A stretch of 64,000 nt of DNA from an uncultured Candidatus Saccharibacteria bacterium. Its GTDB lineage: Bacteria; Patescibacteriota; Minisyncoccia; Phycocordibacterales; PALSA-1337. The translations under genes were made by a program, and so were the position numbers. Below the pieces are notes generated by a model, which was not told the origin of the DNA, did no database searches, and saw nothing but the letters and a program-made list of their open reading frames with translations. Shown here piece after piece: positions 1 through 64,000 of this stretch. Each line of letters begins with the position of its first letter. Within the stretch, counting starts at the first letter, position 1. Location: assembly GCA_964529025.1 (NCBI GenBank), contig CAZGUZ010000001.1, forward strand, positions 6,163 to 70,162. Direction: 5' to 3'.

Positions 1-95
1 GTAAAGGATTTATTTCTAAATGATTACAAAAACGGATTTCAAGAAAATGTGCAGGAATTATTCATTAAGCTCGCTGAGCGAAGACATATATAAAC

Positions 96-731
96 ATGAA
101 ATTATTTTTAGGAGGCGGTGGCGGAGGTGCTGATTCAATTGAACTCGACAAGAAATTTGTTGCATCCTTGGATTTATCTAAACCATTGCTCTACATCCCT
201 ATCGCCACAAATACCGCCAAGTATCCTTATTCTGGCTGTGTTACTTGGCTTTCAAGTGTGCTTGGACCTCTTGGCGTTAAGAATATCGTTATGTGGACTG
301 AAGAGGATTTAAAAGCAAAGACGAAGGAAGAATTTGCGCTTTTCTCTGGAATATACATCGGGGGTGGTAATACATACAAATTACTCAAAGAACTTAAGGA
401 ATTTGGAACTTTTGATATTCTTTCAATACTTGCAAAAGAAGGTATGTCGATTTATGGAGGAAGTGCAGGGGCGATTATATTGGCAAAGACAATAATTCCT
501 GCTAGGTTTCTTGATGAAAATAAAGTGGGTCTGACAGATTTCTCAGCCCTTGATCTTGTTCAAGGTTATAATATTTGGTGCCACTACACCGGCGCTGAGG
601 ATGATTCGATTATCGATTACATGAAAAAATATAATTTACAAAAGATTATTGCAATACCAGAAAACGCAGGTTTGATAGTGAGTGAAAAAGAGATTGAGGA
701 AGTTGGTCCAGGTAAAGTTAAATTCTTTTAA
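96..731 (+). CDS. Peptidase family S51 (dipeptidase E / cyanophycinase-like)
   Basis: 211-aa ORF with a GGSAGA serine-nucleophile motif and overall PepE-like architecture. The call rests on my recognition of the motif, not a database search. Confidence 0.5.
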   Translation: MKLFLGGGGGGADSIELDKKFVASLDLSKPLLYIPIATNTAKYPYSGCVTWLSSVLGPLGVKNIVMWTEEDLKAKTKEEFALFSGIYIGGGNTYKLLKELKEFGTFDILSILAKEGMSIYGGSAGAIILAKTIIPARFLDENKVGLTDFSALDLVQGYNIWCHYTGAEDDSIIDYMKKYNLQKIIAIPENAGLIVSEKEIEEVGPGKVKFF

Positions 732-880
732 CTCTAATTTGGTATCGCTTGTTTAGGCTCGAACCCCACCCTAAAAGGTAAAAAGGTCTTTGTAAATTAC
801 CATTCTTTCATCATGACGCTCATAGAAAGTCGTCAGGTGGCTGAAAAAGAATTTGAGCGCGCTCGAACCTCTAAAATATC

Positions 881-922
881 AAGCAATAAAAGACGAAACC
901 CCACAAATTGTGAGGTTTCGTC
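881..922 (-). terminator. Rho-independent terminator on the minus strand, downstream of the tRNA-Asn locus
   Basis: 9-bp inverted repeat GACGAAACC / GGTTTCGTC at 892..922. On the minus strand it is followed by a T-rich tract, which is the complement of the A-rich tract at 881..891. Confidence 0.4.
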
Positions 923-928
923 ACTAGG

Positions 929-947
929 GCTCCGGCGGCAGGGATCG
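929..947. repeat. 19-nt exact direct repeat of the tRNA-Asn 3' end (gctccggcggcagggatcg); second copy at 1098..1116 lies inside the tRNA
   Basis: Identical 19-mer at 929..947 and 1098..1116, read directly from the sequence. The roughly 150-bp spacer between the copies is GC-rich, about 60%. Confidence 0.7.
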
Positions 948-1098
948 GTCACGAATAATTTCCTCGCCGTCGCTCGGAAATTTTCTCGACCCCGGCTCGC
1001 GACCTCGCGTTCTCGCTCGGTATCCGCTCCGCCCTTCTCACTCTGCCGTGCGGGTAAAAGAAAAAGCACCAGCTTTGCTGGCACTTTTTCATTTACTG

Positions 1099-1170
1099 CT
1101 CCGGCGGCAGGGATCGAACCTGCGACCAATCGCTTAACAGGCGACTGCTCTACCGCTGAGCTACACCGGA
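1099..1170 (-). tRNA. tRNA-Asn (anticodon GTT)
   Basis: The reverse complement folds as a cloverleaf. Acceptor stem is UCCGGUG/CGCCGGA. D-arm is AGCTCAGCGGTAGAGC. Anticodon stem is GTCGC/GCGAT with loop CTGTTAA. T-arm is GCAGG-TTCGATC-CCTGC. No CCA is encoded. Confidence 0.8.
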
Positions 1171-1320
1171 ATGTTTGTAACACCTTGCTACGATACTCTT
1201 ATAAGCACCGTACGTGCCTATAGTAGCAAAATGTACAAAAAAATCAAAGGTTTTGAACATTACTTATACTTGGCTTATATTACGAACAACACCTCGTGCG
1301 CAAAGCAAACTGGCAAACAC

Positions 1321-1821
1321 TTAACACTCTGCCAAGTCTCGATTTATTTCGTCTTCAGCTTGTTTTGCTAGTTCTAAGAAAATACCAATCTCATTCAGGG
1401 TAAATGTTCGTGGAATAATATCTTTAATGCAAAATACTCCAACTGCTTGAATGGTTCCCTTTTCGTAGAGCGACTTCCCTGCATAAAAACGAATATATGG
1501 GTGACTCGTAACCATTGGATTATCAAAAAATCGCTGATCTTTGTGTGTATCCTCAACAATCATTATGTCTTCTTGCAAAATTGCATGTCCACAAAACGAA
1601 ATCTCTCGAGGGACTTCTTTTACAGGCAAACCTTTAACCGATTTATACCATTCACGATCGCTATCTACGATAGAAATTGTTGATATTGGCACACTAAAAA
1701 CTTCAAGGGCTTTGACCGTAATCTGATCAAAACGTTCTTCGGGAACAGTGTCGAGGATTTTAAGTTTGCACACCGATGCAATGCGAGCTTCTTCGTGAGC
1801 GGGTTTTTGTGGTTGGATCAT
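1321..1821 (-). CDS. Stand-alone GAF domain protein
   Basis: 166-aa ORF with a GAF-like fold signature (…FCGHAIL…IVEDTHKDQRF…); recognised from memory. Confidence 0.45.
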   Translation of the reverse strand: MIQPQKPAHEEARIASVCKLKILDTVPEERFDQITVKALEVFSVPISTISIVDSDREWYKSVKGLPVKEVPREISFCGHAILQEDIMIVEDTHKDQRFFDNPMVTSHPYIRFYAGKSLYEKGTIQAVGVFCIKDIIPRTFTLNEIGIFLELAKQAEDEINRDLAEC

Positions 1822-1910
1822 AGAATAACTATAGTTATAATTACATTTTGACCACAGTGGGCTCTATGAAATATTTAAAACAGGCACAACTAGACACTAT
1901 GCTAACTACA

Positions 1911-2396
1911 CTAATCGGTAAGTACCGACTCCACCCCTACAAACATCGAAATCTCTCCGTGGATATCGAATACCGGCGATATTCGTAGTAGTGCCGAGTA
2001 CAAGGTTCCATCTTTCTTTTTATTGCGAACTTTAACTACCACCGATTTCTTTTCAACCTTAATATCGTGCCAAAGTTCTTTATAGAACTCTTGAGGCATT
2101 TGTTTACCCCACAAAGCAGGAGTTTTTCCTAAAATCTCGGTAAGCTTATAACCCGTAATTTTTTCAACCAAAGAGTTTGCATATAAAATTACACCGTTTG
2201 GATCGGTAATAACCACTTGATCATTCATGGTCTTAAAAATTGAATTGATAATGCCACAGCGATGACATTTTATTTCGAGGTCAACATTTTCCAAATCACC
2301 TTTTGCAAGAAGTTTTCCGCAATGAAAACATCGAAATTCTTTTTTATCTGAATCAGCTGGAGTCGAACTATGTTCGTGTGTATGTGAAAAGCTCAT
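1911..2396 (-). CDS. Com-type zinc-ribbon (CxxC…CxxC) fused to a PAS domain
   Basis: The N-terminal FRCFHCGKLL…IKCHRCGII is a Mu Com-like 4-Cys zinc ribbon. The C-terminal …VVITDPNGVILYANSLVEKITGY… is a PAS S-box. Confidence 0.5.
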   Translation of the reverse strand: MSFSHTHEHSSTPADSDKKEFRCFHCGKLLAKGDLENVDLEIKCHRCGIINSIFKTMNDQVVITDPNGVILYANSLVEKITGYKLTEILGKTPALWGKQMPQEFYKELWHDIKVEKKSVVVKVRNKKKDGTLYSALLRISPVFDIHGEISMFVGVESVLTD

Positions 2397-2520
2397 TAAA
2401 TTATTGAGCTTCGAGAGCCTCTATCTATTAGTACACAGCAAGTATACTACACCACAATAAAAATGGTGTAGGCGAATTTTGCTACATGTGGATAATGCCC
2501 AACCCCAAATGAGCTAGAAT

Positions 2521-2733
2521 GTGTATATGAAACTCTTATCTTATTTTGCAAAGAACTTTGCTGTTGTTGTGGGGCTTGTACTTATCTGGCGAGGAATTTG
2601 GTATATACTCGACGGCGTTGATATTCATGTTTTTGGTGGCGACCATATGCTCAGCAGCGTTATTGGTGTAATTCTTGGTTTTGTCATTCTCTATCTTCCT
2701 GATCATGATCTTAAAGAAATTCAAAAGCTTTAA
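2521..2733 (+). CDS. Small two-helix membrane protein (hypothetical)
   Basis: 70-aa ORF with two hydrophobic segments, co-oriented and directly upstream of the DUF2238-like gene. It may not be a real gene. Confidence 0.3.
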   Translation: MYMKLLSYFAKNFAVVVGLVLIWRGIWYILDGVDIHVFGGDHMLSSVIGVILGFVILYLPDHDLKEIQKL

Positions 2734-2773
2734 TACTCATTTTGACTCTTAATGCTGGTGGTATACTGAGAGT

Positions 2774-3424
2774 ATGAAACATGCAAATACATTAAATATA
2801 CTCACGGGAATATACGCTGTTCTTTTTATCTTTCTTGCAATCAATCCTCTTGATCGCCAAACATGGTTTGTCGAAAATCTTACCGTATGGATCATACTCG
2901 CTGTTATTTGGTTCTTACGCTCTAAAGGAATTACTTTCTCGACCACTGCTTACATACTCATGTTTATATTATTGTATTTGCACACTATTGGAGGGCACTA
3001 TACTTTCGAAAAAGTTCCTTTTGGCTGGGTAACTGACACTTTCGGTTTTGCTCGTAACCATTACGATAGAATTGCTCATTTTAGTGTTGGCCTTTATGCC
3101 TATGGAATTCTTGAGTGGATTCACCGAAAGAATATGGTCTCACGAAAATTTATTCTGTATACCTACCCTATTTTTGTTATTGCCACAATTGCTATGACCT
3201 ATGAGCTTATTGAATGGGTATATGCTGCATACTCAGCGCCCGAAGCTGGCGCCGCATACCTCGGTAGTCAAGGTGATATTTGGGATGCTCAAAAAGATAT
3301 GCTCGCCGATACACTCGGAGCAGTTGTCGCTGTCATTATGTATGTGATATTCCCCGCACATAAAAGTGGCGCGAGCGGCAGCACAAGCATTGACCAGCCA
3401 GCCAAAGTGCGGAGCGAAGAATAG
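2774..3424 (+). CDS. DUF2238 / YjdF-like integral membrane protein
   Basis: 216 aa and multi-pass hydrophobic. The HYTFEKVPFGW…FGFxRNHYDRIAHF motif resembles the YjdF family. Assignment is from memory. Confidence 0.4.
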   Translation: MKHANTLNILTGIYAVLFIFLAINPLDRQTWFVENLTVWIILAVIWFLRSKGITFSTTAYILMFILLYLHTIGGHYTFEKVPFGWVTDTFGFARNHYDRIAHFSVGLYAYGILEWIHRKNMVSRKFILYTYPIFVIATIAMTYELIEWVYAAYSAPEAGAAYLGSQGDIWDAQKDMLADTLGAVVAVIMYVIFPAHKSGASGSTSIDQPAKVRSEE

Positions 3425-3453
3425 AATACTGCTTGCAGAATATACAATAAAGG

Positions 3454-3490
3454 AAGCCGGCTTTCGCTTGCGAAAGCCGGCTTTTTGCCT
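3454..3490. terminator. Bidirectional intrinsic terminator
   Basis: 13-bp perfect stem AAGCCGGCTTTCG / CGAAAGCCGGCTT with a 4-nt loop. A T-run follows on the plus strand and a T-rich tract on the minus strand. It sits between convergent genes. Confidence 0.6.
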
Positions 3491-3502
3491 ACCACCAACA
3501 AC

Positions 3503-4180
3503 TTACCTGCTCTCACTGGTCGTAGCCAGCGTGAGCAATGCTCGGGCAAACACGGTAATTCGTATGCCCGAAGATTCAAGGGTACTAACTGCTCGCTTAT
3601 ATGCCTTTGAGATCGCCTGAGGGGTAACGCGATATTTCTTCGCCAGAGACTTTCGCACAACCCTCCGACCAAGAAAACTATGCTTATCAGGGCACACACC
3701 GAGCCTTTGGCACAAGACCTGCCAAAGCGAGTACCTGCAACGCTCACCCTGAAGAATCCGCCGTGCTCGCTCAACAAGTAAGTGAGCGCTGCGAACATCT
3801 TCTTGGTGTGCAACCATATCAAATGGTGTTGTGTGGCTTGAGCCATACCACTCAAAAGCAACTGTGGAAGTTTCAAAAAAATAAGTTCGAACTTTACCGG
3901 TCCAATACTTATTATTTGCCACAACCACAGTTGCCATTGTGCGCATGACTTCCATAGCGGCGCGCCGTGCAATGCTTTGGATGAATCCAGCAAAATTTTG
4001 GAACTTACGTCCCACCTTGCCCCACACTTCCTTAAGTACCTTAAGACGCGCCTCTTGCATAGCATCGTCAAAATACATGCTTGCATGACCGAGCACTGCG
4101 CTAACCGCTCTGCGCAAAAGCCCTTCACACCCAACAAGAAACTCAACCGGGTCCAGTTCATTGCTTGCACTCATATTCAT
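3503..4180 (-). CDS. ECF-type sigma-70 family protein (sigma region 2 and region 4), located in a GC-elevated island
   Basis: Region-2-like …FAGFIQSIARRAAMEVMR… and region-4 HTH …LAKKYRVTPQAISKAYKRAVSTLE…. Local GC is about 50% against about 38% in flanking genes, by eye. Confidence 0.5.
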   Translation of the reverse strand: MNMSASNELDPVEFLVGCEGLLRRAVSAVLGHASMYFDDAMQEARLKVLKEVWGKVGRKFQNFAGFIQSIARRAAMEVMRTMATVVVANNKYWTGKVRTYFFETSTVAFEWYGSSHTTPFDMVAHQEDVRSAHLLVERARRILQGERCRYSLWQVLCQRLGVCPDKHSFLGRRVVRKSLAKKYRVTPQAISKAYKRAVSTLESSGIRITVFARALLTLATTSESR

Positions 4181-4299
4181 AATAAAAAGCCTCCTACTTT
4201 ATAGTAGAGTCAGTTAAGCTTGGCGTCAATTTTTCTAGGAGCAAAGAGCTATCAACAGAACAACATACTCACGCAACAAACTCACTATATAATATAGAT

Positions 4300-5004
4300 A
4301 TGAAAACATCGCATATAGTACTTGTCGGTATTATTTTATTACTTATTGGTGTCATTATTCGTTTAGGTGTTAATAATTTCCACGGGAATAAAGGCATGGG
4401 TCCTGGGGATCGCAATGAATATTCTCAAGAATATGGAAGACAAAAAGATGTTCCAAAGAATATACGACCTGCGAGCGAAACTACAACAAAAGATCCTGCC
4501 ACAGGCCAAACTACTACAGCAAATTCAGGAAACAATTCAGGAGTAAATTCTGGAGTTATTTCAAGTGTTACTTTGCCATTCTTCAGTAACTATACCGTAA
4601 CAAAAAGTCAGGTTGCCCTCACCGATCTACCAGCAATTAATCCTAAGAGTCACTCTCTTGGTGCCGAGTACACAACTCGTTTTAGTGCAGCAAATGAGAC
4701 TGCTCCAAACTTTGCAGGAAAATACAGTATAGTTTCTTGGGGTTGCGGATCAAGTTGTGAAAGCGGTGCAATTGTAAATCGCGAAACTGGTCAAATTCTT
4801 GGACAGCTACCTGTTGTTGCTGAACGAGGACTCCTCTATGAAGCAGATAGTAAGCTTCTTGTAATTAACCCTTACGTAAACGACAACTATTCTAACTTTG
4901 AAGTATTGCCTACTCACTACTATGAATGGACAGGTACATCATTCAAGCATATTGGCTCATACTTTATTCAGAAAAATTCTCTTACCGTAGCACCAAAACC
5001 TTAA
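4300..5004 (+). CDS. Hypothetical membrane-anchored/secreted protein
   Basis: 234 aa. N-terminal hydrophobic anchor, a Thr/Asn/Gly-rich linker, then a globular region. No family was recognised. Confidence 0.45.
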   Translation: MKTSHIVLVGIILLLIGVIIRLGVNNFHGNKGMGPGDRNEYSQEYGRQKDVPKNIRPASETTTKDPATGQTTTANSGNNSGVNSGVISSVTLPFFSNYTVTKSQVALTDLPAINPKSHSLGAEYTTRFSAANETAPNFAGKYSIVSWGCGSSCESGAIVNRETGQILGQLPVVAERGLLYEADSKLLVINPYVNDNYSNFEVLPTHYYEWTGTSFKHIGSYFIQKNSLTVAPKP

Positions 5005-5040
5005 GTGCGACGTGTAGGTAAGGCGTATACTTAAATGCAA

Positions 5041-5268
5041 TTAATTGGCCGGCTCATCGAGTCGGTCAATTATTTTTGATGGTGAATGGTGGCCGGAGAC
5101 GAGTCGTAGTCGCTGTGTTCCTAGTTCAATCTTCATAATTTCAAGCATGCGGCGATTAGCACAATTATTAAGTGCCGGTTCTTTGACCTGCACAGCATAA
5201 TGAGTTGCATCAATCTTTTTAACAAGTTCTTTTCGGGCTTCTGCTTGAACTTTGACATGAATATACAT
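5041..5268 (-). CDS. DUF167 (YggU/UPF0235) family small protein
   Basis: 75 aa. …ALNNCANRRMLEIMKIEL…LVSGHHSPSKII… matches the DUF167 pattern (…KANxALIxxLA…G..SRxKxI). Confidence 0.5.
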   Translation of the reverse strand: MYIHVKVQAEARKELVKKIDATHYAVQVKEPALNNCANRRMLEIMKIELGTQRLRLVSGHHSPSKIIDRLDEPAN

Positions 5269-5332
5269 AGAGCAATATTAGCACAGAGTTATGTGTGGAT
5301 ATACGACATAGCATATATGCTATACTTATTTC

Positions 5333-6904
5333 ATGATTAAGAAACAACAGAAAAAACTGAAGCAACCTCAAAAAACAGAGGCTACCGAAACCCAGAGCGC
5401 CCTTATTAAGATCGGAAAAATGATTAGCCAAGTTCGCGAAGATCGAGGAATGACCCAAGCCGAGCTTGGAGCAAAGGTTGGTTCTACTCAAAGTTGTATT
5501 GCTCGAATCGAAAACGGCGAGCAAAACATTAGTACCGAAACACTCGCAAAAATTAGTAATGCTCTTGATCGCGAAATTGTTACCCTGGCTCCAAAAGGAA
5601 CTCTTAATTTTCGTATTCATGGTGGTCGTACACTTAAGGGTTCGATAACCGTACGAAGTTCAAAAAACGGAGCTGTTGGTATTCTGTGTGCTTCCCTTCT
5701 TACAACTGGTACAACCACTATTAAGAGTGCTCCTAAGATCGAAGAGGTTCACCGTATAACCGAGGTTTTAAATAGTATTGGTGTTCGCACAGAGTGGAAA
5801 GGTGATGACCTTGTGGTGACTCCGCCTAAGAAACTTAATCTGGATAATATTGATTACGAAGCAGCCGCCCGCACACGAAGCTGCATTATGCTCATGGCGC
5901 CGCTCATCCACATGTATAAAAAGTTTGACTTGCCCCAAGCGGGCGGCTGCCGCCTTGGCTCACGCACAGTTAAACCTTTCTTTTACGCTTTCGAAAAGCT
6001 CGGTATTACTATTGATACTGATTCTAAGTACTATACAGTTCATCATTCGGGCATAAAGCCAAATGAAATCATACTTTATGAAGCTGGCGACGTCGTTACT
6101 GAAACTGTCATTATGGCAGCTGCTAAAATTCCTGGTACAACAGTTATTAAATTTGCTTCGGCAAATTACCAAGTGCAAGATGTCTGCCATTATCTAGAAT
6201 TACTGGGCGTGAAAATCGAAGGGGTTGGCTCAACAACTGTTACAGTTCACGGGGTAGCCGAACTTAATCGTGATGTTACCTACCACATTGGTGAAGACCC
6301 TATTGAAGCTATGTCTCTTATAGCAATTGGCATTGTTACAAAGTCACCAATTACTATTCTTCGCTGCCCTATAGACTTCCTTGAGCTTGAGCTTCTTAAG
6401 CTCGAAAAAATGGGACAAAAGTTTAAACGCTCACAAACCTATCTTTCGTACAACAATAAAACTCGACTCGTCGACATCACGCTCATTCCTTCACAGCTCA
6501 CAGCCCTCGAAGAAAAAATCCATGCGCTACCGTATCCGGGAATCAATATGGACAACTTACCGTTCTTTGCAATTATCGGCTCGCAAGCAGAAGGTCAAAC
6601 ATTTATTCATGACTGGTCGTACGAAGAGCGAGCAATTTACTATAAAGAACTCGACAAACTCCGCGCCGACACCTTATTGGCAGATCCACACCGATTCTAT
6701 ATTAAAGGACCCACAAAGTTTAAAGCCACAGAACTTGTTTGCCCACCTGCCCTCCGCCCATCTGTAATTATTATGATAGGCATGATGGCAGCCGAAGGAG
6801 TATCTGTGCTCCGCAACATCTACAACATTAACCGAGGATATGAAGATCTGGCAGAGAGGCTTAATAAAATCGGAGCAAAAATCGAAACCTTCCGCGATTT
6901 GTAA
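5333..6904 (+). CDS. murA: UDP-N-acetylglucosamine 1-carboxyvinyltransferase (MurA) with an N-terminal XRE-type helix-turn-helix fusion
   Basis: Residues about 27–85 (…GMTQAELGAKVGSTQSCIARIENGEQNISTETLAKISNAL…) form an XRE helix-turn-helix. The rest is the MurA/EPSP-synthase fold, including the catalytic-Cys loop LPQAGGCRLGSRTV. Confidence 0.8.
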   Translation: MIKKQQKKLKQPQKTEATETQSALIKIGKMISQVREDRGMTQAELGAKVGSTQSCIARIENGEQNISTETLAKISNALDREIVTLAPKGTLNFRIHGGRTLKGSITVRSSKNGAVGILCASLLTTGTTTIKSAPKIEEVHRITEVLNSIGVRTEWKGDDLVVTPPKKLNLDNIDYEAAARTRSCIMLMAPLIHMYKKFDLPQAGGCRLGSRTVKPFFYAFEKLGITIDTDSKYYTVHHSGIKPNEIILYEAGDVVTETVIMAAAKIPGTTVIKFASANYQVQDVCHYLELLGVKIEGVGSTTVTVHGVAELNRDVTYHIGEDPIEAMSLIAIGIVTKSPITILRCPIDFLELELLKLEKMGQKFKRSQTYLSYNNKTRLVDITLIPSQLTALEEKIHALPYPGINMDNLPFFAIIGSQAEGQTFIHDWSYEERAIYYKELDKLRADTLLADPHRFYIKGPTKFKATELVCPPALRPSVIIMIGMMAAEGVSVLRNIYNINRGYEDLAERLNKIGAKIETFRDL

Positions 6905-6951
6905 AATAATTTAAAAAAATAACAGGAGGTTATTAACACAATAAAAAAAAT

Positions 6952-7593
6952 ATGACTCAATCAAACACAATTACTCAGGCTCTTGCATGGCGATATGCAG
7001 TTAAGACATTTGATGCAACAAAAAAGATTTCTGAGGGTGACTTCAAAACGATTCTCGAGTCTGCTCGATTAGCTCCAAGCTCAGTTGGTATTGAGCCATG
7101 GAAATTTATCGTTGTTAATAACCCTGAAATCCGCGCAAAACTCCGCGAAGTAAGCTACAATCAAACCAAAGTTACTGATGCTTCTCACCTTATCGTTATT
7201 GCGCAGCGAACCGACGCTCAGAACCTAATTAATGAAGCTGTTACACGAACTGCTCATAACCAAGGCAAAACCGAAGCAGAACTCGCTGGTTACCGAGGAA
7301 TGCTCGAAGGTACCGTAAAGCAATTTAGTAATGAAAATGACCTTCAGGCTTGGCTTCGTGCTCAAACATATATTCCTTTAGGTATGATGATTGAAACAGC
7401 AGCACTCCTCAATATTGATACTGGCCCTATGGAAGGTTTTGACCGCAATGCCGTTAATACCCTGCTAAATCTTGGCGAAAAAAACCTTGCTTCAGTAACC
7501 ATGCTTGCTCTTGGATACCGTGGCAATGATCCTTTTGCCCAGCTACCTAAAACTCGCCAGACTACTCAAGAGGCTGTAATTACGCTACCATAA
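6952..7593 (+). CDS. Nitroreductase family protein (NfsB-like)
   Basis: 213 aa. WRYAVKTFD…PSSVGIEPWKFIVV… is a typical NAD(P)H nitroreductase N-terminus. Confidence 0.7.
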   Translation: MTQSNTITQALAWRYAVKTFDATKKISEGDFKTILESARLAPSSVGIEPWKFIVVNNPEIRAKLREVSYNQTKVTDASHLIVIAQRTDAQNLINEAVTRTAHNQGKTEAELAGYRGMLEGTVKQFSNENDLQAWLRAQTYIPLGMMIETAALLNIDTGPMEGFDRNAVNTLLNLGEKNLASVTMLALGYRGNDPFAQLPKTRQTTQEAVITLP

Positions 7594-7681
7594 AGTATTA
7601 TCACATCTTGCATTAATACTTATTTTTCTTAAGGTGGAACAACATCCGCTTATACACAAGAAATATTCCAAACTTAAATAT

Positions 7682-7710
7682 TTGACTTTTGGGGCTGATA
7701 TGATTAGATA
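7682..7710 (+). promoter_or_regulatory. Putative sigma-70 promoter (TTGACT –17 nt– TAGATA) for a small orphan unit
   Basis: -35 TTGACT at 7682..7687, a 17-nt spacer, and a -10-like TAGATA at 7705..7710. An ATG follows at 7719, so the transcript would be leaderless or nearly so. Confidence 0.3.
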
Positions 7711-7718
7711 AACTTAGC

Positions 7719-7952
7719 ATGATTGCACATATTGTATTTAGTAATGGGAAAGAGACAACCCGCCATCCCAAGAAGAATCAGATTGAACTTCTCATCCAAG
7801 AAGTTGTGAGGTGGCGCGGAGTCGTACTGTCGGTTACACTTACAGACAATGGCAGCAAAACTATTGCCGTCTGGGAGAGGGTTGGTACAAGCCCACAATG
7901 TATGACCCTCACCCGAATGACACGGGAGTACGCAGAGCTCCAAGCAGCCTAG
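7719..7952 (+). CDS. Small hypothetical protein (77 aa), or alternatively a non-coding RNA transcript
   Basis: An ORF bounded upstream by a promoter-like element and 3' by a strong terminator. Local GC is elevated. No homology was recognised. Confidence 0.3.
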   Translation: MIAHIVFSNGKETTRHPKKNQIELLIQEVVRWRGVVLSVTLTDNGSKTIAVWERVGTSPQCMTLTRMTREYAELQAA

Positions 7953-7967
7953 ATCTTGGTGTCTCTG

Positions 7968-8000
7968 AGCGCCAGGGCATATATGCTCTGGCGCTTTTTT
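7968..8000 (+). terminator. Strong rho-independent terminator
   Basis: 8-bp GC-rich stem AGCGCCAG / CTGGCGCT with a 12-nt loop, followed by TTTTTT. Confidence 0.65.
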
Positions 8001-8036
8001 CTTGCACCACAACTCTCAAATATATTTTGAATATTT

Positions 8037-8065
8037 TTGACAAACAAAGCACTCAATGCTATAAT
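8037..8065 (+). promoter_or_regulatory. Consensus sigma-70 promoter (TTGACA –17 nt– TATAAT) upstream of the DEAD-box helicase
   Basis: Perfect -35 TTGACA at 8037..8042, an exact 17-nt spacer, and a perfect -10 TATAAT at 8060..8065. Confidence 0.55.
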
Positions 8066-8134
8066 AGTAATAACTTAAGAATATGTGTAGGGCTCTTGAG
8101 TGTTATTAATACCTGCACACTCAACCCATACATA

Positions 8135-9649
8135 ATGATTTCAGAATCTCGAGGAGCACGCGGACATAGTTCCGGCCGCTCTCATAACCCGCGCGGAAAC
8201 CGCGCACCAGGGCGTTTTTCAGCACCCCGAAAATTTCATTCTTCGGAAGGTGCTTCGCGAACCCCTGCACACAGTGCTCATGGTGCATCACATGGTGCTC
8301 ATAGTGCGTCACGTGGTCACGTGTCAGCTTCACGCTCACACGCTTCTGCTTCGCACTCTCATGCCCCTGCTTCACGTACCCAAACAGTAATTCGTTCGAG
8401 CGTACTTAAACAAGCAGAATTTGGCGGAGGATACAGAGGTGGTAATTCGCGCTTTGGAGGTAATTCACGAGGAGGATCACGAGGATTCTCAGGCGGACGA
8501 TCATTCGGCGGTTCACAAGGTGGACGCGGCCGAGGTGGTCGCTCAAGTAAATTCTTTGATGTATCAAAATACATTAATAAGAATCCTGTAGCACCAAAGA
8601 TTGAAGTCTACATGCCAAAGCACGCTTTTAGCGACTTTGCTGTTGACCCTCGAATTCACGCTCTCATTGCACGTAAAGGTATCACAACACCGACACCAAT
8701 TCAGGATCAGGTAATTCCTCACATCCTTGAAGGAAAAGATGTTGTCGGCCTTGCGGAAACAGGAACAGGTAAAACTGCAGCTTTCCTTGTACCACTTATT
8801 AATAAGATGGTTAAGGATCCAAAGCTCACAACACTTATTCTTACTCCGACACGAGAACTTGCAATACAAATCGAGAACGAGCTTCGAACACTTTCGTTCG
8901 GACTTGGAATCTTTGGCACATGTTGTGTGGGTGGAGTTTCAATTGGAGGCCAATTGCGCTCTCTTAAGTTTCACCAGCATTTCATTATCGGTACCCCAGG
9001 TCGAGTAAAGGACCTCATTGAGCGAAAAGCGATTTTCCCTTCACGAATAAGCACCGTTGTGCTCGACGAAGCGGATCGCATGCTTGATATGGGATTCATT
9101 AACGATATGAGAGCTATTCTTGGAGCAATGCCAGCTCATCGTCATACCCTTTTCTTCTCTGCCACAATGTCAGACGAAATTAAGAAATTGGTGCATGACT
9201 TCCTCAAGAATCCAGTAACAGTTGCTCTCTCAACTGGCCAAGCAGCCGCATCTATTGAACAGGATGTTGTCTTCTGTAAAGGAGCCGACAAAGTGGATGT
9301 ACTTGCTGATCTTTTGGCAAAACCAGAGTTTACACGAGTAATCATCTTTGGTCACACAAAGCATGGTGTAGAAAAACTCATGAGCAAACTTGCAACAAAA
9401 AATATTACGACAGACTCGATTCATGGAAATAAAAACCATAATCAACGACAGCGAGCACTCAATGCCTTCAAAAGCGGCGAAGTGCGAGTTCTTGTAGCAA
9501 CAGACGTTGCAGCTCGTGGTATCCACGTTGACAATGTAAGCCATGTTATTAACTTCGATCTTCCTGTAAGTTACGAAGACTATATTCACCGCATTGGCCG
9601 AACAGGCCGCGGAGCACAGCGAGGTAAAGCACTTACACTCATTGCATAA
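8135..9649 (+). CDS. DEAD-box ATP-dependent RNA helicase with a long N-terminal Ser/His/Arg/Gly-rich low-complexity (RGG-like) region
   Basis: Q-motif, Walker A AETGTGKT, DEAD box (VLDEADRM), SAT and HRIGRTGR motifs. The start is placed at the in-frame ATG at 8135, downstream of the consensus promoter; the ORF track extends to 7811. Confidence 0.85.
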   Translation: MISESRGARGHSSGRSHNPRGNRAPGRFSAPRKFHSSEGASRTPAHSAHGASHGAHSASRGHVSASRSHASASHSHAPASRTQTVIRSSVLKQAEFGGGYRGGNSRFGGNSRGGSRGFSGGRSFGGSQGGRGRGGRSSKFFDVSKYINKNPVAPKIEVYMPKHAFSDFAVDPRIHALIARKGITTPTPIQDQVIPHILEGKDVVGLAETGTGKTAAFLVPLINKMVKDPKLTTLILTPTRELAIQIENELRTLSFGLGIFGTCCVGGVSIGGQLRSLKFHQHFIIGTPGRVKDLIERKAIFPSRISTVVLDEADRMLDMGFINDMRAILGAMPAHRHTLFFSATMSDEIKKLVHDFLKNPVTVALSTGQAAASIEQDVVFCKGADKVDVLADLLAKPEFTRVIIFGHTKHGVEKLMSKLATKNITTDSIHGNKNHNQRQRALNAFKSGEVRVLVATDVAARGIHVDNVSHVINFDLPVSYEDYIHRIGRTGRGAQRGKALTLIA

Positions 9650-9695
9650 TAAAAAGGGCCTTCGGGCCCTTTGTGCTTTATGGTAAACTTACGGC

Positions 9696-10073
9696 ATGAC
9701 TACAAAACCACACCTACTTGTAATTGAGGACGACGAACTCCTAATTACCGCTCTCGAAGAGCGTTTTACCAAAGAAGGATTCGCTGTTGAAATTGAACGC
9801 GACGGTACTCAAGGTCTCGAAAAAATCATAACAGCAAAACCAGCTGCTGTAATTCTTGATCTCATTATTCCTGGCAAGGATGGCCTTACAGTTCTTAAAG
9901 AACTTGAACAGCGTGCCCCAGGTATTAAAATTCCCATTATTGTTCTCACGAACTCAGAAGACCTTACCTATATGTCCGAGGTATTGAGTCATAATGTAAC
10001 AACATATCTTGTTAAATCTGATCAAGACTTGAGTGCAATCGTTGATATTGTTCGCAAAAATATTCTTGCGTAA
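9696..10073 (+). CDS. Single-domain response regulator (CheY-like receiver)
   Basis: 125 aa. Acidic pocket (IEDDE), phospho-acceptor context LDLIIPGKDG, and the conserved K near the C-terminus. Confidence 0.7.
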   Translation: MTTKPHLLVIEDDELLITALEERFTKEGFAVEIERDGTQGLEKIITAKPAAVILDLIIPGKDGLTVLKELEQRAPGIKIPIIVLTNSEDLTYMSEVLSHNVTTYLVKSDQDLSAIVDIVRKNILA

Positions 10074-10084
10074 AAATACTAACC

Positions 10085-11533
10085 TTAAGAAACTGTTGGT
10101 TCGATAGGTAGAATAGGTAGCTCAACAAAGAATGTTGTACCCTTTCCGACAACGGTTTCAAAACTTATTGACCCACCATGGAGCTCAATGAGTTTTTTTG
10201 CTAAATAAAGACCAAGACCAGTGCCATCCTGATTTGATCGAACAGCATCACGCAAACGGCGATATCCATCAAAAATATGTGGTCGTTCATCAACAGGAAT
10301 GCCATTACCCTCATCGCTTACCGTAAGAGTACATGTTGTACCATCAAGCTTTGTTCTATAGCCAATACGAACGCTTGTATGCGGTTTTGTATACTTAATT
10401 GCATTGGTGCAAAGATTCGTAATGATGTAGCGCATCTTATCGCGATCGCACATAACCTCAATAGTTTCTACGAGTGATGGATCGACAATTAAATCTACTT
10501 TGTGCTCTTGTGCCGACAAAGAAAGCATTTGCACAATGTCTTGAACAAATGGTCGCAAAAGGAGTGGTTCAAGATTCAATGTCTTCATATTTCCTGTATC
10601 CAAAGCGCTCACACTTAAAAGGTTGTTGATTCGATATACAAGATTAACGCAACTCGTATACATACGAGAAACCATGTCGCGTTCATGCGAACCAAGTTGA
10701 GTTCCTGGTGCTAATAGTGTCTCGCTTGCCCAACGAATTCCCGTAAGGGGCGAGCGAATTTCGTGTGCAGCAATCGACAAAAACTGAGCTTTTTCTTCAA
10801 GATAAATTGCTTCGCGCTGGCGCTGATACAAAACAATTGCAATAAAGAAAGCAATGATAAGGGTTACGAACATAGGAATAAGTGCAAAAGCAATTGCATT
10901 TGCAATATGCGATCGTGCATCAACATCAATACCAACAAGGCCAACTATGATACCCTCTGAGCTCACAATTGGAGCATATGCTGTAATCCATGTTCCCCAG
11001 CGGTCAGATAATGGACCCTCAAAGCCAACTTTTGCTGAATTAAAAACATCAAAAACAACGTCACTTGCTTCATCATATACTTGACCAAATGGGGAATAAT
11101 CTTCTGAATCAACAGGCTCTGAATCGGCAATAAATACAGCTTTTGAATCAAGCGGCTCAACAGTAAGTATATACACAAAGCGTGCATCGCTGTTGACCAA
11201 GCGAATGTCAGCAAGCTTACTTTTGAGAGCAGCATAGTCAGCAGAAGCTAAAACCTCCTGAGTGTATGCTCGGTTTTGCAAATCGCGATCAGTAACAATT
11301 TTTGCAAGGCTATCAGCATCAATTCCTGCCGCAATTGTTTCAGCTCGATCAATGAGATGATTATTGTTAGTGCGCGACACTGCACTATAAACAACAATTG
11401 TAGAGACTATTCCAACAATTCCTATAGCAATATACAGCCCGACATAGCGAGCAATGCGAGCTTGAGGAGTATTTGGTAAGAGCATGCGTATAGTATACAG
11501 CACAACAAAATACCTATTGCGCTTTTTATTCAC
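10085..11533 (-). CDS. Sensor histidine kinase (TM – extracytoplasmic sensor – TM – HisKA – HATPase_c)
   Basis: H-box AAHEIRSPL, N/G boxes (…SDEGNGIP…GTGLGL…), and two transmembrane segments flanking a roughly 200-aa sensor domain. Confidence 0.8.
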   Translation of the reverse strand: MNKKRNRYFVVLYTIRMLLPNTPQARIARYVGLYIAIGIVGIVSTIVVYSAVSRTNNNHLIDRAETIAAGIDADSLAKIVTDRDLQNRAYTQEVLASADYAALKSKLADIRLVNSDARFVYILTVEPLDSKAVFIADSEPVDSEDYSPFGQVYDEASDVVFDVFNSAKVGFEGPLSDRWGTWITAYAPIVSSEGIIVGLVGIDVDARSHIANAIAFALIPMFVTLIIAFFIAIVLYQRQREAIYLEEKAQFLSIAAHEIRSPLTGIRWASETLLAPGTQLGSHERDMVSRMYTSCVNLVYRINNLLSVSALDTGNMKTLNLEPLLLRPFVQDIVQMLSLSAQEHKVDLIVDPSLVETIEVMCDRDKMRYIITNLCTNAIKYTKPHTSVRIGYRTKLDGTTCTLTVSDEGNGIPVDERPHIFDGYRRLRDAVRSNQDGTGLGLYLAKKLIELHGGSISFETVVGKGTTFFVELPILPIEPTVS

Positions 11534-11585
11534 ACGTCATTGATTGAGTGGTGGCTATGTGCTGACCTGTGTATTGGTCTGCGCA

Positions 11586-12854
11586 TTAATACACATCACC
11601 CAGAAATATCAGTGGGAATTGCTGAGCCTTTTCAGCATCATGTTGTGAAGTCTTTGACTTTAAACTCGAAGCTAAATGAACTAAACGTTTGCCATATTTT
11701 GCTTGTAAAGTATCTGCGACATCATATACAGTCTGCCCTGTTTGTTTGTGTGTTTGCGTTTGTTCGTCTTCATTATTTTGCATAAACAAATCACCAGTTT
11801 GCATATCCTGTGGGACCATACCTGCCAAAGTAACACCCGACGATCTATACATAAGTCCTGGAATAAATACCGAAGAAAATCTTTTACGCAAAATGCTCAT
11901 ACACTCAGATGGTGTGGCCGTTGCTCGAGGCAGAGTAAATTCATCGCGTATATATTGCATATTCGATGTCTTTAAAAACCAATATATTTTATTACCCTCA
12001 CTTGCATGATAGCGAGCTCTTTCGCAGACAATCTCTGTATGATATGCCAGTTCTGCCAAAATAGGATCGGGTGATTTTTGCGGTCGGTCGAACATTCTTG
12101 TATGCTGAAAAGATTTTTGCATTTCATGCTCTGTAGTAACACCAAGTACAGACCTACCATGAAGCTCATGCCACAATTCTTGATGTGGCTTCGAGAATTG
12201 TTCTTGTACAAGTCCCTCTCGCAAATTCATAAAGTCAGCTACAGTCGATATACCCCTAAGTGCAAAATCTGAGACTGCACTCTTTCCAATACCCCAAACA
12301 CTACCCACGGACATTGTCTGGGCAATGTGCATAAAAGCTTTTTCATCGAGAAAAGTAATTCCTTTGGGTTTTTTCTGCTTTGAAGCAATCTTTGCTCGCA
12401 CTTTAGTTGCACCAATTCCAATTGAATACGTAATGCCGAGTTCTGCTTCGAGTGTATTTTGTATGGTTGCGGCAAAAGAAATATATTGTTCTGGTTTAAG
12501 GTGTGCAACATCATCGGTAATATCGGCAAAGCACTCATCAACGCTATACTCTTCAAGCTGCGAAACAAAGCGGCGCATAATGGTTTTCATACGCAATGAC
12601 ATTTCTGTATACAAATCAAAGTCTGCTGGCAAACACACAACTTGCGGCCAGTATTTTCTAATCTGAAAAACAGGCATTGTACGAGTGACACCCAAGGCTT
12701 TTGCTTCATACGATAGAGCAGTTGCAATACCCTTCTCTGCACCAACAATTACTGGCTTTCCACGCAAGTCAGGCCTGCGAGAAACTTCGCAAGCAGCAAA
12801 AAAAGCATCGCCATCAATATGCATAATTACCTTTGTGGGTTTATGAATACTCAT
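11586..12854 (-). CDS. Y-family DNA polymerase (DinB/UmuC-like translesion polymerase)
   Basis: N-terminal MHIDGDAFFAACE…GKPVIV…SVDECFADIT matches the Y-family catalytic core. Confidence 0.8.
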   Translation of the reverse strand: MSIHKPTKVIMHIDGDAFFAACEVSRRPDLRGKPVIVGAEKGIATALSYEAKALGVTRTMPVFQIRKYWPQVVCLPADFDLYTEMSLRMKTIMRRFVSQLEEYSVDECFADITDDVAHLKPEQYISFAATIQNTLEAELGITYSIGIGATKVRAKIASKQKKPKGITFLDEKAFMHIAQTMSVGSVWGIGKSAVSDFALRGISTVADFMNLREGLVQEQFSKPHQELWHELHGRSVLGVTTEHEMQKSFQHTRMFDRPQKSPDPILAELAYHTEIVCERARYHASEGNKIYWFLKTSNMQYIRDEFTLPRATATPSECMSILRKRFSSVFIPGLMYRSSGVTLAGMVPQDMQTGDLFMQNNEDEQTQTHKQTGQTVYDVADTLQAKYGKRLVHLASSLKSKTSQHDAEKAQQFPLIFLGDVY

Positions 12855-12868
12855 GTGTATTTTCGCAA

Positions 12869-13252
12869 TTACTCATACTTTCTAACATTTGCCCGCACCA
12901 CAGCCTCGATCACTAAATCTTGAGAAGGATAGAGCGGAGGATATGCCCCATTTGCTGCTTCTAAATACACATTACCCGAAGCATCTTTTCTGTAATATTT
13001 CATGGTGAATGCACCGTCGATCCGAGCAATGACAATGTCGCCAATTTTTGGTTGTGCACCCCTTTCTACAATAACGTAGTCCCCTTCAATGATTCCGGCA
13101 TCTATCATGCTGTCGCCCTTAACTCTGAGCATATAGCTTGCTTCTCTTTTTTGTATAAGAAAATCATCCAAAGACATTTCATGAATATCTTCTTCTGCTG
13201 TACCCGGAAAACCAGCCTCAACAACACCTAATACCTTAATATAAGGTTCCAT
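12869..13252 (-). CDS. UmuD-like S24 peptidase (LexA C-terminal-domain homolog without an HTH)
   Basis: 127 aa. The Ser-Lys dyad context VKGDSMIDAGI…MKYYRK, with no N-terminal DNA-binding domain. It lies immediately upstream of, and co-oriented with, the Y-family polymerase. Confidence 0.7.
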   Translation of the reverse strand: MEPYIKVLGVVEAGFPGTAEEDIHEMSLDDFLIQKREASYMLRVKGDSMIDAGIIEGDYVIVERGAQPKIGDIVIARIDGAFTMKYYRKDASGNVYLEAANGAYPPLYPSQDLVIEAVVRANVRKYE

Positions 13253-13257
13253 TGCTG

Positions 13258-14391
13258 CTACTCAAAAGTTATATAGACAATTTCGCGCTGCGTACCGATT
13301 CTTTGTGGCGGACCCCAGGTTCCCGCTCCACTCGTTGTGATTACACGGAGTTTTCCAAGGGTATTATTACCATACTCAAACCCTTTATAAATAAACCGTG
13401 CCAACAGTGAAAATGGCCACACTTGCCCTTTATGAGTATGCCCCGACAAAACTAAATTAACACCTGAATCGCGAACAACATCAAGATTATCTGGAACATG
13501 CTTAAGCAAAATATACGGAGCATCTCCAAATTCAGCAGTGATATTACTGCGCATTTTTTGAAGCGTCATTGCCAAATCTTCTGCTCGAGTATTGTTGCTA
13601 TATTCAACACCTCCAACTGTAAGACCTCTCAGGTTCACAAAATCATTTTGCAGTACAATGATTCCATTCTTTTCTATATGCTGCACATATGGCTCATTTC
13701 TGTATGTCTCATGATTTCCTGTAACAAAGAAAGTTCCATAGGTTGTTTTAAACTCACCGAAAGGTCGAGCAACACTATCGAAATCCATACGTGGACCATC
13801 GTAAAAGTCGCCACCTATGAATACGGCTTCTAAGTTTTTGCGTGACAGCTTGTTAATAACATCATATGCATGACTTTCTCTGTGGATCTTACCAAAGTGA
13901 GTATCAGCGATGAAAGCAACAGTTTTTCCTTTCCATTCTTGCGGTAAATTAGGCAGCTCAACCGTATATGAAACTTCACGAAGTATATTGCCTTGCATCA
14001 TACCGTAACCACTCATAGCAAGAGCAGCTACAACACAGACAAATGTAAGGCTTCGAATAAGATTGAGCGACTGACCAATGAAAGCGTCACCACCAATTGC
14101 ATAAACAGTGGCATATACAATTCCAATAGCAACACTTGCAAGGAAAAGCCACCACAAGGTGCCGAGCCACACCGCAGCAGAGTAATAGAGAGAATTTCCT
14201 AAAGCAGAGTCTGAAGTAAAACCAACGTTTGACACAAAGAACGAAACCGAGAGAATGCCGAAGATGATCTTGAGCGCTAAAAGCATATGTGGATCTGTTA
14301 CCACAAAGCCTTTAACCAGAGCTTTATACACCACAAAGTGGACGAGGAATAAAAGCCCTTGAACGATACCGAAGAAAATAAAGAATTGCAT
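13258..14391 (-). CDS. Membrane-anchored calcineurin-like metallophosphoesterase
   Basis: N-terminal multi-TM region plus C-terminal metallophosphatase motifs (GDxxD…GNHE…GHTH). Confidence 0.6.
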   Translation of the reverse strand: MQFFIFFGIVQGLLFLVHFVVYKALVKGFVVTDPHMLLALKIIFGILSVSFFVSNVGFTSDSALGNSLYYSAAVWLGTLWWLFLASVAIGIVYATVYAIGGDAFIGQSLNLIRSLTFVCVVAALAMSGYGMMQGNILREVSYTVELPNLPQEWKGKTVAFIADTHFGKIHRESHAYDVINKLSRKNLEAVFIGGDFYDGPRMDFDSVARPFGEFKTTYGTFFVTGNHETYRNEPYVQHIEKNGIIVLQNDFVNLRGLTVGGVEYSNNTRAEDLAMTLQKMRSNITAEFGDAPYILLKHVPDNLDVVRDSGVNLVLSGHTHKGQVWPFSLLARFIYKGFEYGNNTLGKLRVITTSGAGTWGPPQRIGTQREIVYITFE

Positions 14392-14405
14392 ACGCCTAGT
14401 ATACC

Positions 14406-15653
14406 TTATTCATGCCGGCACGCATCACTATGTACATGTGAACTGCCTACCCCACCATGACTATGCCCATGGCTATGACCATGACCTTCGAAGCTTTTAA
14501 GTAATTCATTTTGTTGTCGCGTAAGCTCAGGAGTATCCGTATGCTTTTTAATAAGCATAGTTACAGCAATAAGTGTAGTTATAGGAACAGCGAGTACGAG
14601 ACCAATACTACCAACCATTGTTCGAACAATTTCGGCAGCAAACATTTCGCGGTTAAGGAGCGGCACAACATCGACAGCAGATATGTAGAGCAATAGCAAT
14701 AGTGGTAAAGATGCTCCAACATAAGCAATTGCCAAGGTATTAACAAGAGCACCAATGTGTTCACGACCAATGCGCACAGCGCGCAAATATACTGCCCTTC
14801 GACTTGCATGTGGAGCAAAACGCGAAAGCTCTTCAACGGTAACAGCTTGTCCAATTGCAACGTCATAAAGCACACCAAGAAGTCCAATAAGAATACCGCC
14901 GAGCAATAATCCTCTAAAATCAATTGCTCCTGCAGTTTTAATATTGAGGAATACCGCTTCTTCAGTTTCAAAACCTGTCATATTAAGACCGTATACTGAG
15001 TAGTATGACAATATGCCGGTAACAATAACCGTCAAAATCATTCCGATAACAGCCGAACTCGTAGTCTTGGTAAAGCCATGTGTTACATATGACCCAAGAA
15101 TAATGATGAGTGAAGAAACACCTAAAGTAATAAGGAGCGGCGATAACCCAGCGCTAATACCAGGAAGCAAAACGTAGACAATAAGCGCGAGGCTTCCGAA
15201 TAAACTCACAAGACCGCGCACACCCTGCATTCCACCAAATACGATAGTAAGTACAATAAAAGCAAGTGTAATCCAAAACAAAAATGGAAGTCGGTACGGT
15301 TCGCCAGCATAATAGGTTTCAAAACCATCTTCCCAGCGAACAACGTGGCGAATGTAGAGCTTGTCACCTTTTTCCAAAGGAGCATAGTCATTGCGAACTT
15401 CAACAATAGAACCTTTCTTTGAACCATCGATAAGCTCAACTTTAAGTGTCTGGACTTCGGCTTCAAGACCGCTAATGACCGTACGCTTTTCGGTCTTAAG
15501 CACTTCAGTGATTTTACCTAAATAGGTATGCTCAGCATCTTCTATAAGCTCGCCAGAGCTTGCCCTAGCCCCAAAGGGTAATATGAGTGCAATAAGAGCC
15601 AAACAGGCCATTATTGCGCATATACGGGCTTTATAGAGTCGTATTTGTGTCAT
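14406..15653 (-). CDS. YibE/F family integral membrane protein with a His-rich C-terminal tail
   Basis: Polytopic membrane protein with a YibE/F-like arrangement. The C-terminus is EGHGHSHGHSHGG…HVHS. Confidence 0.55.
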   Translation of the reverse strand: MTQIRLYKARICAIMACLALIALILPFGARASSGELIEDAEHTYLGKITEVLKTEKRTVISGLEAEVQTLKVELIDGSKKGSIVEVRNDYAPLEKGDKLYIRHVVRWEDGFETYYAGEPYRLPFLFWITLAFIVLTIVFGGMQGVRGLVSLFGSLALIVYVLLPGISAGLSPLLITLGVSSLIIILGSYVTHGFTKTTSSAVIGMILTVIVTGILSYYSVYGLNMTGFETEEAVFLNIKTAGAIDFRGLLLGGILIGLLGVLYDVAIGQAVTVEELSRFAPHASRRAVYLRAVRIGREHIGALVNTLAIAYVGASLPLLLLLYISAVDVVPLLNREMFAAEIVRTMVGSIGLVLAVPITTLIAVTMLIKKHTDTPELTRQQNELLKSFEGHGHSHGHSHGGVGSSHVHSDACRHE

Positions 15654-15671
15654 ACGACGAATATACCATAC

Positions 15672-16157
15672 TTAACGCCCAACCGTAATACGCGCGTCTA
15701 TTTCGCCTTGAGCCTCAAGAATAAGACTGCCTGTTGTGCTACTCATACCAAGCCAATAGCCCGTACTGTATCCCGAGGTCGTATTATATGCCCTACCCGT
15801 TTTTGGATCTTGTGGAAGTTCTCCCAAATATGCCGGCACAAGACAGCTACGAATATCGAGCCCATCCTGATCAGACGTAACAAGTTTAAGTGTTGTAGTA
15901 GGTAAATCTTGAGCAACACCATTACATGTAAAAATACCTGAATGCTCGCTCATATTTGCATTGACGGCATTCATGATAGCAAGGATATGCGTTTGCCTTT
16001 CTGTATCGCGGGCCACTTTAAATTGACGTACAGGATTAATTGCCACAATAACCATTCCAGCAAGAATGCCAATAAGGCCGATGACGAGCATAACTTCTAC
16101 CAGAGTAAAACCTTTTGTCTGTACTTGTATATGATTGCGATAACGGGTATAGTTCAT
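15672..16157 (-). CDS. Type IV pilin (class III signal peptide, N-terminal methylation domain)
   Basis: KG^FTLVEVMLVIGLIGILAGMVIVAI, with G-1, F+1 and E+5 present, then a hydrophobic helix. Confidence 0.7.
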   Translation of the reverse strand: MNYTRYRNHIQVQTKGFTLVEVMLVIGLIGILAGMVIVAINPVRQFKVARDTERQTHILAIMNAVNANMSEHSGIFTCNGVAQDLPTTTLKLVTSDQDGLDIRSCLVPAYLGELPQDPKTGRAYNTTSGYSTGYWLGMSSTTGSLILEAQGEIDARITVGR

Positions 16158-16222
16158 AATTTTATAATTATTAATACCTCACTATCGTAGCTTGGCGTGA
16201 TTAAATACTTATTAAATAATTA

Positions 16223-16678
16223 TCAAATCTTCCTAAAGAACTTTATTTCGTTCTCCAGATTTAAACCCCAAACGTCTTTATTAAATGATAATAAACGTAC
16301 ATACTCTATTCCATATGTAGATGGCTCGGTACGACATACGATTTCAACGGTATATAAATCGTGCACTGTATCTTCTGAAAATAAATATTTGCACACGACT
16401 AACCTCTGAACAGAAATAAATTCTCGAGAAAAAGAATCAGTTATTTGTAGCACTTCATTATTCTGCAGCTTGTAAATAATGTAACCATACTTAAGCGAGC
16501 TCTGTATCCAATCTGAATAATGTTGCGAAGTTTCCATAAGCACCTTACGTACCTCGCTACGAAATATACTGTCATGAATAATAAACTGGGATACGTTTCG
16601 CTTTACAACAATAACCATCACAAAACTCATAACGATAAAAACTGCGGGTGTAGCAATAAAACCCTTAGTGTGTAACAT
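16223..16678 (-). CDS. Hypothetical membrane-anchored protein in the pilus cluster (weak pilin-like N-terminus)
   Basis: KGFIATPAVFIVMSFVMVIVV is a hydrophobic N-terminus but lacks the acidic +5 residue. The gene is co-oriented within the pilus locus. Confidence 0.35.
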   Translation of the reverse strand: MLHTKGFIATPAVFIVMSFVMVIVVKRNVSQFIIHDSIFRSEVRKVLMETSQHYSDWIQSSLKYGYIIYKLQNNEVLQITDSFSREFISVQRLVVCKYLFSEDTVHDLYTVEIVCRTEPSTYGIEYVRLLSFNKDVWGLNLENEIKFFRKI

Positions 16679-16805
16679 AGTGCTCTAAATTAATGTTGTC
16701 AGCCTTCCATGCAGAAATTTCGGCAAAGCCAAAACTAATAAACGTATTGAGACAAAGCCCAATTATAGACATTAAAATGATGTGTAGACAGTATTCGATA
16801 AGCAT

Positions 16806-17939
16806 TTATATGTAGTTACCTATATGATAGCGGCCATTGCATATGCTCAGGCTAATTGCCGGAGCCCTCATAGTAGAACTTATATTATGCTCGCCTAATA
16901 AATCCCTTATTCCAAAACTTGGTTTATTTGTTGCCAGCGTATATGGCTCATCAATGATGGCTGCACTTGTACTATAGCCACGAATACCATAAACACTTGC
17001 ACCTATGTCATAAGTTTTTCTGACCCATAATTCACCTTCTGTAATATCAATGATCGCCAACTCTGGTTCGTGGATCACATTGAAACCACCAACTGATCTA
17101 CCCACTGCAAATGTTGAAGTTCCAAGCCACGACAAAGACATAACATCATGCGTTGCATAGCCAGGAAAACTTACTGAGTCTTTAATATAAAATACCCCTT
17201 CATTTATACCGCCCAGTAAAAATACCTCTTGCCCTGCTCCTGTACCGACGACAACAGAATCATTGTTGGCAATAATATCTGTTACGACTGATCCTATTTC
17301 AAAAGTATTTACTACCGATATATTTTTAAGTGAATCAACACGAATAACTGAGAGTTCAGGACCGTCCCATTTTTCTGTTCCAACTGCCACATACCCCGAG
17401 CCAATATGTACAACACTACGAACAACTGGTGTCGATGTTGCTCTCGCCCTAGGTAAATTGAGCGTATTTACTAAAACCAACTGACCACTCGCATCAAATT
17501 CAAAATATCCAAGATGATTGTTGATCGAGGTATTCCCCGCAAGAATACCCTGACCCACCACATCAAAAGCTTGCGTACCTGGGCCAAAGTTGTATGAAGC
17601 AATTAATTTCCAAGCAGAAGTTTTTTTATAAACCCGAATATCATCATCGCTACTCTGTGTACTATCGTACGAGGCTATGAGCAGCGGACCCTGTTGCCAC
17701 ATATGCGTCATATTTGCAGTCGAGGGAATATCAATTATTTTAAAATTAAAGTTACCGAAACAGCGATATGGATTCTGGGTATCTATTGAAGCTTGGGAGC
17801 CCTGAATACTTTTAATAGAGTTCACCATAGATGAAATCTGTATTTTTGAACGCGGTATATTTGCAAGCATAATAGCTAAAACACTGAGGAGTGCCAAAGC
17901 GAGTAATGTATCGGTAGAAATAAAACCGCGTATCAACAT
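16806..17939 (-). CDS. Large pilin-like protein (class III signal; candidate minor pilin / pilus-tip-associated)
   Basis: RG^FISTDTLLALALLSVLAIM has D at +5. A roughly 340-aa globular region follows that may be beta-rich; I recognised no family for it. Confidence 0.45.
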   Translation of the reverse strand: MLIRGFISTDTLLALALLSVLAIMLANIPRSKIQISSMVNSIKSIQGSQASIDTQNPYRCFGNFNFKIIDIPSTANMTHMWQQGPLLIASYDSTQSSDDDIRVYKKTSAWKLIASYNFGPGTQAFDVVGQGILAGNTSINNHLGYFEFDASGQLVLVNTLNLPRARATSTPVVRSVVHIGSGYVAVGTEKWDGPELSVIRVDSLKNISVVNTFEIGSVVTDIIANNDSVVVGTGAGQEVFLLGGINEGVFYIKDSVSFPGYATHDVMSLSWLGTSTFAVGRSVGGFNVIHEPELAIIDITEGELWVRKTYDIGASVYGIRGYSTSAAIIDEPYTLATNKPSFGIRDLLGEHNISSTMRAPAISLSICNGRYHIGNYI

Positions 17940-17940
17940 A

Positions 17941-19041
17941 TTAGTGACGCAAAACTTGAGTTAGAGAATAAAGGGGTGTCAAAATCGACATAGCAAGGCC
18001 ACCAACAATGAGAGCAATAATGAGCAAAGCGCAAGGCTCAATAATTCGAATAAGAGTATCGAGCTTTTTAAGAATGAGCGCCAAAAGTTCATTCCTAATA
18101 TTACTTAAAGCAATAAGCAGAGTTCCATTTCTTTCTCCAACACGAATTTTACTGACATAACGAGGGTTCGAGAGTGGTAAATTAACTAAAAGCAAAGATT
18201 CGGAAATCAGTTGACCATTATTAATTCCCTCAACAATACTTTGGTGAATGGGAATAATTTCTTTCCTCATAGTATTGAACTTGTCGCTTTGCGCATATAA
18301 ACGCGGATTTTTTATCGTAAGCATAAGCAATGGCAAGTATTCAATACTCACATTGAGCCAGTGAATCTCTTTAATATGAGGAATCTTTTGCAAAACGTAG
18401 AGTATTTTATCTTTGAGTATTCTCCTTGAAAGAAAAATAATTATACCCAAAAGCACAGTGCAGCCACCCATTTCGAATGGATACATTCTTAAGAACTTAC
18501 TTGCATACAAAGTAATTTGTGTATACCAAGGAATATCTAATGGGAAAGCCAAAAGTACTTCTTGTATATGCGGCACAACCCCTAAAAGAATTCCAAGAGT
18601 CATACATATAACCACAATACTGCAGAGTACTGGATACAATAGAGCTTGAACAATTTTGGTGTGCAGTTGTGCATATATTGCTGCAAAATCGGCACAGCGA
18701 AGCGAGATGTCGCTCAAGCTATCATCGTATTCACTTTGCGCAAGAAGTGTCGTAATAGATGGACTCAATACTATACGAGCATTAATTGTTGCTGCATACA
18801 ATGACTGCCCCGAATTTATTAAATCCTTAATGTGGAGTAATTTAGTTTGGTGTCGCGGAACAGACTGAGCGGCAATGGTAAGTGATTCAGAAATATCAAG
18901 GCCAGCAGAGAGTAAATCACCGAGCGTACGAAAATAAATATCAGCATCTTCGTATCCAATATAAGTATTTATATCTTTATGCCAGAACTCTTTCAATTTC
19001 TGCTTGATTCGTAATTCCTTGTAGAACCTTTTTATTACCAT
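17941..19041 (-). CDS. pilC: Type IV pilus / T2SS platform protein PilC (GspF family)
   Basis: 366 aa, polytopic, with GspF-like duplicated domains. It is adjacent to the pilB-like ATPase. Confidence 0.75.
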   Translation of the reverse strand: MVIKRFYKELRIKQKLKEFWHKDINTYIGYEDADIYFRTLGDLLSAGLDISESLTIAAQSVPRHQTKLLHIKDLINSGQSLYAATINARIVLSPSITTLLAQSEYDDSLSDISLRCADFAAIYAQLHTKIVQALLYPVLCSIVVICMTLGILLGVVPHIQEVLLAFPLDIPWYTQITLYASKFLRMYPFEMGGCTVLLGIIIFLSRRILKDKILYVLQKIPHIKEIHWLNVSIEYLPLLMLTIKNPRLYAQSDKFNTMRKEIIPIHQSIVEGINNGQLISESLLLVNLPLSNPRYVSKIRVGERNGTLLIALSNIRNELLALILKKLDTLIRIIEPCALLIIALIVGGLAMSILTPLYSLTQVLRH

Positions 19042-20017
19042 GATCTTTCATTGTTGAATAAGGCTTTTTAATATTGCAACTTGTTTCAAATATTCCAGTT
19101 CTACCTATATAGCCACTGCGACATATGCAATTATGTGTACCACTACCCCCTTTGCATTGCATGCACAATGTGCGAATTAAACGCATTGCTACCGTACCGC
19201 GTAGAACTTCATTAATACTCGGTAGACTTGCTCCTAAATCAACTAAGCGTGAAATAACTGTACCGATACCATATGTATGGAGCGAAGCGTATACTGTGTG
19301 CCCAGTTAAAGCCGCTTGAATTGCAATTGCAACGGTTTCTGCATCGCGCAACTCGCCAATAAGAATGCAGTCTGGACTTTGGCGTAATACAGATTTGAGA
19401 CACTTTGCATATGTTCGACCTACATACTCATCAATTTCAATATGACGTACTCCTTTAAGTTCAACTTCGACTGGATCCTCAATTGCAATTACCACGTCAC
19501 GCTCTGCTCGATATGCAATCATACTGTGAAGTAGTGTTGTCTTACCCGAACCCGTTGGCCCAACAACAATAACCAAACCAGCAGAAGCTCGCATCATATT
19601 TTCAATATCATGGATATGCTCTTGATCGCAGCCCAAGTCTATAAGTGAGCGGTTCTGCATATGAGCAACACTTAAGCGCAATGTGCAAGAATACCCCCGT
19701 ACCGAAGGAATAAGGGCACAGCGGACATCGCCACTATTACTCATCCCCAGATTTTGCAAAGTACATGAACCGTCATGCGGTACATATTCAGCATCAATCC
19801 TCATACCCATCACAATGCGCAAATATCTAAAAAATTCATCGTGCGGTGTGGTATCAAGAGTTTTCGATAACTCACGCACACCATGGATGCGATATGCTAC
19901 GAGCATACTTTTTACCTGCCCCTGCACTACTGAATCAATATAAATATCCGAAGCACCGAACTGTAGTGCTTGATCAATGATTTCTTTGAGGGCTTTCTGT
20001 GGGTTATTTTTATCCAC
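18977..20017 (-). CDS. pilB: Type IV pilus assembly ATPase (GspE/PilB family, short form)
   Basis: Walker A GPTGSGKTT, Asp and His boxes, and a tetracysteine motif CMQC…CICRSG typical of GspE/PilB. Confidence 0.8.
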   Translation of the reverse strand: MDKNNPQKALKEIIDQALQFGASDIYIDSVVQGQVKSMLVAYRIHGVRELSKTLDTTPHDEFFRYLRIVMGMRIDAEYVPHDGSCTLQNLGMSNSGDVRCALIPSVRGYSCTLRLSVAHMQNRSLIDLGCDQEHIHDIENMMRASAGLVIVVGPTGSGKTTLLHSMIAYRAERDVVIAIEDPVEVELKGVRHIEIDEYVGRTYAKCLKSVLRQSPDCILIGELRDAETVAIAIQAALTGHTVYASLHTYGIGTVISRLVDLGASLPSINEVLRGTVAMRLIRTLCMQCKGGSGTHNCICRSGYIGRTGIFETSCNIKKPYSTMKDHGNKKVLQGITNQAEIERVLA

Positions 20018-20177
20018 ACTTTAAGTCTATGTTATGGAAATAAAATAAACATAAAGAATCGATCAATGCCTGTTAAATAATTTTATTCATTTTAATAAAA
20101 CCGCACTTGGGTTGCCGGCTGCAGATAATTGCCAAATCTGTTTTTTGTGGTAATGTATTTCCTAGCTAGCACAAACT

Positions 20178-20816
20178 ATGAATGTACATTTCATTGGAAA
20201 GCCCTGCAGTGGCAAAGGGCGACTTGGTGAGCACCTCATTGAGGTGCTCCGGCAGAATGGCTTCCCCGCATTCTATGCGGGAACTGGAGCTGCGGTTCGA
20301 TTCAAGATCGAAACCGACCCCGCCTTTGCAAGGCAATTTAGGGCGAAAATCGAGAGGCGGTCTCTACTCGATGATGGTCAACTCTGGACAATTGTCCAAG
20401 AGCTCATCGTAAGGAATAATATTCCTTTGAACGATCCCGACGTGGTAATCCTTTGGGACTGCGTACTGCGGAATGCAGCACAGACCCGGCGGATGAGCCA
20501 GGAGGGAATCCTCCAGCCCGGCGACCTGGTGATTTACGTCGAAGTCACCGACGCAACTGCTAAGATGAAGTTACAGCTGCGGAGAGAAGAACAACATCGA
20601 ACTGATGACAACACCGATGCACACGACGAAGGTGTTCGTCGGTTCAATGCCAGTCTTCATGAGGTGCTCGGCGCCATTCGCGAGTCGGGGGCAACCTTGG
20701 TTACGGTGAACGCAAACTTGCCGCTCGAGAAGTGGCTTGCAAATGCCAGGAAGCAGATGTTCGATCACTTCCAGGCTCAGGGCTTCACAGCCCAAGGCAC
20801 CCCTGTTGCGGCTTGA
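20178..20816 (+). CDS. Adenylate-kinase-like P-loop nucleoside monophosphate kinase, GC-rich (likely xenolog)
   Basis: P-loop FIGKPCSGKG and an AK-like RTDDNTDAHDEGVRRF (compare RxDDNEETIxKRL). GC is about 55% by eye against about 40% nearby. Its own strong terminator follows. Confidence 0.5.
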   Translation: MNVHFIGKPCSGKGRLGEHLIEVLRQNGFPAFYAGTGAAVRFKIETDPAFARQFRAKIERRSLLDDGQLWTIVQELIVRNNIPLNDPDVVILWDCVLRNAAQTRRMSQEGILQPGDLVIYVEVTDATAKMKLQLRREEQHRTDDNTDAHDEGVRRFNASLHEVLGAIRESGATLVTVNANLPLEKWLANARKQMFDHFQAQGFTAQGTPVAA

Positions 20817-20840
20817 AAGCTGTTACAGCGCAAAACGAAA

Positions 20841-20868
20841 AGCACCCCCACGGGGGTGCTCTTTTTTT
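20841..20868 (+). terminator. Rho-independent terminator
   Basis: AGCACCCCC-acg-GGGGGTGCT stem followed by TTTTTTT. Confidence 0.7.
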
Positions 20869-20890
20869 GGTAATTTTAATGCTTCCTTTT

Positions 20891-23800
20891 TTACAAAACC
20901 CCTTTTGCAAGAGCACAGAATTCGCAATCGCTATCTTTGCATGCTTTTTCGGCAAATCTACCTTCTGCAATTATTGTTGCAGCTTCGAGCATTGTCGTAC
21001 GCAGTGTTTCAATATCATTATCAGGAATAACAAAGCGCTCTTTTCTTAACTTTCCGTTTTTTTCTTGGAGTAAAAAGTCGAGCTCGGCTGAAGCAAAATT
21101 AAACTTATGCTGTGGATCATTGTCTACAAGATAGCGATAAAAGCACAGCTGCCGATATTCGTTTCCGCTACTTGTTGCAGTAAGACCCATGATTTCATTA
21201 CGCGTTTTAGGATTGCCCGTTTTATAATCAACGACGTTTACATGAGTATCATCAAGAAGTTCAATCTTATCCAAATTACCCGTAAGCGGAAGATCGCGCT
21301 CAGTCTTTGCACCACTCTCATCTTGGAAAGTTGTCGGCAATGTTACACCCTTAAGCGTATACTCGGTATATAAGTTTCGCACCCAGCCACCATTTTTTGT
21401 ATAGTATTCAATGTATGAACGCAACATATCAGTTCCCCGTTTAAGTTCTTCGGCAAAAATAGCATCAGAGAGCGGTTGTCGACTGAGTTCAGACTCAAAC
21501 AAAGAACAAACAAGATCAGCAGACATATCTTCTTCGACTCGATACTTATCAAAGAATGTTCGAAGAACTCCATGAATCGTAGTACCAAACATTTGATGCT
21601 TTGATTTGGCTTGTGGAATTCGTACCAAGTTTACAAAAAAGTATTTCCAAGAACATTCCAAAAAGTTATTGAGTGCCGTTACAGAAAGACCTCGCTCAAA
21701 GAATAATTCCCGCAAATGTGTTTGTACTGATGTATTAAGAGTAATATCCGCTTCAGACCCTGCCCCACTTGCTCGGTGCACTGGCAAAGGATTTTGTGAA
21801 GCATACTGTTCGTGCTGGAGTAGGTCGGGATTAAGTTCGCCAATAAATTGTGAAGGTAGGACTTCTTTTCCATCGGCTTTTGTCTGAGAGTGAGTAATAA
21901 CAATATGTTTTTTTGCTCGTGTTAATGCAACATAAAATAGACGGCGATCATCATCAATAGTTCCAAGGCCTATATGCGCTGTACTTGGATTCTTAAAAGA
22001 ATTTCGCTGTGTGGCATTGCCCCAAGCACCATCATTAACACCAACGACATAAACATATTCAAACTCAAGCCCTTTTGAACTGTGCGCTGTCATGAGCGAA
22101 ACACCACCTTCGGCATGTGAAAGACCTTTTTTAGATTTAATACCATGCTCTTTAACCGAATGAACATAATCAACAATGTGGCCGATATGCGTAACTCTTT
22201 GAGAGCTCAAAGCATCGCGTGCATCGCTCACAAAAGAATCAACAACATGGAGTCGCTCAAGCCCTGTTGGTCCGGTCAAGATCCAGGAAATAAAGCCAGA
22301 GGTTTTCATGATATTTTCTATCATTTCCATACTCTGTGTTGCCCGCGCTTGCGGGGCCAGTGTATGCACCAGTGTCGATATTTTTGTATATGCATCAAGA
22401 AATGCTGGCGAAGCAGATCCAGAATGAGCATAGTTTTCTATCTTTCGGAAAAATGACACCGTTCCGCTTTCGCGCTTCTGCGGCGTGGTCGGTGCATGTA
22501 AAATATCTATGATTTCAGTCAAAGGAAAACCCATAAATGGTGCCAGAGCAAGAGTTGCACAAGCTTCATCATTGGCAGGATTCCAGACAAACTCTACGAG
22601 TGAAACTAAGAATCGCACATCGCTATCCTCAAGAAGATTTTGCTCAGAAAAAACGTGATGCTGTACTCCTAAATTCCTTAATGCTTGAGCATAGGGCTCT
22701 GCATTACTATTTGCTCGATATAAAATGGCAATATGCGAAGGCTTGATTCCCTCGGCAATATTTTTCTGAATTGACTGTGTAACATATTCAATTTCACTTG
22801 CTGTATCTGCACATGCAATAACATCTATTGGCCGAGAATTATACGGAGCATATGCTGTAAGGTGCGTATGCGAATGACCCTCGGGCATTATATTGTGCTC
22901 AATAAGGGAATGTGCAACATCAAGAACATGTTGAGTCGAACGATAATTTGCATGGAGCTTAATAATTTGTGCTTGCGGATACTTTTGTGAAAAATACAAA
23001 AAGTTATCGAGCGATGCTCCTTGAAAACGGTAGATAGCTTGTTTTTCATCTCCCACAATAAAAAGGTTAGGGTTATCGTGGAAACATGTCACCAGCTCAA
23101 GCAATTTGTTTTGCACATTATTAGCATCTTGATGCTCATCAGCCAAAACATATTGATATGATTCTTGAACGATGAGTCTAAAATCTTCATCATTTTCAAG
23201 AACGCGAACCACTTCCATAATCATATCGTCATAATCGTACTTGTGACTGCTCGCGAGAGCATGCTCATATGCTTCATATACCAAAAGAAGCTCTTTATTT
23301 TTCTCTATTCTCTCTTTCGCTTTAACATGCTCGGCTTTCATTTTTCCCTTATGAGCACCCTTTTCATGATAAAGGTCAGGAATAGCATTCCATGCTTTTT
23401 CGGCAATTTCTATACTTTTTTTAAAATCTTGAGGCGAAATATTTTCGCGCTTCATGGTGCTAATTTCTCGAATACATGGATCAACATAATACAAAGGATC
23501 TCCGTGGGGTCGAAGCAGGGTCAATGACTGCTCTGTTATGCAGGTTGCAATCATACTTTTTTTATCCAAGTCAGAAATATTTACCGCCCCAATGATACGA
23601 GGAAATCTTTCGGGATACTGCTGAATTAGACTATGCGCAAAACCGTGGAAAGTTGCTATATGAATTCGATATGCAGTGGTGCCAATAATACCAGCAAGCT
23701 TTGAGCGCATAGCAAAAGCGCCAGCCTCGGTAAATGTAAGAGCAAGAATTGTTTCGGGTTCGGCTTGTGTTGTCCTCAGAATATTTGCAATACGCAAGGT

Positions 23801-24016
23801 AAGAATTGTTGTCTTACCTGTTCCGGGGCCAGCAATAACAACGACAGGACCTTCAACAGTGTCGACAGCTCTTTTTTGCTCTGGATTAAGGCCCTGATAG
23901 AGCTTTAAAAAATGCTCTTCGTATTTTTGAGCCTCTATTTTGACCGATGTATGCTTTTTTTGAGCCATATATAAGGTAAGTATAGCATTGTGGCTTTGTG
24001 TTATTTGGATTGACAT
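20891..24016 (-). CDS. UvrD/PcrA-family helicase fused to a C-terminal PD-(D/E)xK nuclease with a Cys cluster (AddA/Cas4-like helicase-nuclease)
   Basis: The N-terminus has UvrD motifs (AGPGTGKTT, …DEHQD…, …YRSTQ…). The C-terminus has DYKTG…Y…C…CxxC, as in RecB/Cas4-family nuclease domains. Length is 1041 aa. Confidence 0.75.
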   Translation of the reverse strand: MSIQITQSHNAILTLYMAQKKHTSVKIEAQKYEEHFLKLYQGLNPEQKRAVDTVEGPVVVIAGPGTGKTTILTLRIANILRTTQAEPETILALTFTEAGAFAMRSKLAGIIGTTAYRIHIATFHGFAHSLIQQYPERFPRIIGAVNISDLDKKSMIATCITEQSLTLLRPHGDPLYYVDPCIREISTMKRENISPQDFKKSIEIAEKAWNAIPDLYHEKGAHKGKMKAEHVKAKERIEKNKELLLVYEAYEHALASSHKYDYDDMIMEVVRVLENDEDFRLIVQESYQYVLADEHQDANNVQNKLLELVTCFHDNPNLFIVGDEKQAIYRFQGASLDNFLYFSQKYPQAQIIKLHANYRSTQHVLDVAHSLIEHNIMPEGHSHTHLTAYAPYNSRPIDVIACADTASEIEYVTQSIQKNIAEGIKPSHIAILYRANSNAEPYAQALRNLGVQHHVFSEQNLLEDSDVRFLVSLVEFVWNPANDEACATLALAPFMGFPLTEIIDILHAPTTPQKRESGTVSFFRKIENYAHSGSASPAFLDAYTKISTLVHTLAPQARATQSMEMIENIMKTSGFISWILTGPTGLERLHVVDSFVSDARDALSSQRVTHIGHIVDYVHSVKEHGIKSKKGLSHAEGGVSLMTAHSSKGLEFEYVYVVGVNDGAWGNATQRNSFKNPSTAHIGLGTIDDDRRLFYVALTRAKKHIVITHSQTKADGKEVLPSQFIGELNPDLLQHEQYASQNPLPVHRASGAGSEADITLNTSVQTHLRELFFERGLSVTALNNFLECSWKYFFVNLVRIPQAKSKHQMFGTTIHGVLRTFFDKYRVEEDMSADLVCSLFESELSRQPLSDAIFAEELKRGTDMLRSYIEYYTKNGGWVRNLYTEYTLKGVTLPTTFQDESGAKTERDLPLTGNLDKIELLDDTHVNVVDYKTGNPKTRNEIMGLTATSSGNEYRQLCFYRYLVDNDPQHKFNFASAELDFLLQEKNGKLRKERFVIPDNDIETLRTTMLEAATIIAEGRFAEKACKDSDCEFCALAKGVL

Positions 24017-24047
24017 TTGATTAATTTGGTGTTAGGGTATCGGCAGT

Positions 24048-24305
24048 ATGAATATTCAGGCAATTCTTCTTGCGCTTTATCTGGGCGCAGGACATAGGAT
24101 CGTCACAACTCAAACTCGTTCAGGACAGCTTTACAAAGACTGCCAGTTCGAGTACGCCAACCCATTTAGCGGAGTAATCTGCTTCTGGGTCGGCAACAGG
24201 CTCGTCAAGGTGGCAGCGGCAGATGTCGCTGTCATCCATGTCTCGGACCTTGCAGAAGGTCCGCTGCTGTGGTTCGACAAGAATCTGCTTGAACGGGTCG
24301 CATGA
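24048..24305 (+). CDS. Small hypothetical protein (85 aa) in a GC-rich islet
   Basis: An ORF followed by a GC-rich plus-strand terminator. GC is about 55% by eye. A competing antisense ORF at 24120..24332 cannot be excluded. Confidence 0.3.
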   Translation: MNIQAILLALYLGAGHRIVTTQTRSGQLYKDCQFEYANPFSGVICFWVGNRLVKVAAADVAVIHVSDLAEGPLLWFDKNLLERVA

Positions 24306-24330
24306 TCGGTCGACGACGTGAAGTAGCCAC

Positions 24331-24363
24331 AAGCCCGGCGCGCATGCGCGCCGGGCTTTACTC
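24331..24363 (+). terminator. GC-rich intrinsic terminator
   Basis: AAGCCCGGCGCGC-atg-GCGCGCCGGGCTT palindromic stem followed by a T-rich tract. Confidence 0.55.
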
Positions 24364-24413
24364 TCCCCTTTTAATTTACATACTCGAGTAAAATATTTAC
24401 TCCAAACAAAAAA

Positions 24414-24436
24414 ACGAGCATTGCTCGTTTTTTTTT
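24414..24436. terminator. Bidirectional terminator downstream of rpoD
   Basis: ACGAGC-att-GCTCGT hairpin with an A-run on its 5' side and a T-run on its 3' side. Confidence 0.55.
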
Positions 24437-24445
24437 GTTTGCCTC

Positions 24446-25642
24446 TTAATAGTTCTTGAGTCGATTTATCTTTTCGTGCTGGCGAATCTTGTCGTGAGCC
24501 TTAGCTTCGATCTGGCGAATACGCTCTCGCGTAACACCGAACTCTTTACCTACTTCTTCTAGAGTATGAGTAATGCCATCGAGCAAACCGTGACGCATTT
24601 CAAGAATCTTACGCTCTTTTGGTGAAAGATCATCCAAAATTTCTTTAACTTGATCTGTAAGAATTCGTCGTGAAGCTTCTTGATCTGGTGAAAGAATCTT
24701 ATCATCGGCAATAAAGTCTCCGAGGGTTGATTTACCGTCTTCACCATCATCACCAACGGGGTTTTCGAGTGACACAGTGTCCTGATCGATTTTCTCAATG
24801 TTATAAACTTTCTCTACATCAAGACCCATTTCGGTTGCAATTTCATCGGCCAAAGGATCACGGCCAAGGTCTTGTGTAAGGCGGCGAACCACTTGCTTAT
24901 ACTTTGCAATAGTTTCTACCATGTGCACAGGAACACGAATAGTACGTGACTGATCAGCAAGAGCACGGGTAATTGCTTGGCGAATCCACCATGTGGCATA
25001 TGTTGAAAATTTAAAGCCTTTTGTCCAATCAAATTTATCTACCGCTTTAAACAAACCGAGGTTTCCTTCTTGAATAAGGTCAAGGAGTGTAAGATCAGGG
25101 CTTCGGCCTACATACTTCTTTGCAATAGAAACCACGAGTCGCAAGTTAGCTTTTGCCAAAAGACCCATAGCCTCTTTGTCGCCAGCTTGAATTCGCTTTG
25201 CAAGCTCTTTCTCTTGAGCAGCATTAACGAGTGGATATTGGCCGATTTCTTTAAGATACATCTGAATCGAGTCAAAACCAGCATCACCACCACGAGATCC
25301 ATATGAGTACTTCTTTGTATGAACAACTGGCTCTGGTTCTACTTCAAGTAAGCCTCCACCTTCAAGAACATCTACCCCTGCTGTTGCGAGCTTTTCATAG
25401 AGTTCATCAAGGAAAACAATATCTGATTCAATGGTTGGGAAATCCTTAAGAATTTCGTCGTACGTAACAAAGCCTCGCTCTTTTCCTTTTGCAACGAGTT
25501 TATCTGCTTTAGCCGAAAGATCTTTAGCTTTAACTTTTGTAGTATCTTTTTTTGGATGCTTTGCTCCAGAGTGAGTTGTCTTTTTACTCTTAACTTTAAC
25601 CTTTGTCTTAATAACTTTCTTTTTTGTTTTCTTTGTGGCCAT
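24446..25642 (-). CDS. rpoD: RNA polymerase primary sigma factor (sigma-70/RpoD) with a Lys-rich N-terminus
   Basis: Regions 1.2–4 are recognisable (…[11 protein letters not shown]…, …[17 protein letters not shown]…[16 protein letters not shown]…, …[20 protein letters not shown]…). Confidence 0.9.
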
Positions 25643-25646
25643 TGTT

Positions 25647-27419
25647 TTAATTGTTACGTGATCGTTTTTCTTCTATGCCCCGCAAACGAATTCCAATCTC
25701 TTGGCATCGCGCTAACCATTTTTGAACCTCGCTTTCACTATCTTTTGTTCGCTCTGCAACAGTTATTTTTTCCATGAGGACTGCAAACTCTTCTCTGAGC
25801 AGACTTTCTTCGAGCGATTGAATGAGTTCTCCGAAAGTTTTTTCGAGAGCTTGAGGATCATTTCCGTAGAGAACCTCTATTTCGAAAGCTCCATCTTGAT
25901 ACTGAGTTAAATATTCGGTGTGTATTACATTATATTTTTCTTCACCAACTATCGCTCGTAATTGTGCATCGAGTTTTTCGACGGCACCGGCTACACCCGT
26001 AAGTACTGTTCTGATTCCTGATATTTTCTTAAGTATAGCATGTTCTTTTGCAAGTACTGGGTCAGGAGCTTTTGGCGGCGGTGACTCTGGAGCACTGCGA
26101 GCACGCTGCGGATCCGACTTTGCTCGGATTTGAGCTTTTTCAAATGCTTTAACATCGTCCCATACTGCATTTTCGGGAATATGTAACCTTTCGGCTATGA
26201 GGCGCACAAAGTGTGAGCGCTCCATCGTACTCTTAATTTTTGCTATGAAGGGCAAAGCGAACTCTCGAACTAATTTAGTAGCCTTTCGTATGTCAGAGTG
26301 TTCTTTAAGGATGCCGTCAACCACGTACTCAACAATATGTACTGAGTTCTTGAGGGCAAGCTTCCACTGCTCTGGATTATCACGAATCAAGTCGGCAGGA
26401 TCTTTTGCATCAGGAATTCTTGCAACCTTAACATCCATACCAAGTGAGAGCAGAATATCTGCTGATCGCAAGGTTGCTTTTCTACCTGCTTTATCAGAAT
26501 CAAAAGCAAGAATCACATTTGGTGAAAGCCGTTGAACGATTCCAAGATTATTAACTGCATCGGTTCCAACAGAATCATTAAGAGCAGTACCCGAAACTGC
26601 AATGGTATTACGCGTACCAATTTGATGCGCCATGATTAAATCCATTTGACCTTCAACAAAGATAGAGTAACCCGCTTTGCGAATTGCACCCTTTGCTTTA
26701 TCAATTCCAAACAAAACATTAGCTTTGGTAAAGAGCGGAGTTTCTGGACTATTTAAGTATTTTGCCGATTCGCCGTCATCAACAAGAATGCGCCCGGTAA
26801 AAGCAATAACACGACCGCTCGAATCACAAATAGGAAACATAACTCGACCGCGGAACCTGTCGTACATTCCCTTTTCTGTCTTTTTACCCAAACCATAGGT
26901 CTCGATTTCTGCTTCAGAATACCCACGAGCTAATAAGTGCGTAGTAAGCAATCGCCACTCAGCAGGAATAAAGCCGATACGGAAACTTGCAATTGTCTCG
27001 GCAGTTAAACCTCGTGACTCAACATATGTGCGTGGAGCATCATGTAATGCAAACTGCTTTTCAAAAAACTTTGCAGCATCTTCCATGATTGCATAGCTGC
27101 GTTCTTTTTCTGCTTTTGATTCACGAGTATAGGTAAGATCGAGTTGAACACCTGCGCGTTCGGCAAGCAATTTGAGGGCGCCCATAAAATCAAGGCCTTC
27201 AAATTGCTCAACAAACGAAAAGATGTCTCCTTTTGCCCCGCAACCAAAACAATAGTATGTTCCTCGGTCAGGCGAAACAAAGAAGGAAGGTGTCCTTTCA
27301 TTGTGAAATGGACACTTTCCCTTCAATGTTTTGCCCGCAGGCTTAAGCTCAATATACTGGCCGACAACGTCGACAATATTAAGCTTATCTTTAATTGTTT
27401 CGACAGTAGATCGTTGCAT
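25647..27419 (-). CDS. dnaG: DNA primase
   Basis: Zinc-ribbon [11 protein letters not shown]…CFGCG, then TOPRIM …EGQMD…. It lies directly upstream of rpoD with a 4-bp gap. Confidence 0.9.
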
Positions 27420-27476
27420 AGTTGGAACGCACGATACACATCGGGCACTTACAGAACACCACTACAAACTCACAGT

Positions 27477-30400
27477 CTAGAGATATGCTTCGTCAGATAC
27501 TTGCTTTGGCTTTACAGCTTCAACAATTTTCTGCTTTGGACTTCCAGCAAAACCAGAACCAGCTGGAATAAGGCGGCCGATAATAACGTTTTCCATAAGA
27601 CCACGTAGATCATCGCTTGAACCCTTAATTGCAGAACTAATGAGCACTCGAGTTGTATGCTGGAATGAAGCTGCTGACAAGAAGCTCTTTCGAGACAATG
27701 AAACTTCGGTAATTCCCATCACAACGTTGTTTGTCTTTGCTGCTTCTCCGCCCTTTTCTCGAGCAAGAGCATTTGCTTCGCTCAATTGTGAATCACTCAC
27801 AATTTCACCTTCAGCAAATTCTGTACTGCCTGGGTTAACAACCTTTCGGCGTGAGAACATTTGTTTTACGATAATTTCAATATGCTTTCGAGCCACAGTT
27901 TCACCCTGAAGTTCGTAAATCTTACTTACTTCACTAATAACATAGTCCTTTGCTCGAACTTCTCCTGCATATTCAAACACTTCATCAATGTCTGCAGAAC
28001 CATCGGTAATAATGTCGCCCTTTGTAACCTTATCGCCAACCTTAACAAGAGGAACTCGCTTATAGTGGAACGAGAATTCAACTTCGTGAGTTTTCTTTGA
28101 ACCCTTCGCACGATCTTCAAGCTCAGGCACGATAGTAATAATCTTTTCTTTGCCCATGTCTTTAACTTCAGACACGATACCTGAAACCGACGCAACAACT
28201 GCTGGATTCTTTGGTCGGCGCTTTTCAAAGATTTCTTCTACTCGTGGAAGACCCATAGTAATGTCTCCGCCTTCTGAAGCCACACCTCCGGCGTGGAATG
28301 TACGCATAGTAAGCTGTGTACCCGGTTCACCAATTGCTTGTGCAGCAACTGTTCCCACGGCTTCTCCTAGGTCAACCTGCTTGTTGCGACCCATGTCTGT
28401 TCCGTAACACTTAACACAGACACCTGAAGCACTTTTACATGCAAGTGGAGAGAATACTCCAACCTCAGAAACACCAGCTTCTTCTACCTTAAGAGCATCT
28501 GCTTTAGAAAGAATATGTCCTTTCTTAAAGAGAACTGTTCCTGAAGCATCAGCAATATCCTGAGCAATAACTCGACCTCGAATAGTTTTTGAAAGTGGAA
28601 TTGCAATTCCTGAAGCTGTTTGCTTGCGAATTGTAACGAATTCTTTTGTTCCACAATCTTCTTCGGTAACCATAACGTCTTGAGCAACAACGAAGAGCTT
28701 ACGTGTAAGGTAACCTGCTTTAGCTGTGTTCAAAGCTGTGTCGGTAAGACCCTTTCGAGAACCGTGAGTTGTAATGAAGTACTCAATTGGTGTAAGACCT
28801 TCTTTTGTACATGAGATAATTGGGTGTTCAATTGTAGCACCTGAAGTACTTGCAATAAGACCCTTCATACCAATCATCTGAGTAATCTGAGCAAGAGAAC
28901 CTCGAGCTCCAGATGTAACCATGTCGTACACTGAACCCAACTTATCAAGTGAGTTTGGAATAAGCTTTTCTACATCAGACTTTGCCTTCTGCCAGATTTC
29001 AATATTTTTGCGAAGTCGCTCTTCTTCGGTAAGAAGACCTTCATTGAACTGACCTTGCACAACATCTGCTTTATCTTTAGCCTCTGTAATTACTGCAGCC
29101 TTTCCTTCAGGCACAGTAATATCATCAATTGCCCATGTTGTTCCAGACTTTGTAGTGAACTTAAATCCGAATGACTTAATCTTGTCGAGAACCATTGTTG
29201 CATATGTCGTATCGTATCGGATCAAAAGATCGTCAATGATAGCTGTCATGCGCTTTCGATCAATTTCTTTATTGATGAAAGGATAGTCATCAGGAAGAAC
29301 CTGGTTAAAGAGGATGCGTCCTACTGTTGTCTCAAAAATCTTTCCACCAAATTCAGCAAATTTTGGAGAATCAGTTGGGAGCACCTTTATCTTTGCGCGG
29401 AATCCAATACCACCGAAGTCGCGAGCAATTACTGCAGCATCTGGTGATTCAAATACTTGTCCTTCACCCTTATCACCATCAACAACCTTAGTAATCCAGA
29501 AACAACCAAGAACAATATCAAGAAGCTTTGCAGCAACTGTAGGATCTCCGTTACCTGGTTTCAAAACGTTTCGGTTTGAAGCCATGATTTCTCGAGCCTC
29601 AGCTTGAGCCTCAGGAGAAAGTGGAACGTGAACTGCCATTTGGTCTCCGTCGAAGTCAGCGTTGAAAGCTGTACATACGAGTGGGTGAACCTGAATAGCG
29701 TTTCCTTCGATAAGAACTGGGCGGAAAGCCTGAATACCGAGTCGGTGAAGTGTAGGAGCACGGTTCAAAAGAACGTACTTATCCTTAATCACATCTTCGA
29801 GAATTGCCCACACATCAGCAATACCTTCGTCGATAAGACGGTTAGCAGCACGAATGTTGAATGCCAATTCTTTTTTGAGCAAACCAGAAATTACGAATGG
29901 GCGGAAAAGCTCGAGTGCCATATGCTTTGGCAAACCACACTGATCGAGTGCGAGTTCTGGACCCACAACAATTACTGAACGTCCTGAGTAGTCAACACGC
30001 TTTCCAAGAAGGTTTTGTCGGAACAAGCCTCGCTTACTCTTAAGGTTATCTGAGAGTGACTTAAGAGCTCGCTTAGAAGCAGGGCTTCCAGCTTGGTATG
30101 AATTTGTTGAGTGTCGAATTGAGTTATCAAGCAATGCATCAACAGCTTCCTGAAGAATACGCTTTTCGTTTCGCAAAATAACGTCTGGAGCGTGGATCTC
30201 TTTAAGCTTAAGAAGACGATTGTTTCGGTTAATAACACGTCGATACAAATCGTTAACGTCAGCAGTAGCGTAGCGACCACCATCAAGAGGCACCATTGGT
30301 CGAATAGCTGGAGGAATTATTGGAATTCGTGTAAGGAACATCCATTCTGGACGAGACTTTGCTTTGATGAATGAACGAACAACTGAAAGTCGTCGTGTAA

Positions 30401-31187
30401 GCTTTTCAGCATCAAGAGCACTTGCCTGTTCAAGCTCAGCAACAATTTCTGTTTCAAGCTTTGAAAGATCAGTATTCTTAAGAATGTTGTAGATAGCTTC
30501 TGCACCAATACCCACTTCGAAAAGTGTACCGTATTTCATTGAGAACTTATGGTACTGAACTTCATCAAGAACAAGTCCTGGTCGTAGGCTTTCAATGTCT
30601 CGACGAGCACCCATAAGAAGCTCCTTGAGCATTTCTTGTGTCTTTTCGTCTTGAGCTGCTTTTACCTTACTCTTGAATTCTGAATCCAAGTCTTTAAGGA
30701 ACTGAGCGCGCTCTTCATCATTAACCTTAGTTACAATGTAACCTGCAAAGTAAACAACCTTTTCAACTTCAGATGCTGGCAATCCCATCACCAAACTAAT
30801 TCGTGATGGCATTGATCGAAGAAACCAAATGTGAGCAACTGGTGAAGCAAGGTTAATGTGTCCCATTCGATCACGTCGAACAATTGATCGAGTAAGTTCT
30901 ACTCCACACTTTTCACAGACAATTCCCTTATAGCGAATTCCCTTGTACTTTCCACAGTAACATTCCCAATCGCGGTCTGGACCGAAAATCTTTTCATCAA
31001 AAAGACCTCCCTTTTCTGAACGCTGTGTTCGGTAGTTAACTGTTTCTGGTCGTTCAACTTCTCCGAAAGACCATTCAAGAATTTTCTCTGGTGAAGCAAC
31101 GGTGAGCACTACTTCATCAAAATCCTGTGGCTCTACTCCTTTTTTATTAGTGTTATATGACATATATGTTGAGTTATTACTCTTCAT
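27477..31187 (-). CDS. rpoC: DNA-directed RNA polymerase subunit beta'
   Basis: Zinc-binding CYCGKYKG…CEKCGVE, the NADFDGD catalytic motif, and 1236 aa. An alternative start is the ATG at 31163. Confidence 0.95.
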
Positions 31188-34100
31188 GTGAACTTACACC
31201 AGGGTTCTTCTTGCGGAGTTCTACATCGAGTGCAAGACCGCGGAGTGTCTTAAGAAGCACATTGAATGACGCTGGAATATTTGGCTGCTTAAGTGGTTCA
31301 CCCTTAACGATAGAGTCAAATGCTTGTGTTCGTCCGACAATGTCGTCTGACTTAATGGTAAGCATTTCGCGGAGCGTATGTGCTGCTCCATGACCCAAGA
31401 GTGCCCACACTTCCATTTCTCCAAATCGCTGACCTCCTCCTTGCGCCTTTCCTCCGAGTGGCTGCTGAGTAATGAGAGAGTAAGGACCGATAGAACGCAT
31501 GTGAATCTTGTCTTCAACCATGTGGTGCAATTTGAGCATGTACATGTATCCAACGGCAATTGGTTGTTCAAAGTGTTCACCTGTTCGGCCGTCGCGAAGC
31601 TTCATTTTTCCTGAAGTATCGAATCCTGCCTTTTTAAGTTCTTCTTTAATTTCAACATCTGTTGCTCCTACGAATGGAGGAACAATAGCTTGGTAGTTAA
31701 GAGTGTTTGCAGCAAGACCAAGGTGCAATTCAAGAATCTGACCAAGGTTCATACGTGAAGGCACGCCAAGTGGTGTCAAAATCATATCAACTGGAGTACC
31801 ATCTTCTGTGTATGGCATATCCTCTTCTGGAAGAATCTTTGAAATAACTCCCTTGTTACCGTGTCGTCCGGCAAGCTTGTCTCCTACTGAAACATTTCGG
31901 AGCTGTGCTACTTCAATGTAAATCTTCTTGATAATTCCTGATTCAAGTTTGTCTCCTTTCTCTCGAGAGAAAATCTTAACCGAGATCACGCGGCCACGCT
32001 GTCCGGCTTCGAGTCGCTTAGATGTATCCTTAACATCGCGAGCCTTTTCACCGAAGATTGATCTAAGAAGTCGCTCTTCTGGAGTAAGTTGAGTTTCGCC
32101 TCGTGGAGAAATCTTTCCTACAAGAATATCTCCTGGTCGAACCTCAGCACCAACTCGAATAATACCGTCTTCGGCCAAGTTCTTAAGCTTAGCCTCGCTT
32201 ACGTTTGGAATATCGCATGTAGTAACTTCGGGACCGAGCTTAGTGTCGCGAACGTTAATTACGTATTCTTCAAGGTGAATAGATGTAAACTTACTGTCCT
32301 TAACAAGGCGCTCAGAAATAATGATAGCGTCTTCGTAGTTAGAACCCGACCATGACATGAAGGCAATGCGAATATTGTGTCCGAGTGCCATTTCACCATT
32401 ATCAGATGTTGATGTATCAACAAGAACTTCGCCCTTCTTTACTTTTTGTCCAAGAGAAACAATTGGTCGCTGATGGAAAGCAGTAAAGCCGTTTGTTCGT
32501 GTAAAGTGCACGAGCTTCCACTCATGCTTTTTACCCTTCTTATCAGTAAGTTCTACATGACTAGCATCGATCGATGTGATTTCTCCATCTTCTGGAGCAA
32601 CAACAATTCGGCCTGAGTCAAGGACTGCTTTGTGTTCCATACCTGTAGCAACAAGAGGAGCTTCAGGAACGAGACAAGGAGTAGCCTGCTTCTGCATGTT
32701 TGATCCCATGAGTGCTCGGTTGGCGTCGTCATGGTTCAAGAATGGAATAAGTGATGTAGCAATAGAGAAAGCCTGATTAGTATCAACGTCGATATAATCT
32801 ACTTCTCCACTCTTACAAATACTTGGATTACCATTGATACGAACTTCTACTTCGTCAGCAGTAATTTTTCCGTTCTTATCATACTCTGTAGCCGCATGAG
32901 CAATTCGGTAGTTTTCTTCTTCGAGAGCATTCATGTATACAATTTCATCGGTAATTTTTCCGTTCTTTACCTTTGCGTATGGAGTTTCAATCATGCCGAA
33001 ATCATTGATTCGTGCATATGTTGAAAGACGAAGAATAAGACCGATGTTTGGACCTTCTGGAGTGTGGATCGGACAAAGTCGACCATAGTGAGATGTATGC
33101 ACGTCGCGAACTTCGAAACCTGCTCGCTCACGTGTAAGACCTCCGGGACCAAGAGCAGAAAGTGTTCGAAGATGCTCAATTTCTGAGAGCACGTTCTCTT
33201 GCTGCATAAACTGTGACAACTGGTTTGTCGTAAAGAATTCCTTAATACGAGCCTGAAGTGGTCGTGGGAAGACGAAGTTTACAGGCAATGTTACGTCTGT
33301 ATCAACAGTCGACATTTTGTCCTGAATATTTCGCTTCATCTGTGTCATACCAACACGAATCTTTTGCTGAAGAAGTTCTCCGGCATAACGAACTCGTCGG
33401 CGACCAAGGTGGTCAATGTCGTCTTCCATTGCATCGGGAGTATTGTTAAGAGTAACAATGTGTCCAATTGCAATGCCAACATCTTCGACAGTAAGAACTT
33501 TTTGCTCAAGAGCCTTCTCATCCATCGGCTTACCGAAACGCTTATTAAAGTGGAAACGACCTACACGAGAAAGGTCATATCGCTCAGCACTAAAGATACC
33601 TCCAAGATAGTCTCGGGCATTGTCTGCTGTAGCTAGATCACCATCACGAAGACGCTTATGAATTTCAACATAAGCTTCATCAGTTGTCTTTGCATGATCC
33701 TTAGCTAGAGTAAGTTCAATTACTTTGCGAGCATTCTCATTACCGGCAAAAAGTTTGAGAATTGCTTCATTAGTTTCAGCTCCAAGGATGCGGAGGAGCG
33801 ATGTTACAGGGAATTTTCGCTTTCGATCAATTCGAACATAAATGGTGCCATCAGCATCACTTTCAATTTCAACCCAAACACCTCGAGCAGGAATTACCTT
33901 TGCACCAAAGTATGTCTTTGCTTTGATTTCACTTGCTGTGAAGAAAATACCGAACGAACGCGCAAGCTGAGGAACGATAACTCGCTCAATACCGTTAATA
34001 ATAAAAGTTCCGTGAGATGTCATGAGTGGGAAATCGGCAAGGAAAATTTCTTGCTCTTTCTCGACACCCATAATCTTATTCTTAAGCTTTACTCGAGCCT

Positions 34101-34356
34101 TAAGCTGTCCTTCATATGACAACTTTTGTGACTTAGCAAAATGCTCATCATATTTTGGCTTTGACAATTCAAAACCTGTAAACGAAAGTTCAAACTTCTT
34201 TCCTGCATAGTCTTTAATAGGAGAGAACTCTTTAAGAGACTCTTCAAGACCCTGCTTAACGAGCCACTCAAACGACTGCACCTGTGCGTCCACGAAGTGC
34301 GGCATAGTCGTAAGAGGAGCTTTATATCGCCCGAAATACTTTTTTGTGGTTTTCAT
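31177..34356 (-). CDS. rpoB: DNA-directed RNA polymerase subunit beta
   Basis: 1059 aa with canonical conserved beta-subunit blocks. It is immediately upstream of rpoC. Confidence 0.95.
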   Translation of the reverse strand: MKTTKKYFGRYKAPLTTMPHFVDAQVQSFEWLVKQGLEESLKEFSPIKDYAGKKFELSFTGFELSKPKYDEHFAKSQKLSYEGQLKARVKLKNKIMGVEKEQEIFLADFPLMTSHGTFIINGIERVIVPQLARSFGIFFTASEIKAKTYFGAKVIPARGVWVEIESDADGTIYVRIDRKRKFPVTSLLRILGAETNEAILKLFAGNENARKVIELTLAKDHAKTTDEAYVEIHKRLRDGDLATADNARDYLGGIFSAERYDLSRVGRFHFNKRFGKPMDEKALEQKVLTVEDVGIAIGHIVTLNNTPDAMEDDIDHLGRRRVRYAGELLQQKIRVGMTQMKRNIQDKMSTVDTDVTLPVNFVFPRPLQARIKEFFTTNQLSQFMQQENVLSEIEHLRTLSALGPGGLTRERAGFEVRDVHTSHYGRLCPIHTPEGPNIGLILRLSTYARINDFGMIETPYAKVKNGKITDEIVYMNALEEENYRIAHAATEYDKNGKITADEVEVRINGNPSICKSGEVDYIDVDTNQAFSIATSLIPFLNHDDANRALMGSNMQKQATPCLVPEAPLVATGMEHKAVLDSGRIVVAPEDGEITSIDASHVELTDKKGKKHEWKLVHFTRTNGFTAFHQRPIVSLGQKVKKGEVLVDTSTSDNGEMALGHNIRIAFMSWSGSNYEDAIIISERLVKDSKFTSIHLEEYVINVRDTKLGPEVTTCDIPNVSEAKLKNLAEDGIIRVGAEVRPGDILVGKISPRGETQLTPEERLLRSIFGEKARDVKDTSKRLEAGQRGRVISVKIFSREKGDKLESGIIKKIYIEVAQLRNVSVGDKLAGRHGNKGVISKILPEEDMPYTEDGTPVDMILTPLGVPSRMNLGQILELHLGLAANTLNYQAIVPPFVGATDVEIKEELKKAGFDTSGKMKLRDGRTGEHFEQPIAVGYMYMLKLHHMVEDKIHMRSIGPYSLITQQPLGGKAQGGGQRFGEMEVWALLGHGAAHTLREMLTIKSDDIVGRTQAFDSIVKGEPLKQPNIPASFNVLLKTLRGLALDVELRKKNPGVSSHEE

Positions 34357-34570
34357 TACTGAAATAGTGCTCTACACGTTGTATTTCGTCCTCACACACA
34401 CTCGGTCACCCAAAACACCATAATAGAAAAATCCCCAGTAAGAGGGTTATGGTGTTAATCTTTATTATATTAAGGGGGTAGACACGAGTAAGGACTAAAT
34501 TTGCCTTTATAATCCTTCACTTTTTCTCGTAACTCAATCGAATGAAGTTATACCGAGCCTAGCAAACTTT

Positions 34571-35698
34571 TTAAGACTCGTCAAGTAGTTTTTCCACAAA
34601 AGCAGGTACTGCTGAGCCCGAAATGATGCGGGGCTCTGATTTGACGATAGAAAAGACGTATTCTTGTATGCCTCCAGCTTGTTGCGGTGGTATAAAGCAA
34701 TGCTTTTCACCCTTAATGCCTAGATTTGCTGGAGCTTGCTCCTTTTGATATTGAGTATCCCCTTCTATATATGTATGTTTACATACAATAGATATTCCCA
34801 AGCCTAGGCCGGTTTGTGTTTGTACAGAAAAATCTTGATCAAATACAAAGTTGCCGAGCGAATAATAAACGGGCTTACCAACAATCTCTTCTTTAATCTG
34901 AATTACATGCGGGTGATGGCCAATAACCATATCTGCCCCAAGATTAATCCACTTCTCTGCCATGGTGCGCTGAAAATTTGTTGGCTCTGTTTGATATTCT
35001 TCGCCCCAGTGCGGAGTTACGATAATAATTGCTTTCCCTTTGGTTTCTGCGTGAATTCGGGCAATTTCTTCTGCGACTTTTGCATAGCTACCTGCAAATT
35101 GATGAAAACCAATTACCGAAAGCTGCGCTCCGTTCGCTAACTGTGTACTATAGCTAATATTTCTATCATTACGAGGGTCACCATAGACAATAAGGCCTGA
35201 GCTTGAAGCAAATTGTAGTGTTTGGCGAATTCCCTCGCTACCAAAATCTAAACCGTGATTGTTTGCAATACCCACAATATCAAAACCAGCTTGCACTAAA
35301 TGTTCTGCGGACTCAGGAGGAAAAGTAAATTGTAATGCTTTATTACTATAATCAACCGTCTTTGATGGATATGTTGTTATTGGCCCTTCTAGGTTAGCAA
35401 TTGCAAGGTCAAATGAAGCTATAAAATCTGCTGTATAAGTAAAGGGGAATTTTCCACCAAAAGCGCTGTGACGATTTCGTACAGCACGATCGAGCATGAC
35501 ATCGCCCACAAAAAGAACCGTGGAAGTTGAATACGATATTGTTTGCTGAGGAATTTCATAGATGCGTAAACGGTCAGTTTGACCGCCAATAACTATCTTT
35601 GAAAGACTCGAGCCCAAACCGGCAGCTATCATAGCAAAAAATAGCCCACCAATGGCATAGTGAAATATTTTTTGTAGAGAAATTTTATTCATACACAA
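34571..35698 (-). CDS. CapA/PGA_cap family metallophosphatase-like protein (poly-gamma-glutamate capsule synthesis-type), membrane anchored
   Basis: …FVGDVMLDR…NLEGP…IANNHGLDFG…HWGEEY…HHPHV… matches the CapA pattern. Confidence 0.6.
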   Translation of the reverse strand: MCMNKISLQKIFHYAIGGLFFAMIAAGLGSSLSKIVIGGQTDRLRIYEIPQQTISYSTSTVLFVGDVMLDRAVRNRHSAFGGKFPFTYTADFIASFDLAIANLEGPITTYPSKTVDYSNKALQFTFPPESAEHLVQAGFDIVGIANNHGLDFGSEGIRQTLQFASSSGLIVYGDPRNDRNISYSTQLANGAQLSVIGFHQFAGSYAKVAEEIARIHAETKGKAIIIVTPHWGEEYQTEPTNFQRTMAEKWINLGADMVIGHHPHVIQIKEEIVGKPVYYSLGNFVFDQDFSVQTQTGLGLGISIVCKHTYIEGDTQYQKEQAPANLGIKGEKHCFIPPQQAGGIQEYVFSIVKSEPRIISGSAVPAFVEKLLDES

Positions 35699-36403
35699 CT
35701 ATGTTGTACGAAGCTTCTTTACTCTTTCTGCGGCGCGCCACTCATCAATGAGTTTATGATTTCCTGATAAGAGTACCTTAGGAACTCGAAGCTTTTTACC
35801 CTTCCATACTATCACCTCGGGGCGTGTGTATGCACGTGGCGATGATATTCGAGCTTCTTCTCGAGAATCAAAAGAACCAAGCACACCTTTAATTTGGCGT
35901 GCAATAGTGTCGATCGTGAGCATAGCTGGCAATTCTCCGCCAGTTACTACAAAAGGACCAACAGAAACATCTTCCATTTTAAACATGGAATGGAGTCGGG
36001 CATCAATGCCTTCATAGCGACCACACACTAATATAATATCAGTATACTTTTCTGCACTCTGAGCTGCGTATTCGGTAGTTAATTGTGTACCTTGTGGAGC
36101 AAAAAATATAATTTTAAGTCGAGACTTCTTTTTGCGTTTTATAGCTGTTACAGCTTTTGTAAGTGCTCGAGCTACAGGTTCTGCTTGCAACAGCATTCCT
36201 GGGCCACCACCATATGGCTTATCATCTAGTCGATAGTCTGAATACTTTGGCTTTTTCTTACCTTTTGCAGCTTGAGTGAAATCTCGAGGATTATAAAATT
36301 TAACAGCAATCTTTTTTGCCTCAAGGGCACGCTTTAAAATCGACTCATTGAGGTATGAGTCGAAAGATTGTGGAAACAAGCTAATTACGTGAAAAGTGAG
36401 CAT
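35699..36403 (-). CDS. trmD: tRNA (guanine37-N1)-methyltransferase
   Basis: …ISLFPQSF…DDKPYGGGPGMLL… matches TrmD SPOUT motifs. Confidence 0.85.
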   Translation of the reverse strand: MLTFHVISLFPQSFDSYLNESILKRALEAKKIAVKFYNPRDFTQAAKGKKKPKYSDYRLDDKPYGGGPGMLLQAEPVARALTKAVTAIKRKKKSRLKIIFFAPQGTQLTTEYAAQSAEKYTDIILVCGRYEGIDARLHSMFKMEDVSVGPFVVTGGELPAMLTIDTIARQIKGVLGSFDSREEARISSPRAYTRPEVIVWKGKKLRVPKVLLSGNHKLIDEWRAAERVKKLRTT

Positions 36404-36566
36404 ATGAATTTATAAATATATTATACACTAAAAATTTAGCTCTGTACAGAACCATATTTGGGCTTACTTTCGTGCTCGAAGAACGTACTTGCTATATATC
36501 TGATTATATGGTATAAAGATTATGGAAACCCTCGCCCTCTATTGAGGAAACGAGGCATGTAACTTA

Positions 36567-37859
36567 ATGTCAAAAACAAGAAGGAGAAGCGAGTCGATGA
36601 ATGTCGATTTAACTATCAACAAGTGGGCGGGAGTTAGCAGCTTGAAGCCCACAAAGCGACAACTTGGGATACTCCATACCATGCTTACCGAGCTCATCAG
36701 TGAGCTCGTGAAATATGGACTCCCCGCCGAAGGGGGCTACTGGGTGACGCTTGATGCTGGGTCAACGGTTGGTACCAACCAGCACGAATATCGGATCCAG
36801 AAACGTGGCGGGAACGGTAATCGCCCAGGACTTGTGTTCCTACGGGTATGGCTTGAGATGGGCACGTGTTTCGCGGCGTCACTTACACTTCCGGGAAACA
36901 ACAGGCTTGCTACACTCTGCGATGCAGCTGTGCGCAAAAGCCTTGGCACTCACAATCACTTCCAGTTCACCCAAGAGGGCAAACTGGTGCGTGCTGGTGA
37001 CAGTGGCACTGAGGTTCAGCGCTCTGCAAAACCTGCAGAGCCTACTACAGAGCCTGTAGAACCTGTAGCGGCTACTGCGAGCGCACAAGAAAGTGCCGCA
37101 GTGCAACTCGAATCAAGGGTGGAGCCAACTACCCCTGAGCAAACCCAAGCTGGCACGAATACGGCTGAGGGTAGCGGGGCTGCCGAATCGGAAGATTCAG
37201 ACTCCACTGTTGGGTTGAGCAGGTTCTTTGCGGACAACTCAAACCAGGTACTAATCCTCGCACAGCTTGCCGAGCTGTGTATCAAGGACAACACCAAGGA
37301 GGTTACCTTCCCCGATTGGATCAAATCCCTCGAAGAACAGTGGGGATCGAAGTACAAGATCACCTCGGTGGGAGTCCGCCGGGCGATTGCGCGTGAGGGC
37401 CGAAGGATCGGCTGGTTCTCACGGAAGGTTGAGTTTGGAACGACCTGGTACTCAATCACACAGGTTGGGGTGAAAATCCTTTCAGCCGAGCACAGCTATC
37501 GCGATCTCGCTGATAAGTACCGGCAAATTGCCGGATATACTTCGAATGATCCGGTGGCGCCAGCGACGAACGATCCGTTGGCACAGCTGGCCAGCAAGCA
37601 CGCCGAGTATGTCACTTCCGAAAGGGAGTTGCATGAACTCAGGACCGAACTGGCCGAGTCGGTGGAAATCCTGACGAACTTGCGGGAAACCGTGAGTCGC
37701 CTCGACAGAGAGCTCCGGGCTGCTAAAGCCTTGCTGCGGGAGTCCGAGGCTGACACTGTCACCGAGGACGATGTCGCGGCGGCAGAGCGAAAGCTCGCCG
37801 AACTGCGCCCGGCAGAAGAGCAGTATCAACGAGTTGTTGCGCTACTTGCTCTTCGCTGA
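36567..37859 (+). CDS. Hypothetical 430-aa protein in a strongly GC-rich island (about 57% GC by eye); acidic/Pro-Thr linker, winged-helix-like region, C-terminal coiled coil
   Basis: The base-composition contrast with flanking trmD and khpA is clear. The gene has its own strong terminator. No family was recognised. Confidence 0.45.
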   Translation: MSKTRRRSESMNVDLTINKWAGVSSLKPTKRQLGILHTMLTELISELVKYGLPAEGGYWVTLDAGSTVGTNQHEYRIQKRGGNGNRPGLVFLRVWLEMGTCFAASLTLPGNNRLATLCDAAVRKSLGTHNHFQFTQEGKLVRAGDSGTEVQRSAKPAEPTTEPVEPVAATASAQESAAVQLESRVEPTTPEQTQAGTNTAEGSGAAESEDSDSTVGLSRFFADNSNQVLILAQLAELCIKDNTKEVTFPDWIKSLEEQWGSKYKITSVGVRRAIAREGRRIGWFSRKVEFGTTWYSITQVGVKILSAEHSYRDLADKYRQIAGYTSNDPVAPATNDPLAQLASKHAEYVTSERELHELRTELAESVEILTNLRETVSRLDRELRAAKALLRESEADTVTEDDVAAAERKLAELRPAEEQYQRVVALLALR

Positions 37860-37873
37860 CAAGGAAAAACAAA

Positions 37874-37908
37874 CCGCCGAGACACGAATGTCTCGGCGGC
37901 CTTTTTTA
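37874..37908 (+). terminator. Rho-independent terminator of the GC-rich island gene
   Basis: CCGCCGAGACA-cgaa-TGTCTCGGCGG stem followed by CCTTTTTTATT. Confidence 0.7.
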
Positions 37909-37951
37909 TTGCTATTCTTTTATCCACACACACCCTTCTACTCTCTTTGTA

Positions 37952-38272
37952 TTATTCAAGCTTGAGATCAGCCATTGCTTCGTCGAGTGTTTTACTTACT
38001 CGCTCGCCTGCAACGCTTCCTGCTGGTTCGTTAATCTTAAGATTAACTCGAGAATTATTCTTCATTCCCACAACTCGCAAAAGTGTTCGAATTGCTTTTG
38101 CTGTGTTTCCTGAGCGGCCAATTACTTTACCCATATCGTCTGGATGAACTTCGAGTGTAAGAAGCACTCCCATTTCATCGACAGTTCGAACGATCTTTAC
38201 CCCTTCTGGGTTATCAACGAGTGCCTTAATAACGTAGTCTAAAAACTGTGTATCTTTCTCTGTTGTTGTCAT
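37952..38272 (-). CDS. khpA: KH-domain RNA-binding protein (KhpA/YlqC, UPF0109)
   Basis: …VIGRSGNTAKAIRTLL… GxxG KH motif. The gene is small and classically sits after rpsP. Confidence 0.7.
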   Translation of the reverse strand: MTTTEKDTQFLDYVIKALVDNPEGVKIVRTVDEMGVLLTLEVHPDDMGKVIGRSGNTAKAIRTLLRVVGMKNNSRVNLKINEPAGSVAGERVSKTLDEAMADLKLE

Positions 38273-38398
38273 ATTTGTGAAATTAACGGAAAATTATTCG
38301 GAACACGTTGCTACAATTGTAACGTGGTAGGTTTGTGAGTCAAACAAGTTATACACACTGTGTACGTGCTTAATTGAACTCACGTGTATAGTGTAGGA

Positions 38399-38740
38399 CT
38401 AAGCCTGAACTGGAGCTGCGGCTGGAGCGGCTGCAGGAGCAGCATCACCCTCTTTCTTTTGAACTGTCTTTTTTGGAAGAGCGTTCACTTTCTTTCCTGT
38501 AAGCACCTTCTTTTCGATAAGGAAATTGTGAACCGTATCAGAGAGCTGAGCACCCTTTGCCATCCAAGCTTTGATTGCTTCTACATTGAAAGCATCAACA
38601 GCATTGTCGATACGTGAATCGTATGATCCAAGTACTTCTAAAAATCGTCCGCTTTTAGGTCCGTTCTTTGAATCTGTAAGCACCAAGCGAAACTTGGGTT
38701 CGTGCTTACGTCCTACTCGTTGCAATCTAATCTTTAACAT
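38399..38740 (-). CDS. rpsP: 30S ribosomal protein S16 with an Ala/Pro-rich C-terminal extension
   Basis: MLKIRLQRVGRKHEPKFRLV… is a canonical S16 N-terminus. Confidence 0.85.
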   Translation of the reverse strand: MLKIRLQRVGRKHEPKFRLVLTDSKNGPKSGRFLEVLGSYDSRIDNAVDAFNVEAIKAWMAKGAQLSDTVHNFLIEKKVLTGKKVNALPKKTVQKKEGDAAPAAAPAAAPVQA

Positions 38741-38875
38741 GGGATAGATAATAACAGAACTCTAGAAAAATGCAAGCACCTGCACCGTTTTAGCTTAAAA
38801 GTGAGCTTGGGGGTTGAAATAACAAAAGAAAACCGCCCTACTTACTCAGCAGAGCGGCTGCAAGTGATGCCTGGA

Positions 38876-39481
38876 CTATGCAAGCCCGGACACCACCTTT
38901 TGTTCATGACTCACACCGGCGCCGCCCCCTACAGGAATAAGGTCGAAGCCGAAGTCAGCCTCGATCACTTGCGCCAGTCGCAAGGAATCATTGAGACCCT
39001 TGAAACCGAGACGAGCTGTTGGCAATGAGGTAATTACCGGCATACCATGCTCAACATGCGCCCTCAAGCCAAGCTTGAGTGATTCGAAATCCCTCGGCCA
39101 CTCGCCGTCACCGAAGACTTCTTTGCACCGCTTGGCAATACGGAACCAGCGATGCGAGTTTGCGAACGGAGTGAATACAGGGATCACGAAAAGTGAACTC
39201 ACTGGCCACATCGAGAGAAAGCCGGCAATGGCACCGAATCCCAGCGCCATATTAACCGCACCACACATGCGTGCAATGTAATAAACTGCAACAGCCAGGC
39301 TGATGCACATCACCACAGGACCGATAATACCTGCCCAGATGAGCCAAACCGAGGGTGGCTTGCGAAATCTTGCAACTCCGCAAGGCGCAAGAACCTCCCC
39401 GATTGTTGCATCTGCCTTCTTGCACAATTCAACTTCTTCTGTTGTCATACAGTAACCAAATAAATGTTCCAACATCAACAC
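38876..39481 (-). CDS. Hypothetical integral membrane protein in a GC-rich island
   Basis: Three or four hydrophobic helices. GC is about 55% by eye. Alternative starts are at 39475 or 39448. No family was recognised. Confidence 0.4.
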   Translation of the reverse strand: MLMLEHLFGYCMTTEEVELCKKADATIGEVLAPCGVARFRKPPSVWLIWAGIIGPVVMCISLAVAVYYIARMCGAVNMALGFGAIAGFLSMWPVSSLFVIPVFTPFANSHRWFRIAKRCKEVFGDGEWPRDFESLKLGLRAHVEHGMPVITSLPTARLGFKGLNDSLRLAQVIEADFGFDLIPVGGGAGVSHEQKVVSGLA

Positions 39482-39615
39482 GGATACACAATATATACGC
39501 GTTGTTACTAAAAATTAGGATACTACATAATATTAACTGTGTCAATAATTATAGCCCCTCGCTCAACTGCATCGCTCTGGCGAATCACCTAACATATGCT
39601 ATAGTAACCCTACAT

Positions 39616-41634
39616 ATGAACACTCATTCTTCGCCTCAACCGGCAGCTGCACACAACAATTCTCACCAACGTCAAACACCTTCTAACCCAACACTCATTC
39701 AAGGAATCATCACAACAACCCGCAAAGGAATGGGCTTTGTTGATAATCCAGCCGATGCAGAAAACGATATCGTAATCGAGGCCGGCAACCTTAACACCGC
39801 TCTTCATGGTGACCTTGTACAAGTATCACTTTTTCCTAAGCGCAAAAGCGGCAATAAAGATTTTGAGCAAACCGGTGAAGTCATTAAAATCTTAGAGCGA
39901 GCTCGCACAGAATTTGTAGGCACAGTTGAATCTGAACGCGGTCTTGTTTTTGTTACCCCTGACGAAAGAAAATCGTATACCGATTTTGTTGTTCCTGCAG
40001 ATAAAACTCTTGGGGCAGTTAACGGAGACAAGGTTGTTGTTAAACTTATTTCATGGACTGATGCAAAAAAGAGTCCTCAAGGAGAAATAGTTCGTGTCAT
40101 TGGTAAAAAAGGAATTAACGATGTAGAGATGGAGGCTATCGTGCTTGAAAGTGGTTTTGATACTCGCTACCCCGCCCCCGTTATCGAAGAAGCCGAGAAG
40201 CTTGCTCAAACACAGATTCCAATTCCTCAGAACGAAATTGCTCGTCGCCGTGATATGCGCAATGTTCTTACTGTAACTATTGACCCTATCGACGCCAAAG
40301 ACTTTGACGATGCAATTTCTTTTGTTGAGACAGGCACAAAAACATCTGACGGTTTAGATATTTACGAGATTGGCGTGCATATTGCCGATGTTTCGCACTA
40401 TGTACAAGAAGGCACAGCTCTTGATGAAGAAGCACAAGCTCGAGGCTGCTCTATTTATCTTGTTGACCGAACTATTCCTATGCTACCTGAGGTTCTTTCA
40501 AACGGTCTCTGTAGTCTTAATCCTCATGAAGACAAGCTTACTTTCTCTGCAGTTTTTATGATGGATATTCGTGGTCGTGTTCATGATCGCTGGTTTGGTC
40601 GCACTGTAATCAATTCAAATCGCCGCTTTACCTATGAAGAAGCTCAAGAATGTCTCGAAACCAAAGCTGGTGATTTCGCCAAAGAATTAATTACCCTTAA
40701 TACCATTGCCAAAGAACTCCAAAAAGAGAAATTTAATAAAGGAGCAATCGAATTTGAGCAAGATGAAATTAAGTTCAAGCTTGATGAAACTGGAAAGCCA
40801 ATTGGTGTATACAAAAAAGTACGTAAAGATGCTCATAAGCTTGTCGAAGAATACATGCTTCTTGCAAACCGCGAAGTAGCAAAATTTATTTACTCAGAGA
40901 TCAAGCGTAAAGGTCATAAAGACACTGGCTCAATTTATCGAATCCACGATGTTCCCGACAAGGATCGCATTGCTGATCTGGGAATTTTTGTGCGCGCTCT
41001 TGGCTACAGCCTCAATACTGATAAAGAAATTACTGCCCACGACCTCAAAAAACTCCTTAAGCAAATTGAAGGAACTCAGCATGAAGATCTTATTCGAACA
41101 GCAACAATTCGATCAATGCAAAAAGCTATCTATTCAACCAAAAATATTGGGCACTTTGGTCTAGCTTTTGATTATTACACACACTTCACTTCGCCAATTC
41201 GTCGTTACCCTGACCTTCTTGTACAGAGAATTCTTCATAAGCATCTTGCTGGCGAACCTTTCGGCGATCGTGATGCAGTTCGCTTTGAAAGTATTGCTCA
41301 AAAATCAACACGACGCGAAATCGACGCAGCGGACGCAGAGCGAACATCAATCAAGCTCAAGCAAGTTGAGTTTATGGCGCAGCACATTGGTAAAAAATTT
41401 ACCGGTACCATTTCTGGTGTTACTGAATGGGGTATTTACATTGAAGATGTCGACACTCGTTGCGAAGGAATGGTAAAGATCCGTGATCTTGGTGATGATT
41501 TCTATGAGTTCAATAAAAAGACCTATTCAATTACTGGCAAGAAATCAGGCAAAAAGTATACCTTGGGTGATAAAGTAACCTACACCGTTGTAGCCGCAAA
41601 CCTCGAAACTCGCACACTGGATTATAAAATATAA
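39616..41634 (+). CDS. rnr: Ribonuclease R (RNB-family 3'-5' exoribonuclease with a C-terminal S1 domain)
   Basis: RNB catalytic motifs (…IDPIDAKDFDDAIS…), a cold-shock-like N-terminus and an S1 C-terminus. The start is taken at the ATG at 39616; the upstream ORF-track extension overlaps an opposing gene. Confidence 0.85.
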   Translation: MNTHSSPQPAAAHNNSHQRQTPSNPTLIQGIITTTRKGMGFVDNPADAENDIVIEAGNLNTALHGDLVQVSLFPKRKSGNKDFEQTGEVIKILERARTEFVGTVESERGLVFVTPDERKSYTDFVVPADKTLGAVNGDKVVVKLISWTDAKKSPQGEIVRVIGKKGINDVEMEAIVLESGFDTRYPAPVIEEAEKLAQTQIPIPQNEIARRRDMRNVLTVTIDPIDAKDFDDAISFVETGTKTSDGLDIYEIGVHIADVSHYVQEGTALDEEAQARGCSIYLVDRTIPMLPEVLSNGLCSLNPHEDKLTFSAVFMMDIRGRVHDRWFGRTVINSNRRFTYEEAQECLETKAGDFAKELITLNTIAKELQKEKFNKGAIEFEQDEIKFKLDETGKPIGVYKKVRKDAHKLVEEYMLLANREVAKFIYSEIKRKGHKDTGSIYRIHDVPDKDRIADLGIFVRALGYSLNTDKEITAHDLKKLLKQIEGTQHEDLIRTATIRSMQKAIYSTKNIGHFGLAFDYYTHFTSPIRRYPDLLVQRILHKHLAGEPFGDRDAVRFESIAQKSTRREIDAADAERTSIKLKQVEFMAQHIGKKFTGTISGVTEWGIYIEDVDTRCEGMVKIRDLGDDFYEFNKKTYSITGKKSGKKYTLGDKVTYTVVAANLETRTLDYKI

Positions 41635-41654
41635 AAACACCCGGCTTAGTTGTT

Positions 41655-41765
41655 GTAGTTTTACATAACAAAATACTATTTGTATGAAAGGGCTAGTAAA
41701 GGCACGCAGGTGCCTTTACTCGAAGATAATTTCAACCATGAAATTATCTGTACCTTATATACAAA
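41655..41765. repeat. Nested inverted-repeat structure in a convergent intergenic region: perfect 19-bp inverted repeat (41655..41673 / 41747..41765) enclosing two further hairpins
   Basis: AACAAAATACTATTTGTAT and its exact reverse complement, 73 nt apart. Inner hairpins are GTAAAGGCAC-gcag-GTGCCTTTAC and GATAATTTC-aaccat-GAAATTATC. Confidence 0.55.
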
Positions 41766-41780
41766 TAGTATTTTGTTTTG

Positions 41781-44048
41781 CTATTTAGCCACCCTTACCG
41801 CTTCATCAAACTGAATCGAAAGAAGTTTAGAACCACCATCATTCCCCATTGTCACACCGTAAAGAATACCTGCTCGAGACATAGTTTCGCGATTATGCGT
41901 AATTACAATAAGCTGCGAGAGCTGGGATAGGCTTTCTACCATATCGCCATACTTGCGTGAATTTGCTTCATCGAGCGCTGCATCTGTTTCATCAAGAATA
42001 ATAAATGGTGGAGGATTTACTTGTGACAAAGCAAAGAGCAGTGCTATAGAGGTAAGCGCTCGCTCCCCACCTGAGAGCATCATAAGACCCTTAACCTTTT
42101 TGCGAGGCAAAGAAACTGAAATATCAATTCCTTGCGGACCTTGTGCATCTTCTGCTGCATCGCTCTCGGGAATATTTTCTGAACCTGCATCGAGTAATTC
42201 TTTAAGGGCAGATTTTGAACGCTTTGTTGGCTGTACGAGCGTAAGTGATGCTGCTCCGCCGCCAAACATCATAGTAAAGAAATGTTGGAATTGGGTATTT
42301 ATCTTAAGGAGGCCATCCGTAAATTCAAGGTTAAGGCGAGCATCAAGATCAGCAATAATATGCTCGAGTGAAATGCGTGCTTTTTCAAGATCGGTAATTT
42401 CACGCAATAAAAAGGCATCGCGCTCTTCAGTGTCTTTATGTTCTTTAAGAATTTCGCTTGTTCCGCCAACACCAGCGTCTTCGAGGCGAATCTTAAGGCG
42501 CTCCAAAGCCTTCTTTCTATCTTCTTGTACAGAGCGAGGTTCACTCATAATTAAGCTCGTGTCGATAGCTACACTTTCATAATCAATTGCGTCTCGGCCA
42601 CCTAGAACATATGCTTCTTTGAGCTCATTTGCAAAAGCATCTTTTTCTTGAAGAACTCTTTGTTCGCGCGCTTTAAGGGTAGCAAGAATTGTGCGGACTT
42701 CATTAAGTTCGGCCATATACTTAAATACATTCTTTTCGGCTTCACGGTTCGAATCTTTTTCTTTTTCTATTGCCTGCTGAACATCGCGATACCGTGCTTC
42801 GGCAGTAATTTGTCGCTCTTTAATTTCTTGCGTATGAGATTCGAGCTCGCTACGTTTTTTCATATAGCTATCAACTTCTTTCTCGGCATCTGCAATGCGC
42901 GAAGTGTCAATTTTTTCTGAATGTTCTTCGACAAAACTTGTAACAGCACCATGAACATGTTTAAGAGCACCCTCAAAAGATTCAAGGGTGCGATTCTTAA
43001 GAGCGGCATCAATTGCTTGGTGAATAGAACGAACAACATTGCGAACATCAGCCATGCGCACAGTACGAGTATCATCGTGTCGCATACGTTCGCGTTCTTT
43101 ATCGATACTGCGTTTAAGTGCCTCGATTTCGCCATCGAGCTTTCCTGCTTCGCGCATTACCATATCATGCTTCATGCGCAAATCGTGTAGATCTTTTTCT
43201 ACTGCAATGAGTTCATCGCTTTTAACATCGCGCCTTTCCATATGCTCAAGTTGTGAGCGAGCTTGGTCAAGCTTTTTAATGAGCTCAGCTTCTTGGTGCT
43301 GTGGTTGTTTGAGTTCTTCGCGAACATGATTAAGCGACTCGTTAATATAAACGTCTTCGCGCTTTAAGTACTCTTTCATGCGACTGCGGAATTCTTGGCG
43401 CAATTCTTCTGTCTTATGAATCTTCTCTACTTGCTTGGCCAAAAACTTAAGGTGTGGAGCGATTTCCCTGCGTAATGACTCTACCTCTTTCATATTACTC
43501 AAAGTTTTTTCGAGCTTCTTCTGACTTTCGAGTTTTTTGTATTGGTAAACACGAAGCCCTAAAGCATCTTCAATCATTTGTCGGCGCTCGTGGATATTTG
43601 ATGACAAAATTCTATCAGCTTCACCTTGTGAAATTATGTGGTGGCCAGAAGAACCAATGTGTGCCCCAGCTAAAAGCTCTACAATATCCTTAAGGCGAAC
43701 AGCACTGCCATTTAAAAAATATTCATTTGAATTATCACGATGAACAACGCGCTCAATTACAACCTCATCAAAATCAAGAGCAAGTTTGCGTGACGTATTA
43801 TCAAAAACTAATTTTACAGAAGCGCGATTAACTCGTGAACCATCACTGCCGGTAAAGATAAGGTCTTCGCCGCGTTTTCCACGCATTGATTTTACCGATT
43901 GCTCACCCAAAGCAAATCTAAAAGCTTCGGCAACATTTGATTTTCCCGAACCATTAGGACCAACAATAGCAGAAATCGGCGCCGAAAATTTGAGCGACGC
44001 TTTTTTGGCAAAAGATTTAAAGCCTGAGATTTCGAGCTCTTTAAGCAT
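41781..44048 (-). CDS. smc: SMC-family chromosome condensation ATPase (short, 755 aa)
   Basis: N-terminal Walker A GPNGSGKSN, a long coiled coil, and a C-terminal signature LSGGER plus Walker B ILDETDAALD. Confidence 0.7.
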   Translation of the reverse strand: MLKELEISGFKSFAKKASLKFSAPISAIVGPNGSGKSNVAEAFRFALGEQSVKSMRGKRGEDLIFTGSDGSRVNRASVKLVFDNTSRKLALDFDEVVIERVVHRDNSNEYFLNGSAVRLKDIVELLAGAHIGSSGHHIISQGEADRILSSNIHERRQMIEDALGLRVYQYKKLESQKKLEKTLSNMKEVESLRREIAPHLKFLAKQVEKIHKTEELRQEFRSRMKEYLKREDVYINESLNHVREELKQPQHQEAELIKKLDQARSQLEHMERRDVKSDELIAVEKDLHDLRMKHDMVMREAGKLDGEIEALKRSIDKERERMRHDDTRTVRMADVRNVVRSIHQAIDAALKNRTLESFEGALKHVHGAVTSFVEEHSEKIDTSRIADAEKEVDSYMKKRSELESHTQEIKERQITAEARYRDVQQAIEKEKDSNREAEKNVFKYMAELNEVRTILATLKAREQRVLQEKDAFANELKEAYVLGGRDAIDYESVAIDTSLIMSEPRSVQEDRKKALERLKIRLEDAGVGGTSEILKEHKDTEERDAFLLREITDLEKARISLEHIIADLDARLNLEFTDGLLKINTQFQHFFTMMFGGGAASLTLVQPTKRSKSALKELLDAGSENIPESDAAEDAQGPQGIDISVSLPRKKVKGLMMLSGGERALTSIALLFALSQVNPPPFIILDETDAALDEANSRKYGDMVESLSQLSQLIVITHNRETMSRAGILYGVTMGNDGGSKLLSIQFDEAVRVAK

Positions 44049-44083
44049 GGATATATTGTACCATGTGTATTAAACACCTACCC

Positions 44084-44833
44084 CTACCACGCTTTCACTT
44101 CGAGTGCTTTTTCTGCAGCTTTTTGCTCTGCTTCTTGTTTTGACATTCCTGAACCTGTAGCCACCTGAACATCACCTAAAAATACACCGAGGGTAAACTG
44201 CTTATTATGATCAGGTCCCATTTCTTTGAGAGTTCTATATGATGGTGTTATTCCCGTCATTTCTTGAGCCTTTTCTTGGAATCGGCTCTTTGCATCGAGC
44301 CAGAGCTTCTTTTTAATAATGGTGTCGATATCGATATATGAAAGAATAAACTTTTCAATAAAGTTACCTGCTCCACCAAAACCCTGATCAAGATATATTG
44401 CTCCAATAACTGCTTCTACTGCATCAGCAAGGATAATTGAGCGTGCTCGGCCTTGGTCTTTTGCTTCGCCTCGCGACAAAAGCATATAGTTATTAATACC
44501 AATATGCTGTGCCACCTTAGACAAACTTACGGTATTAACAAGGGCAGAACGATATGCAGTTAAATCGCCCTCTGCTCTGTCGGGAAACTTTTGATACAAA
44601 AAGATTGTAACTACAAGTTCCAGCACTGCATCTCCTAAAAATTCAAGGCGTTCATTGTGCACTAAACGAGCACCGCGATTTTCATTGAGATATGAGCGGT
44701 GTGTACAAGCAGTCTTAAGCAAATCGAGCGACTTAAAATGAACGCCGAGCTTTGTTGCTAATGCTTCGAAATCAGGCATATGTCCTCGCGGACCTCGAGC
44801 ACCCCGTGATTTTTTTTCTCCTCCTGTTGCCAT
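44084..44833 (-). CDS. rnc: Ribonuclease III
   Basis: ERLEFLGDAVLEL catalytic signature plus a C-terminal dsRBD. Confidence 0.85.
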   Translation of the reverse strand: MATGGEKKSRGARGPRGHMPDFEALATKLGVHFKSLDLLKTACTHRSYLNENRGARLVHNERLEFLGDAVLELVVTIFLYQKFPDRAEGDLTAYRSALVNTVSLSKVAQHIGINNYMLLSRGEAKDQGRARSIILADAVEAVIGAIYLDQGFGGAGNFIEKFILSYIDIDTIIKKKLWLDAKSRFQEKAQEMTGITPSYRTLKEMGPDHNKQFTLGVFLGDVQVATGSGMSKQEAEQKAAEKALEVKAW

Positions 44834-44844
44834 ATATACTTATA

Positions 44845-45756
44845 TTATTTCTTCCCTTCTACGTGCTTTGAAACAAGCATAATTGCTTTAGTAACAATAG
44901 GAAGAATATCGTTATAAAAATTTAATTCGAGAATGTCCGAAAGCTTAAACCAGCGTGCATCATCAAGACCGCCACTTGTACCCAGAGTAATTGGATCGAA
45001 GAAAGATTCTGCTAAAAAGTAGTGAACCTGTTTTCGAATCTTACCTTTTTCTGGATCTGAGGCTACATATTCATTACTTCCCAAATCTTCTTTAATGGTA
45101 ATATCAAGGCCCATTTCTTCTTTAATTTCGCGAATGGTTCCTGTGCGAACATCTTCTTCTGCTTCGATTTTTCCTTTCGATAGAGTCCAGTGGCCAAATA
45201 TATCATGAACAAGGGCTAAGTATGTTTCGCCTTGGTGTTGCGCATATACCACTGCTCCGCCGAGTTTTTGAATTGGCATTTGCTCAAAAGGAACATCTTT
45301 TGGACGCTTCTTTTTTGGTTCAGCATCTTTACCAGGTTCACCGAGTTCTTTATACACAGATCCCAAGACTCCGTTAACAAACTTTCCACTGTTTTCTCCG
45401 CCGAAAGTTTTTGCAAGCTCAATAGCTTCGTTAATTGCAACTTTTGCTGGCACTTCGTTGCGGTCTGAGAATAGAAGTTCGTAAAGACCGATACGAAGAA
45501 TATTTCTGTCTGAAATTGAAATCTTATCGATGGGCCATTCAGGGGCAGCTTTTTCAATTACAGCGTCGAGATCTTTGCGCTTAGCAGCAATACCCTGTGT
45601 AAGGGTTTCCATAAATGAAAGATCGCCCATACCAGGAGCAAATTCCTCGGCATTACGGGCGATGCTTTCTTTGAGTACTTCAAGTGAATAACCTCTAAAA
45701 TCCCACTCGAAAAGTGTTTGCATTACTATCGATCGAGAAAGATGTCTATTGGCCAT
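44845..45756 (-). CDS. nusB: NusB antitermination factor fused to a C-terminal NUDIX hydrolase domain
   Basis: The N-terminal roughly 140 aa match NusB (…VPAKVAINEAIELAKTFGGENSGKFVNGVLGSV…). The C-terminus carries a canonical NUDIX box GKIEAEEDVRTGTIREIKEEMGL (Gx5Ex7REUxEExGU). Confidence 0.7.
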   Translation of the reverse strand: MANRHLSRSIVMQTLFEWDFRGYSLEVLKESIARNAEEFAPGMGDLSFMETLTQGIAAKRKDLDAVIEKAAPEWPIDKISISDRNILRIGLYELLFSDRNEVPAKVAINEAIELAKTFGGENSGKFVNGVLGSVYKELGEPGKDAEPKKKRPKDVPFEQMPIQKLGGAVVYAQHQGETYLALVHDIFGHWTLSKGKIEAEEDVRTGTIREIKEEMGLDITIKEDLGSNEYVASDPEKGKIRKQVHYFLAESFFDPITLGTSGGLDDARWFKLSDILELNFYNDILPIVTKAIMLVSKHVEGKK

Positions 45757-45806
45757 TTTTTTGAAGAACTACTGCATTTAAACTTTATAATACTGTAAGT
45801 GTATCG

Positions 45807-45992
45807 CTACTCGGCTTTTGAGGCAATGTCGAGAACCTTGCGACCTCGGTACATGCCTGTTTTGAGGCAGACGTGGTGTCGAAGATGTGCTACACCAGTG
45901 TCTTTGGCAACAGTTGTACGTGTTGCATCTAAAGCATGATGTGAGCGTCGATTGTCCCGGTGTGCCCGGTTAGCACGCATTCTGTTTACCAT
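45807..45992 (-). CDS. rpmB: 50S ribosomal protein L28 (tentative)
   Basis: 61 aa, basic. …DNRRSHHALDATRTT…HLRHHV…GRKV… resembles the L28 …GNNRSHALNATKRRF…NL…RV… pattern. Confidence 0.45.
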   Translation of the reverse strand: MVNRMRANRAHRDNRRSHHALDATRTTVAKDTGVAHLRHHVCLKTGMYRGRKVLDIASKAE

Positions 45993-46154
45993 AGTGATGC
46001 TATATTACATCATTTTGTATGAATGTGCAAGCACTTAAATAAGTTAACTGCGAGTATCAAAATAAACCAGGCTTTTGCTAAAAATATACAAAAGAAAGAG
46101 CCAGCGTCCGGTTAAGAAACGCTGGCTTTTTGTGCCGCCCCGTAGGGGCGGTTG

Positions 46155-46979
46155 TTATTTCGGTGGTTGCGGAGTTGTCTTGATTCTACGTCTAACAACA
46201 TATTCCGCAGCGTGGGTTGGGTCGCCAGCAAGATCTTTGAACTCCGGTTGACTCAGAAGCCCTTCGTATTCTTGTGCAACTCTACCCGTTGTCTCAAGGC
46301 GTGACAGTAGTCGTAGTGTTTGTAGCACCGCGACTGTGTGTGCCACTGGCCCGTGGCAGGACTGCATTTGACCAACAAGCTTTCCTGCCTCAACCCAATT
46401 TGGCGGCTGAAGTTCTTCTGATCGCCTGGTTCCTCGATCAGAATCAGTAATAACTTGTTTTCGTAGCGATGAATCGATTCTTGGTGTCGCCACGAATGCA
46501 AAAACATTCTTTTGATGGAGCGAAGCGCCTAATGCGCTTACGTCAGCCTTAACGCACCACGATATGATCGGGGTGAGTTCAGAACTTACTGACCCAAGAT
46601 CTTCTGAACTCGCATCAATAGGGTGCAGTAATTCTACGAAAACCACACCCTGAACAAATACCTCAGTCTCGAGGCACCGAGTGACCACTGCAGCCGGATC
46701 TTCGGGCTTCTCCAAATTCAGATCCGCAGCCGACTTTCCAGACTCTGATGGTAATTGGATTCTGGTCCTCTTAGACCAGCCCATTCTCGATTCCGAGACG
46801 AAAGCGAGCACTTCTACTCGCCCTTCGTTTGTAATCCTCACAATGCAGCAAATTGCTGCTGACGAGGAGACTTTCGATGGGGGCGCGCCATCATTTGATG
46901 CATTCGCCCCCTCGTTCGGTGTCATATTACTCTTTCTAATCCGCCGAAGCAGATTGGGGGTTATGTCAGATTTCTCCAA
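46155..46979 (-). CDS. Hypothetical 274-aa protein in a GC-rich island
   Basis: GC is about 53% by eye. The gene is flanked 3' by tandem hairpins. No family was confidently recognised. Confidence 0.4.
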   Translation of the reverse strand: MEKSDITPNLLRRIRKSNMTPNEGANASNDGAPPSKVSSSAAICCIVRITNEGRVEVLAFVSESRMGWSKRTRIQLPSESGKSAADLNLEKPEDPAAVVTRCLETEVFVQGVVFVELLHPIDASSEDLGSVSSELTPIISWCVKADVSALGASLHQKNVFAFVATPRIDSSLRKQVITDSDRGTRRSEELQPPNWVEAGKLVGQMQSCHGPVAHTVAVLQTLRLLSRLETTGRVAQEYEGLLSQPEFKDLAGDPTHAAEYVVRRRIKTTPQPPK

Positions 46980-47032
46980 CAGATTGCATCTGTACAGAAA
47001 ATAACACGACTTGCTTTATGAGTCAAGTATTT

Positions 47033-47674
47033 TTAAGACACTAACTTAATGTTGCCATTGAGCCTTTTAAGGAACGTAATTCTGTGAATTTTTGACATGC
47101 CATGCTTGTCTAAAGCAGCGTAGTGCATTCGAGTTCCATAGCCTTTGTGAATTTCAAAACTATACTGTGGATACTTGCGTGCACTACGAATCATATATGT
47201 ATCGCGATGCACTTTTGCAGCAATAGAAGCAAGAGCTATGCTCATAAAACGAGCATCGCCTTTAATATAGGTATTCTGCGAGGTAAATTCTTTTGGAGCA
47301 TATAAGCCGCCGTCGAGTTGTATGTGAACAGTGTCTTTATGCACTCGGGCCTTTTGTATCACTTTTAACAAAGAGCTTTTAAGTGCTTTTTTAATTGCCG
47401 GATTAATACCGTGCGTATCAATATACTGCGAGGAAACCATCGTAGTAGAAAATGCAATGATTCCCTCTTGCTCTGCATTGAGCATATAGGCAAGCCATTC
47501 TTTTCTTTGAGGCTCTGTTAATTGCTTTGATTCGCGCACACTCTTAAAAAGCTTATTCGCCCGCCGGCTATTGTGTATCAAGCATGCACCGACACATACC
47601 GGCCCGGCTATTGGCCCGCGGCCGACTTCATCAATACCAATGATGTACCGAAGTTTCTTTGATACATGTCTCAT
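47033..47674 (-). CDS. rnhB: Ribonuclease HII
   Basis: IIGIDEVGRGPIAGPV… is a canonical RNase HII N-terminus. The start is set at the internal Met at 47674 to avoid overlap with the divergent dnaE; the ORF track extends to 47755. Confidence 0.8.
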   Translation of the reverse strand: MRHVSKKLRYIIGIDEVGRGPIAGPVCVGACLIHNSRRANKLFKSVRESKQLTEPQRKEWLAYMLNAEQEGIIAFSTTMVSSQYIDTHGINPAIKKALKSSLLKVIQKARVHKDTVHIQLDGGLYAPKEFTSQNTYIKGDARFMSIALASIAAKVHRDTYMIRSARKYPQYSFEIHKGYGTRMHYAALDKHGMSKIHRITFLKRLNGNIKLVS

Positions 47675-47719
47675 AGAGCGTAGTATCACATATATGTATA
47701 AATTTGCTATACTACGCAT

Positions 47720-50700
47720 ATGTCCCGATTCGTTCATCTCCACACTCACAGTCACTACTCACTCCTTAATGCCCTGCCAAAAATCGACGATCTTGTTGAT
47801 GAAGCAAAGAAGTATGGCATGAAATCTTTGGCATTAACTGATGCCGGTAACATGTATGGTGCCATTGAATTTTACAAACAATGCACTAAAAAAGAGATTA
47901 AACCAATTATTGGTGTCGATGCCTATGTTGCAGCGCGAACACGTAAAGATATGCAGGCAGGAGTCGACAGCCGCCGTACCCGACTTGTTCTTTTGGCAAA
48001 AGATTTTACGGGGTATCAAAATCTTATTAAACTTGTTACATTTTCTCACACTGAAGGCTTTTACTATAAACCACGTATCGACCGTGAACTGATTTCAAAG
48101 TATCACGAAGGCCTTATTTGTATTGCTCCATCATTTTCAAGTGAAATATCTCAAGCTCTTAAATCACGCGATATAGAAAAAGCAAAAGAAATCATAAGCT
48201 TCTATAAAGAAAACTTTGGTGCAGACTTTTACCTAGAAATTACTCGTCACCCCGAAATTGATGGGCATGAAGCACTCATGAATCAGCTCATTAAGCTTGG
48301 GCACGAAACATCAACCCCTCTTATGGCAGCGCACGATGTGTACTATTTGCATCCGGAGGACAGAGTGGCTCGAGATACACTCATGCTCGTAAATACAGCT
48401 GGTGGCGACGCTGCAGCAGAACGCCTCAATGATAGCGATGAAGAAGATTTTTCTTTTATTTCTCCGGAACGAGCCGAGGAGCTCTTTGCAGATATACCCG
48501 AAGCTCTCGACAATACCGCAAAAATTGCCGAATCATGCAACCTTAAACTTGAATTGGCAAAGTGGACATTCCCTAACTACATTGTTGAAAGCGGTCTTTC
48601 ATACGACGATGAATTGCGCCGCATTGCTTATGAGGGAATTCCAAAACGAGGCCTTAAAGTAGACGACCCTGAAGTTGTTAACCGACTTGAATACGAACTT
48701 AAGGTTATTAAAGATAAAGGATATGCTCAGTACTTTCTCGTAGTGTCAGATCTTTTGCGCTATGCACATGAAAATGGCATCCTTACCAACATTCGAGGTT
48801 CGGTTGCTGGTTCCCTTACAACGTATGTAACTCACATTACGAATGTAGACCCTCTTGAATACCGCTTACCGTTCGAGCGTTTCCTTAACCCGCAACGACC
48901 TTCTGCTCCCGATATCGACATGGACTATGCCGATAACCGTCGCGACGAGGTTATTGGCTATGCCCGACAAAAATATGGTCATGATAAAGTGGCGCAGATC
49001 GGAACCTTTGGTACCATGATGGCCCGTGGTGCTGTTCGCGACGTAGCTCGCGCTATGGGTTACCCCTATGACCTTGGCGACAAAATATCAAAAATGATAC
49101 CGATGGGCGCACAGGGCTTTCCCATGACTATTGATCGCGCCCTCGAAGAAGTTCCCGAGCTCAAAGAGCTCTACACCAAAGAAGCCGATGTGCAAAGAAT
49201 TATCGATATGGCAAAAAAGATCGAAGGTTGTGCCCGACACATTTCGGTGCACGCGGCCGGCGTCGTAATTGCCCCTCGACCACTTGATGAATATGTACCT
49301 CTTCAGTACGACCCAAAAGGAGAAGGAAAAATTATTACCCAGTACGACATGCACGGTGTGGGTGAAGATGGCGTTGGTCTTCTCAAGTTCGACTTCCTTG
49401 GAATTAAAAACCTTTCGATTCTTGCTGATGCAGTTGACCGCGTTAAAAAAATCGAGAACATTGATGTCGACATCGAAAATATTCCCCTTAATGATCCTAA
49501 AACATTCGCAATGCTTGCCCGCGGTGAGACGGTAGGCCTTTTCCAGCTCAACGGTACAGGTATGACTCGATTCTTGGTCGAGCTTAAGCCTTCAACAATT
49601 CACGACATTAACGCTATGGTGGCTTTGTACCGACCGGGACCGCTCGAAATGATCCCTGTCTACATTGAGCGAAAACACGATCATTCAAAGATTGAATATA
49701 TTGACCCTCGCCTCAAAAATATTATTGAGCGATCTTTCGGAGTTATCACCTATCAGGACGACGTTATGATGATTGCCATCGAGCTTGCTGGATATTCTTG
49801 GCTCGAAGCCGACAAGCTCCGCAAAGCCATGGGAAAGAAAATTCCCAAAGAAATGGAAGAACAAAAAGGGAAGCTCCTTGATGGTCTTGTAAAAAACGGT
49901 ATGACAGCGTCGAAGGCAAAAAAACTCTGGGAACTTATCGAGCCATTCGCTTCGTACGGTTTCAATAAAGCACACGCTGCAAGTTATGGCCGCGTTGCCT
50001 ATCAAACGGCATACATGAAAGCCAATTTCCCTGCTATTTACATGTCAGCCGTACTCACCGCAGACTCAGGCGATGTAGAAAAGATTGCCGAAATCATTGC
50101 TGAATGTAAGCGTATGCAAATTCCTATTTTGCCGCCTGACATTAATGAAAGTTATAGTCAATTTACCGTGATTAAAGGCAAGGATGGTGAACCAGATCGC
50201 ATCCGTTTCGGACTCGTTACTATTAAAAACTTTGGCCAGAATATCGCCACATCAATTATTGATGAGCGTAAGCGTGGCGGACACTTTACATCACTTATTA
50301 ATTTCCTTGATCGAGTTCAGGATAGAAACCTCAATAAAAAATCACTTGAAGCACTCATAAAGGCTGGCGCCCTTGATAACTTTGGTCATGAGCGAGGCAC
50401 CTTACTTGGAAACATCGAAAATCTTTTGGCCTACAATAAAGAGCACGAAAAGCGCCCCACAAATCAAGACTCTCTTTTTGGCCTTATGTCCGACACATCA
50501 TCACTACCCACACTTAAGCTTGAACCTGCTCCAGCAATTCACCCACGCCAGCGCTTAGCTTGGGAAAAGGAATTACTTGGTTTGTATGTCTCTGGTCACC
50601 CTCTCGACCAATACCGCGAAGCAATTGAAAAGAGCGGTATGAATATAGCCAAAGCAAAAGAGACACTTAAAGATGGTGCCGAAGCAACATTTGCTTGCAC

Positions 50701-50920
50701 CATTGAAGAAGCAAAGCAAATTGCAACCAAAAAAGGCGACCTTATGGCCTTTCTTAAAGTTGCCGATTTTACAGGTTCGCTCGAAGCTGTAGTTTTTCCT
50801 AAGACACTTGCAACTTATCGTACCCTCCTTAATCCTGACGCTTGCATTGCACTTAAAGGAAAGATGTCTGAGCGCAATGGCCAAAAGAGTATTATTATCG
50901 ACAAAATTAAGGTGCTTTAA
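47720..50920 (+). CDS. dnaE: DNA polymerase III alpha subunit
   Basis: N-terminal PHP domain (FVHLHTHSHYSLL), polymerase core, and OB-fold C-terminus. Length is 1066 aa. Confidence 0.9.
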   Translation: MSRFVHLHTHSHYSLLNALPKIDDLVDEAKKYGMKSLALTDAGNMYGAIEFYKQCTKKEIKPIIGVDAYVAARTRKDMQAGVDSRRTRLVLLAKDFTGYQNLIKLVTFSHTEGFYYKPRIDRELISKYHEGLICIAPSFSSEISQALKSRDIEKAKEIISFYKENFGADFYLEITRHPEIDGHEALMNQLIKLGHETSTPLMAAHDVYYLHPEDRVARDTLMLVNTAGGDAAAERLNDSDEEDFSFISPERAEELFADIPEALDNTAKIAESCNLKLELAKWTFPNYIVESGLSYDDELRRIAYEGIPKRGLKVDDPEVVNRLEYELKVIKDKGYAQYFLVVSDLLRYAHENGILTNIRGSVAGSLTTYVTHITNVDPLEYRLPFERFLNPQRPSAPDIDMDYADNRRDEVIGYARQKYGHDKVAQIGTFGTMMARGAVRDVARAMGYPYDLGDKISKMIPMGAQGFPMTIDRALEEVPELKELYTKEADVQRIIDMAKKIEGCARHISVHAAGVVIAPRPLDEYVPLQYDPKGEGKIITQYDMHGVGEDGVGLLKFDFLGIKNLSILADAVDRVKKIENIDVDIENIPLNDPKTFAMLARGETVGLFQLNGTGMTRFLVELKPSTIHDINAMVALYRPGPLEMIPVYIERKHDHSKIEYIDPRLKNIIERSFGVITYQDDVMMIAIELAGYSWLEADKLRKAMGKKIPKEMEEQKGKLLDGLVKNGMTASKAKKLWELIEPFASYGFNKAHAASYGRVAYQTAYMKANFPAIYMSAVLTADSGDVEKIAEIIAECKRMQIPILPPDINESYSQFTVIKGKDGEPDRIRFGLVTIKNFGQNIATSIIDERKRGGHFTSLINFLDRVQDRNLNKKSLEALIKAGALDNFGHERGTLLGNIENLLAYNKEHEKRPTNQDSLFGLMSDTSSLPTLKLEPAPAIHPRQRLAWEKELLGLYVSGHPLDQYREAIEKSGMNIAKAKETLKDGAEATFACTIEEAKQIATKKGDLMAFLKVADFTGSLEAVVFPKTLATYRTLLNPDACIALKGKMSERNGQKSIIIDKIKVL

Positions 50921-50977
50921 ATACCGAGTAAGTTGAGCACTAGTTGGATTTAGTATTGTTGTAAATACAATTATTTC

Positions 50978-51739
50978 TCAACCCCCAACCCTCTCTAGGT
51001 GACCAATGCGACCCTCGTGTGATTGCCACATTTTGATAATAAAATCCGTTTGAACAGCGAGCTCGGCTCGAGTGGGTAAATTTTTAATATCATCTTTTGT
51101 TGCGAATTGCTTAAGATCTTCCTTAGTTGCACACAACTTAAGATCTTCTTTGGTGGCGAATCTTTCAAGATCTTTCTTTGTTGCAAACTTTTCGAGATCC
51201 TTTTTTATCGCAAACAAATTTGAGTCTACCTTAGTAGCTAAATTCTTTGCATCATCTTTGGTGAACATGTTTTTAGCCACAAGTTCCGCAAGAGCATTTA
51301 CCGAGGTATCCGTATGTTCTATCAATTCTCTTTTGAGATCGTGAATGTATTGTGGTACATGATTTTCATTATGATCAATTAATTCCTTCTTGAGATCATT
51401 AATGTACTGTGGTATATGGTTCTCTGTGTGGTCAATTAACTCTTTTTTAAGGTCGTGAATATATTGAGGTATGTGATTTTCGGTATGTTCCATTAACTCC
51501 CTTTTGAGGTCATGGATGTACTGTGGAATATGATTTTCAGTGTGGTCAATTAATTCCTTCTTGAGATCGTGAATATATTGAGGTATGTGATTTTCAGTAC
51601 GGTCAATTAACTCTTTCTGAAGATCATGAATGTACTGTGGCACATGATTTTCGGTATGTTCAATTAACTCCCTTTTGAGGTCGTGGATGTACTGTGGTAC
51701 ATGCTCTTTCGCACTATTTTGAAAGGAATTTTGCGACAT
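50978..51739 (-). CDS. Tandem-repeat protein: 7 × 20-aa repeat (ENHIPQYIHDLKKELIDHT) followed by about 9-aa (K/E)DL(K/E)xFATK repeats; C-terminal DUF1640-like coiled-coil flavour
   Basis: The periodicity is visible directly in both protein and DNA. There is no signal peptide. Confidence 0.6.
   Translation of the reverse strand: MSQNSFQNSAKEHVPQYIHDLKRELIEHTENHVPQYIHDLQKELIDRTENHIPQYIHDLKKELIDHTENHIPQYIHDLKRELMEHTENHIPQYIHDLKKELIDHTENHIPQYINDLKKELIDHNENHVPQYIHDLKRELIEHTDTSVNALAELVAKNMFTKDDAKNLATKVDSNLFAIKKDLEKFATKKDLERFATKEDLKLCATKEDLKQFATKDDIKNLPTRAELAVQTDFIIKMWQSHEGRIGHLERVGG
51293..51709. repeat. About 7 tandem copies of a 60-bp coding repeat (diverged, not identical)
   Basis: The recurrent unit …tcaattaa(c/t)tc(c/t)ttt…ga(g/a)(g/a)tc(g/a)tg(g/a)at(g/a)ta(c/t)t(g)tgg(t/c)a(t/c)atg(a/g)ttttc… has a 60-nt period. 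Confidence 0.7.
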
Positions 51740-51880
51740 ACTTTATTAATTTATGATATGTATTTAGTATAGTTTTTTGCATAAGTTAAGCAAGGATTTT
51801 TTCTACAAAAAATTCATAACTTTTTGATTTTTCTGAGTATAAATTGTGAGCAAGCTGTGTAAGCAGCAAAATTGTCTCAT

Positions 51881-51909
51881 TTGCAACAAAACTGGGCTTG
51901 CGCTACAAT
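51881..51909 (+). promoter_or_regulatory. Sigma-70-type promoter (TTGCAA –17 nt– TACAAT) for the thrS leader
   Basis: -35 at 51881..51886, a 17-nt spacer, and -10 at 51904..51909. Confidence 0.5.
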
Positions 51910-51915
51910 GCAAGA

Positions 51916-52100
51916 AATAGAGATTGTTGCGACTACCAATCGCAATTGGGTAACCAAGCGAAAGCCTAATCTATGTACAGAGATTGCTGCAATATATACG
52001 ATATACGCAGCGAAGCCCGGTGGAACCGCGGAAGACCAGAGTCTTGCGCCCGAGCATATACACGATTATTCGCGTATAGGCTCGGGCGTTTTATTTTATT
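51916..52100 (+). promoter_or_regulatory. T-box riboswitch leader (tRNA-Thr-responsive) upstream of thrS
   Basis: Stem-I-like region with AGAGA and a candidate ACC specifier at 51935..51937 followed by A. The conserved T-box sequence GCCCGGTGGAACCGCGG lies at 52015..52031. The terminator GCGCCCGAGC…GCTCGGGCG plus a T-run lies at 52046..52100, and its 5' strand can alternatively pair with the T-box. Confidence 0.6.
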
Positions 52101-52111
52101 AATAAACACAC

Positions 52112-53863
52112 ATGTCACACAATAACGAACAATTACCGCTTATTCGACACTCACTTGCCCACCTTTTGGCAAGTGCAGTTATTAAACTCTATCCAGAAAC
52201 TAAAGTAACCATTGGTCCAGCTGTTGATAATGGTTTTTACTACGACTTTGACCTTGCTCAACCAATTAACGAAAAAGAGCTTGGAAAAATCGAGCAGAAA
52301 ATGCGAGAAATCTCAAAAAGTTGGGATGGCTTCACTGCAAAAGAAGTTTCGAAAGAAGAAGCTTTAGAATTCTTTAAAGATAATCCCTATAAAATAGAAC
52401 TCATTAATGAGATTAGTGCGAAGGGTGAAAAAATAACCCTCTATACTTCGGGAGACTTCACCGACCTCTGTCGCGGTGGCCACGTTAATTCAATGAAGGA
52501 TATTGATATGAAAGGCTTTAAACTTTATCGCATTGCAGGAGCATACTGGCGCGGAAATGAAGCTAATAAAATGCTTACTCGCATTTATGGCCTCGCTTTT
52601 TCAAATAAAGAAGAGCTCGAAGCATACGAAAATCAGCAAAAAGAAGCAGAAAAACGCGATCACCGAAAACTCGGAAAAGAACTCGATATTTTTGAATTCA
52701 ATGAAGATGTTGGTGCGGGTCTACCCCTCTGGCTTCCTAATGGCGGAGCAATTATAGAAGAACTTGAAAAGCTTGCTAAAGAAACTGAGTTTGCTTATGA
52801 ATACGAGCGCGTTCACACACCTCACCTTGCAAAAGATAAGCTCTACCTAACATCGGGGCACCTTCCTTATTATGAAGACTCTATGTTCCCTCCTATGGAA
52901 TACGAGGGTGGCAAGTACTACCTCAAGGCTATGAATTGTCCGCACCACCACAAAATTTTTGATGCGCGACCACGCAGCTATAAAGAAATGCCTCTTCGCT
53001 TGGCAGAATACGGTACCTGCTATCGTCATGAAAAATCAGGAGAACTCTTTGGCCTTATGCGCGTACGTTCTTTGCAAATGAATGATGCCCATATTTACTG
53101 TACCGAAGAACAATTCTTTGATGAATTCAAGAAGGTTATTGAAATGTATTTGTACTATTTCAAGATCTTTGGAATTAGTAGTTTCAAAATGCGCCTTTCA
53201 AAGCATTCAAAAGAAAAGCTTGGTAAAAAGTATATTGATAATGAGGCTCTCTGGGTTAAAACTGAAGATATGGTTCGTAAAAGTCTTCAAGACCTTAACG
53301 TACCATTCTTTGAAGCCGAAGACGAAGGTGCTTTCTATGGACCAAAAATTGACGTTCAGATTTGGTCAGCAATTGGTCGCGAATTTACTCTTGCAACAAA
53401 CCAGGTAGACTTTGCTGTTCCGGAGCGCTTTGGACTTACTTATGTAGACAAGGATGGAACAAAGAAGACTCCTCTCTGTATTCATCGAGCTCCACTTTCT
53501 ACCCACGAGCGTTTTATTGGCTTCCTCATTGAGCACTATGCGGGTAACTTCCCTCTCTGGCTCGCACCTGAGCAGGTCTATGTTGTTCCCGTTAAAGAGA
53601 CAGCATTTGATACAGCGCAGAAAGTATACAAAGAACTTCGCCAACGAGGAATTCGTGCACGTATTGATACAACTAATGACGGCTTTGGAAAGAAGGTTCG
53701 CAAAGCAAAAGATGCTCATGCGCCATACACCATCATCATTGGTGACAAAGATATTGAGGCAGGTAAAATCACCCTTGAAAGTCGTGATCATGGCCAAATC
53801 GGGCAAATCACCGCAGAAGAAGCAGTTGCCCGACTTGAAGCAGAAATTAAGCAGAGATCGTAA
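52112..53863 (+). CDS. thrS: Threonyl-tRNA synthetase (lacks N-terminal TGS domain)
   Basis: Class II motifs and a C-terminal anticodon-binding domain, 583 aa (…HRAPLSTHERFIGFLIEHYAG…). Confidence 0.9.
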   Translation: MSHNNEQLPLIRHSLAHLLASAVIKLYPETKVTIGPAVDNGFYYDFDLAQPINEKELGKIEQKMREISKSWDGFTAKEVSKEEALEFFKDNPYKIELINEISAKGEKITLYTSGDFTDLCRGGHVNSMKDIDMKGFKLYRIAGAYWRGNEANKMLTRIYGLAFSNKEELEAYENQQKEAEKRDHRKLGKELDIFEFNEDVGAGLPLWLPNGGAIIEELEKLAKETEFAYEYERVHTPHLAKDKLYLTSGHLPYYEDSMFPPMEYEGGKYYLKAMNCPHHHKIFDARPRSYKEMPLRLAEYGTCYRHEKSGELFGLMRVRSLQMNDAHIYCTEEQFFDEFKKVIEMYLYYFKIFGISSFKMRLSKHSKEKLGKKYIDNEALWVKTEDMVRKSLQDLNVPFFEAEDEGAFYGPKIDVQIWSAIGREFTLATNQVDFAVPERFGLTYVDKDGTKKTPLCIHRAPLSTHERFIGFLIEHYAGNFPLWLAPEQVYVVPVKETAFDTAQKVYKELRQRGIRARIDTTNDGFGKKVRKAKDAHAPYTIIIGDKDIEAGKITLESRDHGQIGQITAEEAVARLEAEIKQRS

Positions 53864-53896
53864 TTCTCATTATTGCAGTAATGCTACAGTAGTAGC

Positions 53897-53922
53897 AAAA
53901 AACCGGTTCAAACCGGTTTTTT
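53897..53922. terminator. Bidirectional intrinsic terminator
   Basis: AAAAAACCGG-ttcaaa-CCGGTTTTTT. It sits between the convergent thrS and the PKD-repeat surface protein gene. Confidence 0.7.
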
Positions 53923-53991
53923 GCTGACATTATATTGAATAGTACCCGTTATATGCATTACTGCATATGCCGTACTCACATTCAATAAGAA

Positions 53992-55395
53992 TTATAGTTT
54001 ATTCTTATTGTAAATCATGTAGAAGATAGTTCCCAAAAGCACGAGAATAACAAGGATAGAAACTGAACCCCATGGTGCATTCTTAAGTGAAAGAATAGAA
54101 GCCGCTCCTAAAGCACTAATTGCACCTGTAAGAGTTTCTTTATCCGCAGATTTAACATCTGTTGTTCCAGACTTAGTACCACTTGATGGACTAACAGTGC
54201 CGCCGCGCACAGCAGAGCCAGTAATTGAAACTGATCCGCAAGCTACTGTAATTTGGCGACCAGCTGAGTATACGGTTACATTTGCGCTCTTAAGCCCTTG
54301 CGTATAGTAACCAGTCACAACGCTGTCTCGGTTACTCTGTAGACTGTCTGAGCCACTCCAAGCATATGCATATGAGCCATTACCACCTCGAGGATACACC
54401 ATCCATGTTACAGGAACTCCAGGATTAGCAGATGTTCTATCAGCTGTACATGAAGCTGTTAAATCACCATTATAAACTGATGAAACTCGCTGTGTAGTAT
54501 AGTAACGATCTGAGTCATTATTATCTTCAACACGAACTGTTGGACAGCTACGTGTTTCATATTGACCTCCAGAGCGAACCTCGACTTCCATACGATATGT
54601 TCCTGGATAATCATACTCAACTCGTGTTGTGCGGCCAGTATCACTAAAACCATCAGAACCGTCCCATTCATAGCGATATGAACCTGAACCACCATCAGCA
54701 TCAGCTTCATAGCGAACTGATTCACCTACCTTAACTGTTCTGTCATCGACAGTACACTTAACATCTAGATCGTCGTCATTATCATAGTCATCATCGTAAT
54801 CGTAGTCATCATAGTAGTCAGAACTTGAACTATAAACAATAACTGAGTGTGAACATGTTTGTGTAATAGAACGACCACCAGAAGTTACACGGACCTGCGC
54901 TGTTTTAGTACCTGTTCTATCATAGCGAATAGATGCTGATGATCCTGAATCAGAAAGTCCTTCAGTACCAGTCCAAGAATACGAGTAGTTACCGTTTCCA
55001 CCCCATGCAGAGGCATTCCAAATAACTGTACGGCCAACATAAGACACCGCTGTACCAGAATGACAACTTACACCAAGCTGACCAAAGTCATATTCAGAAT
55101 CAACATTAGAATTAGAATTTGATGTAGAAACAACTGCAGGACTTACAACTACAGCTGAATTCCCTGAGACTACCCCACCAGGACTATTCACATTACTGTT
55201 AACATTGTTGCTATTAACGTAATTTACATTCTGTGGCCCATTATCATCACAGTCGCGAAACACGCAGAATGGATCTGCAATACTTTCAAGAGATAAAGCA
55301 AAAGCGACATGCGGAATAAAAGCCGTTGCAACAAAAAGGGCAATAAAAAAGCCAGTAAATGTGTATTTCATGTGGGTATTCATACGTTGCAACAT
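53992..55395 (-). CDS. Cell-surface protein: signal peptide, three roughly 80-aa Cys-bounded PKD/Ig-like repeats, acidic DY-rich linker, C-terminal transmembrane anchor
   Basis: The three internal repeats share W…GGNGSY.Y.W.GS(D/E)G…; the second is separated from the first by DYYDDYDYDDDYDNDDD. The C-terminus is hydrophobic (ILVILVLLGTIFYMIY). Confidence 0.55.
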   Translation of the reverse strand: MLQRMNTHMKYTFTGFFIALFVATAFIPHVAFALSLESIADPFCVFRDCDDNGPQNVNYVNSNNVNSNVNSPGGVVSGNSAVVVSPAVVSTSNSNSNVDSEYDFGQLGVSCHSGTAVSYVGRTVIWNASAWGGNGNYSYSWTGTEGLSDSGSSASIRYDRTGTKTAQVRVTSGGRSITQTCSHSVIVYSSSSDYYDDYDYDDDYDNDDDLDVKCTVDDRTVKVGESVRYEADADGGSGSYRYEWDGSDGFSDTGRTTRVEYDYPGTYRMEVEVRSGGQYETRSCPTVRVEDNNDSDRYYTTQRVSSVYNGDLTASCTADRTSANPGVPVTWMVYPRGGNGSYAYAWSGSDSLQSNRDSVVTGYYTQGLKSANVTVYSAGRQITVACGSVSITGSAVRGGTVSPSSGTKSGTTDVKSADKETLTGAISALGAASILSLKNAPWGSVSILVILVLLGTIFYMIYNKNKL

Positions 55396-55467
55396 TATAT
55401 ATCAAAATAACGCTACAGTCAACACCTTAAGACCCTTCTGTACAGCCCTACTTTTTGCTACAAACTC

Positions 55468-57615
<2,148 letters not shown>

Positions 57616-57704
57616 TTAATTATACCAAAAAGAGACAGTTATGTCCCTTTACATTAACCACACTTTGCTTTCTTATGCGCCACAGAATGGCTCAGAATCA
57701 GTAT

Positions 57705-59633
57705 TTATCGAATCTCCCATCCTCGAGCCTTTAAAGCTTCGTAAATTGCTTGTACTGGAGCTGAAATTTGCTCTTCGGTAAGCGTTGCTGTATTTGACTG
57801 AAACACCAAACGGAAAGCATATGAAGTCTTTGAACTTCCATCATCGAATGTCTTGGTAAATATATCGAAGAGGCGCAAGCGTACACAATATTCACCCTTA
57901 TGTTGATCTATAACGGCACGAATATCTGCTTCTGTAATGTCTGTCGGCACGAATACGGCAATGTCGCGCACAGAGAATGGAAATGGTGAAAATGGATTGT
58001 ACCGAGTAGTCCCCTTACTTACCAAGGGAATACTTTCAAGTGTTGCTTGGTCTTTTGCTCTATACGAAGTAAGGTCCATTTCGAATTCGGCAGCATATAA
58101 CTTACCTGATGTTTTTGTTGCAATAGGCTTGCATGTTATGCCAACACTCTGTTCAATATCCTTAATAATTGATTCGATATCTTGTTGCGGATTTTGACCT
58201 TTCACTTTCTTAATATGAGCACAAGCAAGTCCAACAAAAATCTTTTCTCCTGTTATTGGAAAAACTTTTCCAATTTCAAACTGTTTGAGCGTATCAATTT
58301 CAAGAATGTCTGCATTGCGAGCATTTACCTCGGCACTCTCAATAAGATTTGGCAAAAGAGATGTTCGCAAAAATGCTTTATCTTTTGCTACAGGATATGC
58401 AGTTTCAAGATCACCTTTACTACTTAATGTGTATAAAATTGTTTCGGTCCACCCCTGCTGAGCAAGAACTGATTTAATTGATTCAAGAACAAAATATTGT
58501 GTATTTATAGGCTGAGGCTGAGTATATTCAGGTAGCTTATTGGGGAGTGTTTCGTAGCCTAAAAGTCGACCGATCTCTTCGGTAAAGTCGGGCATAATAA
58601 CTAGGTCACGACGCCATACTGGTGGTGTCACCTTAATATCCGCACCTTGCACCACCTCAACCACGCAGTGCAAACTGGTGAGTATTCGTGTGGCATCATC
58701 CAAAGCAACCTCTCGGCCGAGCAATGAAGAAATCTGCTTTAGAGAAATTACTCGTGATTCTGCCAACTCTTTATGTGGGTAATAATCATATATTTGACCA
58801 ACAGAAATTTTAGTCCCGTGAAGTATTTTTGCTAAATATGATGTGAAAGCTTTAACTCCTTCAACAGTCATTTCGGGACTAATATTATTTTCAAAACGCT
58901 TTGATGAATCGTTTTTAATACCAACTTTTTCTGATGTTCTTCGAGTCTTAACAGGATCAAAGTTTGCAGCCTCAAGAAGGATTGTTGTTGTAGTTTCGGT
59001 TACCTCGGCTACCTTACCTCCTTTTATACCAGCAAGTGCTAAAGAGTTCTTGGCGTCAGCAATAACAACCATTGAAGAGTTAAGCTTTACCTCTTTTGAA
59101 TCAAGCGTTGTAAATAACTCGTCATTATTTGCATTACGAACAGAAATTTCTGAAGCAAGCTTACTTGCATCAAAAGCGTGGAGTGGCTGCCCTGTTTCAA
59201 ACATGACATAGTTTGCCAAGTCAACAATAAGGTTTATTGAGCGTTGCCCAATAGCTTCGAGTCGATTTCGTAGCCATGCTGGAGTTTCGGTATTCTGAAT
59301 GCCTTCAATACGACACGCCGTATATCTGCGAACACTTTGTGGATCGCAATCAATACTTACCTCTGGGGCACTTAATGTGGCTTGTGGCAGTGCATGGTTT
59401 CTATCATTGCGCTTAATACCTAGGATTGCCGCCAACTCATATGCAATACCATTCCATGACAAAGCGTAGTGTGCGCGATCTGGTAAGACCTTAATATCAA
59501 TAACAGTTTCGTCACCAATACTTTCTATACCTTCTACTTCAAAACAGCGAGCAATGAGAGCATTGCTAATTTGCTCAACCGTTGGTGTTGAACTACCGAA
59601 TTCTTCTTTAAGCCATGAATAAGGGATTTTCAT
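57705..59633 (-). CDS. pheT: Phenylalanyl-tRNA synthetase beta subunit (short form)
   Basis: 642 aa with B3/4, B5 and catalytic-like domains. It is immediately downstream of pheS. Confidence 0.85.
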   Translation of the reverse strand: MKIPYSWLKEEFGSSTPTVEQISNALIARCFEVEGIESIGDETVIDIKVLPDRAHYALSWNGIAYELAAILGIKRNDRNHALPQATLSAPEVSIDCDPQSVRRYTACRIEGIQNTETPAWLRNRLEAIGQRSINLIVDLANYVMFETGQPLHAFDASKLASEISVRNANNDELFTTLDSKEVKLNSSMVVIADAKNSLALAGIKGGKVAEVTETTTTILLEAANFDPVKTRRTSEKVGIKNDSSKRFENNISPEMTVEGVKAFTSYLAKILHGTKISVGQIYDYYPHKELAESRVISLKQISSLLGREVALDDATRILTSLHCVVEVVQGADIKVTPPVWRRDLVIMPDFTEEIGRLLGYETLPNKLPEYTQPQPINTQYFVLESIKSVLAQQGWTETILYTLSSKGDLETAYPVAKDKAFLRTSLLPNLIESAEVNARNADILEIDTLKQFEIGKVFPITGEKIFVGLACAHIKKVKGQNPQQDIESIIKDIEQSVGITCKPIATKTSGKLYAAEFEMDLTSYRAKDQATLESIPLVSKGTTRYNPFSPFPFSVRDIAVFVPTDITEADIRAVIDQHKGEYCVRLRLFDIFTKTFDDGSSKTSYAFRLVFQSNTATLTEEQISAPVQAIYEALKARGWEIR

Positions 59634-59635
59634 AA

Positions 59636-60361
59636 TTAGAATTGCTCAACAAAACGCATATCACCATTATATAGGTTGCGAATATCATCGATACCGTACT
59701 TAAGCATAATGAGTCGATCAAGACCAAAAGCGAAAGCAAAGCCTCGCCACTCTTCTGGATTAAGTCCTACAGCAGATAAAACATTTGGGTGTACCATGCC
59801 GGCACCTGCAACTTCGAGCCATTTATCTTTCCACTTCATATCAACTTCAACACCTGGCTCTACGAAAGGAAAGTAGCTTGGGCGAAAACGAATAACGACA
59901 TCATTACCAAAGAGCTTTTTAAAAGCATGTTCAAGTGTACCCTTAAGTTCTGCAAGGTTGGTAGTTTTATTTACAAGCAGAGCTTCTACCTGATGGAATT
60001 GCACTTCATGAGTTGCGTCAGTAGCTTCGTTACGATACACCTTTCCTGGAGCAATAATTTTATATGGAGGCTGTATGCCCTTTTTGAGCATTTCTTCCAT
60101 ATAGCGAATTTGGATTGCTGAAGTTTGAGTGGTGAGCAATTGTCTCTGGCGAGGATCAGTTACAGGCTTTGGTGTTTTAATCCAAAATGTATCTTGCATA
60201 TCACGCGATGGGTGATCTTTAGGAATATTGAGGGCATCAAAGTTATAGTATTCAACCTCAAGTTCGGGCCCCGTAGCAATATTAAAACCCAATTCATTAA
60301 AAATAGTAGCTACCTCACGAATGAGTTGTGTTGCTGGGTGAATATGTCCGCGTTGATTCAT
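59636..60361 (-). CDS. pheS: Phenylalanyl-tRNA synthetase alpha subunit (catalytic core only, 241 aa)
   Basis: Class II motifs (…HPSRDMQDTFWI…, …FRPSYFPFVEPG…). Confidence 0.85.
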   Translation of the reverse strand: MNQRGHIHPATQLIREVATIFNELGFNIATGPELEVEYYNFDALNIPKDHPSRDMQDTFWIKTPKPVTDPRQRQLLTTQTSAIQIRYMEEMLKKGIQPPYKIIAPGKVYRNEATDATHEVQFHQVEALLVNKTTNLAELKGTLEHAFKKLFGNDVVIRFRPSYFPFVEPGVEVDMKWKDKWLEVAGAGMVHPNVLSAVGLNPEEWRGFAFAFGLDRLIMLKYGIDDIRNLYNGDMRFVEQF

Positions 60362-60386
60362 AAATAGAGCTACATATTTTAAACTG

Positions 60387-60459
60387 AGCCACCTCCCGGG
60401 CTTGAACCGGGGACCTACTGTTTACAAAACAGTTGCTCTACCAACTGAGCTAAGGTGGC
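60387..60459 (-). tRNA. tRNA-Thr (anticodon TGT)
   Basis: Reverse complement GCCACCTTAGCTCAGTTGGTAGAGCAACTGTTTTGTAAACAGTAGGTCCCCGGTTCAAGCCCGGGAGGTGGCT. Anticodon stem is ACTGT/ACAGT with loop TTTGTAA. T-arm is CCCGG-TTCAAGC-CCGGG. Confidence 0.8.
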
Positions 60460-60490
60460 AATCAACACAAGCCATATTACACTATTTCTT

Positions 60491-60880
60491 TTATTTCATC
60501 AATCTATCTTCGCCGATCTTCTTAAGATATATTGATGCACCCCCTCGCTTAATTGGAGTCTTGCCTGCAACCATATCAAGTATCTTTTTTGACTGTGGGT
60601 GAGCCTGAGCGTACTTAAGAGTGGCTTCGTAGATAGAAAGGAGTATATTTCGAATAAAACGAGCGCCGAGTATTGTTATAGAAAATACAGAATCTCTATT
60701 TACACTGCGAATCCACGCATCAATTGCAGAAAACCAACCATGAACAATATGGTTGGTTTTCTCGCTCACTAAAGCTAATATACTGTTTCGCCCAGTTTTA
60801 ACTTCATACGACTTAATACCGAGCATACAAAGAATGCCTACCAAAGAAACTGCAAATGCAATTGTTGGTACAGTTATCAT
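60491..60880 (-). CDS. Hypothetical small membrane protein downstream of tsf
   Basis: 129 aa with an N-terminal TM helix. There is a 1-nt overlap with the tsf stop. Confidence 0.35.
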   Translation of the reverse strand: MITVPTIAFAVSLVGILCMLGIKSYEVKTGRNSILALVSEKTNHIVHGWFSAIDAWIRSVNRDSVFSITILGARFIRNILLSIYEATLKYAQAHPQSKKILDMVAGKTPIKRGGASIYLKKIGEDRLMK

Positions 60881-61467
60881 TACTGTTGAAGCACACCGTA
60901 GCGAACAAATCGAGCAATTTCGATTTTCTCACCAAACTTTTGCATAGCTGCATCAATAAGAGCTTGGATTGTTAAATCTTGATTCTTAATGAAAAGCTGA
61001 TTCAAAAGTACCATTTCGCCGAAATATGTAGCGAGCTTTCCTTCGAGGATTTTTGCTCGCATAGCTTCTGGCTTATCTTTTACTTCTTCAGCAAATACTT
61101 CTTGTGCTTTTGCTGTTACTTCGGGAGTAATTTCTGAAGACTTAAGGAACTTAGGATTAGCAGCGGTTACATGCATAGCAATGTCGCGCGCAAGAGCCTT
61201 AAATTCATCGTTACCAGATACGAAGTCAGTTTCGCATACAAGTTCAACCATAGCGGCTACAGAACCGTTTGCATGAACATATGACTGAATTGTGCCAGCG
61301 CCGAATGTTCGGTCACCTTTCTTTGCAGCAATTTCACCACTCTTCTTTCGAAGAATAATAAGAGCCTTTTCAAGGTCACCCTGAGCTTCTTCAAGAGCTT
61401 TCTTACACTGCATTACTGAAACTCCTGTTCTGTCTCGTAACTCCTTAATAAGTTCTGTAGTTATCAT
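60880..61467 (-). CDS. tsf: Elongation factor Ts (short form)
   Basis: The N-terminal UBA-like …LIKELRDRTGVSVMQCKKALEE… and overall length of 195 aa fit a compact EF-Ts. Confidence 0.85.
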   Translation of the reverse strand: MITTELIKELRDRTGVSVMQCKKALEEAQGDLEKALIILRKKSGEIAAKKGDRTFGAGTIQSYVHANGSVAAMVELVCETDFVSGNDEFKALARDIAMHVTAANPKFLKSSEITPEVTAKAQEVFAEEVKDKPEAMRAKILEGKLATYFGEMVLLNQLFIKNQDLTIQALIDAAMQKFGEKIEIARFVRYGVLQQ

Positions 61468-61533
61468 AGTTCTAAATGAGAATTAAGCTAATATGTAAAT
61501 TATACACCATGCAGAAAAAAGCACTAGGATAAT

Positions 61534-62265
61534 TTAGGCCTTCTTTCCTTCTGCGTATGCTCGCACAATTTCATTCACAAAGAATTCAATACTTGCTCGT
61601 GAAGCATCGTTTCCTACGATAGGAACTTCAACACCTGTAAAGTCACAGTCTGAACCGAGAAGAGCGATAACTGGAATACCCTTGTCTTGTGCTTCTTTAA
61701 CTGCAATAGATTCTTTCTTTGGATCGATAACAAAGAGAGCCTTTGGCATGTCTTTCATAGCGATAAGACCTGAGAACATGATTTCGAGGTTAGAAATTTC
61801 GCGATCAATAAGAAGACGCTCTTTCTTTGTGTATTTAGCAAGTTCTCCCTTTTCGCGCTCAAGAGTGAGTCTTTCGAGTTTTTCTACTCGCTTGCGAACT
61901 TCAGGGAAGTTAGTAAGAGAACCACCGATCCAGCGACCATCTACAAATGGCATAGCGAGAGAGATGCCTGCCTTTCGAATAGCAGCTCGAGCTTCTGGCT
62001 TACCTCCAACGAAAAGAATCATCTTTCCATCTTTAGCAAGATTGCGAACAAAAGCCTTGGCTTTTTCGAGTAATTGCTCTGTTTTTTCAAGGTCAAAAAT
62101 TTCAACCTTATTCTTAGCACCGAAAATAAATGGTAATACTGTTGGATGTCGGCGTGATCGTGCAAAAGCAAAATGAGCGCCAACCTTGAACATGTTCTCG
62201 ATAACTGCTGGATTTGTAGTTTGTTTTTCTGACATACGTATATATTGGTCTCTGTATCCTAGCAA
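61534..62265 (-). CDS. rpsB: 30S ribosomal protein S2
   Basis: …LEAGVHFGH-like …MFKVGAHFAFARSRRHP… and the classic rpsB–tsf order. Confidence 0.85.
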   Translation of the reverse strand: MLGYRDQYIRMSEKQTTNPAVIENMFKVGAHFAFARSRRHPTVLPFIFGAKNKVEIFDLEKTEQLLEKAKAFVRNLAKDGKMILFVGGKPEARAAIRKAGISLAMPFVDGRWIGGSLTNFPEVRKRVEKLERLTLEREKGELAKYTKKERLLIDREISNLEIMFSGLIAMKDMPKALFVIDPKKESIAVKEAQDKGIPVIALLGSDCDFTGVEVPIVGNDASRASIEFFVNEIVRAYAEGKKA

Positions 62266-62289
62266 ATGAGCCGTATTTTTGCAACCCTT

Positions 62290-63288
62290 TTAGGCATCAT
62301 CCCCATCATCGATACCCGAAGTATCGTGAGCAATCTCTGCCCCGCTCTTTTTAAACTCTTCAATAGCCTCAATTAATGGCTCCATTTCGCCCCCGAGTAT
62401 TGTTTCTATATTGTGCCATGAATGCTTGATTCTGTGATCCGTAATACGGTCTTGGAGTATGTTGTATGTACGAATCTTTTCAGAACGGTCACCTGTACCA
62501 ATCTGACTACGCTTATCTGCACTCCATTTTTTAGCCTCTTCTTCGATTTTAAGAGCTTCGAGCTTTGCCATAAGAACCTGCATAGCACGTTCGCGGTTTG
62601 CAGCTTGTGAACGCTCTGCTGTAGCGCGGACATCAATACCTGTAGGAATATGTAAAAGTCGCACAGCGGTTTCCACCTTGTTAACGTTCTGACCACCCTT
62701 TCCTCCGGCTCGAGAAAACTCCATTTGAATATCGCTCGGGTTTATCTCAAACTTAACCTTTTTACGAATTGGTAGCATTGCAACTGAGACTGTTGAGGTA
62801 TGTACTCTACCAGCCTTTTCGGTAGCTGGAATACGCTGTACGCGATGCACACCAGTTTCATACTTGTAAGCCTCATATACACCCTTACCCTTAACGATAA
62901 GCTGCACTTCTTTATAACCACCTGCAGAACCACGAGATTCTTCAGTAACTAATGTACCCCAACCTTTTGACTCAGCGTAACGCTTATACATTGTCATAAG
63001 CTCCTCCACAAAGAGTGCCGCTTCATCGCCACCTGCTCCAGCACGGATTTCAAGAATAAGTTCAGTTGGATATTCCTCTTCTTCTTTATCTGCATTAAGA
63101 ATTGCAGTTATCTGTTGTTCTATGCCTTTCTTTTGAGTTTGAATTGATGTAAGTTCGTCTTTTGCTAAATCAGCCATACTTGGATCCTGGGACATAGAAA
63201 GAACGTCACGCTCTGATGTTAAAAGCGCTTCGTACATTTCTGCTAAATAAGCAGTTTTATGATTCTTTTTTATTTCGTCGAGGTTCAT
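62290..63288 (-). CDS. prfA: Peptide chain release factor 1
   Basis: GGQ motif ([20 protein letters not shown]) and the RF1-type PxT tripeptide context [14 protein letters not shown]. Confidence 0.75.
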
Positions 63289-63330
63289 GAGTGAGGCCCC
63301 GGCAAAAAAGATAGATGAACGCGTGGTTCT

Positions 63331-63582
63331 TTATTTCTTCTTTGACTGGCGAGAACGGAACTTTTCTACACGTCCTGCTGTATCCATCACCTTTTCCTGG
63401 TTTGTATAGAATGGGTGTGATGCACTTGTGATTTCGAGTCGGTAGAGTGGGTATTCTTTACCATCTGTCCATGAGCCCTTTTCTGATGTTTTGATTGTAG
63501 AAGGAATAAGAAACTGAGCTCCGTTTGAGTTATCCACGAAGATCACTGGGCGGTATTCCTTTGGATGAATATCTTGCTTCAT
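63331..63582 (-). CDS. rpmE: 50S ribosomal protein L31 (type B, non-zinc)
   Basis: MKQDIHPKEYRPVIF…HPFYT. The start is at the internal Met; the ORF track extends to 63630. Confidence 0.7.
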   Translation of the reverse strand: MKQDIHPKEYRPVIFVDNSNGAQFLIPSTIKTSEKGSWTDGKEYPLYRLEITSASHPFYTNQEKVMDTAGRVEKFRSRQSKKK

Positions 63583-63635
63583 GCGAGAGACTATATCAGA
63601 TACTGAATATAAATGCAATATACCACGCAATAGTC

Positions 63636-64000
63636 TTAGAATCCTTCAAGAGGATTAATCATGGTTAACTGAATATTTGCAGCTTTTATCATAACCTGAT
63701 CACCGTACGTTGTATTGATATTACCTACCGTACAAGCGCGGCCAGAATAATAACGGCAGGCAGCATTTCGTTCACCGGTATAGCTACCACCCTTAGCCCC
63801 AAGGTCTGAAAGATACATAGCCGAAGCCATAAATGCATGTCGCGGCTCCCAAGGGTTTGGTGCCTGTATACCAAGCGATGTTTTAAGGCGTGCTTCAAAT
63901 AATTTCCATGTAGAAGCAATAAATTGTGCAGGCCCCATAGCACCACCCCAACCAATTGATTGCGGGCAAGATACGAGAGTCTTAAATGGATCAAGTCCTA
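63636..64000 (-). CDS. Lytic murein transglycosylase-like protein (SLT_2/MltB-type), C-terminal part; gene continues beyond the window
   Basis: …MGPAQFIASTWK… resembles the MltB GPMQFMPATW motif. The ORF runs off the window edge. Confidence 0.4.
   Translation of the reverse strand, partial: GLDPFKTLVSCPQSIGWGGAMGPAQFIASTWKLFEARLKTSLGIQAPNPWEPRHAFMASAMYLSDLGAKGGSYTGERNAACRYYSGRACTVGNINTTYGDQVMIKAANIQLTMINPLEGF

Follow-up and report, generated by a model that had tools for sequence, protein, structure and literature searches.

Six, and probably seven, single-gene units of high GC content (islets) lie between the AT-rich housekeeping operons of the window, i.e., the whole 64,000-nt stretch of Patescibacteria DNA analysed here. 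We put the probability at about 0.55 that these are old, lineage-private units which were added singly, inherited in place and shuffled as alleles among strains, and which stem from a source outside the compositional regime of the core genes. They are not recent imports from any sampled high-GC organism.

Composition and layout of the islets

The sequence-only reading of this DNA had proposed at least six discrete GC-enriched single-gene stretches, most with their own GC-rich intrinsic terminator and none with mobility genes, integrases or flanking repeats. Our measurements support this description. The window has a GC content of 42.2%, and its 46 core genes average 0.411 in GC (sd 0.021, range 0.344-0.444) and 0.321 in GC3 (sd 0.032, maximum 0.395). 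The six islets show GC values of 0.49-0.56 and GC3 values of 0.44-0.59, i.e., GC3 z-scores of 3.7-8.4 relative to the core set. The units are:

3503-4180, minus strand: I225, 225 aa, ECF-sigma-like candidate; GC 0.493, GC3 0.465, GC3 z 4.4; promoter-like site 4229-4201, hairpin terminator 3483-3454
7719-7952, plus strand: ORF77, 77 aa, plausible seventh islet; GC 0.487, GC3 0.50; terminator hairpin with 13-bp stem 7967-7996
20178-20816, plus strand: I212, 212 aa, adenylate-kinase-like candidate; GC 0.541, GC3 0.592, GC3 z 8.4; terminator 20841-20860
24048-24305, plus strand: I85, 85 aa, orphan protein; GC 0.519, GC3 0.558, GC3 z 7.3; perfect palindromic hairpin with 14-bp arms 24331-24358
36567-37859, plus strand: I430, 430 aa, winged-helix-like and coiled-coil protein; GC 0.556, GC3 0.592, GC3 z 8.4; bidirectional terminator 37874-37899
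38876-39448, minus strand: I201, 190 aa, putative membrane protein; GC 0.532, GC3 0.545, GC3 z 6.9; terminator 38859-38831, promoter-like site 39545-39517
46155-46925, minus strand: I274, 256 aa, predicted Nudix fold; GC 0.498, GC3 0.440, GC3 z 3.7 (all over 46155-46979); hairpins 46127-46099 and 46134-46152, unit 46099..46928

All six loci proposed earlier stand, but the extents 38876..39481 and 46155..46979 began at GTG/TTG codons further upstream; according to public gene calls and alignments, I201 more likely starts with the ATG at 39448 and I274 with that at 46925. A two-state HMM on raw GC, run independently, recovered 5/6 islets (segments 20201-20861, 24081-24368, 36623-37901, 38833-39401 and 46098-46923), while I225, with its weaker GC signal, received no call.

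At fourfold-degenerate sites, the islets use the four bases about equally (A.24, C.24, G.26, T.27), and usage in the core is skewed (A.32, C.17, G.09, T.41). TGA stops end 3/6 islets vs. 2/46 core genes, and the islet proteins are enriched in Ala, Arg, Val and Trp and depleted in Lys, Ile and Tyr. The dinucleotide signature, normalised for base composition, equals that of the core (delta*.052 vs..048±.018). Two rapidly evolving genes, orf151 and orf377 (86-87% identity, dN/dS.12), have GC3 values of.31-.34; fast evolution by itself is thus no cause of GC-richness.

A strong GC hairpin is found directly 3' of every islet. The GC-rich domain extends from the start codon to this terminator, and the upstream DNA is AT-rich (31-36% GC) and promoter-like, where the promoter calls rest on consensus matches, which shuffled sequence yields at least as often. 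We found no convincing direct or inverted repeats flanking the islets, no phage genes near them, no PHROG matches, and no integrase, transposase or reverse transcriptase among the window ORFs scanned (all but four at 62290-63938 and a few below 80 aa).

Two further GC-rich stretches are of a different kind. Positions 8148-8544 encode the N-terminal tail of a DEAD-box helicase, which is of low complexity and made of Arg, Gly, Ser and His, and 919-1097 is non-coding DNA adjoining tRNA-Asn.

Islet products

I225, I212 and I274 are best described as common folds in extremely divergent form: I225 is ECF-sigma-like, I212 adenylate-kinase-like and I274 of the Nudix type. I225 matches the sigma70-ECF model TIGR02937 over nearly its full length (E 6.6e-6), but with 25.8 bits vs. 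a cutoff of 42.9, and Pfam Sigma70_r2 with E.019. This suggests a highly diverged ECF-sigma-like protein, for which the homologs retrieved are near-identical strains only. Similarly, I212 resembles adenylate-kinase models full-length but weakly (TIGR01351/01360, E 5e-10 to 1e-7, every score far under cutoff) and has an adenylate kinase as its best PDB match (E 4e-4), consistent with a diverged adenylate-kinase-like P-loop protein. For I274, the AF2 model (pLDDT 75.6, pTM.78) has Nudix hydrolases as all of its best 50 Foldseek matches against the PDB (best E 9.6e-4, probability up to 1.0) and adds a helical C-terminal extension. I274 is therefore modelled as a protein of the Nudix fold; its Nudix box is degenerate and lacks most catalytic Glu residues as judged by eye from the alignment. 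Unlike typical members of their superfamilies, these proteins are extreme outliers, and enzyme or sigma-factor activity may be absent from all three.

I430 begins with an alpha/beta domain, continues with a disordered linker and a winged-helix-like domain, and ends in a coiled coil; its AF2 model (pLDDT 59) has no significant Foldseek match. I201 is probably a small membrane protein, given hydrophobic segments identified by eye in its translation. Family searches with I85 were negative.

The unit at 7719..7995 had been suggested as a possible seventh islet. Its GC, GC3 and terminator fit the class, and the 77-aa ORF is also called in public assemblies, but all copies found are identical. The ORF has no Pfam match. 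The unit as a whole (7719-7996) has no Rfam match and an RNA fold z of -4.3, such that it could be a structured RNA instead of a coding gene.

Conserved position in related genomes

Family-level relatives, in which RNase R is 49-63% and rpoB up to 82% identical, share the gene orders trmD-khpA-S16-RNase R and L32-RNase HII-DnaE, but have no gene inserted in them. Here, trmD-khpA and S16-RNase R are adjacent in six relatives (L011, L012, L014, L016, L022, L040), and L32-RNase HII in two (L022, L088) with no gene between. The four checkable islets, I430, I201 and I274 among them, are absent: I201 is missing between S16 and RNase R, and I274 is lacking in two relatives while a third has an ORF-less spacer there. 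Since the core order is kept without them, the checkable islets are lineage-specific, one-by-one additions. The gene-by-gene part of the acquisition proposed by the sequence-only reading thus holds; a donor was not found.

Within the lineage, every species-level contig carries the islet orthologue at the same site. I85 is 85% identical in L092, where the adjoining helicase is 98% identical. The orthologues of I212 (85% identical in L092, 54% in the genus-level relative L093) both adjoin the same AddA-type helicase, whose dS to L093 is about 1.6. I274 has a homolog in the groundwater contig L108, likewise a genus-level relative, at the same RNase HII-L32 site, although DnaE is only 73% identical. 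Both islets predate genus-level splits, which contradicts a recent acquisition.

In a sister strain (L090), the interval between RNase R and SMC holds extra GC-rich orphans (242 aa, GC.567; 129 aa, GC.544); the same interval of the window has none.

Evolutionary rates and allele exchange

No other genes of the region vary as much as the islets, which evolve under weak purifying or diversifying selection. Their dN/dS ratios are.14-.37 vs..01-.07 in the core, below 1 in all comparisons, at dS values mostly like those of their neighbours (e.g., dN/dS.15 for I212 vs..03-.06 in neighbours;.37 for I85). These ratios mark the islets as genuine protein-coding genes whose constraint is relaxed.

At three loci, alleles of 27-55% identity lie between flanks that are 96-100% identical. 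For I430, alleles are 76-77% and 27% (L009) identical with flanks at 89-100%; dS is saturated against L009, while the flanks show dS.08-.18. I201 is 97.9% identical in L002 and 29-36% (depending on method) in L090, with flanks at 93-97%. I274 alleles are 94%, 55% (L094) and 44% (L102) identical with flanks at ~99%. Saturated dS was observed in both pairs tested (I430/L009, I274/L102; flank dS.08-.33). Identity falls exactly at the islet gene borders, and allele divergence is uncoupled from that of the core. That is, very old alleles are shuffled among near-identical strains at three or more loci. From such alleles between near-identical flanks we infer that homologous recombination in the conserved flanking DNA exchanges them.

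This pattern resembles replacement-type flexible loci or hypervariable genes under diversifying or balancing selection (e.g., surface-antigen or O-antigen loci exchanged by recombination in their flanks), which likewise show a locus common to strains, dS-saturated alleles, near-identical flanks, sharp borders and allele divergence independent of the core. Unlike these, the islets are lone small genes instead of glycan clusters; apart from one membrane protein, their products look cytoplasmic (Nudix fold, winged helix plus coiled coil). Their gene-wide dN/dS is below 1, and only three loci show deep alleles.

Persistence of GC-richness

All diverged alleles are GC-rich (GC3.41-.62) whatever their divergence, including the one in L093. 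Pooled polarised synonymous changes are balanced (19 S>W vs. 18 W>S), which gives an implied equilibrium GC3 of ~.53 for the islets vs. ~.34 for four core genes. Decay toward core composition is not evident in these 37 changes, a small set pooled by hand and subject to parsimony bias. GC kept in all alleles and no clear decay fit poorly with a single acquisition followed by drift or amelioration.

These data would also be expected if the islets were resident genes whose GC is actively maintained, either by GC-biased gene conversion (gBGC) at loci where diversifying selection for imported alleles makes recombination unusually frequent, or by direct sequence selection. The bounds of the GC-rich domain at start codon and terminator and the core-like dinucleotide signature are in accordance with this. 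So are the raised divergence and the even use of fourfold sites in the native, syntenic RNase HII next to I274, and the W>S excess in the adjacent DnaE. The islets share with bacterial gBGC, which Lassalle et al. reportedly described in 2015, a higher GC3 at recombining loci and a W>S share above that of neighbouring core genes. Nevertheless, we regard maintenance as unlikely. The islet effect amounts to 12-27 GC3 points, while bacterial gBGC is reported to account for a few. Directly next to the islets, the effect is mostly absent: the neighbours of I430, I201 and I212 show a normal GC3 of.29-.35, although conversion tracts should spill over. I274 taken singly shows more S>W than W>S changes, and the absence of the genes from family-level relatives is left unexplained. 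If maintenance applied, islet composition would reflect population biology and be silent on origin.

Possible sources of the islets

A GC-richer reservoir outside the sampled genomes, i.e., phages or plasmids of the lineage or closely related GC-richer Patescibacteria, might repeatedly re-seed the sites, which would account for deep alleles and persistent GC together. The unit structure is in line with this idea. Phage 'morons' (Juhala/Hendrix) are said to be lone additional genes that lie between conserved ones and bring a promoter and a terminator of their own; likewise, an islet is a single gene of deviant composition with a promoter-like site 5' and a factor-independent terminator 3', placed between two genes that lie side by side in relatives. 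Unlike morons, the islets sit among chromosomal housekeeping operons (rpoBC, trmD, S16, RNase R, DnaE, L32) and not in a prophage. Further points in favour are the deep alleles with sharp borders, the L090 orphans, the I274 homolog with a GC3 of.54 that is typical of its 48%-GC genome (L108), and the 18 bp at 931-948 that duplicate the 3' end of tRNA-Asn and indicate past integrase activity in the genome. On the other hand, three islets gave no match in IMG/VR, six gave none in 50,697 phage and 72,556 plasmid records, and no non-syntenic islet copy was found in the protein collections searched. Replacement with precise borders furthermore requires near-identical donor flanks, so the donors would have to be conspecific chromosomes. 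Re-seeding from such a reservoir is therefore rather improbable.

The sequence-only reading pointed to repeated single-gene transfer from a high-GC donor and named, as speculation, an actinobacterial host. Such a model, in which fairly recent, independent transfers from a cellular donor left GC as an un-ameliorated trace, agrees with the atypical GC, GC3, codon use, TGA stops and amino acid content as well as with the lack of the checkable islets in family-level relatives. The islets also share with islets and ORFans attributed to transfer their restriction to a lineage, the lack of detectable homologs and faster protein evolution. Acquired genes and ORFans are, however, usually AT-richer than the genome, while these are GC-richer, keep their position in relatives at the species and genus level, and come without donor, mobility signature or clear amelioration. 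Searches with I430, I212 and I274 across 5.8 billion clusters / 15 billion proteins gave no homolog outside the lineage. All real homologs (for I430 just 4 clusters among 5.8e9 proteins, for I274 five homologs among 1.84e9 representatives) fall within this lineage, and wherever one was traced to a contig, it occupies the same chromosomal site in a close relative. The sequence-only reading had itself named such in-lineage, syntenic homologs as arguing against acquisition. Its Saccharibacteria framing is not supported either, as the core genes resemble Paceibacteria/Taylorbacteria-type genomes (best matches include Ca. Taylorbacteria/Paceibacterota MAGs); actinobacterial hosts are known for another group. 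Single-gene transfer into Patescibacteria has been reported, but the surveyed events are mostly Patescibacteria-to-Patescibacteria with only 1 credited to Actinomycetota (PMC12455944). Together with the core-like dinucleotide signature and the age of I212 and I274, this makes a recent cellular donor very improbable.

That the islets are assembly chimeras or non-coding GC-rich DNA with chance long ORFs (stops being AT-rich) has next to no probability and is rejected for the five larger ones: overlapping long ORFs do occur (e.g., 3289-4170, 37016-37459) and I85 and ORF77 lack family matches, but the same structures appear in independent NCBI, ENA, JGI and Logan assemblies, dN/dS stays below 1, ORFs and residue patterns are kept between alleles of 27-55% identity, and I225, I212 and I274 show fold or family signals.

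We thus favour old, singly added units. In each, a GC-rich ORF would be preceded by an AT-rich promoter region of sigma-70 type and followed by a GC hairpin terminator; the units would have been inserted one by one between housekeeping operons after the split from family-level relatives and passed down in place since. Alleles would be swapped by way of the conserved flanking DNA, and uptake of DNA plausibly precedes this; genes for type IV pilus PilB/PilC and for pilins lie in the window itself. Judged by composition, codon usage and TGA stop codons, the islets would originate outside the core regime, in an unsampled source such as a mobile-element gene pool or GC-richer Patescibacteria. As no donor or reservoir was found, this foreign origin rests on composition. 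The lineage-private products would comprise an ECF-sigma-like, an adenylate-kinase-like, a degenerate Nudix, a winged-helix plus coiled-coil and a membrane protein as well as one or two tiny proteins. Speculatively, their functions might be accessory and differ between strains, and concern regulation, the metabolism of nucleotides or the envelope in the context of host or phage interactions.

Composition of the islets and of other GC-rich stretches

The islets, i.e., single GC-rich genes between core genes, were compared with a core set of 46 genes, for which ORF length, synteny and Pfam content served as criteria. The whole window has a GC content of 42.2%, and the 46 core genes show a GC of 0.411 ± 0.021 (range 0.344-0.444) and a GC3 of 0.321 ± 0.032 (maximum 0.395). 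Respective values for the islets are as follows.

Islets with GC, GC3 and z-score of GC3 relative to the 46 core genes
I225: 3503-4180, minus strand, gene with a weak sigma-factor signal; GC.493, GC3.465, z 4.4
I212: 20178-20816, plus strand, gene of a putative adenylate-kinase-like protein; GC.541, GC3.592, z 8.4
I85: 24048-24305, plus strand, short ORF; GC.519, GC3.558, z 7.3
I430: 36567-37859, plus strand, gene with a weak coiled-coil signal; GC.556, GC3.592, z 8.4
I201: 38876-39448, minus strand, 190-aa membrane protein gene; GC.532, GC3.545, z 6.9
I274: 46155-46925, minus strand, 256-aa gene with a modelled Nudix fold; GC.498, GC3.440, z 3.7

The atypical composition that the sequence-only reading had noticed by eye is thus confirmed, with GC3 z-scores between 3.7 and 8.4. 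A gene-blind two-state HMM on raw GC recovered 5/6 islets, where its borders differed from ORF plus terminator by at most a few tens of bases. The fourfold sites of core genes are T/A-biased and G-poor (A.32, C.17, G.09, T.41), while those of the islets are flat (.24/.24/.26/.27 for A/C/G/T). Likewise, the codons CGG, CTG, GCG and GGG are frequent in islets but almost absent from core genes. That is, the islet-core difference is more than one of amino-acid content. TGA is the stop codon of 3/6 islets vs. 2/46 core genes. The compositional observation is therefore real and statistically strong.

A seventh unit possibly fits the islet class. It consists of a 77-aa ORF (7719-7952, plus strand; GC3.50), of which only identical copies were retrieved, followed by a terminator with a 13-bp stem that is the strongest in the first 20 kb. 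The RNA of positions 7725-8000 (plus strand) folds far better than shuffled sequences (z = -4.3), and the unit may be a coding gene or a small RNA. Rfam returned only two tRNAs for the whole window (gathering threshold) and no family beyond tRNAs for 700-1400 and 7550-8150 (E-value threshold).

Unrelated to the islets are a non-coding GC-rich stretch beside tRNA-Asn and the GC-rich stretch at 8148-8544, which encodes the low-complexity Arg/Gly/Ser/His tail of a DEAD-box helicase. In this part of the helicase gene (8135-8580, plus strand), the N-terminal tail of about 140 aa is RGG-like with 56% GC. The start is most likely ATG 8135 (504 aa), the one that public annotations use, and a perfect TTGACA-17-TATAAT promoter with extended TG is found ahead of the gene (8037-8065).

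Lineage, insertion and age

The best matches of RNase R (58-63% identity) are MAGs labelled uncultured Ca. Saccharibacteria, Ca. Taylorbacteria, Minisyncoccia and Paceibacterota, and the rpoB product shows 82% identity to a Ca. Taylorbacteria MAG. The window therefore belongs to a Patescibacteria lineage without a species-level representative in the genome collection; its population occurs in many public assemblies. For RNase R itself (39616-41634, plus strand; loci L018-L089), identities of 47-50% to Sphingobacteriia/Bacteroidota vs. 46-49% to several other Paceibacterota hint at an old transfer between Bacteroidota and Patescibacteria. A 759-aa RNase R ORF from GTG 39355 overlaps I201, while public calls have 672 aa; this GTG is probably not the real start.

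In six family-level relatives (L011, L012, L014, L016, L022, L040), trmD adjoins khpA and S16 adjoins RNase R, leaving no space for I430 or I201. L32 and RNase HII adjoin in L022 and a further family-level relative (L088), and I274 is absent. This check covers the sites of I430, I201 and I274; no distant locus spanned I225, I212 or I85. At the covered sites, the islets are insertions relative to family-level relatives. The earlier idea of many small independent additions holds, given that these relatives keep the core order without I430, I201 and I274.

The islets are neither recent nor patchy. Five of them have an orthologue at the same site and in the same orientation in a diverged species-level contig covering the site, and the retrieved copies of I225 and of the 77-aa ORF are near-identical only. 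Among close relatives no patchy presence was seen, i.e., islets are absent only from family-level relatives. The I212 homologue of the genus-level relative L093 (54% identity, GC3.47) is located beside the same AddA-type helicase, which is 71-74% identical between the window and L093 with a dS of about 1.6. In the groundwater contig L108, also a genus-level relative (DnaE 73% identical), an I274 homologue with 27-34% identity lies between RNase HII and L32; its GC3 of.54 is ordinary in that genome of 48% GC.

Unit structure and mobility signatures

A strong hairpin, among the strongest of the window, is found 12-25 nt past the stop of each islet. The DNA upstream of each islet is AT-rich (31-36% GC) and contains a sigma-70-like hexamer pair; these promoters are consensus matches only. 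With one ORF, an own promoter-like site and a factor-independent terminator, islets resemble phage morons. In contrast to morons, which reside in a prophage or phage setting, no prophage surrounds them: their neighbours are rpoB/C, trmD, khpA, S16, RNase R, the AddA-type helicase, RpoD, L32, RNase HII and DnaE, and a PHROGs scan of the islets gave no matches.

Flanking repeats at the islets do not exceed chance, and neither target-site duplications nor terminal inverted repeats were detected there. No integrase, transposase or reverse transcriptase was found among the ORFs scanned, a set that leaves out those at 62290-63938. The description as single-gene units with their own terminator and without mobility genes hence stands. 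A role of the terminator hairpins as DNA-uptake sequences was rejected, as they share no common motif. A diversity-generating retroelement is not indicated either, with no reverse transcriptase among the scanned ORFs and a divergence that covers whole islet genes.

The sole att-like repeat lies outside the islets, at tRNA-Asn (1098-1170, minus strand). The last 18 nt of this gene, GATCCCTGCCGCCGGAGC, recur about 170 nt downstream (about 931-948). Within 892-1170, the sequence between the copies has 59% GC, and behind each copy lies a hairpin of its own with a T-run. The arrangement looks like the attL/attR scar of an almost wholly decayed tRNA-targeting integrative element. The first two codons of three islets (3503-4180, 20178-20816 and 24048-24305) are ATGAAT (Met-Asn), which in I430 recurs in frame 10 codons past the first ATG (36597); such starts may reflect chance in an AT-rich genome.

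Products encoded by the islets

I225 shows a near full-length match to the sigma70-ECF model TIGR02937 (E 6.6e-6; 25.8 bits vs. a cutoff of 42.9) and reaches 15.2 bits for Pfam Sigma70_r2 (cutoff 24), with no sequence match in the PDB. I212 contains the P-loop GKPCSGKG; its best adenylate-kinase model scores 39 bits vs. a cutoff of 284, and the best PDB adenylate kinase has E 3.8e-4. Its sequence suggests an adenylate-kinase-like P-loop protein, far below family cutoffs.

I274 models as a Nudix fold with a helical C-terminal extension. For the AF2 model (pTM.78), the top 50 Foldseek matches in the PDB are all Nudix proteins (probability up to 1.0, target-normalised TM up to.63). The Nudix box is degenerate: relative to GX5EX7REUXEEXGU the window reads ...EDPAAVVTRCLETEVF, and only the first and last Glu are invariant box residues in the family alignment. 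Pfam gave no match, and the family profile had no significant match among PDB sequences. Recent paralogy of I274 with the two in-lineage Nudix proteins, including that of the neighbouring NusB-Nudix gene, was rejected, as hhalign aligned them only weakly and in the Nudix-box region.

The low-confidence I430 model (pLDDT 59) suggests an alpha/beta domain joined by an acidic, disordered linker to a winged-helix-like domain, with a long coiled coil after it. Foldseek vs. PDB yielded nothing significant for it beyond a weak resemblance to PadR/LmrR winged helices. I201 is a small membrane protein, and the sequences of I85 and the 77-aa ORF are uninformative on the product.

Search for a donor

The sequence-only reading had proposed gene-by-gene acquisition from a high-GC donor, perhaps an actinobacterial host. 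This was not borne out, since no homologue of I430, I212 or I274 was found outside the lineage. I430 matched four clusters in 5.8 billion, even with a profile including its 27% identical allele, I212 three clusters only, and HMMER, run over all 1.84 billion representatives, gave five real matches for I274. All homologues of these three islets come from the same lineage, and every fetched contig represents the same Patescibacteria site; that is, I430, I212 and I274 combine lineage-confined homologues with conserved synteny, the outcome that the sequence-only reading itself had named as evidence against acquisition. I225, I85 and I201 were checked against family libraries and phage/plasmid sets only (plus IMG/VR for I225).

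IMG/VR scans with I430, I212 and I225 revealed no relatives, a tblastn search of the six concatenated islets against phage and plasmid records no match, and the metagenome scan with P0021 no match either. Pfam, PHROGs, PADLOC and NCBIfam gave nothing above cutoffs for any islet, with weak sigma, adenylate-kinase and coiled-coil signals, and no islet matched a defence-system model.

Evolution of the islets and probable allele exchange

The dN/dS values of the islets (.14-.37) exceed those of core genes (.01-.07), while islet dS is mostly like that of the neighbours. The islets are therefore real coding genes under weak constraint that are mostly co-inherited with their flanks. Positive selection is not indicated by these gene-wide ratios, all below 1, from 2-4 sequences per islet. 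For I212 and I85, dN is only moderately raised.

Three islets deviate from their flanks much more strongly. I430 is 76% identical in strains with flanks of 98-100%, and only 27% identical in a strain with khpA at 100% and trmD at 98%. I201 is about 30% identical in the species-level contig L090 (flanks 93-97%), and I274 alleles are 94%, 55% and 44% identical with DnaE, L32 and NusB at 98-100%. Among species-level contigs, dS is saturated for I430 between the window and L009 and for I274 vs. L102 (dS 2.2), with flanks at.08-.33. L090, with a 76% allele of I430, is more distant from the window in its core than the strain that carries the 27% allele; allele depth is thus uncoupled from core divergence. 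With aa identities of 27-55% vs. 93-100% in the flanks and a DNA identity that drops exactly at the borders of the genes, I430, I201 and I274 resemble hypervariable replacement loci.

Old islet alleles are inferred to be kept in the species complex and shifted between backgrounds via homologous recombination in the conserved flanks. DNA uptake as the basis of this shuffling is plausible, since the window encodes the type IV pilus components PilB, PilC and pilins. A single expanding family was rejected, as no paralogous pair of islets emerged when these and the extra orphans were compared all against all.

The site between RNase R and SMC is a gain/loss hotspot. In the sister strain L090 (contig CAZWGR010000001.1, 14713-16987), it holds four extra genes, namely two GC-rich orphans (242 aa with GC.567; 129 aa, membrane-like, with GC.544) and an AT-rich pair of a 56-aa ORF and a Nudix gene. 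The window shows only a 146-nt spacer there (41635-41780), which implies that gene gain and loss are ongoing.

Fast evolution is also observed for AT-rich genes. Two genes without Pfam match in the type IV pilus cluster (16223-17939, minus strand; orf151 and orf377 with 151 and 377 aa) show identities of 86-87%, vs. 94-98% for their neighbours, have a dN/dS of.12 and a core-like low GC3, and were used as controls. An AT-rich 253-aa protein built from charged repeats in tandem (HVPQYIHDLKKEL..., KKDLERFATK...) is encoded at 50978-51739 (minus strand) and at 577-1227 of the species-level contig L094. It is 72-78% identical between strains with DnaE at 98-100%, i.e., fast-evolving with ordinary composition, and its repeat number is apparently variable.

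Why the islets are GC-rich

Four results bear on the source of the islet GC. First, every islet allele is GC-rich, however diverged (GC3.41-.62). Second, at the helicase dS of about 1.6, a core-like process would erase about 3/4 of an initial GC3 excess per branch (rough two-state estimate); despite this, I212 shows a GC3 of.59 in the window and.47 in L093. Third, the parsimony-polarised synonymous changes pooled over islets comprise 19 GC-to-AT vs. 18 AT-to-GC changes (283 S and 238 W sites), small counts that imply an equilibrium GC3 of about.53. For SMC, RNase R, NusB and the helicase, 69 GC-to-AT vs. 91 AT-to-GC changes (367 S, 939 W) imply about.34. Among the islets, the substitutions of I274 alone look like decay, while I212 goes in the opposite direction; DnaE is the exception among core genes with an implied equilibrium of.54. 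Fourth, the dinucleotide signature normalised for base composition is equal for islets (delta*.052) and core (.048 ±.018). In addition, RNase HII, a native and syntenic gene adjoining I274, combines raised divergence with islet-like flat codon usage.

Given these results, two non-standard readings remain, i.e., that islet GC is actively maintained, by biased conversion or selection, or that islets are re-seeded from an unsampled GC-richer reservoir. Foreign origin, the conventional reading, fits the four results poorly. Relaxed constraint alone was rejected, as the fast-evolving orf151 and orf377 have a GC3 of.31-.34 and intergenic DNA has 38% GC, and so was head-on orientation, since three islets run in the direction of their neighbours, and RNase R and DnaE, both head-on, are ordinary.

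We put forward, tentatively and with a probability of roughly 0.3, that lineage-private hypervariable genes have kept about 50-60% GC3 in a 32% GC3 genome through synonymous saturation, which needs a gene-specific force. Candidates for this force would be strong recombination-linked GC-biased conversion, sequence selection or an unseen mobile reservoir, itself GC-rich, that continually re-seeds the genes.

RNase HII (47033-47755, minus strand) behaves as a half-islet beside I274. Its fourfold sites are A.24, C.23, G.23 and T.31 with a GC3 of.39; it is syntenic in all relatives and 92-94% identical between strains with DnaE, NusB and L32 at 99-100%. DnaE (47720-50920, plus strand) shows 67 AT-to-GC vs. 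31 GC-to-AT polarised synonymous changes, unlike other core genes. It has the top GC3 of the large core genes (.395) and 46-48% GC around 49000-50000.

Implications

The islets are best described as old, lineage-private, moron-like, fast-evolving accessory genes, and I430, I201 and I274 as loci that behave like replacement-type hypervariable loci. They are a new instance of genome dynamics of known kinds, where the unexplained part is a GC-richness apparently without decay. The islets resembled direct evidence of gene flow from a high-GC host to epibiotic Patescibacteria, which they are not; the result should halt this attractive yet unsupported inference.

About one gene in ten here, in a region dense in housekeeping genes, is a private and fast-evolving accessory unit, and at three loci ancient alleles are shuffled among near-identical strains. 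Loci of this kind are the obvious candidates for interactions with host or phage that differ from strain to strain in unculturable organisms. If confirmed by population data, a GC-richness that outlasts the expected amelioration informs what sets bacterial base composition, i.e., mutation bias vs. biased gene conversion vs. selection. If a gene-specific force is indeed at work, the islets would be a natural system to measure it in a bacterium that is ultra-small, episymbiotic and presumably competent.

What the first reader, a model, noticed from the sequence alone, without database searches (positions are those of the whole stretch)
35699..38740. GC-rich foreign gene inserted inside the conserved rpsP–khpA–(rimM)–trmD–(rplS) ribosomal operon; rimM and rplS absent locally
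In most bacteria rpsP, the KH protein (ylqC/khpA), rimM, trmD and rplS are contiguous and co-transcribed. Here rpsP (38399..38740) and khpA (37952..38272) are followed by an opposite-strand 430-aa ORF at about 57% GC with its own terminator (36567..37908). trmD follows (35699..36403). rimM is missing, and trmD is followed by a capA-like gene where rplS would be. The insertion therefore cuts a housekeeping operon, which implies trmD needs its own promoter in the roughly 160-bp gap at 36404..36566. The inserted protein has an N-terminal globular part, an acidic/Pro-Thr low-complexity linker, a winged-helix-like segment and a C-terminal coiled coil. This resembles plasmid or phage DNA-binding proteins, but I could assign no family.
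Basis: partly seen in the sequence, partly recalled or inferred. Interest (0 to 1): 0.6.

Follow-up and report, generated by a model that had tools for sequence, protein, structure and literature searches.

The report
Hypervariable DNA-binding gene beside trmD
A GC-rich gene lying between two housekeeping genes of an ultra-small (CPR) bacterium encodes a previously undescribed DNA-binding protein, and close relatives seem to carry very different versions of it between nearly identical neighbouring genes, so it is more than a one-off foreign insertion.

Summary
A GC-rich ORF (GC 0.556, GC3 0.594, 8.5 SD above the window's other ORFs) lies on the opposite strand between khpA and trmD, with its own promoter-like site and a bidirectional terminator. 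The organism is a Paceibacteria (CPR) bacterium. No rimM or rplS was detected beside trmD in the 80 trmD-anchored related loci, so their absence probably predates this gene. The closest genome with an empty slot already has a terminator-like hairpin and a strong promoter match before trmD, so no operon had to be cut. The gene is not a recent arrival: a sister species has it in the same place with dS like its neighbours and dN/dS 0.25. It has no phage, plasmid, defence-system or RimM relatives. It belongs to a tiny family (5 clusters among 1.84 billion representatives). Its modules are a basic N-terminal domain with no known fold neighbour, an acidic disordered linker, a winged-helix domain and a coiled coil. 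The main new result is that contigs with 96–98% identical flanks carry alleles only about 30% identical, with the divergence confined to the coding sequence. This looks like a replacement-type hypervariable locus. Function is inferred, not shown: probably a dimeric DNA-binding protein. Each divergent allele rests on one short contig.

The parts
35699..36403 (-). trmD (tRNA m1G37 methyltransferase), first gene of the trmD-capA-like unit
   Evidence: PF01746, E=2.3e-28. 89% aa identity to L001 and 98.3% to the L091 fragment.
36420..36448 (-). Promoter-like site for trmD (TGTACA-17-TATAAT), overlapping the palindrome at 36432-36459
   Evidence: 10/12 match. Both hexamers are invariant in five sequences covering three allele classes. 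Palindrome I2. Function is inferred.
36489..36517 (+). Promoter-like site for X: TTGCTA (36489-36494), 17-nt spacer, TGn-extended -10 TGGTATAAA (36509-36517)
   Evidence: Read from the sequence. Conserved in all five aligned alleles. The scan did not list it, because its rule requires T at the last -10 position. Function is inferred.
36530..36555 (+). Conserved inverted repeat / leader hairpin (CCTCG-CCCTC-TATT-GAGG-AAA-CGAGG) between the -10 and the RBS
   Evidence: -12.9 kcal/mol, z -2.8. 10 pairs, 2 with compensatory changes among 5 sequences. Whether it acts as an RNA leader or a DNA operator is undecided.
36597..37859 (+). X coding sequence (420 aa; alternative upstream ATG at 36567 gives 430 aa). 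N-terminal domain 36597-36992, acidic linker 36993-37208, winged helix 37209-37532, coiled coil 37533-37856
   Evidence: ORF. RBS AAGGAG at 36581-36586. Family alignment. AF2 models. dN/dS 0.25. GC3 0.594, z=8.5. Domain pI 9.7 / 4.05 / 9.6 / 4.8.
36549..37943 (.). Segment with no detectable DNA similarity between the window and the L091/L102 allele (the replaced cassette: RBS region, CDS, terminator)
   Evidence: blastn: L102 matches window 35884-36548 (91.5%) and 37944-38390 (97.5%), with nothing between. Read by eye, the terminator stem is still recognisably shared.
37866..37907 (.). Bidirectional intrinsic terminator serving X (+) and khpA (-)
   Evidence: Terminator-like on both strands. 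19-nt arms. -23 and -24.9 kcal/mol, 0 of 200 shuffles as stable.
37952..38272 (-). khpA (KH-domain RNA-binding protein)
   Evidence: PF13083, E=2.2e-20. Protein is 100% identical in L091 and 97% in L092.
38399..38740 (-). rpsP (ribosomal protein S16)
   Evidence: PF00886, E=5.6e-14.
38876..39448 (-). Y: a second GC-rich, hyperdivergent ORFan (190 aa, hydrophobic segments that look like about three TM helices, own terminator at 38831-38859), on the other side of rpsP-khpA
   Evidence: GC3 0.545, z 6.9. 29% aa identity to the gene at the same position in L001, where the flanks are 92-99%. No DNA alignment to L001 over 38779-39386. No family hit and only itself in the protein database. TM helices judged by eye.

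Best explanation
Window 36404-37951 is a self-contained single-gene accessory module. It consists of a divergent control region shared with trmD, a leader hairpin, an RBS, a 420-aa coding sequence and a bidirectional terminator. It sits at the khpA|trmD junction of one small genus of Paceibacteria (CPR).

In this lineage the junction often carries accessory genes, and in the nearest outgroup it already looks like an operon boundary. The gene is therefore tolerated there and did not have to split a working operon.

The product is a cytoplasmic, probably dimeric, winged-helix DNA-binding protein. It has a basic N-terminal alpha/beta domain with no known fold neighbour, an acidic disordered linker, a basic winged helix whose recognition helix and wing are the best-conserved segment, and an acidic helical hairpin / coiled coil.

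The gene has been resident since before the split from a sister species and is under purifying but relaxed selection. Within the genus, however, its coding sequence exists as at least three deeply divergent allele classes, about 30% identical. I infer that these are exchanged by homologous recombination through the conserved promoter and terminator or the flanking genes. That makes it a replacement-type hypervariable locus.

Shown here: the anatomy, the synteny, the allele/flank incongruence, the selection regime and the fold class of the middle domain. Inferred: DNA binding, dimerisation, autoregulation or control of the divergent trmD promoter through the conserved palindromes, and frequency-dependent or conflict-driven selection as the cause of the allele diversity. 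High GC is a trait of the whole family and remains unexplained.
For: - Gene identities and GC anomaly.
- Own promoter-like sites, leader hairpin and bidirectional terminator, conserved across allele classes.
- Same slot in the sister species, with dS 0.54 and dN/dS 0.25 for X against dN/dS 0.01-0.07 for the flanks.
- Lineage-wide order rpsP-khpA-trmD-(cap)-rpoB with no rimM or rplS detected by tblastn. khpA-trmD gaps: 83 of 134 loci have no ORF, 51 of 134 hold something. The 41 gap ORFs examined from the 80 trmD-anchored loci are mostly unrelated to one another, and none resembles X apart from the sister species' own X copy.
- Empty slot with a terminator-like hairpin and an 11/12 promoter in the nearest outgroup L103.
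- Tiny family: 5 clusters in 1.84 billion representatives, with shared architecture.
- P0004 and P0005 (25-32% identical to X) lie in the same slot. Flanks are 95.6-98.1% identical at the DNA level between the window and L091, against 79-91% between the window and L001, while X is 78% identical to the L001 copy and about 30% to the L091 copy.
- Six contigs from at least four sequencing runs or assemblies break inside X or at its 5' edge.
- AF2 gives three modules. The N-terminal domain has pLDDT 88 and pTM 0.84. Foldseek matches only winged-helix proteins: MarR/PadR/ArsR, TubR, AspA, Sso10a and a MukBEF chain that I take to be the MukF N-domain.
- Alternating domain charge.
Against: - Each divergent slot allele (P0004, P0005) is known from a single short contig of 2.3-2.4 kb. 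An assembly chimera cannot be formally excluded, although it would need two switches.
- Only seven family sequences exist, so the AF2 models rest on very shallow alignments.
- Foldseek E-values for the winged helix are weak (0.009-0.05).
- No profile of any known DNA-binding family matches.
- The control-region palindromes do not recur elsewhere in the window, so there is no sign of a regulon.
- No conserved partner gene and no conserved polar or catalytic residues point to a specific activity.
- Nothing explains why GC3 stays at 0.45-0.59 in genomes whose other genes sit near 0.30.
Confidence: 0.65

Rival explanations
1. Recent horizontal insertion of a phage- or plasmid-derived DNA-binding gene that split the rpsP-khpA-trmD operon.
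For: GC3 is 8.5 SD above the genome background. The slot is empty in the nearest outgroup and in most relatives. The gene is on the opposite strand with its own promoter and terminator. The winged-helix fold also occurs in plasmid centromere binders such as TubR and AspA.
Against: There are no homologues in 50,697 phage records, 72,556 plasmids or IMG/VR, no significant PHROG hit, and no BFVD structural neighbour for the N-terminal domain. No integrase, transposase, tRNA or flanking direct repeats lie nearby. The gene is syntenic in a sister species with dS like its neighbours, so it is not recent. The empty site in L103 already carries a terminator-like hairpin and a promoter.
Confidence: 0.12
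2. A single-gene conflict system, such as an anti-phage sensor/effector, an abortive-infection protein or an addiction module. The allele diversity would come from an arms race, and the winged helix would act as an autorepressor.
For: Divergence is extreme and limited to the coding sequence between near-identical flanks. The same slot in relatives holds ORFs that look like a MazF/PemK toxin and a RelB/DinJ antitoxin, judged by eye. Assemblies fragment at the gene. Y next door behaves the same way.
Against: PADLOC gives no hits beyond coiled-coil noise. The invariant columns of the N-terminal domain are mostly structural-type residues (G, P, Y, L, F, M) plus one serine, with no conserved acidic, basic, His or Cys residue. 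There is no partner gene in any of the four contexts. dN/dS of 0.25 within the X-type lineage indicates mainly purifying selection.
Confidence: 0.15
3. A divergent RimM, or a functional replacement for RimM or KhpB, that stays in the operon's rimM position. It would then be a ribosome-biogenesis factor rather than an accessory gene.
For: It occupies exactly the place where rimM lies in the canonical operon. It has two basic domains that could bind RNA. It lies next to khpA.
Against: There is no RimM, PRC-barrel, KH, R3H or Jag_N Pfam hit. The model is alpha/beta plus winged helix plus coiled coil, not two beta-barrels. The gene is on the opposite strand. It is absent from 130 of the 134 related loci with both genes; three of the four carriers are the same sister-species contig fetched more than once (L001/L008, L002) and L091. 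A housekeeping factor would not be 30% identical between strains.
Confidence: 0.02
4. An artefact: a chance ORF in GC-rich non-coding DNA, or a mis-assembled contaminant segment.
For: GC-rich DNA carries long spurious ORFs in several frames. Composition differs sharply from the flanks.
Against: The same arrangement was recovered in independent assemblies from NCBI, Logan and ENA. dN/dS is 0.25. Seven homologues at 22-32% identity keep the same three-module architecture. The N-terminal domain models confidently.
Confidence: 0.01

Closest known systems
Replacement-type flexible genomic islands / hypervariable loci (for example O-antigen or pilin glycosylation islands of marine bacteria, hsdS specificity alleles, agr or com pherotype loci). 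Concept recalled from my own knowledge.
   Same: The position is fixed between conserved core genes. Homologous cassettes are deeply divergent among close relatives. The breakpoints fall at the cassette edges. Assemblies fragment at the locus.
   Different: Here the island is a single gene, and the divergence is confined almost exactly to its coding sequence. The product is a cytoplasmic DNA-binding-type protein rather than a surface structure, a specificity subunit or a signalling peptide. Coexistence of the alleles in one population has not been shown.
PadR / MarR / ArsR-type winged-helix regulators, and Sso10a (winged helix plus antiparallel coiled coil)
   Same: The middle domain has the H-H-H-beta-beta winged-helix topology, followed by long helices that probably mediate dimerisation. 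These proteins give the Foldseek hits at E 0.009-0.05 with probability about 1.0.
   Different: No sequence-profile match to any of these families. X also has a 130-aa basic N-terminal domain with no fold neighbour and a 70-aa acidic disordered linker, at roughly three to four times the size of the matched winged-helix chains.
Plasmid and chromosome organisers with a winged helix (TubR, AspA of pNOB8, the MukBEF chain I take to be the MukF N-terminal domain; KfrA-like winged-helix coiled-coil proteins recalled from my own knowledge)
   Same: Winged helix combined with extended helices. TubR, AspA and the MukBEF chain are among the Foldseek hits, and the MukBEF chain gives the lowest rmsd (3.0 A over 89 columns).
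   Different: There is no partner NTPase or SMC gene in an operon with X, no centromere-like repeats nearby and no plasmid homologues.
Canonical rpsP-khpA(ylqC)-rimM-trmD-rplS operon
   Same: rpsP, khpA and trmD are present in the canonical order and orientation.
   Different: No rimM or rplS was detected beside trmD anywhere in the 80 trmD-anchored loci of this Paceibacteria lineage. trmD is followed by a PGA_cap gene and then rpoB. The khpA|trmD junction varies and appears to be a transcription boundary here and in L103.

Membership tests
   X has no Pfam hit at E <= 0.01. The AF2 models show alpha/beta, winged helix and coiled coil rather than beta-barrels.
Canonical rpsP-khpA-rimM-trmD-rplS operon | All five genes contiguous and on the same strand | tested here: not met
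   rpsP, khpA and trmD are present.
PadR/MarR/ArsR winged-helix transcription regulators | Significant match to the family sequence profile | tested here: not met
   No match in Pfam, NCBIfam or a PDB-sequence profile search.
PadR/MarR/ArsR winged-helix transcription regulators | Winged-helix fold (three helices plus a beta-hairpin wing) followed by dimerisation helices | tested here: inconclusive
   The AF2 topology fits (H214-230, H238-249, H257-270, E274-279, E282-287, then long helices). The top 50 Foldseek hits are mostly such proteins, but at E 0.009-0.07.
Phage- or plasmid-borne gene / integrated mobile element | Homologues on phages or plasmids | tested here: not met
   tblastn against phages and plasmids found nothing. 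IMG/VR gave no relative. PHROGs gave only E >= 0.2.
Phage- or plasmid-borne gene / integrated mobile element | Integrase or transposase, tRNA target, or flanking direct/inverted repeats | tested here: not met
   The neighbours are all housekeeping genes. The nearest tRNAs are at 1098 and 60386. No repeat pair brackets 36404-37951.
Known anti-phage defence systems (PADLOC) | Significant match to a defence-protein model | tested here: not met
   Only coiled-coil-level hits to LmuB, PbeC and AbiEii, at E 0.004-0.06 and 10-14 bits.
Replacement-type hypervariable locus | Same position between conserved core genes in close relatives | tested here: met
   trmD | X-family gene (+) | khpA in the window, L001 and L091. 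L092 has the khpA side only. The ERZ21966605 contig has a 412-aa opposite-strand ORF in the slot, but its family could not be checked.
Replacement-type hypervariable locus | Cassette divergence far above, and incongruent with, flank divergence | tested here: met
   Flanks are 95.6-98.1% identical between the window and L091, while X is about 30% identical. Between the window and L001 the flanks are 79-91% identical and X is 78%. Each divergent allele comes from a single contig.
Replacement-type hypervariable locus | Several alleles coexisting in one population | not testable with these tools
   This needs read mapping. It is suggested only by contigs breaking inside or at the edge of X in several runs and assemblies.
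Diversity-generating retroelement target | A template/variable repeat pair near the gene, with divergence confined to a short variable region | tested here: not met
   No such repeat lies in 35500-40000. Divergence spans the whole coding sequence. The rest of the window was not screened for a reverse transcriptase.

The most novel reading that the evidence does not exclude
X, probably Y, and possibly the other GC-rich ORFans in this genome could form a class of idiomorph-like genes in CPR bacteria. These would be ancient, mutually about 30%-identical alleles of lineage-specific proteins, kept at fixed chromosomal slots under shared promoters by balancing or frequency-dependent selection and shuffled by recombination. 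X would be a new DNA-binding protein family with a new N-terminal fold, acting as a strain-specificity determinant, for example in immunity, in host or kin recognition, or in control of the adjacent trmD-rpoBC region. The persistently high GC3 would mark the unusual recombination or exchange history of this class.
Probability: 0.2. Interest if true: 0.7.

Novelty: new variant of a known kind. Interest (0 to 1): 0.45.

Why it matters
CPR/Patescibacteria genomes are small, highly syntenic and full of proteins of unknown function, and little is known about how strains differ. This locus offers a clean case: a single gene of an undescribed DNA-binding family whose coding sequence appears to be swapped wholesale between near-identical genomes, while its promoter and terminator stay put. 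If population data confirm this, the locus marks a target of strong diversifying or balancing selection in an uncultured symbiont. It also supplies a testable candidate for strain specificity, and a compositional signature (GC3 far above background) that could be used to find similar genes genome-wide. It further corrects the expectation that rimM and rplS accompany trmD in this lineage.

Tried and rejected
- Pfam, NCBIfam, PHROGs and PADLOC on X and Y gave nothing significant.
- A profile search of PDB sequences returned only coiled-coil noise.
- tblastn of X against phage and plasmid collections, and an IMG/VR scan, found nothing.
- Foldseek of the N-terminal domain against PDB and BFVD found no neighbour (best E 0.16-0.19, TM below 0.3).
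- Rfam on the whole window found only two tRNAs, so the GC-rich block is not a known structured RNA.
- The metagenome scan with the conserved promoter motif gave 0 hits.
- The metagenome scan with khpA returned 80 loci, none with a new X-family member.
- A search for recurrence of the control-region palindromes in the window gave no evidence for a regulon.
- The leader hairpin and promoter do not travel with the family members at other loci, P0006 and P0007.
- The window's GC-rich ORFans show no detectable similarity to one another.
- RimM fusion, KhpB/Jag analogue, DGR target and chance ORF were each considered and rejected (see the rivals and membership rows).
- The 480/488-aa gene calls in relatives are over-extensions through the AT-rich promoter region. 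The 392-aa Logan call truncates a conserved N-terminus.


Full report
**1. Observation**

Pfam confirms the following genes:
- rpsP at 38399-38740(-)
- khpA at 37952-38272(-)
- trmD at 35699-36403(-)
- a PGA_cap/capA-like gene at 34571-35698(-), followed by rpoB

Between khpA and trmD, on the opposite strand, lies ORF X at 36567-37859.
- Its GC is 0.556 and its GC3 is 0.594.
- The other 44 ORFs of the window have GC3 0.320 +/- 0.032, so X is 8.5 SD above them.
- A 19-bp-arm hairpin at 37866-37907 is terminator-like on both strands (-23 and -24.9 kcal/mol, no shuffle as stable). It probably ends both X and khpA.

The most likely start codon is the ATG at 36597, giving 420 aa. AAGGAG lies 10 nt upstream, every homologue begins to align there, and NCBI's own call for this protein is 420 aa.

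**2. Taxon and lineage-wide gene order**

A genome-collection scan with TrmD returned 80 loci. All carry Patescibacteria-type record titles, labelled Paceibacterota, Parcubacteria, Taylorbacteria, Nomurabacteria or "Saccharibacteria". A metagenome scan with KhpA returned 80 more.

tblastn mapping of the first 80 shows the order smc .. rnr(-) rpsP khpA trmD (cap) rpoB in most loci long enough to show it. No RimM or L19 hit appears near trmD in any of them. In the window itself, the 32 ORFs scanned with Pfam, which include all the small ORFs of plausible size, contain neither domain. The missing rimM and rplS are therefore most likely a property of the lineage and not a consequence of X.

**3. 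The khpA|trmD junction is a permissive slot**

Among 134 loci with both genes on the same strand:
- 18 have a gap of 30 bp or less, some of them overlapping
- 65 have a gap of 31-230 bp
- 51 have a gap of more than 230 bp

I extracted 41 ORFs from the larger gaps of the trmD-anchored set. They are mostly unrelated to one another. None resembles X except the copy in the sister species. By eye they include MazF/PemK-like, RelB/DinJ-like, HAD, NUDIX, DapB and alpha/beta-hydrolase proteins and membrane proteins. None looks like RimM.

The nearest outgroup, L103 (KhpA 90%, TrmD 76%), has an empty 88-bp gap. That gap already contains a 16-bp-stem hairpin followed by a T-rich run (-14.2 kcal/mol, z -4.6) and an 11/12 promoter match (TTTACA-17-TATAAT) directly before trmD. 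The junction was therefore probably a transcription boundary before X arrived, and "the insertion cuts the operon" is not required.

In the window, trmD has a comparable promoter-like site, TGTACA-17-TATAAT at 36448-36420 on the minus strand. Both hexamers are invariant across five aligned sequences.

**4. X is resident and vertically inherited, not a recent arrival**

The sister species GCA_964633555.1 (L001/L008) is about 84% identical in DNA and colinear with the window through X. It has the same arrangement, including a GC-rich X with GC3 0.54.

| Measure (window vs L001) | X | Flanking genes |
|---|---|---|
| Protein identity | 77% | 89-99% |
| dS | 0.54 | 0.37-1.06 |
| dN/dS | 0.25 | 0.01-0.07 |

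These values show that X is a real gene under relaxed purifying selection that has co-diverged with the genome.

No integrase, tRNA or bracketing repeats are present. No homologue exists in the phage, plasmid or IMG/VR collections.

**5. The family**

Exhaustive phmmer against 1.84 billion cluster representatives found only five clusters: the X type (P0002), plus P0004, P0005, P0006 and P0007. Members of different clusters are 21-32% identical to one another in pairwise global alignments.

The alignment shows one architecture throughout. The best-conserved stretch is the predicted recognition helix and wing of the middle domain: WGSKYKITSVGVRRAI ... GWFSR ... TWYSIT.

Structure prediction and fold searches gave the following.
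- AF2 on the 7-sequence alignment (mean pLDDT 68) gives three confident modules separated by a disordered linker at residues 134-204.
- The N-terminal domain alone models at pLDDT 88 and pTM 0.84. It has no neighbour in the PDB or BFVD (best E 0.16-0.19, TM below 0.3).
- For the full model, Foldseek returns winged-helix proteins: MarR/PadR/ArsR regulators, TubR, AspA, Sso10a and a MukBEF chain that I take to be the MukF N-domain. The E-values are weak, 0.009-0.05.

The domain charges alternate:

| Module | Residues | pI |
|---|---|---|
| N-terminal domain | 1-132 | 9.7 |
| Linker | 133-204 | 4.05 |
| Winged helix | 205-312 | 9.6 |
| Coiled coil | 313-420 | 4.8 |

The invariant columns in the N-terminal domain are mostly structural-type residues (G, P, Y, L, F, M) plus one serine. 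That argues against an enzyme. No defence-system model matches.

**6. Allele replacement, the main new result**

P0004 (contig L091/L102) and P0005 (contig L092) lie in the same slot, convergent with khpA. L091 carries both flanks. L092 carries only the khpA side.

| Comparison with the window | khpA DNA | trmD 5' DNA | KhpA protein | TrmD protein | X protein |
|---|---|---|---|---|---|
| L091 | 98.1% | 95.6% | 100% | 98.3% (173 aa) | 27-32% |
| L001 | 91.0% | 79.0% | 99% | 89% | 77-78% |

The flank tree and the X tree therefore disagree. L092 has KhpA 97% identical and an X homologue 25-30% identical.

blastn places the loss of similarity between the window and L102 at 36549-37943. The divergent promoter region, both promoter-like sites and a leader inverted repeat (36530-36555; -12.9 kcal/mol; 2 of 10 pairs with compensatory changes) are conserved across allele classes. 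The terminator stem CCGCCGAG...CTCGGCGG is also shared. The replaced unit is thus essentially the coding sequence.

Six contigs from at least four sequencing runs or assemblies end inside X or at its 5' edge: L095, L096, L098, L099, L184 and L185. This is typical of loci that are polymorphic between strains. Another contig with an identical KhpA has a 412-aa opposite-strand ORF in the slot. I could not retrieve its DNA, so I do not know whether it belongs to the X family.

P0006 and P0007 sit at unrelated positions in other genera, each as a singleton between housekeeping genes. They are also GC-richer than their neighbours and have different leaders.

Caveat: P0004 and P0005 are each known from one contig of 2.3-2.4 kb.

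**7. How it most likely works**

Shown: a stand-alone transcription unit encoding a modular protein whose middle domain has a winged-helix fold.

Inferred: a dimeric DNA-binding protein, with the coiled coil mediating dimerisation. Its conserved recognition helix may bind the conserved palindromes in its own control region, which it shares with trmD. These are CTGTACAG, overlapping the trmD -35, and the CCCTC-TATT-GAGG repeat downstream of its own -10. The variable N-terminal domain, linker and coiled coil carry the strain-specific part. The palindromes do not recur elsewhere in the window, so there is no evidence of a wider regulon.

The allele pattern fits long-lived alleles exchanged by homologous recombination under balancing or frequency-dependent selection. 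A role in conflict (phage, mobile DNA, host or kin interaction) is plausible but unsupported by any family match. The persistently high GC3 of every family member is unexplained. Candidate causes are biased gene conversion at a recombination hot spot, or exchange with a GC-richer gene pool.

**8. Comparison with known systems, and novelty**

As a protein, X resembles PadR/MarR-type regulators and Sso10a-like winged-helix coiled-coil proteins in fold only, and it fails every sequence-profile membership test. As a locus, it behaves like a replacement-type flexible island reduced to one coding sequence.

I rate it a new variant of a known kind. The protein family is undescribed, and its N-terminal domain may have a new fold, although that rests on a shallow alignment. 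The evolutionary pattern is of a known type.

**9. Verdict**

The allele replacement is the feature that deserves follow-up. Interest is 0.45.

Noticed in passing
window 38876-39448 (-), terminator 38831-38859: ORF Y is a 190-aa ORFan with hydrophobic segments that look like about three TM helices, and its GC3 is 0.545. It is only 29% identical to the gene at the same position in L001, although the flanks are 92-99% identical, and the DNA does not align to L001 over 38779-39386. This is the same coding-sequence-limited hyperdivergence seen in X, on the other side of rpsP-khpA.
   Followed up: partly
window 3289-4170, 20178-20816, 24048-24305, 46155-46979: Four more ORFs are GC3 outliers (z 3.7-8.4) with no Pfam family above its cut-off. 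20178-20816 is weakly AAA_17/adenylate-kinase-like. They show no detectable similarity to each other or to X and Y. The translation of 3289-4170(-) does not look protein-like, so the real gene there may be in another frame or strand.
   Followed up: partly
L008-L087 and L103-L182, khpA-trmD gap: In 51 of 134 related loci the khpA|trmD junction holds more than 230 bp. The ORFs examined in the L008-L087 set are mostly unrelated accessory genes. By eye they include MazF/PemK-like (L011, L018), RelB/DinJ-like (L047), HAD (L022), NUDIX (L026), DapB (L058, L068) and membrane proteins. The junction is a recurrent accessory-gene slot across Paceibacteria.
   Followed up: partly
L095, L096, L098 (end near window 37185); L099 (ends at 37614); L184, L185 (end in the X promoter / 5' region): Six contigs from at least four sequencing runs or assemblies break inside X or at its 5' edge. 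This suggests strain-level heterogeneity at the gene within samples.
   Followed up: partly
L001 14713-16987 versus window 41635-41780: The sister species has four extra genes (ORFs of 242, 56 and 129 aa, and a NUDIX gene) between RNase R and smc. The window has only a 146-bp spacer there. This is another variable slot.
   Followed up: no
window 44845-45756 (-): A NusB domain is fused to a NUDIX hydrolase domain in one 303-aa protein. The fusion is also present in L001.
   Followed up: no
window 1911-2396 (-) and 1321-1821 (-): A small protein combining a Com-type zinc ribbon with a PAS domain lies next to a stand-alone GAF-domain protein. This is an unusual minimal sensor pair.
   Followed up: no
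window 39355-41634 (+): The mechanical RNase R ORF over-extends at its 5' end and overlaps Y. The real start is probably near 39619, matching the 672-aa call in other assemblies.
   Followed up: partly
window 38316-38343 (-): A 10/12 promoter-like site (TTGACT-16-TACAAT) lies between rpsP and khpA, so khpA may also have its own promoter.
   Followed up: no

Follow-up and report, generated by a model that had tools for sequence, protein, structure and literature searches.

Bacterial NusB, as known from E. coli, Aquifex and M. tuberculosis, is an all-helical protein with a single domain of around 140 amino acids, an N-terminal Arg motif and characteristic residues that meet U8 of BoxA. In E. coli its gene lies in the context ribE-nusB-thiL, and the rrnTAC complex of that organism involves SuhB, a separate polypeptide with an inositol-monophosphatase fold. 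The RNA contacts of NusB have been described: F122 stacks on BoxA U8, the acidic residue E81 (Aa) reads the same base, and BoxA follows a path from the N-terminus of NusB to helix α7 and the interface with NusE (PMC3177189). [quoted passage not shown]

Among Nudix proteins, the ApnA hydrolases (3i7u from Aquifex, 1ktg from C. elegans, human NUDT2, Thermus Ndx1, CT771 from Chlamydia and Rv2985/MutT1 from M. tuberculosis) are free-standing enzymes. In Ap4A hydrolases, His and Lys residues contact the P1 phosphate while aromatic residues stack on adenine (PMC4734340, PMC2425470), the rule for the latter being that a Tyr or Phe follows the Nudix box at around 17 residues and another aromatic lies close to the C-terminal helix (PMC2425470, PMC4734340). 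RppH (E. coli NudH, B. subtilis YtkD) is a Nudix enzyme of RNA metabolism, free-standing and with no known tether to a transcription factor; the E. coli enzyme takes up Ap4A-type caps at the same active site, and both RppH and NUDT2 act on pppRNA and Np4N caps (PMC9283932). CF Im25/NUDT21, from eukaryotes, is a dead Nudix protein which has the fold without the catalytic glutamates and binds Ap4A/ATP within an RNA-processing complex. Our literature search found no published description of a NusB-Nudix fusion, and current annotation labels the proteins considered here plain 'NusB', concealing their second domain.

Such a fusion is encoded in the window, by which we mean the whole 64,000-nucleotide stretch of DNA that was analysed. 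The protein has 303 residues and a second domain in place of the single-domain size of about 140, the difference from canonical NusB being a linker and an extra C-terminal domain of around 140 amino acids. The gene also sits in a context, rpmF-nusB-rnc, that differs from that of E. coli nusB. The gene, its parts and its neighbours are as follows.

46099..46127, minus strand: terminator-like hairpin with an 11-bp stem and a T-rich tail, upstream of rpmF (a consensus match only)
45807..45992, minus strand: rpmF (ribosomal protein L32), 50 nt upstream of nusB-Nudix
44845..45756, minus strand: complete nusB-Nudix coding sequence (303 aa plus stop), from the ORF list and the sequence, with both Pfam domains in one ORF
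45343..45756, minus strand: NusB domain, residues 1-138, seven helices (PF01029, TIGR01951, AF2/Foldseek)
45274..45342, minus strand: linker, residues 139-161 (AF2, homolog alignment)
44848..45273, minus strand: Nudix domain of Ap4A/ApnA-hydrolase type, residues 162-303 (PF00293, Foldseek, alignments)
45106..45174, minus strand: Nudix box GKIEAEEDVRTGTIREIKEEMGL, residues 195-217 (read from the sequence)
44084..44833, minus strand: rnc (RNase III; Pfam Ribonuclease_3 and dsrm), starting 11 nt past the nusB-Nudix stop
41781..44048, minus strand: smc, the ORF downstream of rnc

The sequence-only reading of this DNA had proposed that NusB and NUDIX are joined in one ORF, and Pfam did match both domains within the single uninterrupted frame, whose product begins MANRHLSRS. 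No frameshift or stop at the junction was found in 80 species-level homologous loci, where the ORFs measure 296-333 residues, and a phylogenetic survey of the fusion returned full-length relatives from Paceibacteria/Parcubacteria, in 584 species-representative genomes at the least. The best 120-150 matches of the two large searches were taken up by this family. These genomes, and the unbroken frame in 80 of 80 independent species-level assemblies, lead us to reject the idea that nusB and nudix are two genes run together by faulty sequencing or assembly; its probability is now negligible, the 120 homolog clusters among the matches listed being likewise all of about 300 residues. Split genes, or a donor gene, had initially been hinted at by two apparently stand-alone Nudix matches. 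The first, P0224, is a fusion cut by the end of its contig, with the NusB tail visible upstream, while the second, P0229, comes from a contig of 601 bp whose composition shifts abruptly, and is probably chimeric. The sole genuine stand-alone paralog of the same Nudix type occurs in one related genome (L039:4007-4444). The covalent fusion is genuine and conserved. It is also ancient and clade-wide in the ultra-small Paceibacteria/Parcubacteria of the candidate phyla radiation, the same locus hosting it down to 31-41% identity.

The N-terminal half is NusB by profile, fold and BoxA-contact residues. Its match to PF01029 (NusB) covers residues 7-136 with an E-value of 9.3e-35 and 120.3 bits (cut-off 23.1), and the NCBIfam nusB equivalog TIGR01951 scores 125.1 bits (cut-off 88.35), so that both curated cut-offs are exceeded and the earlier assignment stands; the two blocks quoted in its favour, VAINEAIELAK and KFVNGVLG, are residues 106-116 and 125-132, respectively. 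AF2 predicts seven helices here at pLDDT values of around 85-95, and Foldseek matches them to the M. tuberculosis and Aquifex NusB structures 1eyv and 3r2d with target TM-scores of 0.84-0.87. The fusion shares with bacterial NusB not only the all-helical fold but the N-terminal Arg motif and the BoxA-U8 residues. Among 56 diverse family members F126, which aligns with the U8-stacking F122 (Aa/Ec), is invariant; D83, aligned with Aa E81 in a Glu to Asp replacement, is at least 90% conserved, as are R4 and R8 of the N-terminal basic motif.

NusB was matched once in the window and once per locus in 80 related loci (863 kb). Since the rpmF-nusB-rnc slot is occupied in sister CPR lineages by a nusB that stands alone, the fusion gene is the resident nusB, and both its NusB identity and its positional orthology are plain. 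Stand-alone NusB proteins also appear nested among fused lineages, suggesting that the Nudix domain may be dispensable in some of them.

The statement that rnc follows directly in the same orientation was correct: 11 nt separate the two genes, rnc lies immediately 3' of the fusion in all 80 loci as well as in the divergent loci L086-L088, and no terminator-like site was found between nusB-Nudix and rnc. The two are almost certainly co-transcribed. In 78 of the 80 loci a tblastn match to the rpmF ORF precedes the fusion, with Pfam Ribosomal_L32p detected in the gene preceding nusB in L081-L083, L086 and L087, and smc follows rnc in most of the 80 (tblastn). The hairpin upstream of rpmF, judged from its consensus match, is likely the 5' boundary of an rpmF-nusB-rnc-smc unit. 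Further upstream, an unannotated ORF of 274 residues (46155-46979) was considered as a second, degenerate Nudix domain and rejected at an hhalign probability of 0.4%; Pfam gave nothing for it even at E = 10, nor did the PDB at E-values up to 10, and its single-sequence AF2 model (pLDDT 34.5) is unusable.

The Nudix part begins directly after α7 of the NusB half, across a linker composed of a conserved GEPGKD, a variable Lys-rich stretch and, leading into the Nudix sheet, a conserved P-x-E-x-MP. Within it GEPGKDAEPKKKRPKD... is predicted to be disordered (AF2 pLDDT below 50 for residues 140-151), and close homologs show no variation at G139-K143, P156 and M160. The whole-protein AF2 pTM is 0.50, so that the model gives no defined arrangement of the NusB and Nudix domains relative to one another.

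The C-terminal half matches PF00293 (NUDIX) at residues 177-282, with an E-value of 4.9e-12 and 46.5 bits (cut-off 21.1). Foldseek returned more than 500 matches at E below 0.001, mostly Nudix proteins, headed by the Aquifex Ap4A hydrolase 3i7u with a TM-score of 0.90 and an rmsd of 1.9. Rv2985, 1ktg, 1vc8, CT771 and NUDT2 come next, along with 9cxx, 4ilq/4mpo and 4ijx; the NrtR Nudix domain 3gz8 also ranks among the top fold matches. A sequence search is led by 9cxx, 4ilq, 1kt9 and 1vc8. Just before the box stands an H-W-x3-K-G phosphate-binding motif, GHWTLSKG (residues 188-195), with the spacing of His43, Trp44 and Lys48 in PfAp4AH. Of the two adenine-stacking positions, Y281 aligns exactly with C. 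elegans Y121, whereas Y230 falls one position off Y76 of the same enzyme across a three-residue indel, the alignment there being uncertain by one position, and lies 13 residues past the box as against the roughly 17 of the ApnA rule. W190, Y246 and W269 could be fold-core residues instead of ligand contacts.

The window domain shares with the ApnA hydrolases the fold (TM up to 0.90), a canonical box, the H-W-x3-K-G motif and an aromatic, Y281, at one adenine-stacking position, with Y230 as a candidate for the other. It differs in being only 23-27% identical to them, in being fused to NusB and in the placing of its marker Tyr. By fold and motifs it is of the Ap4A/ApnA-hydrolase type. No equivalog model of a characterised enzyme was passed, the best being MutT1 (NF052459) at 28.8 bits against a cut-off of 475, and the MutT, NudG and NudI models all scored far under their cut-offs. 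RppH, to which the earlier reading had likened the domain as one option, fares no better: the NCBIfam RppH model NF001936 gives 19.7 bits against a cut-off of 118 and covers residues 174-218 only, which rules out RppH orthology.

Since the nearest relatives by sequence and fold are the free-nucleotide ApnA hydrolases and mycobacterial MutT1/Rv2985, the fused domain might be a housekeeping enzyme of the nucleotide pool (Ap4A clearance or 8-oxo-GTP sanitising) attached by chance and uncoupled from transcription, and the stand-alone paralog of the related genome would suit that idea. Fixation of the fusion at one locus through deep divergence speaks against it, and the nucleotide-sanitising role put forward earlier does not explain why a fusion should be kept there down to 31% identity. 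Hydrolysis of a free pool also predicts decay of the domain once catalysis is lost, whereas lineages with dead boxes remain around 65% identical to one another in this domain. We consider such a role very unlikely.

The principal new finding is about the catalytic residues. In the window protein itself the box GKIEAEEDVRTGTIREIKEEMGL fits GX5EX7REUXEEXGU at every defined position, so that the description of it as perfect was accurate. Box state was compared across sets of 61, 56, 81 and 136 homologs. The full signature is kept in 11 of 56 diverse members and the full box in 36 of 81 close, species-level ones, while all three REUXEE glutamates persist in 49 of 136 family members. At least one catalytic glutamate has gone in the other 87, including relatives 74-76% identical to the window protein, the replacement most often being Lys (45 of 87). 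On a rough neighbour-joining tree without support values, the state of the REUXEE triad switches at least 24 times. Perfect boxes also occur in the very divergent P0236 and P0246 (31-34% identity), which points to selection for catalysis in those lineages.

Broken boxes go on decaying and the remainder of the domain does not, mean pairwise identity being 64.5% in degenerate as against 65.9% in canonical members. Retention in the catalysis-lost members is 0.97 for K194, 0.93 for Y230, 0.87 for K242 and 0.97 for each of Y246, W269 and Y281; family-wide the fold persists, and conservation is 87-100% at the positions that, as in Ap4A hydrolases, bind phosphate and stack on adenine. Catalytic residues are lost recurrently, then, while ligand-binding residues persist. 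The window protein does not display this dead-type hallmark of lost box glutamates beside retained ligand residues, its box being intact. The pattern resembles that of CF Im25, which most of the orthologs recall, although the homology extends only to the superfamily level and the window protein, for its part, retains a complete box. The Nudix domain is acidic, with a net charge of around -6, and so offers no obvious RNA-binding surface beyond a pocket for a 5' end. Conversion of dead domains into a basic, generic RNA-binding surface was considered and rejected: the domain stays acidic, and the shift in charge is confined to the box.

These data bear on the earlier proposal that the fusion tethers an RppH-like RNA 5'-pyrophosphohydrolase or decapping enzyme to the transcription complex, here taken to mean that hydrolysis is the reason for the fusion. 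One part of it survives, in that pyrophosphohydrolase activity is plausible in the source genome, where the Nudix box is complete. Perfect boxes in the 36 species-level relatives and in P0236 and P0246 lend it further weight, as do the operon shared with rnc and the action of the Ap4A-type Nudix enzymes RppH and NUDT2 on pppRNA and Np4N caps. The other part fails: with glutamates lost in 87 of 136 orthologs, across at least 24 changes of state, and constraint on the domain nearly unchanged, tethering of a hydrolase is not the conserved rationale of the fusion. The continuing decay of broken boxes beside a stable domain, and the low score against the RppH equivalog, tell against it equally. Hydrolysis as the reason for fusion appears unlikely to us. 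From the pattern of loss and retention, the lasting role of the Nudix domain is probably binding more than cutting.

The domain could instead be a non-catalytic structural subunit here too, a SuhB-like accessory of a CPR antitermination complex that touches S10, RNA polymerase, NusA or RNA 3' of BoxA, the intact box of the window protein being an ancestral relic. The conservation pattern across the family is consistent with such a part, as is attachment at α7, beside the NusE interface; the acidic Nudix surface would match a basic partner, S10 for instance, and E. coli offers a precedent in SuhB, whose role in NusB/E integration and site in the boxA-boxC linker are noted above. A 23-residue signature that stays perfect down to 31% identity is, on the other hand, hard to explain without selection for catalysis, and what dead members keep is the set of residues that bind phosphate and adenine, which favours an RNA 5' end or a small ligand over a protein interface. 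A purely structural part therefore seems to us decidedly unlikely.

The explanation we prefer, to which we give about an even chance, is that the protein is a NusB with an Ap4A-type Nudix domain in which binding of a nucleoside 5'-polyphosphate is conserved and hydrolysis is added where the box is intact. The nature of the ligand, the occurrence of hydrolysis and the link to the rRNA leader are the inferred parts of it. The protein is the organism's own NusB, the antitermination factor that would bind BoxA of the rRNA leader together with ribosomal protein S10, and an ancient fusion in the Paceibacteria/Parcubacteria branch gave it a C-terminal domain of Ap4A-hydrolase type. A flexible linker of about 20 residues hangs this domain from the end of α7, the helix that forms a pocket, where NusB meets S10, for BoxA's 3' end. 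Its family-wide, conserved job would be to bind a nucleoside-5'-polyphosphate moiety, most plausibly the nascent leader transcript's 5' end, as a triphosphate or with an Np4N cap, or, alternatively, a free dinucleoside polyphosphate, and such binding would supply another grip or sensor next to BoxA. In lineages with an intact box, around one third and including the source genome, the bound ligand is probably hydrolysed as well, for example from pppRNA or capped RNA to pRNA, a function analogous to that of RppH. Such hydrolysis would fit a pathway of leader processing or clearing shared with the co-transcribed RNase III.

A bolder reading, less likely than not in our view, makes the Nudix domain a sensor or anchor built into NusB that recognises the 5'-ppp or Np4N end of the rRNA leader, or the alarmone Ap4A, and serves as a fused SuhB-like subunit. 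The site of SuhB 3' of boxA is a position that the tethered domain could reach; SuhB being a separate polypeptide of a different fold, the likeness is by analogy only.

NusB is among the most uniform of bacterial transcription factors, and a clade-wide, two-domain version of it amounts to a remodelled rRNA antitermination and maturation machinery in Paceibacteria, a large lineage without cultivated members. The family is, in addition, a natural experiment in the passage from enzyme to pseudoenzyme, with intact and dead forms found in close relatives at the same locus while ligand residues persist. If the ligand is an RNA 5' end or Ap4A, the fusion would for the first time tie the Nus complex physically to the chemistry of 5' ends or dinucleotide polyphosphates, and the strict coupling to RNase III would be explained too. 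If the domain does act as a sensor or anchor, the rRNA antitermination and maturation complex of Paceibacteria would sense the cell's 5'-end or alarmone state and, in some lineages, also erase it, and the binding of BoxA would be coupled to capture of the 5' end and to processing by RNase III.

The nusB-Nudix gene is a single open reading frame of 303 amino acids in the window (44845-45756, minus strand). Pfam places a NusB domain at residues 7-136 (E 9.3e-35) and a NUDIX domain at residues 177-282 (E 4.9e-12), each above its gathering score, and the product passes the NCBIfam nusB equivalog TIGR01951 (125.1 bits, cut-off 88.35). The two domains that the sequence-only reading had joined are thus present in one frame, and the NusB blocks it quoted occur in the protein. 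Its description of the NUDIX box as perfect was equally accurate: residues 195-217 (nt 45106-45174), GKIEAEEDVRTGTIREIKEEMGL, fit GX5EX7REUXEEXGU at every signature position. In the AlphaFold2 model (mean pLDDT 84) the seven helices of NusB are followed by disorder at 140-151 and by an α/β/α Nudix domain; its pTM of 0.50 leaves the inter-domain orientation unfixed.

A search of 5.8 billion proteins gave, among the matches listed, 120 clusters (292-324 aa, 71-98% identity), 108 of them with annotations for both Pfam families; those among these matches that bear a name are 'transcription antitermination factor NusB' of Patescibacteria, Paceibacterota or Taylorbacteria MAGs. Scanning one genome per GTDB species confirmed relatives in at least 584 genomes. 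The best 80 of these, from Taylor-, Adler-, Kaiser-, Nomurabacteria and other Parcubacteria, each align over residues 1 to about 297 of the query, with rnc immediately downstream in all 80 loci, rpmF upstream in 78 and smc usually following rnc. In every one the frame is continuous over 296-333 aa without internal stops, which answers the worry that a frameshift or misassembly had joined two genes, and an artefactual fusion can be given practically no credence. When 1.84 billion representative proteins were searched exhaustively with HMMER, 155 clusters reached an E-value of 1e-30 or lower, and full-length fusions, at 32-61% identity, make up about 50 of these. Among the most divergent fusions, three (31-41% identity) lie in the same nusB-Nudix-rnc locus, two with rpmF directly upstream. 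The suggested survey of its distribution therefore follows the fusion in the same locus down to 31% identity, and it is ancient and clade-wide. Searched with the family profiles, the 64-kb window yields one NusB and one Nudix domain, and each of the 80 loci (863 kb in total) exactly one NusB. Since stand-alone NusB proteins of related lineages (140-147 aa) occupy the same rpmF-nusB-rnc slot, the fused gene is, by position, the ortholog of the resident nusB, extended at its 3' end by a Nudix domain.

The surroundings of the gene in the window are as follows.

35699-36403, minus strand: trmD
36567-37859, plus strand: 430-aa ORF
38399-38740, minus strand: rpsP (S16)
38876-39481, minus strand: 201-aa ORF
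39355-41634, plus strand: RNase R
starting 11 nt after the nusB-Nudix stop codon, minus strand: rnc (Pfam Ribonuclease_3 and dsrm)
ending 50 nt upstream of nusB-Nudix: rpmF (L32)
46099-46127, minus strand: terminator-like hairpin with T-rich tail, upstream of rpmF and after the 274-aa ORF
46155-46979, minus strand: 274-aa ORF, TTG start
47033-47755, minus strand: RNase HII (rnhB)
47720-50920, plus strand: dnaE, divergent from rnhB
50978-51739, minus strand: 253-aa ORF

The adjoining, co-oriented rnc had been correctly recognised from the sequence, and no terminator-like site was found between it and nusB-Nudix. The stretch 35699-47755 is rich in genes for RNA, ribosome and nucleic-acid housekeeping (trmD, rpsP, RNase R, smc, rnc, nusB-Nudix, rpmF, RNase HII). 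The annotated rnhB start is overlapped by dnaE over 36 nt, so that the real start probably lies further downstream. Most related genomes are empty or nearly so between rnhB and rpmF; weak matches (25-29%) to the 274-aa ORF at the same position occur in only two homologous contigs (L013 and L020). This ORF has no Pfam match even at E=10 and no PDB sequence match, is unrelated to the Nudix family profile, and gave an unusable single-sequence AF2 model (pLDDT 34.5); it looks like a lineage-specific gene without assigned function. G+C is raised at 36001-40000 (0.474, about 0.42 elsewhere), a block holding the 430-aa and 201-aa ORFs, both of which lack Pfam matches at an E-value of 1e-5 or below. 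The 253-aa ORF matches SERRATE_Ars2_N and DUF1816 over the whole sequence only, no stretch being individually significant, and these matches are probably compositional or low-complexity, not true homology.

The NusB half looks functional from its residues. In the Aquifex NusB-NusE-BoxA structure, BoxA leads from the N-terminus of NusB into a pocket where NusB and NusE meet; F122 of α7 stacks on U8, E81 reads U8 and K118 contacts the next phosphate (PMC3177189). F126 of the window protein aligns with F122 and is invariant in 56 diverse fusions, and D83, aligned with E81, and the arginines R4 and R8 near the N-terminus each show 90% conservation or more among them. The Nudix domain would begin some 20 residues past α7, beside the 3' side of BoxA and S10.

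By fold, the Nudix domain comes closest to Aquifex Ap4A hydrolase (TM 0.90, rmsd 1.9), with the diadenosine polyphosphatase Rv2985 of M. tuberculosis and MutT1 of M. smegmatis also among the best matches. Next come the Ap4A hydrolases of C. elegans and human, the Ap6A hydrolase Ndx1 of Thermus and CT771 of Chlamydia. NrtR, whose Nudix domain senses a ligand, and Dcp2 are among the matches too, and sequence searches return the same set. The H-W-x3-K-G motif at residues 189-195 matches the P1-phosphate-binding His/Trp/Lys of Ap4A hydrolases. Y281 aligns exactly with C. elegans Y121, and Y230 within one position of Y76, Y76 and Y121 marking the two positions of adenine-stacking aromatics (PMC4734340, PMC2425470). 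No curated NCBIfam equivalog was passed by the Nudix half, and the RppH-like label initially considered fails, with 19.7 bits against a cut-off of 118. From these matches, the motifs and the failed RppH model, the domain is an ApnA-hydrolase-type Nudix and not an RppH ortholog. RppH itself binds Ap4A-type caps, and NUDT2 hydrolyses both Ap4A and pppRNA (PMC9283932).

The catalytic residues have been lost recurrently. In about half of 61 close homologs (71-98% identity) REIKEE has become AKVKEE, removing the Glu at the seventh box position. Among the 56 diverse members the full seven-residue signature is kept in only 11 and the 'RE' glutamate in 14, with surviving signature residues ranging from seven down to one; in the 81 species-level genomic copies, the box is canonical in 36 and without the 'RE' glutamate in 42. 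On a neighbour-joining tree of 136 sequences built from non-box columns, without support values, Fitch parsimony gives, as a rough figure, at least 24 changes in the state of the REUXEE triad, which we infer to be many independent losses because the exact signature is unlikely to re-evolve. Lys is the commonest replacement of the catalytic Glu (45 of the 87 sequences with a lost triad) and would put a fixed positive charge at the would-be Mg2+ site. Mean pairwise identities of degenerate and canonical copies are 64.5% and 65.9% in the Nudix domain, and 71.1% and 69.4% in NusB. The putative ligand-binding positions are conserved in the lost group (K194 0.97, Y230 0.93, K242 0.87, Y281 0.97), as are W190, Y246 and W269 (0.95-0.97). 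The pattern reads as a box that drifts once first hit, in a domain that otherwise does not.

A tethered pyrophosphohydrolase, as first proposed, is plausible for the window genome, where the box is intact, but hydrolysis is not a conserved feature of the fusion: the REUXEE triad is intact in 49 of 136 sequences, and RNA pyrophosphohydrolysis is an unlikely conserved purpose for it. A purely structural subunit, in the window genome as well, would suit the lost boxes but is somewhat less likely still. An uncoupled housekeeping enzyme, which the ApnA-hydrolase type could suggest, appears improbable alongside the repeated losses and the constant locus. Two homologs with only 31-34% identity to the window protein (P0236, P0246) have perfect boxes, which speaks for selection on catalysis in lineages where the box survives. 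The interspersion of stand-alone NusB among fused lineages in a weak NusB-domain tree is a hint that the Nudix domain is now and then lost altogether.

Several relatives are unusual. Four NusB proteins of 268-345 aa (P0237, P0248, P0262, P0252) have an extremely K/E/N-rich C-terminal part with a long insertion, in which the Nudix strands and C-terminal helix are barely traceable (e.g. ...YKNIKNILNKI); they look like the last stage in the decay of the fused domain in AT-rich genomes. Two others (P0265, P0232; about 250 aa) bear long low-complexity Ala/Gly/Asp/Glu/Thr-rich tails where Nudix would be, and group near fused lineages in the NusB-domain tree. Parcubacteria isolate NP996 (L039, PBQF01000047.1), alone among the 80 loci, has a stand-alone Nudix gene in addition to the fusion: 145 aa, Ap4A-hydrolase type, directly after smc (4007-4444, plus strand). 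Its box is intact (GGHWGLPKGTPDKDE...RRELFEETGI) and that of the fused domain dead (GKLEKGENTEEGTKRKIKEKIGL). The stand-alone gene may be a paralog that compensates, or may represent the donor type. The 601-bp contig L084 carries an apparent stand-alone Nudix gene (P0229) followed by rnc. Over about its first 40 residues the product looks like the start of a generic MutT-type protein, the remainder is 62% identical to the fused domain, and the composition of the contig jumps from AT-rich to more GC-rich. A chimeric assembly is the probable explanation, a recombinant gene being the alternative.

A full-text literature search found no published description of a NusB-Nudix fusion, and among the matches listed public annotation is plain NusB. 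Both families are well known; what is new is their fusion, not a new category. The Nudix module would bind a nucleoside-5'-polyphosphate next to the BoxA site and, in the window genome, probably hydrolyse it as well. Against such a module stand the acidic character of the domain (net charge about -6), a model that gives no inter-domain geometry, and conserved residues of which some may belong to the fold core. There are precedents: CF Im25, a Nudix protein from which two glutamates are missing, works in an RNA-processing complex and binds Ap4A or ATP without cleaving them, and SuhB of the E. coli rRNA antitermination complex, which NusB/E require for stable incorporation, binds RNA just 3' of boxA (PMC6614801). 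The putative ligand could be free Ap4A in a regulatory role; the most economical one would be the 5'-ppp or Np4N-capped end of the BoxA-bearing leader transcript. Capturing that end would let the protein hold the leader at a second point, and its hydrolysis would leave a 5'-monophosphate. This would fit the constant association of the gene with that for RNase III, the enzyme that processes the duplex of leader and spacer (PMC6614801). We give about even chances to the whole proposal, that these bacteria have a NusB with a tethered nucleoside-5'-polyphosphate-binding module beside BoxA, here probably a hydrolase, with the leader 5' end as its most economical ligand.
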